From an uncultured Bacteroidales bacterium (lineage in GTDB: Bacteria > Bacteroidota > Bacteroidia > Bacteroidales > UBA10428): a DNA stretch of 29,696 bases. The translations under genes were made by a program, and so were the position numbers. The notes beneath the pieces are model-generated. The model was not told where the DNA came from. It saw only the letters and a program-made list of their open reading frames with translations, and did not search any database. Position 1 is the stretch's first letter, and every line of letters begins with the position of its first letter. The stretch spans positions 1-29,696 of the forward strand of contig CAZFHF010000001.1 in the NCBI GenBank assembly GCA_964518655.1, read 5' to 3'. Shown here one piece after another: positions 1 to 29,696 of the stretch.

Positions 1-1705
1 CTTTAATATCTTTGATATTCAGCTGGATGGTGGTTCTGCCCCTGAAGTGGTTTTCGGCAAGGGTGTAAGCGATATCAAAATCCTGGCCCCTGTTTATTTT
101 TTCATAATGGTATGCCTGGTTAAATGCTATTGCCGGAAAGACATTAAAAGGTTCTTCTTCCTGCACAAGGCTTAACTTAAGATGTTCTTCACCTGATCCC
201 ACCACTTTGCCATAGCCATTGTCAACAACACTCTCTGCAAAAAATATGGGATTCATATTATCCGGACCGAATGGCTCGAACCTCTTAAGTACATTATAGA
301 ACTGGGGTGTAATACTTTTAAGATTCAGCTCCGCATCAATCTGAATCTGCGGTATTTGCTGCTCCGGTGTTATAGTATCCTTAACAACTTTCTCAAACCT
401 TTCTTTAAGCTTTGGCACATTCTCGATTTTCAGCGTCAGTCCTGCGGCATATCTGTGGCCCCCGAAGCTCTCCAGCAGATCAGCACATTGTGATATTGCT
501 TTATACAGATCAAAGCCAATAACAGAGCGGGCCGAGCCTGCAGCAAAACCATTTGATTCGGTGAGAATGATAGTCGGCCTGTATAAGTTTTCAATAAGCC
601 GCGATGCTACAATACCCACAACACCTTTATGCCAGTTGCGGTTATATAGTACAGTGGAATATTTATTATCATTGCCGGTAAGTTCTATTTCCTTCAGTGC
701 TTCCTCAGTAATATTCTTATCAATGTTCCGCCTGGCCTGGTTGAATGTATTAATCCTCTCACAAAGCAAAACTGCCTCTTCGGTTTTCCCGGCAATTAAC
801 AGGTCAACAGCCTGCTTTCCGGATTTAATCCTTCCGGCAGCATTAATCCTCGGGCTGATCTTAAAAACTATATCATCCACGGCAATGGGTTTGCTTTCTA
901 TTCCTGCGCAGGCGATGATTGCCTTTAGTCCGACGCAGGGATCGTTATTAAGTTTTTTAAGTCCGTAATGGGTTAATATCCTGTTCTCGTCAATTAACGG
1001 AACAATGTCAGATGCAATACTTACAGCTAAAAGGTCAAGGTACTGCATCAGCTCGTCAGAAGGAATATTGTTTCTAATGGAATAAGCATGCAGCATTTTA
1101 AAACCCACGCCGCAACCTGACAGGTAGTTAAAAGGGTATTTGCAGTCTTTTCTTTCAGGATCAAGCACTGCAACGGCATCAGGCAATGTTTCACCCGGGG
1201 TGTGATGATCACAGACAATAAAATCAATGCCTCTGCCTTTTGCAAACTCTATTTTTTCTATCGCCTTAATTCCGCAATCCAGCGCTATTATTAATTTTAT
1301 CCTGTTAAGAGCAGCATATTCGATACCTTTAAATGAAATGCCGTAGCCCTCAATGTAACGGTCTGGAATATAATAATCCAGATTATCATAAAACTTCTTA
1401 AAAAAAGAATAAACCATTGCCACTGATGTAGTGCCGTCAACATCATAATCTCCGTAAATCAGTATCTTTTCGTTGTTTTTTATAGCACTTTCTATTCTTT
1501 CCACGGCCTTATCCATATCTGCCATAAGGAAAGGATCATAAAGGTTCCTGATATCGGGATTGAAAAATGCCTCAGCCTGCTCCAGGCTCCTTATTCCTCT
1601 CTGAACAAGTAAAGTAGACAATACAGTATCGACATTTAATTCTGCCGACAGCTTGTCAATATCCTTGTCATGCCCGTTATCCTTTATTTTCCAGACTTTT
1701 TCCAT
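1..1705 (-). CDS. recJ: Single-stranded-DNA-specific exonuclease RecJ (3' end runs off the window)
   Basis: Manually translated from ATG at 1705 (MEKVWKIKDN...). DHH-family motifs YGDYDVDGTTS and IVCDHH are present, and the frame reaches FDIAYTLAENHFRGRTTIQLNIKDIK at the window edge. Absent from the ORF track because no stop is in the window. Confidence 0.95.
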   Translation of the reverse strand, partial: MEKVWKIKDNGHDKDIDKLSAELNVDTVLSTLLVQRGIRSLEQAEAFFNPDIRNLYDPFLMADMDKAVERIESAIKNNEKILIYGDYDVDGTTSVAMVYSFFKKFYDNLDYYIPDRYIEGYGISFKGIEYAALNRIKLIIALDCGIKAIEKIEFAKGRGIDFIVCDHHTPGETLPDAVAVLDPERKDCKYPFNYLSGCGVGFKMLHAYSIRNNIPSDELMQYLDLLAVSIASDIVPLIDENRILTHYGLKKLNNDPCVGLKAIIACAGIESKPIAVDDIVFKISPRINAAGRIKSGKQAVDLLIAGKTEEAVLLCERINTFNQARRNIDKNITEEALKEIELTGNDNKYSTVLYNRNWHKGVVGIVASRLIENLYRPTIILTESNGFAAGSARSVIGFDLYKAISQCADLLESFGGHRYAAGLTLKIENVPKLKERFEKVVKDTITPEQQIPQIQIDAELNLKSITPQFYNVLKRFEPFGPDNMNPIFFAESVVDNGYGKVVGSGEEHLKLSLVQEEEPFNVFPAIAFNQAYHYEKINRGQDFDIAYTLAENHFRGRTTIQLNIKDIK

Positions 1706-1735
1706 ATCATTAAAATCACACCGGATTTTCCGATG

Positions 1736-1743
1736 CAAAAATA
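1736..1743 (-). promoter_or_regulatory. Putative Bacteroidota -7 promoter box for recJ
   Basis: TATTTTTG on the minus strand fits TAnnTTTG, 30 nt upstream of the recJ ATG. Confidence 0.5.
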
Positions 1744-1767
1744 TAACTAAAATAAAAGGATAAAAAA

Positions 1768-2454
1768 TTAAAGCACATGAATTTTAAACTCATTGACAAT
1801 ATGGTTCAAAATTTTTTCCTTTACCCCGGCAATACCCGGATCACAGCCGATCTCATTTTTTATTGAAGTAACTCCCCTGTCGTTATATCCGCAAGGATTT
1901 ATATAATTGAAATAATTCAAATCGTTATTCACATTCAGCGCAAAGCCGTGCATCGTAACGTATTTACTGACCCTGATGCCTATAGCGCAAATTTTTCTGG
2001 TTTTTGCGGGATCTTTCACATCCAGCCATACCCCTGTTGCTTCTTTTATTCTCTCAGCTGAAATATTATATTCATTAAGCGCTTTAATTATTGCCTCTTC
2101 AATTTTAAAAACATAATTTTTCACTCCAAGGTTCAGCTGTTCAAGATCAAATATAGGATAACCAACTATTTGTCCGGGCCCGTGATACGTAATATCCCCG
2201 CCGCGGTTAATTCTGTAATAGGATGCATTTATTGAATCAAGGAATTTTTTATTTATAAGCAGGTTATTTTCGCTCCCGCTTTTGCCCATTGTATAGACAT
2301 GGGGATGTTCGCAAAAAAGAATCCTGTTATCTGCTGATTCAGTATTTCTGCCTGCTTTGGAACTTACAATGCTCTTATGCAGTTCCTCCTGGTAATCCCA
2401 TGCTTTCTTGTATTCTATCAAACCCAGGTCTTCATAAATTACTTTAACAGGCAT
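1768..2454 (-). CDS. lipB: Lipoyl(octanoyl) transferase LipB
   Basis: 228 aa with CEHPHVYTMGK, RGGDITYHGPGQIVGYPI, KICAIG, TMHGFALNVN and INPCG motifs; adjacent to lipA. Confidence 0.97.
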   Translation of the reverse strand: MPVKVIYEDLGLIEYKKAWDYQEELHKSIVSSKAGRNTESADNRILFCEHPHVYTMGKSGSENNLLINKKFLDSINASYYRINRGGDITYHGPGQIVGYPIFDLEQLNLGVKNYVFKIEEAIIKALNEYNISAERIKEATGVWLDVKDPAKTRKICAIGIRVSKYVTMHGFALNVNNDLNYFNYINPCGYNDRGVTSIKNEIGCDPGIAGVKEKILNHIVNEFKIHVL

Positions 2455-2457
2455 TTT

Positions 2458-3315
2458 TTAATTTTTATTTATATTAACATGTCTGTCAGAATGATATGAT
2501 GATCTCACCTGGGGGCCGCTTTCCACATATGCAAATCCTTTTTGCAACCCCGTTTCCCTGTATTTTTCAAACACCTCAGGATTTATATATTCTGCTACCC
2601 CGGCATGTTTTTCAGACGGCCTGAGGTATTGTCCTATAGTAAAAACCTTAACCCCGGCATTCAGGAGATCGTCCATTGCCTGTTCAACCTCATCTTCCCT
2701 TTCGCCCAGTCCTGCCATGAGACCTGACTTTGCAACAATACCTGATGAAGCTATATGTTTCAGTAAATCCAGGCTCCCGTCATATGTAGCCATGGATCTG
2801 ATCTCCGGAGTAAGCCTCCTTACTGTTTCCAGGTTATGTGAAATAACCTCAGGTTTTTCTTTAAAGATAGCATCCACCGCTTCAGGTCCTCTTCTGAAAT
2901 CAGGAATAAGTGCCTCAATGGTTGTCCCGGGATTAAGATTCTTTATTGTTTTTATTGTCGCTGCCCAGAAACTAATCCCTCCGTCTGCCAGGTCATCTCT
3001 CGCCACTGAAGTAATGACACAATGCTTCAGTTCAAGTGATCTTACAGTTTCTGCAAGTCTTTCCGGTTCAGTCCAGTCAACAGGTTCAGGCTTCATGGTG
3101 TAAACCTGGCAAAATTTACAGTTTCTGGTGCACCTGTTGCCAAGGATCATAAAGGTTGCAGTACCCGCACTCCAGCATTCTCCTTTATTCGGACAATTGC
3201 CGCTGACACAGATTGTATTCAGGTTTTTATCAGCTATAATATTCTTCACCCGTGAATAATTTATGCCATGGGGCATCTTCACCTTCATCCACCGTGGAAG
3301 CCTTTTGTTATTCAT
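2458..3315 (-). CDS. lipA: Lipoyl synthase LipA (radical SAM)
   Basis: 285 aa with CxxxxCPNxxEC (CVSGNCPNKGEC), radical-SAM CTRNCKFC, HNLETV, GQYLRPS and VRSSYH motifs. Confidence 0.97.
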   Translation of the reverse strand: MNNKRLPRWMKVKMPHGINYSRVKNIIADKNLNTICVSGNCPNKGECWSAGTATFMILGNRCTRNCKFCQVYTMKPEPVDWTEPERLAETVRSLELKHCVITSVARDDLADGGISFWAATIKTIKNLNPGTTIEALIPDFRRGPEAVDAIFKEKPEVISHNLETVRRLTPEIRSMATYDGSLDLLKHIASSGIVAKSGLMAGLGEREDEVEQAMDDLLNAGVKVFTIGQYLRPSEKHAGVAEYINPEVFEKYRETGLQKGFAYVESGPQVRSSYHSDRHVNINKN

Positions 3316-3352
3316 GTCTTATGTTCCTTACTGAAATATTATTGTTGTTTTG

Positions 3353-3360
3353 CAAAGTTA
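3353..3360 (-). promoter_or_regulatory. Putative -7 promoter box for the lipA-lipB operon
   Basis: TAACTTTG(CA) on the minus strand, 37 nt upstream of the lipA ATG. Confidence 0.6.
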
Positions 3361-3489
3361 GTATATTAATGTATGATGTTCCCAAGATTTGTCTGTTGAT
3401 ATATGTTAAATTATTTACATGCTGTATGAATTTTTTAAACTTGTTAACTGCCGCTTATAATTTAATTTGTAAAATAATAATCCACGGGG

Positions 3490-3497
3490 TAAATTTG
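3490..3497 (+). promoter_or_regulatory. Putative -7 promoter box for lysS
   Basis: TAAATTTG, 44 nt upstream of the lysS ATG. Confidence 0.5.
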
Positions 3498-3541
3498 TGA
3501 AGCTATGATATATTTTATTTAAAATTTAAAAGCTGTTAACA

Positions 3542-5269
3542 ATGAGCCAGCAGGAACTTAGTGAGCAGGAACAATTCAGAATAGAAGCCCTTAATGAACT
3601 GAGGAAGCTGGGGATTGACCCCTATCCCGCAAGTGAATATAAGGTTAATGCAACATCAGCTGAGATACTGGAAAGATATAAACCTGAAAGCAATAATTTC
3701 CAGGATGTGTCCATAGCGGGAAGGATCATGAGCAGGAGGATCATGGGCAGTGCCTCGTTTGCCGAGATCCAGGATGATAAAGGGAGGATACAGATATACC
3801 TGAGAAGGGATGACTTGTGCCCCGGGGAAGATAAATCAATGTATAATACGGTATTTAAAAAATTGCTGGACATAGGGGATTTCATAGGTATTAAGGGATT
3901 TGTATTCACAACGCAGATGGGTGAAACAACAATTCATGTAAAGGAGCTGGCTATCCTGAGCAAGTCATTGCACCCTTTGCCAATTGTTAAAGAGAAGGAC
4001 GGCAAGATCTATGATAAGGTTACTGATCCTGAGTTCAGGTACCGTCACCGTTATGTGGATCTTATAATAAATCCTGATGTTAAGGAAGTTTTTATAAAAC
4101 GTACACGGATCATTGACTCACTGCGGGAGTTATTCAATTCCCGGGGATACCTTGAAGTTGAGACGCCGGTGCTGCAATCAATCCCGGGAGGTGCTGCTGC
4201 CAGGCCTTTTGTCACACACCATAACGCACTTGATATCCCGCTGTACCTGAGGATAGCAGATGAACTTTATCTTAAAAGGCTTATTGTTGGCGGATTTGAG
4301 GGAGTGTATGAGTTCTCAAAAGATTTCAGGAATGAAGGCATGGACCGCATGCATAATCCCGAGTTTACAGTTATGGAGATTTATGTAGCATACAAAGATT
4401 ATCACTGGATGATGGATTTTACTGAAGAAATGATTGAAAAGGTGGCAGTGGATATACATGGAACAACAAAAATACCTTGCGGAAAAGAGGAAATTGACTT
4501 TAAGCGTCCGTTCATGCGTAAGACCATGACTGGCATTATTAAGGAGCATACGGGAGCTGATATCTCGGTGATGGACGAACAGCAAATTCGTGATTTATGT
4601 GACAGGCTGGATATTGAAACAGATGAAACAATGGGAAAGGGGAAGCTTATTGAACAGATCTTCGGTGAAAAATGCGAGCCTCACATCATTCAGCCGACTT
4701 TTATTATGGACTATCCTGTGGAGATGTCCCCGCTTTGTAAAAAGCACCGTGATAATCCCGCACTTACTGAAAGATTTGAACTGATAGTTAACACCAAAGA
4801 GCTGTGCAACGCATATTCTGAGCTTAACGATCCTATAGATCAAAAAGAACGTTTCCAGGAACAGCTAAAGCTTCATGAAAAAGGAGATGATGAAGCGATG
4901 TATATTGATAATGACTTCCTGAGGGCTTTAAGTTATGGTATGCCTCCGACAGCAGGAATGGGAATGGGAATAGACCGCCTGGCAATGATAATGACCAACC
5001 AGCCAGGCATACAGGATGTACTGTTCTTCCCGCAGATGCGCCCTGAGAAAACCGTGAAGGTGGATTCCAAAGATAAATTTATCAAAACCGGCGTTGACAG
5101 TGCATGGTATGCCGTATTGCAAAAACTGGGATATTCAACAGTTGAGAAGCTTAAGCAGGTTGAGAATCCCGGAAAATTACACCAGGAGCTCTGCGGTTAT
5201 AATAAGAAGAACAAACTAAACATTAAAAATCCAACTATCGATGAAATAAAAGAGTGGATTAAAAAGTGA
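3542..5269 (+). CDS. lysS: Lysine--tRNA ligase (class II) with a ~70-aa C-terminal extension
   Basis: 575 aa with an OB-fold N-terminus and motifs YRHRYVDL, EVETPVLQ, LRIADELYLKRLIVGG, FRNEGMDRMHNPEF and GMPPTAGMGMGIDRL. Confidence 0.98.
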   Translation: MSQQELSEQEQFRIEALNELRKLGIDPYPASEYKVNATSAEILERYKPESNNFQDVSIAGRIMSRRIMGSASFAEIQDDKGRIQIYLRRDDLCPGEDKSMYNTVFKKLLDIGDFIGIKGFVFTTQMGETTIHVKELAILSKSLHPLPIVKEKDGKIYDKVTDPEFRYRHRYVDLIINPDVKEVFIKRTRIIDSLRELFNSRGYLEVETPVLQSIPGGAAARPFVTHHNALDIPLYLRIADELYLKRLIVGGFEGVYEFSKDFRNEGMDRMHNPEFTVMEIYVAYKDYHWMMDFTEEMIEKVAVDIHGTTKIPCGKEEIDFKRPFMRKTMTGIIKEHTGADISVMDEQQIRDLCDRLDIETDETMGKGKLIEQIFGEKCEPHIIQPTFIMDYPVEMSPLCKKHRDNPALTERFELIVNTKELCNAYSELNDPIDQKERFQEQLKLHEKGDDEAMYIDNDFLRALSYGMPPTAGMGMGIDRLAMIMTNQPGIQDVLFFPQMRPEKTVKVDSKDKFIKTGVDSAWYAVLQKLGYSTVEKLKQVENPGKLHQELCGYNKKNKLNIKNPTIDEIKEWIKK

Positions 5270-5280
5270 TCCTGACAGTC

Positions 5281-5304
5281 AGAATGCTCAGCATTTCTTT
5301 TTTT
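5281..5304 (+). terminator. Probable intrinsic terminator of lysS
   Basis: AGAATGC-TCA-GCATT(T)CT hairpin followed by a T-run, 11 nt after the stop. Confidence 0.45.
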
Positions 5305-5333
5305 CCAAAGTTGACTTATATATTTCAATAGTT

Positions 5334-5341
5334 TATATTTG
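5334..5341 (+). promoter_or_regulatory. Putative -7 promoter box for the DoxX gene
   Basis: TATATTTG, 25 nt upstream of the ATG at 5367. Confidence 0.5.
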
Positions 5342-5366
5342 AATATAAAATTTAAAATCTTGATCT

Positions 5367-5723
5367 ATGAAAACATTAGGCTATTTAGGAAGAATAATCT
5401 TTGCTGTACCTTTCATTGTTATAGGTATCATGCATTTCATGAATGCAAGTGACATGGCTGCAAACATGCTGTCCGGCTGGCCTGTTGCCGAAGGTATTGT
5501 TTATATTTCAGGCCTGGCAATGGTATTGGCCGGCATTAGTATCATTGTAAAAATACAGGCAAAAATTGCCTGCCTCCTGCTGGCATTGCTGCTGCTGCTT
5601 ATAATCATTTTTGTTCATATACCTTTGGCAGCGAACGGTGATCGGGCAGCTATGATGATCCTTCTCAGAGACCTGGGATTGCTTGGAGCTTCGTTAACTT
5701 ATGCTAATCTTTTGTCGAAGTAA
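5367..5723 (+). CDS. DoxX family membrane protein
   Basis: 118 aa, 4 hydrophobic segments, LGRIIFAVPFIVIGIMHF start, IIFVH, and LRDLGLLGASL end. Confidence 0.85.
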   Translation: MKTLGYLGRIIFAVPFIVIGIMHFMNASDMAANMLSGWPVAEGIVYISGLAMVLAGISIIVKIQAKIACLLLALLLLLIIIFVHIPLAANGDRAAMMILLRDLGLLGASLTYANLLSK

Positions 5724-5832
5724 TTTTATGATCAGATTCCTGAATATCAGTTAAAAAATTATTTGCTTTTAATGTCTAACTTTTGTAACTTGACATGTTT
5801 TAAGTTTTAAATTATTAATTAATTAAGATTTT

Positions 5833-5866
5833 TAAGTCCCGGCAAAGTACCGGGACTTATTTTTTT
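5833..5866 (+). terminator. Rho-independent terminator
   Basis: Perfect 10-bp stem TAAGTCCCGG(5833-5842)/CCGGGACTTA(5850-5859), 7-nt loop, then T7. Confidence 0.85.
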
Positions 5867-6074
5867 GTCCGGCTCCCTCTTTACTCTGTGAATAATGTTA
5901 ATTTCTCCGGCGAAGCGCAAATATTTTTCAACAATTACTTATTACCTATTAACTGCATTTTTTTATATAAACAAATGATTACCAAATATTAAATTAAATA
6001 GATGAAAATTGTTAACACTCGTACCACTGGATACAATGTTGATAAAGATTTTTAGTATCATTTTTTCTTTTCTA

Positions 6075-6082
6075 TATATTTG
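6075..6082 (+). promoter_or_regulatory. Putative -7 promoter box for parE-parC
   Basis: TATATTTG just upstream of the two candidate starts (6094 and 6100). Confidence 0.55.
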
Positions 6083-6093
6083 CTGCAAATGAA

Positions 6094-7941
6094 ATGATTA
6101 TGAACGCAGCAGCATACTCTGAAGAGACTATTCGCACACTTGACTGGAGGGAGCATATACGCAAACGCCCGGGGATGTATATCGGCAAGCTTGGTGACGG
6201 CTCTTCACAGGATGACGGGATATATGTACTTATCAAGGAAGTGCTTGATAATTCCATTGATGAATACATGATGGGTTTTGGAAAGGTTATTGATATCACA
6301 ATAAATGAAAACATTGTCAAGATAAGGGATTACGGCAGGGGCATACCGCTGGGTAAAGTAACGGACGTGGCATCAAAGATGAATACAGGAGCCAAGTATG
6401 ATTCAAAGGTTTTTAAAAAATCCGTAGGTTTAAACGGGGTTGGAATAAAAGCTGTAAATGCACTGTCATCAAAATTTATTATCAAATCCTACCGTGACAA
6501 TGTTGTTAAGGCTGTAGGTTTTGAAGAAGGGAACCTTATAAATGACGACAAGGAACGCCGCACTGATTCCAAAAACGGGACACTTGTCACCTTTGTTCCT
6601 GACATAAAGATGTTCGGCAAGTTCCGTTTCATTGACGATTATGTCGAGCTGATGGTTAAGAATTATGTTTACCTGAACAGCGGATTAACAATAAAGCTGA
6701 ACGGTGAGGCATTCTATTCAAAAAACGGGCTGCTTGATCTTCTCAATGAGAACATGAATTATGAAGGTTTATACCCGTTGATTCATCTTAAGGATACTGA
6801 TATTGAATTAGCAATGACTCACGGCAGCCAGTACGGCGAGACATATTACACTTTTGTAAACGGGCAGAATACTGCACAGGGCGGTATGCACCTTATCGCT
6901 TTCAAGGAGGCGCTGGTAAAAACCATTCGCGATTTCTACAAAAAAGATTTCGATCCTTCGGATATAAGGGCATCAATAACCGTTGCACTAAGTATCAAGG
7001 TTGAGGAGCCTGTTTTTGAGTCACAGACCAAGACAAAACTGGGTTCAAAGGACATGGGACCTGAAGGTCCGTCCATACGCAACTTTATTGGTGATTTTAT
7101 CAGGACAGGGCTCGATAATTATCTTCACAAGCACCCTCAGACCGCCGAAATACTTTTAAAGAAAATCATTGAATCGGAAAAAGAGAGAAAAGCTATTTCG
7201 AGCATTAAGAAAATAGCACGTGAAAGGGCAAAAAAGGCAAGTCTTCATAACAGGAAATTAAGGGATTGCAAGATTCATTATAATTCCAATGATGATAGGA
7301 GGCTTGAATCAACACTTTTTATTACTGAAGGCGACTCAGCCAGCGGATCAATAACAAAATCACGTGATGTAAATACCCAGGCTGTATTCAGCCTTAAGGG
7401 GAAACCATTGAATACTTACGGACTGACAAAGAAGATCGTCTACGAAAATGAAGAATTCAATTTACTGCAGTCGGCGCTTGATATTGAGGACGGGCTGGAA
7501 AACCTCAGGTACCATAATATAGTTATTGCCACTGATGCTGATGTTGACGGTATGCATATACGGCTTCTGCTGATAACATTTTTCCTCCAGTTTTTTCCTG
7601 ACCTTGTAAGGCAGGGCCATCTTTATATTCTTCAAACCCCCTTATTCCGTGTGAGGAACAAGAAAGAGACCGTTTATTGCTATTCCGAAGAAGAGAAAGC
7701 TGCGGCAATCAATAAACTGGGTGCCAACCCTGAAATTACCAGGTTTAAAGGACTTGGTGAGATTTCCCCTGACGAGTTTAAGCACTTCATAGGCAAGGAC
7801 ATTCAACTGGAGCCTGTAAGATTAAAGAAAGACGATACTATATCTGCCTTTTTACCTTTTTACATGGGTAAGAACACACCTGAAAGGCAGGAATTTATTA
7901 TTGAGAACCTCCGTGTTGAAGAGGACCTGGTCGAAGCATAA
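6094..7941 (+). CDS. parE: DNA topoisomerase IV subunit B (Bacteroidota ParE type); the real start may be ATG 6100
   Basis: 615 aa with the GHKL ATPase motifs [16 protein letters not shown] and [22 protein letters not shown] motifs [16 protein letters not shown] and [10 protein letters not shown], and RFKGLGE. Short length and pairing with a GyrA-like gene that has no GyrA-box fit Topo IV. Confidence 0.92.
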
Positions 7942-7977
7942 ATAATACATATAACTGACAAAAAGGGATGATTTACT

Positions 7978-10900
7978 ATGAACGAGGAAAATCAGGAAAA
8001 TATTAATGGACAGCTGGAGAATGGCGATGATATACTGGAGCTTGGAGACAGTGCATTTGAATCCTCCACTGCTTCCACACATGTTACCAGGTTGTCAGGT
8101 ATGTACCAGGAGTGGTTTCTCGATTATGCCTCCTATGTGATCCTTGAGCGTGCGGTGCCGCATCTTGATGACGGACTTAAGCCCGTACAGCGAAGGATCC
8201 TTCATTCCATGAAAAGGCTGGATGACGGACGCTACAATAAGGTAGCAAATATTATAGGCCATACCATGCAGTTCCATCCCCATGGTGATGCTTCCATAGG
8301 TGATGCGCTGGTCCAGCTGGGACAGAAAGAGCTGCTGATCGATACCCAGGGCAACTGGGGAAATGTCCTTACCGGAGACGGCGCAGCAGCAGCACGGTAT
8401 ATCGAGGCAAGGTTGTCAAAGTTCGCCCTTGATGTTGTGTTCAACCCTAAAACTACAGCCTGGAAAAATTCATACGACGGCAGGAACAAGGAGCCTGTGA
8501 CACTTCCTGTGAAATTTCCCCTTCTGCTCGCCCAGGGTGTGGAAGGAATAGCAGTCGGACTGGCATCAAAGATATTACCGCACAATTTTAACGAGATCAT
8601 TGATGCTGCCATAGCGCACCTGCAGGATAAAAAGTTTGAACTGCTGCCCGATTTCCCGACAGGCGGGCTGGGAGACTTTTCCAAATATAATGACGGCCTC
8701 CGGGGAGGCGTGGTAAAAGTAAGAGCTAAAATTTCAAGGCTTGACAAGAAAGCACTGATTATAACTGAGGTGCCTTTCGGAAGAACCACTTCATCATTGA
8801 TTGAGTCTATAGTAAAGGCTAATGAAAGGGGCAAAATCAAGATTAAGAAAATCGATGATAACACTGCTGAAAATGTTGAAATAATGATACATCTCGCCCC
8901 GGGAATATCTCCTGATAAAACTATAGATGCACTGTATGCTTTTACTGATTGCGAGATATCCATCTCCCCGAATATCTGCGTTATTGAGAATGATAAGCCG
9001 CGCCTGCTCGGCGTCCCGGAAATATTAAAACTGTCGGTTCAGAAAACCGTTGATCTGCTGAAAAGGGAGCTGGAGATAAGGCTTGAGGAGCTTGAAGATG
9101 CATGGCACATGTCAAGCCTGGAAAAGATATTTATAGAAAACGAGATCTATGAGGATATCAAGAAATGTAAAACCGAGGAAGAGATACTAGAGGCAATTGA
9201 CAAGGGACTGGAGCCGTTTAAAAAGAAGCTGTTAAAAGAAGTAACATGGGATGACCTGGTACGCCTGTCAAATATCCCCATAAAACGGATATCAAAATAC
9301 AGCTCAATGAAAGCTGATGAAGCTATCAAAGGAATAGAAGCTGATATCGAAGAAGTAAAAAACCATCTTGATAATATTATTCCCTATACGATAAATTATT
9401 ACAGGCAGATAAAGAAAAAGCACGGAGCAGGAAGGGAGAGGAAAACAGAAATCAGGAATTTCGATACAATTATAGCCACCAAGGTAGTTGTTGCCAATGA
9501 GAAACTTTATGTTAACAGGGCAGAGGGATTTTTAGGGACATCACTCAGAAAGGACGAGTATGTCTGTGACTGCTCCGACATTGATGATATTATTGTTATA
9601 CGCAGGGACGGAAAATACCTGATATCCAGGGTCACTGAAAAATCATTTGTTGGCAAGGATATTGTTTATGTTGATGTTTTTAAAAAGAATGATACCCGCA
9701 CTATTTATAATATTGTTTACCGTGACGGCAAATCCGGCAATGTGATGATGAAAAGATGTGCAATAACGGGATTAATAAGGGATAATGAATACGATCTTAC
9801 AAAAGGCAGGGAGGGGTCCAGGATCTTATACCTCAGTGCCAACCCGAATGGCGAAGCAGAGACTGTAAGGGTGCATCTTAAACCCAGGCCAAGGCTGAGG
9901 AACCTGACACCGGAGGTTGATTTCGGCAAGATGGCAATTAAAGGAAGAAGTTCGGTGGGCAACATACTTACCAAATATACGGTACAGAAAGTTGTATTAA
10001 AGGAAAAGGGCGTTTCCACACTTGGAGGAAGGAAGGTTTGGTTTGATGAAGATGTGAACCGCCTGAATGCCGATGGCAGGGGCAGGTTCCTGGGTGAATT
10101 CAAAGGCGAGGATAAACTGCTTGTCATAACCAAATCAGGCAGGTTCAGGCTGTCGTCGTTCGACCTTACAAACCATTTTGAAGACGACCTGCTGATCATT
10201 GAAAAATATTATCCTGATAAGATATTCTCCGCCGTATACTATGATGCTGCACATAAATACTACTATGTAAAAAGATTTGTTACGGAGCCTACTGAAAAAC
10301 CATCCAGCTTTATCGGCAACCATCCCGAATCAAGGCTTATAAGGATCACCGAAGTAGAATATCCGAGGTTTGAGCTTAAGTTCGGCGGTGATCACAGCCA
10401 CCGCAACAACGAGATCATTGAGGTTGCGGAATTTATAGGTATCAAGAGCTATAAAGCCAAAGGCAAAAGGCTGTCGAAATATGAAGTATCTATAGTCAAG
10501 GAGCTCGAACCGCTTATTGCAGATGTTAAGGAGGTGGCAGTTGATGAAGCATCCGGTGAAGCAGCAGCAGGAAAAACAGCCGCATCAACAGCTGAAGCAG
10601 ATACTGATGCAGCAGGAGAGGCAGTTGACAAAGCTGTTGAAGAGGCAGCAGACGAATCAGCAGACGAAGCACAAAACGAATCAGTGGTGGATAAGACAGT
10701 ATCCGGAGAAAAAGAAGAAGAAGAAGAAACTGATGAAACAGAGGAAGAAGAAGCAGGAGAAGAGATAGCAGATCAAGCAGTAGGAAAAGAAGCAAAAATG
10801 GAAGATGAAGAAAAAGAAGAAGAAGAGAATATATTAGAAGTGGAAGATGAAGACCCGGAAGAAACAACCAGAAAAACCACAGGAAAAGCAGCAAAAAAGT

Positions 10901-11016
10901 TCGCAGACGGCACAGCCAAAGAATCTCCGGAAACCTCCCTCCAGGAACCCGGGCAAACCAAACAGGAAGCCAAGCCAAAGGTTCCCAACGGCCGGCAGAT
11001 GACCCTTGAATGGTAA
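7978..11016 (+). CDS. parC: DNA topoisomerase IV subunit A with a long acidic C-terminal tail
   Basis: 1012 aa with DGLKPVQRRIL, HPHGDASI and catalytic AAARYIEARL motifs, a C-terminal pinwheel region, and a ~165-aa E/A/D-rich tail. Confidence 0.93.
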   Translation: MNEENQENINGQLENGDDILELGDSAFESSTASTHVTRLSGMYQEWFLDYASYVILERAVPHLDDGLKPVQRRILHSMKRLDDGRYNKVANIIGHTMQFHPHGDASIGDALVQLGQKELLIDTQGNWGNVLTGDGAAAARYIEARLSKFALDVVFNPKTTAWKNSYDGRNKEPVTLPVKFPLLLAQGVEGIAVGLASKILPHNFNEIIDAAIAHLQDKKFELLPDFPTGGLGDFSKYNDGLRGGVVKVRAKISRLDKKALIITEVPFGRTTSSLIESIVKANERGKIKIKKIDDNTAENVEIMIHLAPGISPDKTIDALYAFTDCEISISPNICVIENDKPRLLGVPEILKLSVQKTVDLLKRELEIRLEELEDAWHMSSLEKIFIENEIYEDIKKCKTEEEILEAIDKGLEPFKKKLLKEVTWDDLVRLSNIPIKRISKYSSMKADEAIKGIEADIEEVKNHLDNIIPYTINYYRQIKKKHGAGRERKTEIRNFDTIIATKVVVANEKLYVNRAEGFLGTSLRKDEYVCDCSDIDDIIVIRRDGKYLISRVTEKSFVGKDIVYVDVFKKNDTRTIYNIVYRDGKSGNVMMKRCAITGLIRDNEYDLTKGREGSRILYLSANPNGEAETVRVHLKPRPRLRNLTPEVDFGKMAIKGRSSVGNILTKYTVQKVVLKEKGVSTLGGRKVWFDEDVNRLNADGRGRFLGEFKGEDKLLVITKSGRFRLSSFDLTNHFEDDLLIIEKYYPDKIFSAVYYDAAHKYYYVKRFVTEPTEKPSSFIGNHPESRLIRITEVEYPRFELKFGGDHSHRNNEIIEVAEFIGIKSYKAKGKRLSKYEVSIVKELEPLIADVKEVAVDEASGEAAAGKTAASTAEADTDAAGEAVDKAVEEAADESADEAQNESVVDKTVSGEKEEEEETDETEEEEAGEEIADQAVGKEAKMEDEEKEEEENILEVEDEDPEETTRKTTGKAAKKFADGTAKESPETSLQEPGQTKQEAKPKVPNGRQMTLEW

Positions 11017-11038
11017 AAAGGGGACAGTCACCTTTTTT
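11015..11038 (+). repeat. Dispersed GGGACAG palindrome, subtype A
   Basis: AAAAAGGGGACAGTCACCTTTTTT overlapping the parC TAA. Confidence 0.85.
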
Positions 11039-11145
11039 AAATAACAAATCTCAAATCACATAATTCAAATAATCTCCAAATACCAAAAAATAAACCTGCC
11101 TTCGCCGATTATCAATGAAGTCGGTAACAGGTGTTTTTACTTCGC

Positions 11146-11153
11146 TATATTTG
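11146..11153 (+). promoter_or_regulatory. Putative -7 promoter box upstream of the 11296 gene
   Basis: TATATTTG; a second candidate, TACTTTTG, lies at 11217-11224. Confidence 0.35.
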
Positions 11154-11295
11154 TTTATAATATTGATTATGAGCAATTAATGCTGGATATTATTTGCTAA
11201 ATACTACAATTTCCATTACTTTTGTATTTGCCAGGTTAAGGAAAGAAACAAGCAAAGAATATACATAATTAATATTGTAATACAGAATATGCATC

Positions 11296-12918
11296 ATGAA
11301 GGTAAAACTTTTCTCATTTCTGGTTATGGCAATTACAATTTCAAATTTACACGGACAATTTCCCTTTGATACTTCATTGGTAGCTTATTGGCCGTTTAAT
11401 GCGAATGCTTTTAATGAAAGCGGGAATGGTTATAATGGTATTGTATATGGTGCTGTTGTAACAAGCGACAGATTTGGTATCCCAAGGAGTGCTTTTGATT
11501 TTGCAGGCGGAGACAGGTTTATTAATTTTGGTAACATACTAAATAATGTTATTGCCGGTTACGGCAAGAAATTTTCAATTTCTGCCTGGATAAAGCCTGA
11601 TACTTCAATGAATAATAACATTATTATAGCGAAATCAGCAGATGACGGTTGTGATGAAGATCACAGGCAATTCAAATTAAGAATATTCCCTCATAACAAG
11701 TTAAGTTTCACTTTTATTTCAAGTCTTACTGAAGCTTATTACAGAAGAGTTATCACATACAATGAAATTGATGATACATCAAAATGGTATCATATTGCAG
11801 TTACTTATGACGGGACTATAAGCACCAATGACGGAATGGACAGGGTTAACCTATATATAAACTCCGATAAACAAGATACGTATCTGGATCCACAGGGCCC
11901 TCTGGGTGATATTCAATTTGGGGAAACACATCTGGGCATTGGCAATTTCCTTACACCTTATGGAAATTCATGCCAGGATACAACATCATTTGAAGGAAAG
12001 ATAGATGATGTGCGAATATATGATTGTGTACTGGATAGCTCAGCAATCAGGCAACTTTACGAAGAACCAAATCCAGCTGTTGATGGATTGACAATCGACA
12101 GTACTTCAAGTTGGATAGGATATGAATGGTATACAGATATAGGTATGTGCAGTGTAGAATTCTACAATAAAATATATTTCAAAGGCGATACTGTAATTAA
12201 TGATACAACATATTACAGAATGTATAAATCAGGGAAGAAAGAGGAATGCTGGCATGGATATGGCTGTGAAGGTTGGGAATTTTTTAAAAATATATATGCA
12301 GGTTCAATATTGGAAATAGAAGAAAAGATCATCGCAGTATTGCCTAATGATTCAGTGAGTTGTATTTTATATGACTTCAGCTATTCTATCAATGACACTA
12401 TCAAATCTGAAATCGGCAAAGGTTTAATAATTCAGGATATTGATACATTGCCTGACGGAAGAAAAAAATTTATAACAGATAATCCTGACTTCCATACAAT
12501 TGAAGGGATTGGAGGAAGTTTGGGCTTATTGATTGATTTTTCAAGCGAGGTTGATTATTGCGGTGGTTTATTTGATGCCAAACTGGGATGTTATTATCAA
12601 AATGATAAGCTAATATTTGTAAATGATATGGATATATGTAATGTTGATCTTCCTCAAATAGTGTTAACCAAAATTGAAGCGCTTAATATAAAAATATATC
12701 CTAATCCTGCAAAAGAAGATATCACAGTTGATCTCGGGCAATTATACAATGAGGTCACACTTACAGTAAAAAATATTCTGGGACAAAACATATCTTCCCT
12801 TTCCTTTGGGCTTACTGACAGGATCAATTATAAACTTAAAGGGCCTAAAGGTTTATACCTGATAGAGATTTACACACGTGAAGGTAAAACAGCAAAATTC
12901 AAAGTAATTAAGGATTAA
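11296..12918 (+). CDS. Secreted LamG-like jellyroll (Laminin_G_3-type) protein with T9SS type A sorting domain
   Basis: Signal peptide; LVAYWPFNANA..ESGNGYNG; FSISAWIKP; WYHIAVTY; FEGKIDDVRIY; a second unknown module; C-terminal IYPNPAKE...GLYLIEI...KVIKD. Confidence 0.85.
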   Translation: MKVKLFSFLVMAITISNLHGQFPFDTSLVAYWPFNANAFNESGNGYNGIVYGAVVTSDRFGIPRSAFDFAGGDRFINFGNILNNVIAGYGKKFSISAWIKPDTSMNNNIIIAKSADDGCDEDHRQFKLRIFPHNKLSFTFISSLTEAYYRRVITYNEIDDTSKWYHIAVTYDGTISTNDGMDRVNLYINSDKQDTYLDPQGPLGDIQFGETHLGIGNFLTPYGNSCQDTTSFEGKIDDVRIYDCVLDSSAIRQLYEEPNPAVDGLTIDSTSSWIGYEWYTDIGMCSVEFYNKIYFKGDTVINDTTYYRMYKSGKKEECWHGYGCEGWEFFKNIYAGSILEIEEKIIAVLPNDSVSCILYDFSYSINDTIKSEIGKGLIIQDIDTLPDGRKKFITDNPDFHTIEGIGGSLGLLIDFSSEVDYCGGLFDAKLGCYYQNDKLIFVNDMDICNVDLPQIVLTKIEALNIKIYPNPAKEDITVDLGQLYNEVTLTVKNILGQNISSLSFGLTDRINYKLKGPKGLYLIEIYTREGKTAKFKVIKD

Positions 12919-12935
12919 AAGTGACAGACACCTTT
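12917..12935 (+). repeat. Dispersed GGGACAG palindrome, subtype A variant
   Basis: AAAAGTGACAGACACCTTT overlapping the TAA of the 11296 gene. Confidence 0.75.
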
Positions 12936-13175
12936 ACAATTTTCTTTTAATAAAATACAAATCTCAAATTTCCAATAGCAAACTCATCCCTTCACGCCTG
13001 AGACTATATATATAACAATTCAACAATATAGTAATTAAGTTTTTACATGGTGAAGCTTGGAATATATATTTATTTTCGTATATTTAATGTAATAAAGTTT
13101 TGTATATTAACAAGTTAAGTTAGCTCACATAAAGGCAGCCAAATTCAAATATTAATTATGTCTAAATAAATAAAA

Positions 13176-14156
13176 ATGAAAACCAGAATCTTTTTGTTAC
13201 CATTAATTTTAGTTGCCCTGCTATGTTCCTGTGAAAGAAATAAAGATAAAAATTCAGGGCCGGTAAAAAATACCCATAGAATAAAACAAGCATTATACGA
13301 TTATAATGAGGAAAATGACTGGAAATCGGTTTTTACCTACGATGGCGAACAGTTGATCATGATAGTGAATTATGAAGATGACGGTGATGGCTGGGCAGAA
13401 TCTGACAAATTAGAAATTACTTATAATGATCCGGATTTTACACTTACATGGTATACTAAAGAATCCGGAAGCTGGGAATTGTATTCCAGGAGTGAATATG
13501 CTGTTGAAAACGGCCTGTTAGCAGAAGAATTTTACTACAGATATGAAGACGGGGAATGGGTTGAGAATTGGAAATGGACATATGAATATTCAGGAACTGA
13601 CATTATTGAATGGATGGGTTATTTTGACAATGACGACGATGGCTCTGTTGAACTGGATAGCAAAGGGGAATATTTATATGAGGAAAACAGACTGGTTGAG
13701 TATAAAGCTTATTATAAGGACGACTCAGATGACTGGGTGCAATATGACAAGGAAACATTCCAGTATTCAGGTTTGATCCTGTCAGGCTGGATCGATTTTG
13801 AACAGGATGAATTTGACGACTGGGTTGAAGAATATAAATGTGAATATTTATATTCCGGTAATCTTATCTCCGAAGCAGTATATTATAATTGGGATTATGA
13901 ATCAGACGACTGGGAGGCCGAACCTTATACCGTGACCTACGGCTATGACGTCAATGGTTACATGATAGAAAGAATGAATGACAGTGAAGACCAGTTCACA
14001 TATGAATATGAGCAAGGCCATGGAAATGCCGCATTCTTCTGGTATTATCCAGAAGAACTGGTTTATGGCGAACCGGCATTAAAAAGTACAGAGGCAAAGA
14101 AAAAATATGTGCCTTATTATGAAAGAATAAGACATACTTCTCATATTTATAACTAA
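13176..14156 (+). CDS. Putative lipoprotein with acidic Trp/Tyr-rich beta-hairpin repeats
   Basis: Lipoprotein signal (…VALLCSC) followed by ~30-aa repeats of the form W...K.E(Y/F).Y.G..L..Y..Y...D. Family not assigned. Confidence 0.75.
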   Translation: MKTRIFLLPLILVALLCSCERNKDKNSGPVKNTHRIKQALYDYNEENDWKSVFTYDGEQLIMIVNYEDDGDGWAESDKLEITYNDPDFTLTWYTKESGSWELYSRSEYAVENGLLAEEFYYRYEDGEWVENWKWTYEYSGTDIIEWMGYFDNDDDGSVELDSKGEYLYEENRLVEYKAYYKDDSDDWVQYDKETFQYSGLILSGWIDFEQDEFDDWVEEYKCEYLYSGNLISEAVYYNWDYESDDWEAEPYTVTYGYDVNGYMIERMNDSEDQFTYEYEQGHGNAAFFWYYPEELVYGEPALKSTEAKKKYVPYYERIRHTSHIYN

Positions 14157-14178
14157 TTATTTACTTAAAAATACAAAG

Positions 14179-14625
14179 ATGAATAATGAACCAGACTTAA
14201 CTAAAAAGAAAAACACAACATCATTGCTGATTGGCGTTGCGCTTCTGATAATAGGATTAATATTGCCTTTTGTTGCAGCCAGTTTATCACCTGGTAGTAT
14301 TTACAGGTCTGCAAACGCATTTTTAATATCCGGACTTGTAAACCTGATAGGTATAATTTCTGTTTTGATCGGTTTCTTGTTATCAATAAAATATTCTATT
14401 CTTCTTGGTTTGAAACCCTTAATAATTGTAATAAATATCATCAGGCTGATATATGGTTTATTCCTGGTTTATTCTTTTATGGGGGCTATTTATATTTACG
14501 GCCAGTCACAATATTATGCCGGATTGATGGTTTTAGTCTCAGTGGTATTTTTAATAATTGCGGTGGTGCTTGTCATAAAAAGTTTCATATTATTTTTTAA
14601 GAAAAATTTAGGGGTCGCATATTAA
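14179..14625 (+). CDS. Hypothetical membrane protein (about 4 TM)
   Basis: 148 aa with four long hydrophobic stretches and an A-rich start context. Confidence 0.7.
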   Translation: MNNEPDLTKKKNTTSLLIGVALLIIGLILPFVAASLSPGSIYRSANAFLISGLVNLIGIISVLIGFLLSIKYSILLGLKPLIIVINIIRLIYGLFLVYSFMGAIYIYGQSQYYAGLMVLVSVVFLIIAVVLVIKSFILFFKKNLGVAY

Positions 14626-14767
14626 AAGTACGGGTGGAAGTATTGGAATAATAAGAATCTTAAAGGACTGGCACCACAAACAGTAAAAAAGGTAAATAAT
14701 ACACTTGTTTTTAAAACTATTATTATTTTTATATTCAATCCCTTAAGTTAAACCTAAAATTCTAATC

Positions 14768-15211
14768 ATGAAAAAAATTAACAGTACTTTAGGTATTATC
14801 TCAGTGATTGTACTTATTGCTGGTGCTTTGATGAAAATATCCCACATTAAATATGCCAGCATTGTTCTCGATCTTGGCGCACTGGGTTTTCTGGCTCAGT
14901 TTATTACCTATTTGATCCTTGGTATCAAACCTTTAACAACTACTCTTGAAAAATCATCAGGGATTGCAGGCGGTATTACTATGTGTATAATAGCAATAGG
15001 TTTCATGTTCAAAACTATGCACTGGCCGGGTGCAAATGTATTTGTTAATGTGTCCCAGTTAGGATTAGTGGTAACCAGTATTCTGCTGATCGCGGATTCT
15101 ATAAAAGAAACAGACAAAGTAAAACAAAGTATCAAGACATTGTTTGCATTCACTCTGATCCTTCTAACAATAATTTTGTTCTTCATGACACAGATGATGT
15201 ATCAGCGCTGA
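14768..15211 (+). CDS. Membrane protein with two GldL N-terminal-like motifs
   Basis: GALMKISHIKYA and GFMFKTMHWPGA match the G..FKI.HWPGA pattern of GldL-like N-termini. There is no GldL cytoplasmic coiled coil. Confidence 0.65.
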   Translation: MKKINSTLGIISVIVLIAGALMKISHIKYASIVLDLGALGFLAQFITYLILGIKPLTTTLEKSSGIAGGITMCIIAIGFMFKTMHWPGANVFVNVSQLGLVVTSILLIADSIKETDKVKQSIKTLFAFTLILLTIILFFMTQMMYQR

Positions 15212-15230
15212 TTCCGGGAAACATAAAATG

Positions 15231-15262
15231 AAACAGCGCCCTAAAGGGGCGCTGTCCCTTTT
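15231..15262. repeat. Inverted doublet of the GGGACAG repeat (subtype B) between convergent genes; possible bidirectional terminator
   Basis: Full minus-strand copy AAAAGGGACAGCGCCCCTTT (15243-15262) directly after the TAG of the 15263 gene, plus a partial plus-strand copy. ACAGCGCCC(15233-41)/GGGCGCTGT(15247-55) form a 9-bp stem. Confidence 0.8.
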
Positions 15263-16267
15263 CTAAGACTCCTCTTTTTTCGCTATTAATTTATTAAGAT
15301 CAGATTGAATGAGTGCTGCTGTCACAGGGAAAAACACTATTGTGAACAACAATATCACCCACTTCCTGTATATCCGGATACCTTTATCCCCGCAATATTC
15401 CTCCATCACATCATAAAAAGTTGTAGTTATGATTGGTAAGGTTACCGTGAATAACAGAGTAATCCAAAATGCGCCCCTTCTTGATAATAATTTCGGTGAC
15501 CGGGTAAAACAGCTAAGGTCGCTATGGATCTTATATATGAAATATAAAGCATATACAGGTATGATATTGAGCAAAAAAGTAATAGCTACGTCCTGTCTGT
15601 ATGCATCATGCTGTATTATTCTTTGTTTGGGCTCTTTATCAAATAATGCATTTTTTATTGGTATCAGAAATATCGTTCCAATAATAAGTTGTGTAACCGG
15701 AACGGTTTTTAATAACATTAAACTTGCATCTGCAAGATGAGAAGACTCAAGGTTTGTTAATAGCCCTGCTGTAACAAAAGAAATTGACGAATGTTGTATT
15801 CTTTCGTAAACCAGAATTATCACGTATAAACCGGCAAAAACACTCATCCCTGCCCTTCCGCCGGCAATGATGGATGGTATAATTAACAGAACCGAACTAA
15901 ATCCAAATCCCCACAAAGCAGCTCCGATATATTGAATCGTATAATCCTTCCCTGTAAAATATAATACCAGGAAACTTCCTATAATCTGAAGTAAAGCCAT
16001 GCCAACCAGGCAAGCTTTAACTTCTCCAAATTTCATTATTATCCAGCCAATAAGAAATCCTGCTAATCCGCTTAAAGTCAGAATCGAAAAAATAACACCT
16101 GTGTGGAATGCACTTATGCCCAGCCTATAAGTAAAGCTGTAATAGGATGAACTAAAAAATGCATATGCTGATATACTAAAGAGGAAGAATATCACCAGGC
16201 CCCAGAATGTATAAGCACTTATCTGGTCCGCCCAGGTCCATGCATGATTCGGATTTTCATTTTTCAT
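15263..16267 (-). CDS. Membrane protein: ~6-TM MFS-like half fused to a DUF4234-like C-terminal domain
   Basis: 334 aa with six N-terminal hydrophobic helices, then ITFLLNIIPVYALYFIYKI...ALIQSDLNKL resembling DUF4234. Family assignments are from pattern recall. Confidence 0.6.
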   Translation of the reverse strand: MKNENPNHAWTWADQISAYTFWGLVIFFLFSISAYAFFSSSYYSFTYRLGISAFHTGVIFSILTLSGLAGFLIGWIIMKFGEVKACLVGMALLQIIGSFLVLYFTGKDYTIQYIGAALWGFGFSSVLLIIPSIIAGGRAGMSVFAGLYVIILVYERIQHSSISFVTAGLLTNLESSHLADASLMLLKTVPVTQLIIGTIFLIPIKNALFDKEPKQRIIQHDAYRQDVAITFLLNIIPVYALYFIYKIHSDLSCFTRSPKLLSRRGAFWITLLFTVTLPIITTTFYDVMEEYCGDKGIRIYRKWVILLFTIVFFPVTAALIQSDLNKLIAKKEES

Positions 16268-16486
16268 AACTTGGTCTCCTGTTTTTAAATTTATTTAATA
16301 AACTGATCATCAACCGGATTGTTTTTTACAGTCCGTCAAATATCAGATTATAAATAAAATGATTAGTATTCAATGAATTAAAGTATTATTAATTGCATAA
16401 ATAACATAAGATGGATATTGAATTATCTTATAATAATAATGCAAATTAATTTAAAAAGTGACATGACACAAATTATTGGGAATTTT

Positions 16487-16508
16487 AAAGAGGGACAGAC
16501 ACCTTATT
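16487..16508 (+). repeat. Dispersed GGGACAG palindrome, subtype A, orphan intergenic copy
   Basis: AAAGAGGGACAGACACCTTATT; a degenerate AAAAAGTGACATGACAC lies at 16453-16469. Confidence 0.65.
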
Positions 16509-16657
16509 GATTAACGATTCTTGATCCAGGATATGTCAACGCCCAAATAAGGTTTCCCTTTTTATTATTCCCCTTTATAAAGCGGGGTTGGAGCATATTT
16601 GGAAATTGAAAATTCAGCAATTCACTCTATGAAATCCGGTAAAGAGTTAATACCCCA

Positions 16658-16694
16658 TGTATTATACAACAGTGTATAATTTGTATTACACAAC
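16658..16694. promoter_or_regulatory. Candidate transcription-factor operator array
   Basis: Perfect inverted repeat ATTATACA-ACAG-TGTATAAT (16661-16680) and direct repeat TGTATTA(T/C)ACAAC at 16658-16670 and 16682-16694. Confidence 0.55.
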
Positions 16695-16776
16695 CGTTTT
16701 AGTATATTTAGTATATTAAAGTTTTGGATATTGGTAAGTTTTAGAACATTAAAAGTTAACATAAACAACAAAGCAA

Positions 16777-17127
16777 ATGTTTGAAAATAAAAAAAATAGC
16801 CTGCTTCCTTTTTCCTTGTTTATAAAAAGGGTCTTAAAGTACTTTTTTTATACGTTGATTATTATAGGTTTTTCTTTGCTGACAGGTACTCTGGGATATC
16901 ATTATATTGCCAGGCTGGCCTGGATTAATTCCTTTTATAATGGGTCAATGATATTAACAGGAATGGGTCCTGTGGATGTTATGATCAATAATTCGGCAAA
17001 ATTGTTTTCGTCATTCTATGCTTTATTCAGCGGTGTTGCATTTCTAAGTACCATAGCAGTTTTATTTGCACCCATTGCCCACAGGTTTTTACACACATTT
17101 CACCTGGAAGAAAATAATTCAAAGTAA
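16777..17127 (+). CDS. Small 2-TM ion-channel-like (Ion_trans_2-like) protein
   Basis: 116 aa with layout TM - W..SFYN.SMILTGMGP - K.F...Y...G TM, as in pore-loop channels but with a non-canonical filter. Confidence 0.6.
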   Translation: MFENKKNSLLPFSLFIKRVLKYFFYTLIIIGFSLLTGTLGYHYIARLAWINSFYNGSMILTGMGPVDVMINNSAKLFSSFYALFSGVAFLSTIAVLFAPIAHRFLHTFHLEENNSK

Positions 17128-17136
17128 AACTGACTG

Positions 17137-17673
17137 ATGCATATAATAATTATTTATCTGGGCATATTATTCGGAATTTTTATTGAAGGTGAAATGATAA
17201 TGATATCTTCAATTATTGCTGCTCATCACGGGTATCTGAACCTTTGGCTGGTGGTAGTACTGGGATTGTCAGGAACATATTGTTCCGATTGCTTTTACTT
17301 CTTTCTTGGCAGAAAAAAGGGCAGGGCCTGGTTAAATAAGAAACAGAAATTAAAAAACAAAGCAGTTATAGTCGATAAGAAGTTGAAAAAATCACCTGTA
17401 GTTATTTACATTAGCTACCGGTTTTTGTATGGATTCAGAACCATTATCCCCCTGGTTATCGGCGCCGGTTCAACAAAAACAAGGACATTTCTGTTTTTCA
17501 GTGCGGTAAGTACGTTTATCTGGGCTGTTTTATATTGCACAATAGGGTACTTATTCGGGGAAATACTAAAATCAGAACAGGGACATATAGAGCATATTGA
17601 AAAGTATATAATCGGTGTTTTATTGCTAGCAGGTATAATATTTATAGCAATAAAAAGACTGAAAAAAAAGTGA
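17137..17673 (+). CDS. DedA family (VTT domain) membrane protein
   Basis: FIEGE...AAHHGYL...GTYCSDCFYFFLGR, SYRFLYGFRTIIPLVIG, SAVSTFIWA..Y..IGYLFG. Confidence 0.9.
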   Translation: MHIIIIYLGILFGIFIEGEMIMISSIIAAHHGYLNLWLVVVLGLSGTYCSDCFYFFLGRKKGRAWLNKKQKLKNKAVIVDKKLKKSPVVIYISYRFLYGFRTIIPLVIGAGSTKTRTFLFFSAVSTFIWAVLYCTIGYLFGEILKSEQGHIEHIEKYIIGVLLLAGIIFIAIKRLKKK

Positions 17674-17871
17674 TATCCCACTGCATAAAAAAATCCTGGC
17701 TGGCAACAGGCGAACAGGTGAAACAGCAGTTATAATAAAAATCACAGCCGGCTTTAACTTATATGCAACATTTCATATGTTGTATACGTAATCTCTGCTC
17801 AGAATAAGCAAATATTTACCTGGCGGTTAAAAAATATCTGCAAAAATGAGGCGCATATTGAAATATATATT

Positions 17872-17879
17872 TAAATTTG
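17872..17879 (+). promoter_or_regulatory. Putative -7 promoter box for the corA transcript
   Basis: TAAATTTG, 118 nt upstream of the corA ATG, implying a long 5' leader. Confidence 0.55.
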
Positions 17880-17903
17880 CCCTCCTAATAAAAATTCACG
17901 AAT

Positions 17904-17942
17904 ATGGACGCAGACCCTTATAATAGTACAACAAAATATTAA
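17904..17942 (+). CDS. Candidate corA leader peptide MDADPYNSTTKY
   Basis: ATG..TAA ORF of 12 codons with an A-rich upstream context, inside the predicted corA 5' leader. Translation is inferred, not shown. Confidence 0.4.
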   Translation: MDADPYNSTTKY

Positions 17943-17958
17943 CTATTCTGTAAGGGGC

Positions 17959-17996
17959 ATTATGTCTTCTTGCAGAAAAAAGTGAGGAGGCATAAT
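17959..17996 (+). promoter_or_regulatory. Hairpin occluding the corA ribosome-binding region
   Basis: 13-bp stem 17959-17971/17984-17996 (3 G-U pairs) covering AGGAGG (17985-17990) and ending 1 nt before ATG 17998. Confidence 0.55.
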
Positions 17997-17997
17997 A

Positions 17998-18927
17998 ATG
18001 ATTAAAATCTTTAAAACTTTTGGCGGGTATGTTGAAGTACCCAAAGTTGAAAAAGGATGCTGGATAAACATCATTCAGCCATCACAGGAAGAACTCCAAA
18101 GAATCATCATTGAATTCAAGTTGCCGGCTGATATTGTCCAGGACATCCTGGATACAGATGAAAGATCCCGTATTGAATATGACGATTTATGGACTTTGAT
18201 AATAGTAAGGATCCCTGTTCTGAACCAGAATAACGGAATACCTTATTATACAGTACCTCTCGGGATATTTATGACGGATAACTTCACGCTTACATTATGC
18301 ATCCAGGAAAATGAAATTTTGCCTCTTCAACAGCCCTCTCTTTTCAGAGAACATTACCATCAGATAACAGATGTATTCAATTTTATTCTCAGGCTTTTCC
18401 TACGTTCCGGAGGAACATACCTTAAATACCTGAAGCAAATAAACCAGCATTCATCCATGATTGAGCAGGACCTGGAGAAATCAATAAAAAACAGGGAGTT
18501 AAACCAGTTGCTGAAAATGGAAAAATGCCTTGTATATTTTATTACTTCGATCAAATCAAACGAGATTGTCCTTGCAAAGCTAAGGAACTCAAAAAAAATT
18601 ACAACCGAAATAAATGAAGACCTGCTTGAAGATGCCATAATAGAAAATAAGCAGGCACTGGAAACAGCACAAATTTATTCCGACATTCAGAGTGGAATGA
18701 TGGATGCTTTTGCCTCTGTGATTTCAAACAATCTTAATGTTGTTATGAAGCAGCTCACATTGATATCAATAATATTAATGATCCCTACTTTGATTGCCAG
18801 TGTTTTTGGAATGAATGTGCCAAATTTTATGGAAAGCTCACTCTGGGCGCTGCCTGCAATAATGGGTTTTTCAATATTCCTGTCCTCTTTGGGTGTCATG
18901 TTATTCAGGAAAAAACAATGGTTTTAA
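17998..18927 (+). CDS. corA: Magnesium transporter, CorA family
   Basis: 309 aa with WINIIQPS, D.DERSRIE, VPLGI, ISNNLNVVMKQLT and the signature GMNV in PTLIASVFGMNVP; two C-terminal TMs. Confidence 0.95.
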   Translation: MIKIFKTFGGYVEVPKVEKGCWINIIQPSQEELQRIIIEFKLPADIVQDILDTDERSRIEYDDLWTLIIVRIPVLNQNNGIPYYTVPLGIFMTDNFTLTLCIQENEILPLQQPSLFREHYHQITDVFNFILRLFLRSGGTYLKYLKQINQHSSMIEQDLEKSIKNRELNQLLKMEKCLVYFITSIKSNEIVLAKLRNSKKITTEINEDLLEDAIIENKQALETAQIYSDIQSGMMDAFASVISNNLNVVMKQLTLISIILMIPTLIASVFGMNVPNFMESSLWALPAIMGFSIFLSSLGVMLFRKKQWF

Positions 18928-19026
18928 AAAGGCACAGATTGGTATATGCAACTGTTTTTGTGTATATTTAATATCCGGTTATCCACTTACTATCTATTAA
19001 GTAATTAATCAAATGCATTAAAAATT

Positions 19027-19455
19027 ATGAAAAAACTAATCCTTGCTATATTGGGACTGGTGTTATCCGGTTGTTTATTTGCACTTGGCTATCTGAAAGA
19101 TATTAATGCAGTGGCAGAACACGCTGACAGTGTCATTAAATATTTCAAGAATCAGGATTTTGACAAAACCTTTGAACTTATGGAAAAGTATTGGCCGCTG
19201 CCAGAATACCAGGTATTCGAATTTAAAATGGAAACAATAGAAGAGTTTGACAATCTTAAGGGAACCTTTGGTAAAATTATCGGGGTTGAACTCCTGGATG
19301 ATGAACAATTCAAGGATTTTCTTATCAAAAAAACATATCTAATAAAATATGAAAACCACCTGATACGGGTATTTCTTATATACTATAAAAACGATGCAGG
19401 CTGGAGGTTCAATCAATTTATGTGGGATATCAATGTTGACGATCTATTCAGTTAA
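19027..19455 (+). CDS. Exported hypothetical protein
   Basis: 142 aa with an N-terminal signal peptide (LSGC could be a lipobox) and a soluble alpha/beta remainder. Confidence 0.7.
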   Translation: MKKLILAILGLVLSGCLFALGYLKDINAVAEHADSVIKYFKNQDFDKTFELMEKYWPLPEYQVFEFKMETIEEFDNLKGTFGKIIGVELLDDEQFKDFLIKKTYLIKYENHLIRVFLIYYKNDAGWRFNQFMWDINVDDLFS

Positions 19456-19475
19456 AAAGGGACAGGCACTTTTTT
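19454..19475 (+). repeat. Dispersed GGGACAG palindrome, subtype A
   Basis: AAAAAGGGACAGGCACTTTTTT overlapping the TAA of the 19027 gene. Confidence 0.85.
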
Positions 19476-19564
19476 GGTTGCTGCCTGCCCCGCTTAGGCG
19501 GGGGTTGCCGGTGCATAGATATTTGATTAACGTTTTGATAATGAGAAATCAACATCTGACAGGA

Positions 19565-19595
19565 TTTGGAAAACACCTCTGTTTTTGTATATTTG
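19565..19595 (+). promoter_or_regulatory. Full Bacteroidota sigma-A-type promoter (-33/-7) for the hemerythrin gene
   Basis: TTTG (19565-68), 19-nt spacer, TATATTTG (19588-95). Confidence 0.65.
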
Positions 19596-19664
19596 TTACA
19601 ATAAAGACCCGGTTATAACTAAGTTGCGTGAAATACTGCGCATACAAATTAAACACAGTAAAAT

Positions 19665-20207
19665 ATGAAACCCAGGGGACCATTAATGATAGAACACAGG
19701 CTGATTGAAAAAATACTGAATATTGTCAGTAGCGAATTAGATATGATTAAAAATGAAAGAAAAGTCAACCCGGTTTTCATAGATACAATAGTTGATTTCA
19801 TAAGAATATATGCCGACCGTACTCATCACGGTAAAGAGGAAGATATTCTTTTTTACAGGCTGGAAAATAAATCACTTGCTAATGATGACAAAAAAATGAT
19901 GCGTGATTTGATTAATGAGCATGTAAATGCGCGTAAAGTAGTCAGTGAACTTGTTAATGCGAAGAACCAGTATGTTAAAGGTGATTCGGGAAGTATTGAT
20001 ATCATTATCGAAAAATTAGCATTCCTGATAAATTTTTATCCGGAGCATATTTCAAAAGAAGACAAAATATTTTTTCCAAAAACTGAAAAATATTTTTCAG
20101 ATGCTGAATTAGATGATATGTTAAAAGATTTTTGGGAATTTGATAAAAAAATGATACACGAAAAATACAACAGGCTTTATGAATCACTCAAAGAAAAATA
20201 CGGATAA
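19665..20207 (+). CDS. Hemerythrin/HHE cation-binding domain protein
   Basis: LMIEHRLI, RTHHGKEEDILF, LINEH and YPEHISKEDKIFFP give the H / HxxxE / H / HxxxE ligand pattern. Confidence 0.9.
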   Translation: MKPRGPLMIEHRLIEKILNIVSSELDMIKNERKVNPVFIDTIVDFIRIYADRTHHGKEEDILFYRLENKSLANDDKKMMRDLINEHVNARKVVSELVNAKNQYVKGDSGSIDIIIEKLAFLINFYPEHISKEDKIFFPKTEKYFSDAELDDMLKDFWEFDKKMIHEKYNRLYESLKEKYG

Positions 20208-20263
20208 CATGTTATTTCTTTCCGATCTCGGAATGCATAAAGCTAATTTTAAAACATACTTAA

Positions 20264-20641
20264 ATGAAAACTTTAGAAGTAAGAATCATTATCAATGTAA
20301 TACTTGTTCTGGTAACAATTATTTCCGGCATCTGGCTCAGCAGGCTGGGCAGGCCTTTAAACACCCCGTTATTTACAGTGCATAAGATAATAGCACTTCT
20401 CACAATAATCCTTACTGTTATTATAGTATATCAGCTTCAAAAGAACATTGAGTTAAGTAATATTGAATTAACATTAATAATAGTTTCCGCAATATTTTTT
20501 CTCCTCGCATTTGTTTCCGGCGCTTTGCTAAGTTTTGACAAATTTGCTGTTGGAATAATACGAATGATTCATAAAGTAACGCCCTTGCTTCTGGTTATTT
20601 CAACCGGATTAACAGTATACTTACTGGCAAAGGGCAGATGA
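20264..20641 (+). CDS. 4-TM membrane protein with two His-Lys motifs
   Basis: 125 aa; LFTVHKIIAL and RMIHKVTP at the starts of TM2 and TM4. Confidence 0.7.
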   Translation: MKTLEVRIIINVILVLVTIISGIWLSRLGRPLNTPLFTVHKIIALLTIILTVIIVYQLQKNIELSNIELTLIIVSAIFFLLAFVSGALLSFDKFAVGIIRMIHKVTPLLLVISTGLTVYLLAKGR

Positions 20642-20695
20642 AAAGGGGACAGCTAAGGGACAGCGCCCTTTAATAAAAGGGACAGCGCCCTTTAA
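20641..20695 (+). repeat. Tandem stack of three GGGACAG repeats (one truncated, two full subtype B)
   Basis: AAAAGGGGACAGCT followed by an exact 19-bp direct repeat AAGGGACAGCGCCCTTTAA at 20655-20673 and 20677-20695. Confidence 0.9.
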
Positions 20696-20716
20696 GGATA
20701 AAAACAGGATCAAACT

Positions 20717-21298
20717 TTGACGACAGTGCAAAAAGAACCTGAAGATATGACCCCTGAAGAACTGGGCCAGTTGTTCCCGATAATCCTCGCACAGCCGGAT
20801 CCTGAATGGCCTGAATTGTATGAGGCAGAAAAGACGGAAATAAAAAAGGTGCTGGGCGCAGGGAATATAATAAGGATTGAGCATATAGGAAGCACTGCTA
20901 TACCCGGACTTTTAAGCAAACCTACCATAGATATATTAATTGAGGTGCCGGAAAATGCTGATAATAAAAAAATAATCAATAGATTAAAAAGTATTGATTA
21001 CCAATACATTCACAGGCCGGAGAATCCGCCTCCGCACATGATGTATGCCAAAGGATATACAAAAGACGGGTTCAGGGGACAGGCATACCATGTTCATGTA
21101 AGGTACAGCGGTGACTGGGATGAGATATATTTCAGGGACTACCTTAAAAAGAATCCGGATGTGGCTGAAGAGTACGCAAACCTGAAGCAGGAACTTGCAA
21201 AGAAACATAAAAATGACAGGGAGGCATACACTGACGGAAAAACTGAGTTTATGAACCGGATTAACGGCTTGGCACGAAAAGAAAAGATGGTAAAATGA
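20717..21298 (+). CDS. GrpB/UPF0157 family protein (nucleotidyltransferase-like fold); TTG start, or ATG 20747
   Basis: IEHIGSTAIPGLLSKPTIDILI, YHVHV, FRDYL, YANLKQELA, REAYTDGKTEF. Confidence 0.9.
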   Translation: MTTVQKEPEDMTPEELGQLFPIILAQPDPEWPELYEAEKTEIKKVLGAGNIIRIEHIGSTAIPGLLSKPTIDILIEVPENADNKKIINRLKSIDYQYIHRPENPPPHMMYAKGYTKDGFRGQAYHVHVRYSGDWDEIYFRDYLKKNPDVAEEYANLKQELAKKHKNDREAYTDGKTEFMNRINGLARKEKMVK

Positions 21299-21373
21299 CC
21301 GCAATCACTTTAAATAAAAATAACTAAATTGTGTTTGATTAAATAATGATTACTAACTATTAAAATAAATACA

Positions 21374-21970
21374 ATGAAAACAAAACTATCTGTGGTCCTT
21401 ATTATCTTCTTCCTTGGACAGCTGTCTGCTTTCCCGCAGGATAAAAAAGAAAGCGAACCTGAACCGTTAAAGCCTGCACTGATAATTATCGACATCCAGA
21501 ATCAACATTTAAACTGGGTTCCTGAAGAGGAAAAAGGCGTCGCCTTATATTTTATCAATGCATACATTTCGCTTTTCAGGAAATACGAACTCCCGGTGAT
21601 ACGTGTTTACCACACTGATCCTGAATCAGGGCCGTCCCCGGACTCCGAAGCCTTTCAGTTCCCTGATATGATAAAGATAACTGAGGATGATCCCATGATA
21701 ATAAAAAATTATCCCAATGCTTTTAAAAAAACTGATCTGGAAAAGATACTGCGTGAGAATAATTGCAATCTTTTAATGCTTTGCGGCCTGAGTGCAACGG
21801 TCTGTGTTATTTCAACATACTTCGGCGCCAAAGACCTTGACTTTAATGCGTTTATGCTGAAGAATGCGATAATGAGCCATGATCCAACATATACCGATAA
21901 CATTGAGGTTATATTTGATGCATTAAGTTATGACGCGGCAAGTGTAATACTTGAGCAGGCAGGGAAATAA
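21374..21970 (+). CDS. Isochorismatase-family cysteine hydrolase with N-terminal signal peptide
   Basis: ALIIIDIQN (Asp), IIKNYPNAF (Lys) and GLSATVCV (Cys) form the triad; hydrophobic signal ending LSA-F. Confidence 0.88.
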   Translation: MKTKLSVVLIIFFLGQLSAFPQDKKESEPEPLKPALIIIDIQNQHLNWVPEEEKGVALYFINAYISLFRKYELPVIRVYHTDPESGPSPDSEAFQFPDMIKITEDDPMIIKNYPNAFKKTDLEKILRENNCNLLMLCGLSATVCVISTYFGAKDLDFNAFMLKNAIMSHDPTYTDNIEVIFDALSYDAASVILEQAGK

Positions 21971-22009
21971 TTTTTTTGCTTATTTTGTGGCGGATATATT
22001 ATTGTTATT

Positions 22010-23152
22010 ATGACCGGTTTCAGGATCAAGTCTGTCTTCATGTGCATTTATATGGGTTTGGCCACATGGAGGGTGTTTTACAATGTTTTTCTTGAGGAGA
22101 ATAACTTCACAGGTGCTGAGATAGGTATAATAAATGCTATATTACAATCAACCATCTTTATTATTGTCCCATTATGGAGCCTTGTTGCTGATAAGAGGGG
22201 TATAAGGCCTACTTTAAGCTGGCTGTGCGTTGCAACTGCCATACTTATGCTTCTCCTTGGGCAAATCAAGGTATTCTGGATACTTTTAATATATATTCCT
22301 CTTTTGAGTATTTTCCATCAACCTCTGGGCCCTCTCAATGATGCTCTTGCCGTGGAATTCTCAAAAACCAGCAGTAAGTACAATTACGGCAAGCTGCGGA
22401 CCTGGGGATCTCTGGGATGGGCAGTAGCTTCTGTTCTAAGCGGATACCTGTTTTTGTATATCCCCGTTGACTATGTGTTCCCGTTAACAGCATTTTTTTT
22501 CATATCCACCATTTTCTTTCTCAGGATCCCTGCCAAAAGGAAAGTGATATATAAACCGGACTTCCAGCCTTTCAATCTGAGGTATCTTTACAGGAACAAA
22601 CAACTGTTTACTTTTATTTGTATACTTTTCCTTTACGGTATTGCCTGTTCGCCGATAAACTCCTTTCTCAACCTGTATTTCACTGAGCTTGGTGCTAACA
22701 ACAAAATCATTGGATATGCATATGCCATACAAGCCTTCATTGAGATACCCTTTTTCATTATAGGTGAAATGTTAATGCGCCGGCTTGGCTCCAGAAGGAT
22801 CATAATAATCTCCCTGGTAGTTATGGTAGTGCGTATGCTGCTTTACGGCCTTGCTCCTTCTGTGTCATTGGGACTGGCACTGGGAGCACTGCAGGGCATT
22901 ACCCTGTCGTTCCTGCTTGTCGGTGCAGTTGATTATATTCACAAGTTGTTGCCGGAGGGAAAGTATGCCATGTGCCAGTCAATAATCTGGGGAGTATACT
23001 TCGGCATCGGCCAGTCTACAGGAAATGTTATTATCGGATTCCTGAAAGATATGTCAGGTATGACAACAGTGATGTGGACCTTTGCAATACTTGTCTTTGT
23101 CACCCTGGCACTGATGGGAGTGCATTTTAAAAGGGGACAGACACAAAGGTGA
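22010..23152 (+). CDS. MFS transporter (MFS_1_like, LacY/HcaT-like group)
   Basis: 380 aa, ~12 TM, with ADKRG and YGKLRTWGSLGW motifs. Confidence 0.88.
   Translation: MTGFRIKSVFMCIYMGLATWRVFYNVFLEENNFTGAEIGIINAILQSTIFIIVPLWSLVADKRGIRPTLSWLCVATAILMLLLGQIKVFWILLIYIPLLSIFHQPLGPLNDALAVEFSKTSSKYNYGKLRTWGSLGWAVASVLSGYLFLYIPVDYVFPLTAFFFISTIFFLRIPAKRKVIYKPDFQPFNLRYLYRNKQLFTFICILFLYGIACSPINSFLNLYFTELGANNKIIGYAYAIQAFIEIPFFIIGEMLMRRLGSRRIIIISLVVMVVRMLLYGLAPSVSLGLALGALQGITLSFLLVGAVDYIHKLLPEGKYAMCQSIIWGVYFGIGQSTGNVIIGFLKDMSGMTTVMWTFAILVFVTLALMGVHFKRGQTQR
23129..23144 (+). repeat. GGGACAG repeat (subtype A) lying inside the last codons of the MFS gene
   Basis: AAAAGGGGACAGACAC encodes KRGQT of the C-terminal FKRGQTQR. 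Confidence 0.6.
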
Positions 23153-23326
23153 TTATTAAACCAGTTATTTTAAATTAGGCAATAGGATAGTTTTACCAAA
23201 CATTCAATATATTGACTTTCGCTGTTATTTATATTATTTTTACATTAAAAGAGTACTTATTAGCAAGTTGAAATAATACCAGTATTATGAATAAGCGGGT
23301 ATCCTGCTTATAACAATCTGAATACA

Positions 23327-25018
23327 ATGAAAAAACTTATCTTATTAATAACAATCGCTGCAATATTAAAGATCAGTCTATTCTCACAATACGACTGGCA
23401 CAAGGCATATGATTGTGATGGCATCTCATATCCCTCATCAACAGCAATATTCAGGGATACAATATTAATTATAGGTATGTTTGTTTATCCAACCCGGGAC
23501 CATTGTACCAGACAGAGAGTAACTGCCTATACTCAATCCGGAAAACGTCTGTGGAGATGTTACGCAGGTGGAAATGCAATATTTACAGATTCTGATTATA
23601 TATATACAGCGGGGTTAGATGATGGGGCATCAGATGTAGGAAATGATGAACTATTAACAATATCCAAGATTGATGAAGCAGGCAATATTGTATTTCATAA
23701 GTATTATGACTTGCCAAATATTTATTGGTATGAATACCACTGGCCCAATAGTATTTCTGTATCACCTGAAACCGGAAAAATCCTTGCAACTATTGAGGAT
23801 AAAGTTTTTATAACTGATTCAACGGGGTCAACACTTGATATTGATTTATTGGGTTCAATACTTGATACTTCTAGTATATATCCACCTCTGGATACTATTA
23901 TAGATTCCAAGCCTTCAACCGATATTTTTTATGCCGGCTTTTGTGATGAAGAATACTATTTAGTAGCATATGATTCAAGTGTTATTATTTATGAATATGA
24001 CGAAAAATTGTTAGAATGGGGATTGTCAGCGGATTTCAGGATTATTCAGGCGGAATTCTTTAATGATAAAGTTTATTTGTTAAGTCAAAATGAAATTTTT
24101 ATACTTAATGATTGGTTAGAATATATAGACACAATAACCTTTAACGACATAACAGAACCGGATGCTTTCAGGATAGATAATAATTCTTTCTGGATCAAAG
24201 GGAAAAACGAACTTAAGGATAAATTAAGGATTCTTAAAATCAATGAATTACATGAAACGGACAGCATTTATGATATTGACACTTCCGCTGTGAGGGATAA
24301 TGTATACTTTGAAATATCAGATAACTGGTTAAGCTTAATTTCAAGTTCAAAATCAAGGCAAACAGCAATAATTTCATATGATATCAATAATATTTATGAT
24401 ATAAAGTTTGATGATGACATATCGATAAAGGATATCCGACTATATAATTTTCATCCCAGTGGAGATTATTTCTATGGTTTTAATGCTGATTTAACTTTTA
24501 AAAATGAGGGGGACGATACAATACGCTCATTTACAGTATATTCTCTTCTTTACGATTTTGGGTGGCATTGTCAGGATTGGGTATTTAATCAAAGATATTC
24601 GGATATAGAAATTCTGCCCCAGGATACCATATTAATTGATGGAATATCCCTGTCAAGAATAATATATGCAAACTCTGATCTTTGTATTGAATGTAAGGCT
24701 CCGAACTCAAAGCTTGAAATAAAAACAGCAGATAATGAGTTATGTGTACCTTACGATCCTGAATCAATTATAGATTATACGGAACACAATTGCTATGAAA
24801 TTTTTCCTGTTCCTGTTTCCGATATTTTAACCTTTAAATTCCCTGATGCTATAAACAAAAAAATTGATATTTTCAATATATCGGGTGAACTTATTCTTAC
24901 AGAAACTTCTGCCGGAAATATTATCAATATTGATCTAAGCCATATTGAGCCTGGAATATATATTATCGGCATTCTCCGGAACAATAAGATTGATTATCAT
25001 AAGCTGGTTAAAAATTGA
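23327..25018 (+). CDS. Secreted protein with T9SS type A sorting domain
   Basis: Signal peptide, beta-rich body, a CARDB/Ig-like segment (TFKNEGDDTI) and C-terminal IFPVPVSD...PGIYII...KLVKN. Visibly AT-rich. Confidence 0.8.
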   Translation: MKKLILLITIAAILKISLFSQYDWHKAYDCDGISYPSSTAIFRDTILIIGMFVYPTRDHCTRQRVTAYTQSGKRLWRCYAGGNAIFTDSDYIYTAGLDDGASDVGNDELLTISKIDEAGNIVFHKYYDLPNIYWYEYHWPNSISVSPETGKILATIEDKVFITDSTGSTLDIDLLGSILDTSSIYPPLDTIIDSKPSTDIFYAGFCDEEYYLVAYDSSVIIYEYDEKLLEWGLSADFRIIQAEFFNDKVYLLSQNEIFILNDWLEYIDTITFNDITEPDAFRIDNNSFWIKGKNELKDKLRILKINELHETDSIYDIDTSAVRDNVYFEISDNWLSLISSSKSRQTAIISYDINNIYDIKFDDDISIKDIRLYNFHPSGDYFYGFNADLTFKNEGDDTIRSFTVYSLLYDFGWHCQDWVFNQRYSDIEILPQDTILIDGISLSRIIYANSDLCIECKAPNSKLEIKTADNELCVPYDPESIIDYTEHNCYEIFPVPVSDILTFKFPDAINKKIDIFNISGELILTETSAGNIINIDLSHIEPGIYIIGILRNNKIDYHKLVKN

Positions 25019-25107
25019 TCTTCTGATTTATAACACAAAATATTTTTATGATAGTATTTAAATTTATATCTTGTTAACCATACAATCCCAATATAATAAA
25101 ACATATC

Positions 25108-27039
25108 ATGAAAAAATCCATACTCTTTTATCTTTTGATGTTTGTTTCTTTTGCTTTTGCAGGAGGACAGGTTTGCGAAAATGATTCCCTTGCCCTGGTG
25201 GCTTTATACGACAGTACAAATGGTGGGGGCTGGACGGATAATACCAACTGGTTACAGCCGGGAAATCCTGTATCCACATGGTACGGCATAACAGTATACA
25301 ACGATAGTGTTACTGTAATAGATCTTCAGGGAAACAATCTTTCAGGTGTTTTACCTCCCCAGATAGGTAACCTGAACAGCCTTACATCTCTCGATTTAAA
25401 TAACAACCAGCTTACAGGCTCCATTCCCAAAGAGATCGGAAATCTAAGCAAGCTTACCACCCTGAGCTTATACAGCAATGAGCTTACTGATTCTATCCCT
25501 TCAGAGATTGGCAGCTTAAGCAGCCTGCTGTATCTGCGTCTGCGAAGCAACGACCTTACCGGTCATATACCTCCTGAGATCGGCAATTTAAGCAATCTGG
25601 TTACATTGCAGTTATACAGCAACGAACTTACAGGTTCGATACCTCCCGAAATCGGCAACCTGAGCAACCTTGAATACCTGCAGCTTAACTATAACCAGCT
25701 CACAGGTGAAATACCCGCAGAGATAGGCAATCTCACTAATTTAAAAATTATATATATGAATAACAACCAGCTCTCGGATTCTATTCCGGTTGAAATCAGC
25801 AGTTTAAAACTTCTTCAGGCACTGGAGATAAACAATAATAAGCTTACCGGCTCCATACCGCCGGAGATAGGCAATATGAGCAGCCTGAAAAACCTGAATC
25901 TGCATCACAACCAGTTCACAGGCTCCATACCGCCGGAAATCGGCAGCCTGGCTGATCTGCAGTACCTGTACCTTGAAAATAACCAGCTCACCGGTTCCAT
26001 ACCTGAGGAAATAGACAGCTTAGACAACCTGATAGTGTTCTGGACTAACAACAACCAACTCTCAGGCGCCATTCCCGCCCAGCTCAACAGCATGCCGGCG
26101 ATGACGAACTTACGTATTCACAATAACTGTTTTACATTTGCTGACCTTGCACCCTTAGCCGGCAACACTTATGCCGCGTTTGACTATGCTCCCCAGTGCC
26201 AGGTGCCAGTCAGCCTCGCAAAGGTCAACAAAAGTACAGGAGATGAACTTCAGCTGAATATTACTGATATTGCAGTCAATGAAGTTAGTGCAGTAAATAA
26301 CGAATACCAGTGGTGGAAGGATGCCGGTGATATAACATCGCCGTCCGCCTCTCCCCTTCTGGTGATAAGCAGTCTTGATGAGCCGGACGCAGGATATTAC
26401 CATTGCCTGATGTCGAATCCGGATTTTCCTTTACTTACCCTGCATACTGACTCAGTTCTGCTGGTGATGAACGGTCCTGTGGATATTATCCTGTCCCCGG
26501 ATGATATTGAGGAGAATGTCCCGCCGGGAACTATTGTAGGTGGACTCACTGCGGATGATTACGACCAGCCCGGAGGACATACATTTGCTTTTGCTGAAGG
26601 CGACGGAAGCAACGATGAAGACAACGACCTGTTCACCATAAGCGGAGCTGACTTAAGTATAAACCATTCGCCTGATTACGAAACAAAACAGCAGTACCAC
26701 ATTTATGTCAGAGCTGAGGATGACGACCTGAAGACCTTCGATAAGGGACTGGTGATCTTCGTGAATGATATCTTTGAAACAGGAATCAAAGAGACAACAG
26801 AGGATACATGGCAGGTATTCCCCAATCCTTCCGATGGAGTGTTTTATATAGCAATAGAAGGTTCACGATACAAAGATGCAATAATAGAAGTAATTAATTC
26901 TTCCGGCGAGGTTGTCAGCAGGGATATTATAAATAACAGGATACAGAAAATAACCCTCAAACATTGTCCTGAAGGTAATTATATAATAAAATTAACAAAC
27001 GGGGAAAATATATACACTAAAAAGGTATTGATACAATAA
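25108..27039 (+). CDS. Leucine-rich repeat protein with Ig-like and cadherin-like domains and T9SS sorting domain
   Basis: N-cap DSLALVALYDSTNG..W, 11 full 24-aa repeats LTGSIPPEIGNLxxL plus a capping repeat, Ig-like YQWWKD...DAGYYHC, cadherin-like I.ENVPPGT.VG.L...D.D...PDYETK, and C-terminal VFPNPSDG...KKVLIQ. Confidence 0.92.
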   Translation: MKKSILFYLLMFVSFAFAGGQVCENDSLALVALYDSTNGGGWTDNTNWLQPGNPVSTWYGITVYNDSVTVIDLQGNNLSGVLPPQIGNLNSLTSLDLNNNQLTGSIPKEIGNLSKLTTLSLYSNELTDSIPSEIGSLSSLLYLRLRSNDLTGHIPPEIGNLSNLVTLQLYSNELTGSIPPEIGNLSNLEYLQLNYNQLTGEIPAEIGNLTNLKIIYMNNNQLSDSIPVEISSLKLLQALEINNNKLTGSIPPEIGNMSSLKNLNLHHNQFTGSIPPEIGSLADLQYLYLENNQLTGSIPEEIDSLDNLIVFWTNNNQLSGAIPAQLNSMPAMTNLRIHNNCFTFADLAPLAGNTYAAFDYAPQCQVPVSLAKVNKSTGDELQLNITDIAVNEVSAVNNEYQWWKDAGDITSPSASPLLVISSLDEPDAGYYHCLMSNPDFPLLTLHTDSVLLVMNGPVDIILSPDDIEENVPPGTIVGGLTADDYDQPGGHTFAFAEGDGSNDEDNDLFTISGADLSINHSPDYETKQQYHIYVRAEDDDLKTFDKGLVIFVNDIFETGIKETTEDTWQVFPNPSDGVFYIAIEGSRYKDAIIEVINSSGEVVSRDIINNRIQKITLKHCPEGNYIIKLTNGENIYTKKVLIQ

Positions 27040-27096
27040 CGAAACACAAATCCAAACCTTATAAGCAATAATAATCGATCATAAAAACCCATAAAA

Positions 27097-27417
27097 ATGA
27101 AATTCAGAATTATTACCCTAAGTTTTATAATTGCACTTGTTTTGTTAGCATTGACAAGCTGTAAAAAGGATGATGACTCTATTTGTATCGCTGTTAGAAA
27201 TGTTTATCCTGACGGCCATGAGGTTAAGTTTACGGCAAAGGTAATTTCCGGCAGCCAGGTAACAACCTATAGTTATTTTGATGGTGACTACAGCCATGAT
27301 AGTGAAGTGCACCACTTCACCTATACAGATATCGTATTTGGCAGTTCAAGCGTTACATCTGTAAATGTGGCCATAGATGACGAAAACTTTTCTTATCCCG
27401 GAGATAAATGCAAATAA
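27097..27417 (+). CDS. Small putative lipoprotein
   Basis: 106 aa with lipobox LTSC followed by KKDDD. Confidence 0.75.
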   Translation: MKFRIITLSFIIALVLLALTSCKKDDDSICIAVRNVYPDGHEVKFTAKVISGSQVTTYSYFDGDYSHDSEVHHFTYTDIVFGSSSVTSVNVAIDDENFSYPGDKCK

Positions 27418-27456
27418 AGCTATTTTAAATACTTATTATTTAACCTGCCTAAATCT

Positions 27457-27657
27457 AATGAAAACGGCTTTACAGCACTTCCTGCAGGCTGGAACTTTAT
27501 GGCTGTCGGGATTGAAGCTAACTTCTGGTCATCTACAATGTCTGATGCAAACAACTCATACCGCCTTGAACTGAGCCATGATATTGCAGGAGTAAATAAG
27601 TACGGAGAAACAGGAAATAAATCGGATGCGATATCAGTAAGGTGCATAAAAGATTAA
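27457..27657 (+). pseudogene. C-terminal fragment of a Fibrobacter succinogenes major domain (FISUMP/Fib_succ_major) gene
   Basis: Manual translation NENGFTALPAG..F..VG..ANFWSST...SYRLEL...K..AISVRCIKD*. There is no start codon or N-terminal part of the domain upstream in frame. Confidence 0.75.
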
Positions 27658-27658
27658 T

Positions 27659-27709
27659 AAAGGGACAGCGCCCTTTGTTGCTTTCCTCTCAGGGCGCTGT
27701 CCCCTTTTT
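27659..27709. repeat. Inverted doublet of the GGGACAG repeat (subtype B)
   Basis: AAAGGGACAGCGCCCTTT (27659-76) and the reverse copy AGGGCGCTGTCCCCTTTTT (27691-27709); GGGACAGCGCCCT/AGGGCGCTGTCCC form a 13-bp stem. Confidence 0.9.
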
Positions 27710-27866
27710 AAAAATTTTTTTAAAAAATAGAGTAGAGTAAGCAATAGTTTTAGTAAATTAATATATAAATATAAAAGCTTTCTTTTAGAAATACCGTATA
27801 AACTTTTACCTGTCAAACGAAAACGGATTTATTTAATGATAAATAACCAGTAAAAGTATTAAACGG

Positions 27867-29696
27867 ATGAAAAGGGCTTTATTGGCTTGTACGATCTTAT
27901 TATTCTTTCTGACAGGTATCTTATGCACTCCCGGTGATTTCAGGTTCAGGCACCTGACAGTGGAAAACGGCCTGTCAAACGGAGATATTACCGGAATAGC
28001 GCAGGATAACAGGGGCTTTATCTGGATAGGCACAAGAGACGGGCTTAACAGGTATGACGGTTACGACTTCAAGGTTTACCGCCACGACAGGGAAGACTCA
28101 CTGAGCATATGCAACTCGGCAATCAATATTTTATATGTATGCAACCACGGATGCCTGTGGATAGGGACTGACAGGGGATTAAGCAGGTATATCCCTGAAA
28201 AAGACAATTTTCTTAATTTCACTCAGGGAGAAGAATATCCTCATTCCCTGAGGGGAGACAAAGTTAATGCGATAAATGAAGATATTCATGACAAAATATG
28301 GATTGGGACTGCCGGGGGCGGAATAAATTTACTTGATCAAAGCAATGAAACATTAGAACCTGTTGAGATACGAATACCTGGTCTGCAGTTTGACAATAAT
28401 GCAAACACCATAGTTGCCGACAGGGACGGCGATATCTGGATTGGCACATACATGGGATTAATAAGATATATCAGCAAGTCAGATACTTTCATACATTACT
28501 GTCATGAGGCGGGCAATATAAACAGCCTGCCGGAAGATAATATAAGTGCTTTATGCGAGGATGGCAACGGTAATATCTGGATCGGCACGTGGACAGGGGG
28601 GATTTGTTTATTTGACAAAGATGAAAACAGTGTGAAGAGATATGGCGGAGTTCCTGATCTTCTACATATCCATACAATACACAGTGACGGGGATAATAAT
28701 ATCTGGGCAGGCATCCTTGATGGTTTTGTTTTATATAACAGAAGCCTGGATAATTTCCGCATTTACAAACAGGAAGAAAAGGATGAATTCAGCCAGCTAA
28801 GGACTACTGTTACAGCTATATTTAGAGACAATCAAAATAACCTGTGGCTGGGCCATAACCAGCTTGGTATAAGTTTTTCATTAACGAGCAAAGAATTCAT
28901 GCATTACATATATAATCCCGCAAGTAAAACAGGATTAAGCAACAGCGAGGTAACCGCTGTGTTAAAGGACAGAAAGGGAAGGTTATGGGTAGGATTCTGG
29001 TGCGGCAACATGGACATTATTGACCTGAAAAATAATATCACGAGGCGGATAACCACACTCAATGCTGAAGGCAGTTCAGGATCAGGCACTATATTTTCAA
29101 TAATCGAAGACAGCGGTGGTAAGATCTGGTTCAGCTCATATACGGGGGGACTGCAAACATATAATGAGATGACAGGCAATTTTGATATTATTGCCAGGTG
29201 CACGGGTAATGAGAACACCATTAGCGGAAATGATATCAGAAGCATATGCGAGGATGATGAAAACAACCTATGGCTTGCTGTCCAGGGCAAGGGAGTTGAC
29301 ATGTTTAATCCCCGGACAGGCAAGGTCAGGCATTACAGGAACATGCCCGATGAAGCAAACAGAATCAGCAGTAACTGGACCTTTTCAATTGTACAGGGAT
29401 ATGACGGAAATATCTGGGTAGGCTCATCATTCGGAATCAGCAGAATAGACAAAGAGAGGGATACTATCCGCAACTATTTCTTTGATCCTAAAAATCCCAA
29501 CAGCCTGATAAACGATTTTATAAATATAATATACAGCGATAACAGCGGAAATTTATGGATAGGTACAAATGACGGATTAAGCTTCTACAATTCAGAGAGT
29601 GAAAGATTTACGGGATATACCATAAAAGACGGACTGCCGAACAATGTCATCCTGGGAATACTGGAAGACAGAAACGGCGATATCTGGATCAGCACA
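27867..29696 (+). CDS. Two-component regulator propeller (Reg_prop) protein, likely the N-terminal sensor of a hybrid two-component system (partial)
   Basis: Manual translation MKRALLACTIL...FRHLTVENGLS...QDNRGFIWIGTRDGLNRYDGYDFK with repeated D..G.IWIGT blades, open to the window edge. Kinase and receiver domains are not in the window. Confidence 0.88.
   Translation, partial: MKRALLACTILLFFLTGILCTPGDFRFRHLTVENGLSNGDITGIAQDNRGFIWIGTRDGLNRYDGYDFKVYRHDREDSLSICNSAINILYVCNHGCLWIGTDRGLSRYIPEKDNFLNFTQGEEYPHSLRGDKVNAINEDIHDKIWIGTAGGGINLLDQSNETLEPVEIRIPGLQFDNNANTIVADRDGDIWIGTYMGLIRYISKSDTFIHYCHEAGNINSLPEDNISALCEDGNGNIWIGTWTGGICLFDKDENSVKRYGGVPDLLHIHTIHSDGDNNIWAGILDGFVLYNRSLDNFRIYKQEEKDEFSQLRTTVTAIFRDNQNNLWLGHNQLGISFSLTSKEFMHYIYNPASKTGLSNSEVTAVLKDRKGRLWVGFWCGNMDIIDLKNNITRRITTLNAEGSSGSGTIFSIIEDSGGKIWFSSYTGGLQTYNEMTGNFDIIARCTGNENTISGNDIRSICEDDENNLWLAVQGKGVDMFNPRTGKVRHYRNMPDEANRISSNWTFSIVQGYDGNIWVGSSFGISRIDKERDTIRNYFFDPKNPNSLINDFINIIYSDNSGNLWIGTNDGLSFYNSESERFTGYTIKDGLPNNVILGILEDRNGDIWIST

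Follow-up and report, generated by a model that had tools for sequence, protein, structure and literature searches.

The intergenic regions of an uncultured Bacteroidales contig of 29,696 bp, which we analysed over its whole length and refer to as the window, contain a short repeat that probably represents a REP-like family carrying the terminal inverted repeat (TIR) sequence of ‘TIRtrons’. These are genes of the TIRYT type (RAYT group 1, or TnpA-Y1 subclass 2.1), which encode RAYT-like Y1 (HUH) transposases acting on single-strand DNA. The assignment is based on sequence comparison: the GGGGACAG head of the repeat and about five following bases form the element end in autonomous units of other organisms. 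We regard the repeat as a new member of a familiar class of selfish repeats and not as a gene-capture system; its one intriguing property is its strict placement and orientation at stop codons.

The TIRYT type is the largest and least understood RAYT group, and we found no biochemical characterization of any TIRYT in the literature examined. Di Nocera et al. (2013, PMC3733652) described TIRYT genes that lie between TIRs with the consensus GGGGWSAS, some of which make up families of repeats found singly, as dimers or clustered. TnpA-Y1 subclass 2.1 (Quentin et al., 2018, PMC6006769), which is group 1 of the RAYTs in Bertels et al. (2017), has a signature of NHVH, W[EQ], a YIELNP-like motif and an SS tail in proteins of ~220-240 aa (PMC6006769). 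Quentin et al. reported no REP-like sequences beside subclass 2.1 genes (PMC6006769). The window appears to show TIRYT-type ends proliferating in an uncultured Bacteroidales lineage.

Occurrence of the repeat in the window

A search with AAAGGGACAGNNNCCTTT, allowing up to two mismatches, found eight matches against 0.08 expected from shuffled sequences, none of which reached eight. We further derived a 24-nt PWM from the window's own copies and applied it across the whole window; because the PWM was built from the same copies, the comparison of AAAGGGACAGNNNCCTTT with shuffles serves as the independent test of enrichment. The PWM finds 11 strong copies (17.9-31.4 bits), at 11015, 12915, 15241(-), 16486, 19453, 20640, 20651, 20673, 23128, 27656 and 27686(-), corresponding to a local density of ~11 copies in 18 kb. 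All 11 are intergenic or lie within the final codons of a gene, and the layout is an A-run, GGGACAG, three nucleotides, CC and a T-run. The listing threshold was set at 8 bits, a level that shuffled sequence also reaches.

An earlier note, made from the letters of the window alone, had reported at least 11 clear copies in two subtypes. The 11 strong copies reproduce this count with coordinates agreeing within 1-5 nt, and the subtypes GACAG-NCA-CC and GACAG-CGC-CC are both real. Its degenerate copies fared unevenly: that at 15231 (+) is the hairpin partner of 15241(-), with 11.8 bits, and that at 18926 is weak, with 10.2 bits, whereas those at 14662 and 16453 score below the 8-bit listing threshold. 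As the note had observed, there is no clear copy ahead of the parC stop, where the PWM gives nothing above 10 bits, and no enzyme is encoded alongside, in that no Y1 transposase was found in the 29.7-kb window, i.e. the whole contig. The copies are arranged as follows.

11015..11038, plus strand: AAAAAGGGGACAGTCACCTTTTTT, starting in or just past the parC stop TAA (11014-11016); 28.2 bits; hairpin of -8.2 kcal/mol
12915..12938, plus strand: TTAAAAGTGACAGACACCTTTACA, at the stop TAA (12916-12918) of a LamG/T9SS-tail gene; 21.1 bits; -1.8 kcal/mol, no better than shuffles
15224..15264, both strands: inverted doublet between convergent genes, with a full copy at 15241-15264 (-) adjoining the TAG stop of the minus-strand gene 15263-16267 and a half-copy partner at 15224-15247 (+); 30.6 and 11.8 bits; 12-bp stem, -22.3 kcal/mol, z = -5.6; listed as a bidirectional terminator-like site
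16486..16509, plus strand: solo copy TAAAGAGGGACAGACACCTTATTG in a divergent intergenic region, away from any stop codon; 27.5 bits
18925..18948, plus strand: weak copy TAAAAAGGCACAGATTGG at the CorA stop, probably decayed; only 10.2 bits, a range that shuffled sequence also reaches
19453..19476, plus strand: TAAAAAGGGACAGGCACTTTTTTG, at the stop TAA (19453-19455) of a 142-aa gene; 27.0 bits
20640..20696, plus strand: direct array of one truncated and two full GGGACAGCGCCC copies after the TGA stop (20639-20641) of a 125-aa, cytochrome-b-like gene; 17.9, 25.5 and 31.3 bits
23128..23151, plus strand: half copy AAAAGGGGACAGACAC without right arm, in the last eight codons of an MFS transporter gene (stop 23150-23152); 21.2 bits
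27656..27709, both strands: REPIN-like inverted doublet of 27656-27679 (+) and 27686-27709 (-), directly 3' of the TAATAA that ends a FISUMP-like gene and followed by TTTTT; 29.2 and 31.4 bits; -28.8 kcal/mol, z = -5.3

The motif therefore occurs in singles, in inverted doublets (15224-15264 and 27656-27709) and in a small direct array (20640-20696). Compared with GGGGWSAS, the head is exactly GGGGACAG in four of the 11 strong copies (11015, 20640, 23128 and 27686-), AGGGACAG in six others (7/8 positions) and AGTGACAG in one (6/8). Neither GTAG nor CGTC is present at the ends of the window copies. A candidate after lysS, CCTGACAGTCAG, was excluded as it falls below the PWM threshold. A search of Rfam returned nothing at gathering thresholds and, at E-values up to 1, only spurious hairpin matches (MIR390, PYLIS_2); exact 18-mer searches of genome and metagenome contig collections gave about as many matches as estimated by chance, with few true family members among them.

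The repeat flanks transposase genes in other organisms

At six unrelated metagenomic loci, all from other organisms (L019, L020, L065, L125, L127 and L128), Y1_Tnp/RAYT-like genes of ~220 aa have the same 12-18 nt as their terminal inverted repeats; both ends were seen at each locus except L065, where only the left end was. Among the cores of the window copies, GACAGCGCCC and GACAGACACC match these TIRs exactly, and three more copies are one or two positions off GACAGACACC. At L019, L020 and L125, the gene is flanked by inverted GGGACAGCGCCC, both ends matching GACAGCGCCC, while L127 has inverted GGGGACAGACACC ends that match GACAGACACC, its TIR being identical to the core of the solo copy at 16486. 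The ends at L128 are GGGGACAGCGACC, with GACAGCGACC at both, and the left one forms a partial-plus-full array like that at 20640..20696. The left end generally lies 54-56 nt ahead of the ATG (121 nt in L125) and abuts a TTGAC(A/G) -35-like box, and the right end lies 0-25 nt past the transposase stop.

The encoded proteins have 219-223 aa at L019, L020, L065 and L125, and those of L019, L020 and L125 are assigned to Pfam Y1_Tnp; E-values for PF01797 are 1e-14 to 1e-15. For L019 and L020, the best NCBIfam match is REP_Tyr_transpos, with 65-71 bits under a cut-off of 80 bits, and the NCBIfam IS200 model reaches only 23-27 bits. The proteins carry NHVH, WQGR, RY[IV]ERNPV and WSS, the signature of subclass 2.1, and in alignment A1 (218-223 aa) N59, H60, H62, W99, Q100, Y119, N123, P124, W138, S139 and S140 are invariant. 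Searching the PDB by sequence with the transposase gave only a marginal match, to the archaeal IS200-type transposase 2ec2 (E = 0.056).

Proteins that are just 54-64% identical have an identical end. Enzymes of organisms annotated as different phyla keep the same 12-18 nt, which makes this stretch a defined target with which to assay binding and cleavage. Each of the more distant paralogues is bounded by inverted ends of its own, the heads being GGGGTCAA, GGGGACAC and GGTGACAG; the GGTGACAG ends come from three distant relatives found in viral contigs with a transposase profile. Two motif scans of viral contigs mostly yielded chance matches in coding regions and a few ordinary terminators, with no transposase nearby.

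Of the two origins that the earlier note had offered for the motif, these results favour the REP/RAYT one and narrow it to the TIRYT type: two of the window's core sequences are TIRs of Y1 HUH genes elsewhere, and the search for a Y1 transposase flanked by the motif, which it had proposed, succeeded at the six loci and gave none in the window. Several observations speak against the TIRtron assignment: the window encodes no Y1 transposase, copy density is patchy, the NCBIfam scores stay below the cut-off, and GGGACAGGCACC serves as a plain terminator stem in some phage contigs. The taxonomic distribution does so too, in that the cognate transposases have mostly Omnitrophota among their named close relatives and no entry labelled Bacteroidota. 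Likewise, all matches of a further transposase search were Omnitrophota, Thermodesulfobacteriota or entries named ‘bacterium’, with no Bacteroidota. In our proposal, the transposase would recognize the GGGGACAG head together with about five further bases, and such an enzyme, from a gene at another place in this genome or one that it once had, may have copied the ends around as non-autonomous elements. The copies gather at the extreme 3' ends of genes with their head toward the stop.

Comparison with known systems

The repeat is closest to the TIRtrons. Its GGGGACAG head fits GGGGWSAS, it occurs as singles, inverted dimers and clusters, and the cognate genes, found in other organisms, show the motifs of subclass 2.1 (NHVH, WQ, YIExNP and SS tail) and are flanked by inverted copies. 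Unlike the published TIRtrons (Stenotrophomonas, Acidobacteria, Rhodopirellula and others), it is found in uncultured Bacteroidales at high local density, and it is known here from the repeats, with the enzyme coming from other organisms.

With the classical REP/REPIN-RAYT systems of Enterobacteria and Pseudomonas, it shares short, extragenic, imperfect palindromes that stand alone, pair up as inverted doublets (REPINs) or cluster; further common features are a Y1 transposase gene in single copy that lies between inverted copies, and the co-variation of repeat and enzyme. It differs from these GTAG-headed systems (groups 2 and 3) in its GGGGACAG head, which is neither GTAG nor CGTC, in its unit, which is shorter (18-24 nt) and has an A/T-rich stem of just 5-9 bp, and in its cognate enzyme, which belongs to another RAYT group and has a C-terminal extension ending in GRPKK. 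Classical REPs number tens to hundreds per genome, whereas the counts given here are local densities. With IS200/IS605 elements and their miniature derivatives, it has the Y1 HUH catalytic domain (PF01797) in common and presumably also single-strand chemistry, short structured ends and insertion in one orientation beside a short target. In contrast to TIRtrons, however, IS200/IS605 elements have two unlike subterminal hairpins at their ends, both on one strand, in place of inverted repeats, and the transposase is multicopy with ~130-150 aa.

Folding and transcription termination

Copies of this kind could also be ordinary intrinsic terminators or 3'-end stabilizing hairpins, whose likeness arose by local duplication or convergence, with no tie to a transposase. 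The two doublets do form strong hairpins with T-runs, the 11015 copy has a 9-bp stem followed by T6, the copies all follow gene ends, and in a few phage contigs GGGACAGGCACC...GGTGCCTGTCCC forms the stem of a terminator. The last observation also means that a word like GGGACAGGCACC, serving there as a plain terminator stem, does not always denote a family member. Yet the strong terminator-like hairpins are confined to the doublets. For single copies, whose stems have 5-9 bp, the folding energies are -1.2 to -8.2 kcal/mol, in several cases no better than those of shuffles, and GACAG stays unpaired in the loop; a stable stem with a U-run, present in both doublets, is marginal at 11015 and absent at 12915, 16486, the 20640 array and 23128. 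Moreover, the conserved bases are those of the loop, direct arrays and a half copy within an ORF make no sense as terminators, and Y1 transposase genes in several phyla are bounded by the identical 12-18 nt in inverted orientation. We therefore regard a purely terminator-based origin as unlikely. Single copies are too weak for a terminator role, while the doublets, with their strong hairpins and the T-run behind them, probably also terminate transcription in both directions. That single copies fold weakly also fits the proposal of the earlier note that the asymmetric core would be recognized by a protein rather than being a terminator loop. In practice, copies can be mis-annotated as terminators, and they alter the ends of ORFs.

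Placement at stop codons

Six gene ends in the window carry a copy, as noted earlier, and each of these copies lies 0-2 nt past the stop with its head toward it: TAA|AAAGGGG at parC, TAA|AAGTGAC at 12918, TAG|AAAAGGG at 15263(-), TAA|AAAGGG at 19455, TGA|AAAGGGG at 20641 and TAATAA|AGGG at 27654. The further claim that copies always read in the sense of the upstream gene holds, albeit with little discriminating power, since nearly all genes here are on the plus strand; the lone minus-strand case is an inverted doublet serving both convergent genes and, alone, does not discriminate. The head points toward the stop at each host gene end inspected in the window and its relatives, although the other loci from the motif scans include a small number of antisense cases. 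We also considered whether a fixed TAA belongs to the element and rejected this, as the left ends of L019, L020, L067 and L003 lack it.

Several related Bacteroidales carry the family: three copies are found at the recJ stop in L078, ~10 in 15 kb in L080 and four in L003, from a MAG whose ParC is ~83% identical to that of the window. No copies were found in L130, L129 and L082; the 16 kb of L130 are another contig of the assembly that yielded L003, so the density is patchy. At parC, L080 has a doublet in the same place, whereas L078 has the same MxLxW* ParC end without a repeat, which indicates that the stop codon is native. This stop was the only site at which filled and empty states were comparable; the sequence downstream is unalignable between relatives. 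L080 also has an array at the same cytochrome-b gene end, in a different, genome-specific subtype (GGGACAGTTCCC), doublets at ~5112-5193 and 10361-10408, and one copy that encodes the final residues GGQTPF* of an ORF.

Such regular placement could reflect a host regulatory signal in the mRNA 3' UTR or the DNA, acting in termination, ribosome release or mRNA decay and kept by selection, with a merely historical relation to transposase ends. The spacing of 0-2 nt from the stop would suit such a signal, as would the head-to-stop orientation at every inspected host gene end, which a symmetric hairpin function does not need. REPs in E. coli that lie within about 15 nt of a stop codon reportedly reduce translation of the upstream gene (Liang, Rudd and Deutscher, 2015), which we also count in its favour. 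However, whole autonomous TIRtrons are placed alike: the upstream host ORF ends 1 nt ahead of the left TIR in L065 and L125 and reads through it in L127. Furthermore, the subtypes turn over at the same sites between relatives, and L078 and L082 lack the motif at the same genes with an unchanged coding end. We give a selected host signal little credence. Since whole TIRtrons elsewhere obey the same placement, the most likely reason for the position at gene ends is that the element family prefers such sites for insertion, rather than later selection.

Head-first solo ends and whole elements right after stops offer a testable clue to target choice. Classical REP termini often abut ORFs or provide their stop codon (PMC3733652), and we found no mention of a stop-codon placement or orientation rule for TIR families in the literature examined. 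Tentatively, one might go further and picture a TIRYT-type family, comprising autonomous TIRtrons and solo ends, that homes just past stop codons, head-first, and whose ends, in this Bacteroidales lineage, proliferated into a standard 3'-end module, reshaping C-termini, providing terminators and giving rise to rearrangements in variable regions. If true, this would be a preference for translated gene ends, so far not described for Y1 transposases.

Gene capture

The other origin offered by the earlier note was an integron-like gene-capture system, in which the motif would be the recombination site of cassettes assembling a run of unrelated, co-oriented genes. The resemblance is that of an oriented, imperfectly palindromic site just 3' of many unrelated co-oriented genes, as in integron attC sites. 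The window and L080 also differ in gene order, with copies located where the blocks meet, and a minus-strand gene of 334 aa has a copy at its stop in both despite its different location; coincidence with breakpoints is uninformative, though, because nearly every intergenic space in the region has a copy. In size, sequence architecture, enzyme class and cassette logic the repeat is unlike attC, and no defining feature of the latter was found. The unit has 18-24 nt as opposed to 57-141 nt, the R''/R' pattern (RYYYAAC...GTTRRRY) matches at 13018, 13120, 23487 and 23620 but never on a copy, and Pfam scans of the window ORFs detected neither an integrase nor a tyrosine recombinase. A Bacteroidetes-type -7-like box lies upstream of several genes that come after a copy; in AT-rich DNA this is weak evidence. 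In addition, the subtype at the same gene ends differs between genomes, one L080 copy forms the C-terminus of an ORF, and copies also follow the core gene recJ. Gene capture thus seems extremely improbable to us.

The three copies after recJ in the relative equally run counter to the idea that the motif marks out an accessory gene array. Within the window, copies are present at 0 of ~5 core gene ends and at ~8/17 gene ends of the variable region, too small a contrast to mean anything. In one relative, copies coincided with an assembly gap.

Distribution of the motif in the window

The repeat consists of an A-run, GGGACAG, three nucleotides, CC and a T-run, and occurs in two subtypes, GACAG-NCA-CC and GACAG-CGC-CC, which share a head formed by the A-run and GGGGACAG. 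Spanning a whole contig of 29,696 bp, the window derives from an uncultured Bacteroidales-like bacterium: its named ParC relatives belong to Bacteroidales, several of its proteins carry T9SS sorting tails and one has a GldL-like N-terminus. After a conserved gene block come about 17 genes, mostly co-oriented and of lower G+C (0.32-0.36 vs 0.40-0.47).

Motif copies and conserved block in the window
up to 11016: conserved block recJ(partial)-lipB-lipA / lysS-DoxX-parE-parC
11015, 12915, 16486, 19453: single copies
15224-15264: inverted doublet
20640-20696: direct array
23128: half copy within the end of an MFS gene
27656-27709: inverted doublet

The recurrence at gene ends proposed in an earlier note is real: AAAGGGACAGNNNCCTTT, with at most two mismatches, has 8 matches in the window against 0.08 expected, and a 24-nt position weight matrix (PWM) finds 11 strong copies, scoring 17.9-31.4 bits, each of which is intergenic or lies within the last codons of an ORF. 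Because the PWM was derived from these same copies, the mismatch search constitutes the independent test. As the note had also stated, copies start 0-2 nt after the stop at six gene ends, and the PWM scan of the window detects none ahead of the parC stop. Two of its four degenerate copies, at 14662 and 16453, do not rise above background.

Several copies are followed by an A-rich stretch with a CAAAT period (e.g. AACAAATCTCAAATCACA...CAAAT...), here and on contigs from relatives (L003, L078, L080).

A-rich stretches with CAAAT period
window 11040-11095 and 12950-12990
L003 640-740
L080 6893-6940
L078 ~1560-1700, minus strand, running into an assembly gap (N run)

As window 11020-11072 and L080 6880-6932 match at 81% over 53 nt, the repeated unit may reach past the 24-nt core.

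In the lipoprotein-like gene with a Fib_succ_major (FISUMP) end (27097-27654), an in-frame TAA at 27415-27417 could mean that the gene is a pseudogene or comprises two separate ORFs, or could stem from a sequencing error; the FISUMP Pfam match lies only in the downstream 78 aa (23.7 bits, under the 33.9-bit cut-off).

The motif forms the ends of transposase units in other organisms

An exact scan for the 18-mer AAAGGGACAGCGCCCTTT in public genomes and metagenomes yielded 23 and 52 matches, about the chance estimate; several of these clearly represent the same element (L019, L020, L065). In L019, from a Planctomycetia MAG, and L020, from a delta-proteobacterial MAG, a 220-223-aa ORF starting with MPR(K/Q)xRI lies between inverted motif copies; in L065 this ORF comes after a copy of the motif. 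Pfam assigns the ORFs of L019 and L020 to Y1_Tnp (E = 4e-14 and 2e-15), and their best NCBIfam model is the REP-associated tyrosine transposase, with 65-71 bits at a cut-off of 80 bits. Contigs of other homologues provided three further units (L125, L127, L128).

Terminal inverted repeats (TIRs) and regions holding the left end with its TTGAC(A/G) box
L019: left end and box, 3827-3870
L020: left end and box, 925-965
L065: left end and box, 2290-2330
L125: TIR AAAGGGGACAGCGCCCTTTTT; left end and box, 2853-2885
L127: TIR AAAAAGGGGACAGACACCTTTTT, including the core of window 16486 and 23128 and of L078 and L080; left end and box, 9941-9975
L128: TIR AAAAGGGGACAGCGACCTTTTT, the form taken by the third L078 copy; left end and box, 6843-6880
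L067: solo end and box, 8463-8495

GACAGCGCCC and GACAGACACC are thus identical to the ends of autonomous elements in other organisms; the window copies at 11015, 12915 and 19453 match GACAGACACC with one or two mismatches. Partial tandem copies precede the L128 TIR, similar to the window array at 20640. The layout of the units is constant: the left end lies 54-56 nt upstream of the ATG (121 in L125) and adjoins a -35-like TTGAC(A/G) box, while the right end follows 0-25 nt after the transposase stop, with the codons for a conserved C-terminal GRPKK just upstream of, or reaching into, its A-run. Enzymes that share one and the same CGC-type end show no more than 54-64% identity to each other; the end is thus more conserved than the protein, as would be expected for a recognition sequence. 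In more distant paralogues the inverted ends are distinct but have related heads: GGGGTCAA and GGGGACAC for L076, and GGTGACAG for L122-L124.

Such units are known as TIRtrons: Di Nocera et al. (2013; PMC3733652) described RAYT-like genes flanked by TIRs instead of classical REPs, named them TIRYTs, noted a common GGGGWSAS motif, and reported repeat families made up of certain TIRs, arranged singly, as dimers or in clusters. Quentin et al. (2018; PMC6006769) placed TIRYTs in subclass 2.1 (Bertels group 1; signature NHVH, W[EQ], YIELNP, SS tail, ~238 aa), beside whose genes they found no REP-like sequence. In the literature searched, only these two studies mention TIRYTs. The enzymes described here exhibit NHVH, WQGR, RY[IV]ERNPV and WSS, and the window head GGGGACAG fits GGGGWSAS. 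The REP/RAYT-type element suggested earlier is supported and can be sharpened to a TIRYT-type terminal-repeat family, a kind already known but little studied, whose motif forms the inverted ends of Y1 genes elsewhere. The window contains no transposase, and those close relatives of the cognate enzymes that carry an organism name come from Omnitrophota and others, none from Bacteroidota; mobilisation in this lineage, the genome-wide copy number and any regulatory effect are therefore inferences.

The TTGAC(A/G) box follows the left end within 3-6 nt in every TIRtron, and is also found at a solo end devoid of a transposase gene (L067); an outward-facing promoter could thus be present on solo left ends.

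Dense GGGGACAGCGCCC clusters occur on high-G+C (0.57-0.60) metagenomic contigs, with no nearby transposase in the examined stretches.

Dense GGGGACAGCGCCC clusters
L030 820-970
L071 740-840
L047 1650-1730
L060 2270-2370

In L030 and L071, GGGGACAGCGCCC is interspersed with GGGGACAGACACC; both subtypes thus recur from the window, whose G+C is 35-40%.

Comparison with relatives

Syntenic contigs were reached via ParC homologues. In L078, whose ParC is 88% identical over 850 aligned residues, no copy follows parC, yet the stop has the same position (...KW* vs ...EW* in the window); the window copy was therefore inserted directly after a native stop. Three copies in tandem also sit at the L078 stop of recJ, a core gene; the family is therefore not limited to accessory genes. 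In L080 (80% identical) the parC stop bears an inverted doublet, and of its roughly ten copies in total most belong to a subtype specific to that genome, GGGACAGTTCCC. Behind the cytochrome-b-like gene, the array occupies the same gene end in L080 and the window, but with another subtype in L080, and one L080 copy encodes the final residues GGQTPF* of a homolog of the window's 326-aa gene. L082, L129 and L130 have no copies; as L003, from the same assembly as L130, has four in 8 kb, density is patchy.

Past parC, the window and L080 diverge in gene order, and blocks of nucleotide homology end at or near copies. An integron-like gene-capture site, the other possibility raised in the note, might be read into this, but almost all intergenic spaces there contain a copy, so these block ends are no evidence for cassette exchange. 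Matches to the attC-like R''/R' pattern are few in this region and never coincide with copies, Pfam scans of the window reveal no integrase, and a Bacteroidetes -7-like box (TAnnTTTG/A) precedes several genes that follow copies, which is weak evidence in AT-rich DNA. Gene capture is not supported.

A third, weaker variant, GGACTGGCAYC, lies beside a GldL_N-like gene, upstream of it in the window (14662-14680) and at its stop in L080 (5725-5748). Separately, an acidic, E/A/D/K-rich low-complexity extension of about 130-150 aa (window 10530-11000, residues ~850-1005) precedes the conserved C-terminal MTLEW of ParC in the window (1012 aa) and L080 (991 aa), and is missing from relatives of 881-882 aa.

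Folding of the copies

As RNA, single copies reach just -1.2 to -8.2 kcal/mol, several no better than shuffles; GACAG remains unpaired in the loop, and most lack a U-run. Pairing therefore does not explain the conservation of the motif, and most single copies are probably not simple terminators. The doublets, which have T-runs behind them, fold to -22.3 and -28.8 kcal/mol (z ~ -5.5). An Rfam search returned nothing relevant. Just after the 19453 copy, window 19476-19505 contains an incomplete match in inverted orientation, TGCCTGCCCC, as well as a distinct, perfect hairpin, CCCCGC-TTAG-GCGGGG. This hairpin probably serves as the actual terminator of the gene ending at that copy.

Head-first placement at stop codons

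The most interesting property of the family is its head-first placement at stop codons. In E. coli, Liang, Rudd and Deutscher (2015) reportedly found that a REP no more than about 15 nt from a stop reduces how strongly the gene upstream is translated. Wherever a host gene ends in a copy (window, L078, L080, L003), the head points toward the stop; a few antisense cases exist among the other motif-scan loci. In whole TIRtrons, the upstream host ORF ends 1 nt before the left TIR (L065, L125), runs through it (L127), or ends 41-46 nt before it (L019, L128), and in L125 a convergent downstream gene faces the right TIR likewise. Since autonomous units and solo ends follow one rule, a preference for inserting at the 3' ends of genes, from which replication-strand effects were not separable, would account for the placement better than selection for an RNA function. 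Di Nocera et al. [quoted passage not shown]

Follow-up and report, generated by a model that had tools for sequence, protein, structure and literature searches.

A putative leader-peptide attenuator shared by three unrelated Mg2+ importer families of Bacteroidota

Introduction

Among described systems, those closest to the leader considered here are mgtL-mgtA and corL-corA of Salmonella and E. coli. The 5′ leader of mgtA, a Mg2+ importer gene, contains a short upstream open reading frame (uORF), mgtL, whose peptide has an acidic and proline-containing N-terminus, and ribosome progress along mgtL chooses between two mutually exclusive structures in a leader of approximately 260 nt with a three-way junction and a rut site; the output is Rho-dependent termination. 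In MgtL, the EPDP directly after the initiator Met causes translation to abort within MEPDPT, and N-terminal clusters of Asp, Glu, and Pro likewise abort translation, more so at low Mg2+ (bioRxiv 10.1101/2021.02.02.429294). In the corL-corA system, which also acts through Rho-dependent termination, the uORF starts with UUG and has a conserved N-terminus with a single Pro and few acidic residues; regulation resides in the leader only and responds to intracellular Mg2+, and the more corL and mgtL are translated, the less corA and mgtA are expressed (PMC11552253).

Here we analyze a leader found upstream of a corA gene in a 29,696-nt stretch of DNA from an uncultured Bacteroidales bacterium (hereafter, the window). 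Like mgtL-mgtA, it carries a short uORF with an acidic, Pro-containing N-terminus (MDEGPY, MDEDPYPS, or MDADPY, compared with MEPDPT) ahead of a Mg2+ importer gene, together with two mutually exclusive structures between which ribosome progress is predicted to choose, and completion of the uORF would be expected to be inversely related to transporter expression. Unlike mgtL-mgtA, it occurs in another phylum with no sequence or Rfam relationship, it is only approximately 95 nt long and has neither three-way junction nor rut site, its output is apparently masking of the start codon rather than Rho-dependent termination, the stop of its uORF is fixed within the switch helix, and one leader serves corA, mgtE, and mgtA. 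With corL-corA it shares the regulated family and a uORF whose N-terminus is conserved and which has a single Pro; the sequences are unrelated, and in the Bacteroidota leader the D/E-P motif is stronger and a helix sequesters a Shine-Dalgarno (SD)-like box. On this comparison, we take it to be a functional analogue, not a homologue, of the mgtL and corL leaders.

Three other types of cis-regulator bear comparison. The M-box (ykoK, RF00380) likewise stands ahead of several unrelated Mg2+ transporter families, a distribution from which the Mg2+ link of the present leader is also argued, but it is a metal-binding aptamer of approximately 160 nt without a uORF, whereas the Bacteroidota leader has peptide-level conservation. 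Attenuation of ermC and cat follows the same four-segment logic (1:2, 2:3, and 3:4) with a short leader ORF, an SD sequence and start codon buried in 3:4, and a fold set by the position of the ribosome; there, however, the inducer is an exit-tunnel antibiotic and the ribosome stalls on segment 1. In the Bacteroidota leader, pairing 1:2 is weak and does not covary, a stop at segment 2 is conserved instead, the decisive event may be read-through to that stop, turning expression off, and the downstream genes encode CorA, MgtE, and Mg-ATPase, with no antibiotic-resistance gene among them. The trp, his, and leu attenuators use a run of regulatory codons and an intrinsic terminator; the present leader has neither, containing only one or two Pro codons. 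In the searchable literature we found no published description of this leader, nor did we find any described Bacteroidota cis-regulator of Mg2+ homeostasis.

Results

The regulated gene in the window, corA (17998..18927, forward strand, as are all features below), encodes a 309-aa CorA-family Mg2+ channel with a GMN motif; the product matches PF01544 (E = 5.7e-47), scores 115 bits against TIGR00383 (under the cut-off of that model), and has orthologs across Bacteroidia that are 72-82% identical. A -7 box that the preliminary description had placed at 17872 is indeed present as TAAATTTG (17872..17879), matching the Bacteroidota sigma-A type consensus TAnnTTTG, and from it we infer a transcription start at approximately 17884-17887, which would leave the uORF a 5′ UTR of approximately 17-20 nt. 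Among related loci, TAnnTTTG occurs within 60 nt of the uORF ATG in 168/199, compared with 6.3 expected from shuffled sequences, and in most of these 168 it ends 23-30 nt 5′ of that ATG. The conserved box thus puts the start upstream of the uORF and, on this sequence evidence, speaks against a start downstream of 17904, which the preliminary description had named as an outcome that would refute it. A match to an E. coli-type sigma-70 promoter at 17895-17924 (TTCACG-18-TATAAT), which would start transcription inside the uORF, was rejected because its TATAAT arises from window-specific Tyr-Asn codons (most relatives read TATCAT) and because the conserved promoter element is the Bacteroidota-type -7 box.

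The uORF itself was found as previously described, with 12 codons and a TAA stop at 17904..17942 (ATG at 17904, TAA at 17940-42), encoding MDADPYNSTTKY. Its codons 2-5 (GAC GCA GAC CCT; 17907..17918) read D-A-D-P, an acidic/Pro motif whose elongation we propose, by analogy with the MEPDPT of MgtL, to be Mg2+-sensitive. Segment 1 (CCCTTAT, 17915..17921) lies within the uORF and can pair with GTAAGGG (17950-56) of segment 2 to give 7 bp including one G-U. Segment 2 (TCTGTAAGGGG, 17947..17957), the 5′ arm of a putative anti-sequestering helix 2:3, has the uORF stop 8 nt to its 5′ side. Segment 3 (ATTATGTCTTCTTGCAG, 17959..17975) is the arm common to both helices, with 17967-76 pairing with segment 2 and 17959-73 with segment 4. 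Segment 4 (GTGAGGAGGCATAAT, 17982..17996), the 3′ arm of the sequestering helix, contains the SD-like GAGGAGG at 17984-90 and ends 1 nt 5′ of the corA ATG (17998). Segment 2 resembles segment 4.

The hairpin of 13 bp, including three G-U pairs, between ATTATGTCTTCTT (17959-71) and GAGGAGGCATAAT (17984-96), which had been held to bury AGGAGG, is present and is lengthened by RNAfold to 15 bp with GAGGAGG buried. Its predicted competitor, which was absent from the preliminary description, is a helix in which CTGTAAGGGG (17947-57) pairs with the 3′ portion of the hairpin's 5′ arm (17967-76). In the window, helices 2:3 and 3:4 fold as hairpins of -14.3 and -17.3 kcal/mol, respectively, and the whole leader has a minimum free energy of -29.6 kcal/mol (z = -3.2; 2/200 shuffles equally good). 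In Rfam, the whole window had no match at gathering score, and 17600-18100 had only snoRNA-type noise at E ≤ 10; specifically, cmscan found no M-box (RF00380) match in either search. Further copies of the leader were found neither in the window nor in any locus examined. The box CCTCCT is present at 17881-86, as stated earlier, but CCTCC occurs in only 2/199 related loci, and its proposed pairing with AGGAGG is a peculiarity of the window.

We compared corA loci across relatives in a set of 81 (the window plus 80 genomes), 79 of which have the leader and keep the uORF. The common build comprises the -7 box; a uORF of 12-16 codons beginning M-D/E-D/E-G/D-P, with its stop at or in segment 2; and segments 2, 3, and 4 with cores CUGUAAGG, CCUUACAG, and UGUAAGGAG, of which segment 3 pairs either with segment 2 or with segment 4, the latter being an SD-like box 7-8 nt 5′ of the transporter AUG. 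A metagenome pattern scan found the leader in at least 120 loci and, among the matches listed, the uORF and the sequestering hairpin in about 115. The gene 3′ of the leader in those matches is corA in 68, mgtE in 46 (TIGR00400, E = 1e-118 to 1e-124), and an mgtA-type ATPase in 1 (TIGR01524 Mg-ATPase, 1199 bits), so that only Mg2+ importer families lie downstream in all of the approximately 115/115 interpretable loci among the matches listed. The leader also precedes mgtE in Tannerella and Azobacteroides MAGs, and two more mgtA loci have diverged leaders with uORFs beginning MNEDPYPS and MSEDPYPS. Cultivable bacteria with the leader include Anaerophaga thermohalophila DSM 12881 (L041), Marinifilum fragile JCM 15579 (L065), Mesonia oceanica ISS653 (L080), Yeosuana marina JLT21 (L055), and isolates of Plebeiibacterium, Saccharicrinis, and Ancylomarina. 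It is missing from the mgtA orthologs of a Butyricimonas-assigned metagenome contig, a Rikenellaceae MAG, and a Petrimonas-assigned contig, all three of which have a histidine-kinase gene ahead of mgtA instead. The conservation of the leader is far from what chance would give, and corA, mgtE, and the mgtA-type P-ATPase are three unrelated Mg2+ importer families that share it; we regard this association as the decisive result tying the leader to Mg2+.

The preliminary description had called for an alignment of orthologs to ask whether the uORF is conserved, and it is, at the level of the peptide. The family consensus is M-D-E-G-P-Y-H-S. Of the 79 corA leaders, 78 begin the uORF with ATG and 1 with TTG; at least two of positions 2-4 are acidic in 79/79, and position 5 is Pro in 77/79, the exceptions being L030, with Leu in its place, and L012, which reads MDEASP. 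The wobble base of this Pro codon is free (G in 52, T in 17, A in 6, C in 4) and is the only free position in the conserved 5′ block. All six leaders that lack an acidic residue at position 2 or 3 have Asp at position 4, which is Gly in 62/73 of the other leaders (Fisher p = 3e-5, uncorrected for phylogeny). These patterns indicate that the uORF is under peptide-level selection. Its initiation context likewise appears typical of Bacteroidia, being A-rich and lacking an SD sequence: A is enriched 5′ of the start at -13 (0.82), -12 (0.90), -6 (0.59), and -3 (0.71), the same A positions that are reported as initiation determinants in Bacteroidia (PMC13000457). The stop is also constrained, falling in alignment column 65/66 in 41 sequences and in column 77 in 38, which together account for all 79; in about half of the relatives it is a UAA or UAG within segment 2, and in the metagenome leaders listed it remains anchored to segment 2 despite uORF lengths of 12 to 19 codons. 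With one Pro and two to three acidic residues, the uORF motif is weaker than the EPDP of MgtL.

A uORF-dependent switch of this build could in principle respond to a signal other than Mg2+, such as prolyl-tRNA or proline, EF-P, polyamines, pH, or translation capacity, in which case the Mg2+ importers would be tuned to ribosome demand and not to Mg2+ itself. The architecture would be identical to that of the Mg2+ model, and the near-invariant Pro codon, joined by a second Pro at position 7 in 15/79 leaders, recalls proposals that mgtL senses proline (as cited in PMC11552253 and PMC12856214). On the other hand, the interpretable metagenome loci among the matches listed have only Mg2+ importers downstream, there is just one Pro codon, its wobble base free, in place of a run of regulatory codons, and low Mg2+ is the reported enhancer of failure at N-terminal D/E/P clusters (bioRxiv 10.1101/2021.02.02.429294). 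We consider such a signal unlikely, without dismissing it, and retain Mg2+ as the probable input.

Covariation within the corA alignment supports both helices. Helix 2:3 is the best-conserved pairing of the leader family: 95.5% of its positions are paired, compared with 46-56% when the arms are slid, 6/10 pairs show double changes (0/500 shuffles equally good), and the RNAalifold consensus structure is this helix. Helix 3:4, the sequestering hairpin, is 89.2% paired (44-56% when slid), with double changes in 11/12 pairs (0/500 shuffles equally good), and the covariation of both was replicated in 32 unique mgtE/mgtA leaders. As they share segment 3, the two are predicted to be mutually exclusive, and they are balanced, with mean folding energies of -12.05 (2:3) and -13.6 (3:4). 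In a model of the nascent transcript, helix 2:3 has a probability of 0.81 without any ribosome; placing one at Pro5 raises this to 0.95, whereas placing one at the uORF stop lowers it to 0.01. At equilibrium, a ribosome parked at Pro5 is predicted to do little to open the SD-like box, whose mean unpaired probability goes from 0.04 (free RNA) to just 0.18. Because this mean effect is small, equilibrium switching by a Pro5-parked ribosome is disfavored; the switch would have to be kinetic or co-transcriptional, and we favor a kinetic read-through model.

The pairing of segment 1 with segment 2, which the preliminary description had noted 2 nt ahead of the sequestering hairpin, fares less well. 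Its complementarity is kept in the orthologs (80% of cells paired; 13-56% with the partner slid), yet covariation is absent (275/500 shuffles equally good) and the middle pair is broken in 62/79. We tried the stem in two registers, and covariation was unconvincing in both, leaving conserved complementarity and two isolated apparent compensatory changes, in L012 and L057. The variable loop 3′ of segment 2 is complementary to GACGAAGGCCC (-9.5 kcal/mol, compared with -8.0 kcal/mol for shuffled loops). A mini-hairpin at the start codon suggested by RNAalifold (columns 31-32 with 41-42) involves invariant columns and is uninformative.

Some of these features raise the alternative of an RNA-only switch (a metal riboswitch, or a protein or sRNA site), in which AUGGACGAAGGCCC would be conserved as RNA and the uORF would be incidental or merely an aid to melting structure. 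At the wobble positions of codons 2-4, conservation exceeds 92% (C, A, C), which peptide selection alone does not explain and which implies an added RNA- or codon-level constraint that is only partly accounted for; the conserved 5′ block has complementarity both to segment 2 and to the loop that follows that segment, and the changes in L012 and L057 are of the kind that pairing would produce. An incidental uORF, however, would leave unexplained why its start codon is kept (as ATG or TTG) in a Bacteroidia-type initiation context, why the Pro wobble base is the sole free position of the conserved block, why acidic residues compensate at the amino-acid level, with at least two in every leader, and why the stop is anchored in all reading-frame classes; moreover, Rfam offers no match, and there are simple hairpins alone, with no evident ligand pocket. 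We attach only slight weight to an RNA-only switch.

The observation in the preliminary description that a well-spaced AGGAGG is unusual is borne out. AGGAG or GGAGG occurs at -18..-4 in 65/79 corA leaders, compared with about 1/271 other ORFs in the same loci, and the spacing from GGAG to ATG is 7-8 nt in 56/68. Since ribosomes of Bacteroidia reportedly do not recognize SD sequences, masking of the box may not be the operative event; accessibility of the start site would be lowered in any case, as hairpin 3:4 ends 1-8 nt 5′ of the transporter AUG. A more adventurous reading, to which we give little credence, is that the AAGGAG box is a genuine SD sequence and that importer mRNAs are preferentially translated by specialized ribosomes with an exposed anti-SD, maybe lacking bS21; bS21 is loosely bound in this scenario, and its occupancy could depend on Mg2+ or on ribosome integrity. 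The precedent is SD autoregulation of rpsU (encoding bS21) in Flavobacteriia, which is likewise a rare, conserved, and correctly spaced SD in Bacteroidia. The rpsU SD spans 9-13 nt and is used by ribosomes without bS21; the leader box is AAGGAG(G/A) of 5-7 nt, doubles as an arm of a covarying helix unlike the rpsU SD, and has no established SD action. If the reading were true, the leader would report on Mg2+ in two ways, through failed elongation on the uORF and through initiation at the SD by destabilized or bS21-free ribosomes, and would be the second natural client, after rpsU, of bS21 "gain-of-function" ribosomes.

The same region bears on whether the leader acts mainly by ending transcription early, through Rho, as the mgtA and corA leaders of enterobacteria do. 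Those closest known systems do act via Rho (PMC11552253), and a ribosome-free leader could expose RNA to it. Yet the present leader, in its approximately 95 nt, is AU-rich and without a C-rich tract, and no intrinsic terminator (a hairpin followed by a U-run) was found between 17874 and 18000. In addition, the covarying helix 3:4 sits over the SD-like box just before the AUG, a placement that suits a translational sequestrator and that a terminator would not need. A termination output thus strikes us as quite improbable, and masking of the transporter start remains the output that we infer.

Discussion

We propose that the leader is a cis-acting, Mg2+-responsive, leader-peptide-dependent translational attenuator of Bacteroidota Mg2+ importer genes, an interpretation that we hold to be probable while recognizing substantial room for error. 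Comparison of loci shows the conserved uORF, the two helices, the anchored stop, the position of the promoter, and the association with importer families, whereas the Mg2+ signal, the abortive or paused elongation that would sense it, the sign of the regulation, and the translational output are inferred, there being no expression, transcription-start, or ribosome-profiling data. No RNA runs exist for the window, and those that contain a gut relative are available only in the form of contigs, in which no transcript ends are visible.

In the proposed sequence of events, transcription would start approximately 20 nt 5′ of the uORF, and helix 2:3 (CUGUAAGG with CCUUACAG) would be the first to form as the transcript emerges, leaving the SD-like box and the transporter start free (the ON state). 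Helix 3:4 (CCUUACAG with UGUAAGGAG) would hide both (the OFF state). Since the stop is anchored directly 5′ of or in segment 2, a ribosome that completes the uORF must unwind 2:3, which would pass segment 3 to segment 4 and make segment 2 available to segment 1. At low Mg2+, the M-D/E-D/E-G/D-P start is expected to cause early elongation failure by destabilization, drop-off, or pausing; ribosomes would stop short of segment 2, 2:3 would persist, and the transporter would be translated. At high Mg2+, the uORF would be read to its stop, helix 3:4 would form, and the transporter would be off. The trigger is thus likely to be whether ribosomes get to the uORF stop at segment 2. To our knowledge, ribosome destabilization itself has been demonstrated only in E. 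coli.

The opposite sign has also to be weighed, namely that uORF translation is positive, with terminating ribosomes opening the structure and reinitiating or coupling at the transporter AUG. The stop is anchored beside the structured region, as this would require, and in our model a terminating ribosome does unwind segment 2; that unwinding, however, would let segments 3 and 4 pair and so hide the start. The 44-59 nt between stop and AUG is a long distance for coupling, simple coupling is not easily squared with a conserved, elongation-hindering peptide, and the enterobacterial precedents are inverse (PMC11552253). We regard positive regulation as very improbable and keep to the attenuator in which completion of the uORF turns the transporter off.

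The central suggestion of the preliminary description, that a translated Pro-containing leader senses Mg2+ status and opens corA by refolding, holds up in all the comparative checks for which that description had called, with the amendment that the antagonist of the sequestering hairpin is helix 2:3, which that description lacked. Its dependence on Mg2+ is still an inference in the absence of expression data.

Bacteroidota, among which are dominant gut and marine bacteria, initiate translation without SD pairing, and in them the leader defines an unannotated family of small ORFs, present in hundreds of genomes and overlooked by gene callers. As a module of approximately 95 nt with an inferred translational output, shared by CorA, MgtE, and MgtA genes, it should be easy to dissect and could become a Mg2+-responsive genetic part for Bacteroidia, while its conserved SD-like box in SD-blind organisms offers a second natural substrate for the question of bS21-specialized ribosomes. 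If the proposal holds, Bacteroidota would have arrived independently, with an unrelated sequence, at the MgtL principle, whereby the sensor is the Mg2+-dependent stability of the ribosome, and such convergence would argue that this principle is general and not an enterobacterial curiosity.

A conserved leader upstream of corA

Every element that the preliminary description had assembled into a Mg2+-responsive leader-peptide attenuator is present in the window on the forward strand: a Bacteroidota −7 box (TAAATTTG, 17872-79), a 12-codon upstream open reading frame (uORF) encoding MDADPYNSTTKY (ATG 17904 to TAA 17940-42), a stem of CCCTTAT (17915-21) with GTAAGGG (17950-56), and a 13-bp hairpin with three G-U pairs (17959-71 with 17984-96) that buries GAGGAGG and ends 1 base before the corA start codon (ATG 17998; 309-aa CorA-family product, PF01544, E = 6e-47). 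RNAfold reproduces both stems (MFE −29.6 kcal/mol, z = −3.2 versus dinucleotide shuffles), and no Rfam 15 family matches the leader at the gathering score, with nothing beyond noise at E <= 10. A match to the E. coli sigma-70 consensus (TTCACG-18-TATAAT, 10/12, 17895-17924) lies inside the uORF and was discarded, its TATAAT arising from window-specific Tyr-Asn codons that are unconserved in relatives. On the same strand, 5' of the leader, 16777-17673 hold a 116-aa membrane ORF without a Pfam match and a DedA/VTT-domain protein (PF09335), separated from the uORF by a 230-nt spacer that contains the −7 box; a hemerythrin-domain gene lies 3' of corA (19665-20207).

CorA orthologs are found at 72-82% identity throughout Bacteroidia, and scanning a single genome for each GTDB species gave 80 loci, or 81 sequences with the window. 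These loci span Marinilabiliales, Prolixibacteraceae, Draconibacterium, Saccharicrinis, Anaerophaga, Ancylomarina and Marinifilum, as well as the Flavobacteriales genera Yeosuana and Mesonia and MAGs labelled Cytophagales, Lentimicrobiaceae and Chlorobiota. Striking conservation marks the 100 nt 5' of corA in 79 of these 81, with the consensus ATGGACGAAGGCCCGTATCATAG ... TATTAAC ... CTGTAAGGGG ... TTTCCTTACAG ... TGTAAGGAGAC, 6-9 nt, ATG, and the proposed uORF is likewise found in 79. Since the first corA codons differ freely at their synonymous sites in that alignment, the leader is under selection of its own. Two corA orthologs lack the uORF (79% and 76% identity): L002 (2889-3006) keeps degenerate blocks 2 and 3 (CTGTAAATAGC...TTTTTTACAGG) and looks like a decayed leader, and L019 (2889-3006, from a MAG labelled Desulfobacteraceae) retains nothing but a block-4-like TTATAAGGAG. 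In another locus (L070:2889-3006), the corA start codon is GTG.

A coding uORF with a fixed end point

The 79 uORFs begin with ATG in all cases but one, the TTG of Yeosuana marina (L055:2889-3006). The N-terminus is MDEGP in 56, with MDEDP, MDDGP, MDADP, MEEDP, MESDP, MEADP, MNEDP and MDDDP among the others; positions 2-4 include two or more acidic residues in all 79, and position 5 is Pro in 77. Position 4 is Asp in all six uORFs with a non-acidic position 2 or 3 and otherwise Gly in 62 of 73 (Fisher p = 3e-5, uncorrected for phylogeny). Within its block, only the Pro codon's third base is free (G52, T17, A6, C4). Adenine peaks stand 5' of the start at −13 (0.82), −12 (0.90), −6 (0.59) and −3 (0.71), positions at which adenine is reported to promote initiation in Flavobacterium johnsoniae (PMC13000457). 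On these patterns we judge the uORF to be a coding element. Codons 2-4 also keep their wobble bases (more than 92% conserved), so some RNA-level or codon-level constraint acts besides the peptide; an RNA-only sensor is one rival reading. Two natural variants of the sensor motif would be useful ready-made 'mutants': MDEGL, with CTT replacing CCN at codon 5 (L030:2567-2684), and MDEASP, with block 2 altered in parallel (GGGAGC; L012:2568-2685).

In 168 of 199 loci (6.3 expected), a TAnnTTTG −7 box is found no more than 60 nt 5' of the uORF, mostly ending 23-30 nt before its ATG; from this conserved position, and with no transcription-start data, we infer that the transcript begins just before the uORF. 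All 79 uORFs stop at one of two places: 41, the window included, at alignment column 65/66 (the TAA of TATTAAC, 8 nt 5' of block 2), and 38 at column 77 (UAA or UAG within CUGUAAGG). An indel of a single base in the uORF's variable middle part toggles between them, so the C-terminal peptide is unconserved while the end point is conserved. Metagenome leaders, with uORFs of 12-19 codons, still stop between −9 and +5 of block 2; by this comparison, the stop is anchored to the switch.

Two alternative helices before the corA start

The leader contains four blocks: block 1 (GGCCCnUAU, within the uORF), block 2 (CUGUAAGGGG), block 3 ((GUUU)CCUUACAG) and block 4 (UGUAAGGAG(AC)). Blocks 2 and 4 are near-identical, and each is complementary to block 3. 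In the window, helix 2:3 (17947-57 with 17967-76), which would leave the start open, has −14.3 kcal/mol, and helix 3:4 (17959-73 with 17982-96), which lies over it, −17.3 kcal/mol; across the leaders the two are nearly isoenergetic (mean −12.05 versus −13.6 kcal/mol). Of the two stems originally proposed, covariation in the 79 aligned sequences upholds only the hairpin, helix 3:4, which is 89.2% paired versus 44-56% with the partner slid and has 11 of 12 pairs changed on both sides; shuffles, not phylogeny-corrected, did as well in 0/500 cases on four of five measures and 4/500 on the fifth. Helix 2:3 is 95.5% paired (46-56% slid), with 6 of 10 pairs changed on both sides and equally good shuffles in 0/500 on four measures and 1/500 on the fifth, and it is the RNAalifold consensus structure. 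Stem 1:2 (columns 40-46 with 76-82) is 80% paired, and no covariation was detected in this alignment: 275/500 shuffles were as good, a second register was no better, and the middle pair (Pro wobble base with A) is broken in 62 of 79. Block 1 CCC is nonetheless predicted to pair with block 2 GGG in about 90% of full-length ensembles, the variable loop 3' of block 2 gives −9.5 kcal/mol against GACGAAGGCCC versus −8.0 for shuffled loops (p = 5e-7), and the outliers L012 and L057 have changed the 1:2 pairing on both sides. These observations lend weaker support to some 1:2 interaction.

The preliminary description had singled out a perfectly spaced AGGAGG as unusual. AGGAG or GGAGG occurs at −18 to −4 in 65 of 79 corA leaders versus about 1 of the remaining 271 long ORFs of these loci, a crude count in that each ORF was taken to start at its first ATG. 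In 56 of 68, the distance from the end of GGAG to the ATG is 7-8 nt, and the A of GGAG is nearly invariant; the matching base in block 2 is usually G, though either pairs with the same U. Bacteroidia ribosomes are reported to be SD-blind, and Flavobacteriales SD control is thought limited to rpsU (PMC9976891). The box may thus act as an SD or may be no more than a helix arm. Apart from corA, the only long ORF in the window with an AGGAG (16268-16292, AAACAGGAGACCAAGTT-ATG, 9 nt before the first ATG) is on the minus strand (15263-16267) and encodes a 334-aa multi-pass membrane protein without a Pfam match.

The leader precedes three classes of Mg2+ importer

Scanning metagenome contigs with ATGGACGAAGGCCC-N(22-40)-CTGTARGG gave at least 120 loci; blocks 1 and 2 were fixed by the pattern, and therefore only blocks 3 and 4 are unbiased in this set. 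Among the matches listed, the first gene at the usual distance is corA in 68, mgtE in 46 (TIGR00400, E = 1e-118 to 1e-124) and a magnesium-translocating P-type ATPase in one (L155; TIGR01524, 1199 bits), and the other five have contig ends less than 600 nt from the leader or no transporter match. One locus (L168, leader at ~1715, minus strand) has a normal leader and block 4 followed by GC-rich sequence (GGCAGGCCCATTCAGGGGCGGCCGC...) without a transporter start, and may be an assembly chimera or rearrangement. The whole architecture is kept in mgtE and mgtA leaders, with 3:4 90% and 2:3 95% paired versus 44-55% slid, and a 3:4 covariation score of 0.301 versus 0.223 +/- 0.017 for shuffles (phylogeny uncorrected). 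Independent look-ups added mgtE leaders from a Tannerella MAG (MDDIPIYR...) and an Azobacteroides MAG (MDDGPYHSW...) and mgtA leaders from a Paludibacter MAG (MNEDPYPSC...) and one metagenome contig (MSEDPYPSC...).

Leader copies also occur in human-gut metagenomes (L141 and L150). There, an 18-codon version (MDEGPYPSCRGKVLFTSL) precedes mgtE in a Bacteroidales species common in such samples (L141:2573-2680, L150:2699-2800), with identical copies in L085, L129, L140, L160, L162, L171, L187 and L190; the human-gut MgtE cluster P0124 has 231 member sequences. On a metagenome contig assigned to Butyricimonas, in a Rikenellaceae MAG and on a contig assigned to Petrimonas (L205, L207 and L208, each at 170-400), mgtA-type ATPase genes have no leader and directly follow a gene for a HAMP-HisKA-HATPase sensor kinase. 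Repeated TTTCTAATGG / TTCTCTAACGG motifs upstream of these ATPase genes look like response-regulator boxes, which suggests a PhoPQ-like alternative solution in these lineages; in L208, mgtC (PF02308) follows the ATPase gene.

A model for the switch and its relation to known systems

In folding models of the full-length free RNA, the SD-like box has an unpaired probability of 0.04; masking a ribosome footprint at Pro5 raises the mean only to 0.18, with about nine sequences exceeding 0.6. For a nascent transcript ending just after block 3, the predicted probability of helix 2:3 is 0.81 free, 0.95 with a ribosome on Pro5 and 0.01 with one at the uORF stop, and stem 1:2 is seldom predicted (0.05). 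Together with the near-equal helix energies, this suggests an order of events in which helix 2:3 would form first, leaving the transporter start open; a ribosome completing the uORF would have to melt it, whereupon block 4 would capture block 3 and block 2 could be held by block 1. Positive coupling is a rival reading. No terminator-like site was found in the leader, and the covarying helix over the start site makes the output most simply translational, as in ermC-type attenuation, with Rho-dependent output as the alternative.

We regard it as nearly certain that the leader regulates Mg2+ importer genes in cis and has two alternative helices, and as quite probable that uORF translation drives it. 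We lean only mildly towards Mg2+-dependent failure of early elongation as the sensor, and another signal read through the same uORF is a rival; the full model, in which such failure at low Mg2+ preserves 2:3 and allows transporter synthesis, is favoured to a similarly modest degree, without transcription-start, RNA-seq or Ribo-seq evidence.

The logic of the model matches that of the mgtL-mgtA and corL-corA systems of enterobacteria, where the transporter is repressed at high Mg2+ when the uORF is translated efficiently (PMC11552253). In MgtL, EPDP after the initiator Met aborts translation within MEPDPT, and N-terminal D/E/P clusters with small residues also abort translation, more so at low Mg2+ (bioRxiv 10.1101/2021.02.02.429294); such intrinsic ribosome destabilisation matches the logic of the Bacteroidota leader, and D-P-x-P is common to MgtL (MEPDPTP) and variants such as MDEDPYPS. 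The Bacteroidota leader is nonetheless not homologous to those leaders, being ~95 nt long, without a three-way junction or rut-like tract and without an Rfam match. No published description of it was found in the full text of about 8.3 million searchable papers (paywalled papers were outside the scope). We place the Bacteroidota leader with the leader-peptide attenuators of Mg2+ transporters. That one cis-element precedes three unrelated Mg2+ importer classes is evidence of the sort by which the M-box was defined.
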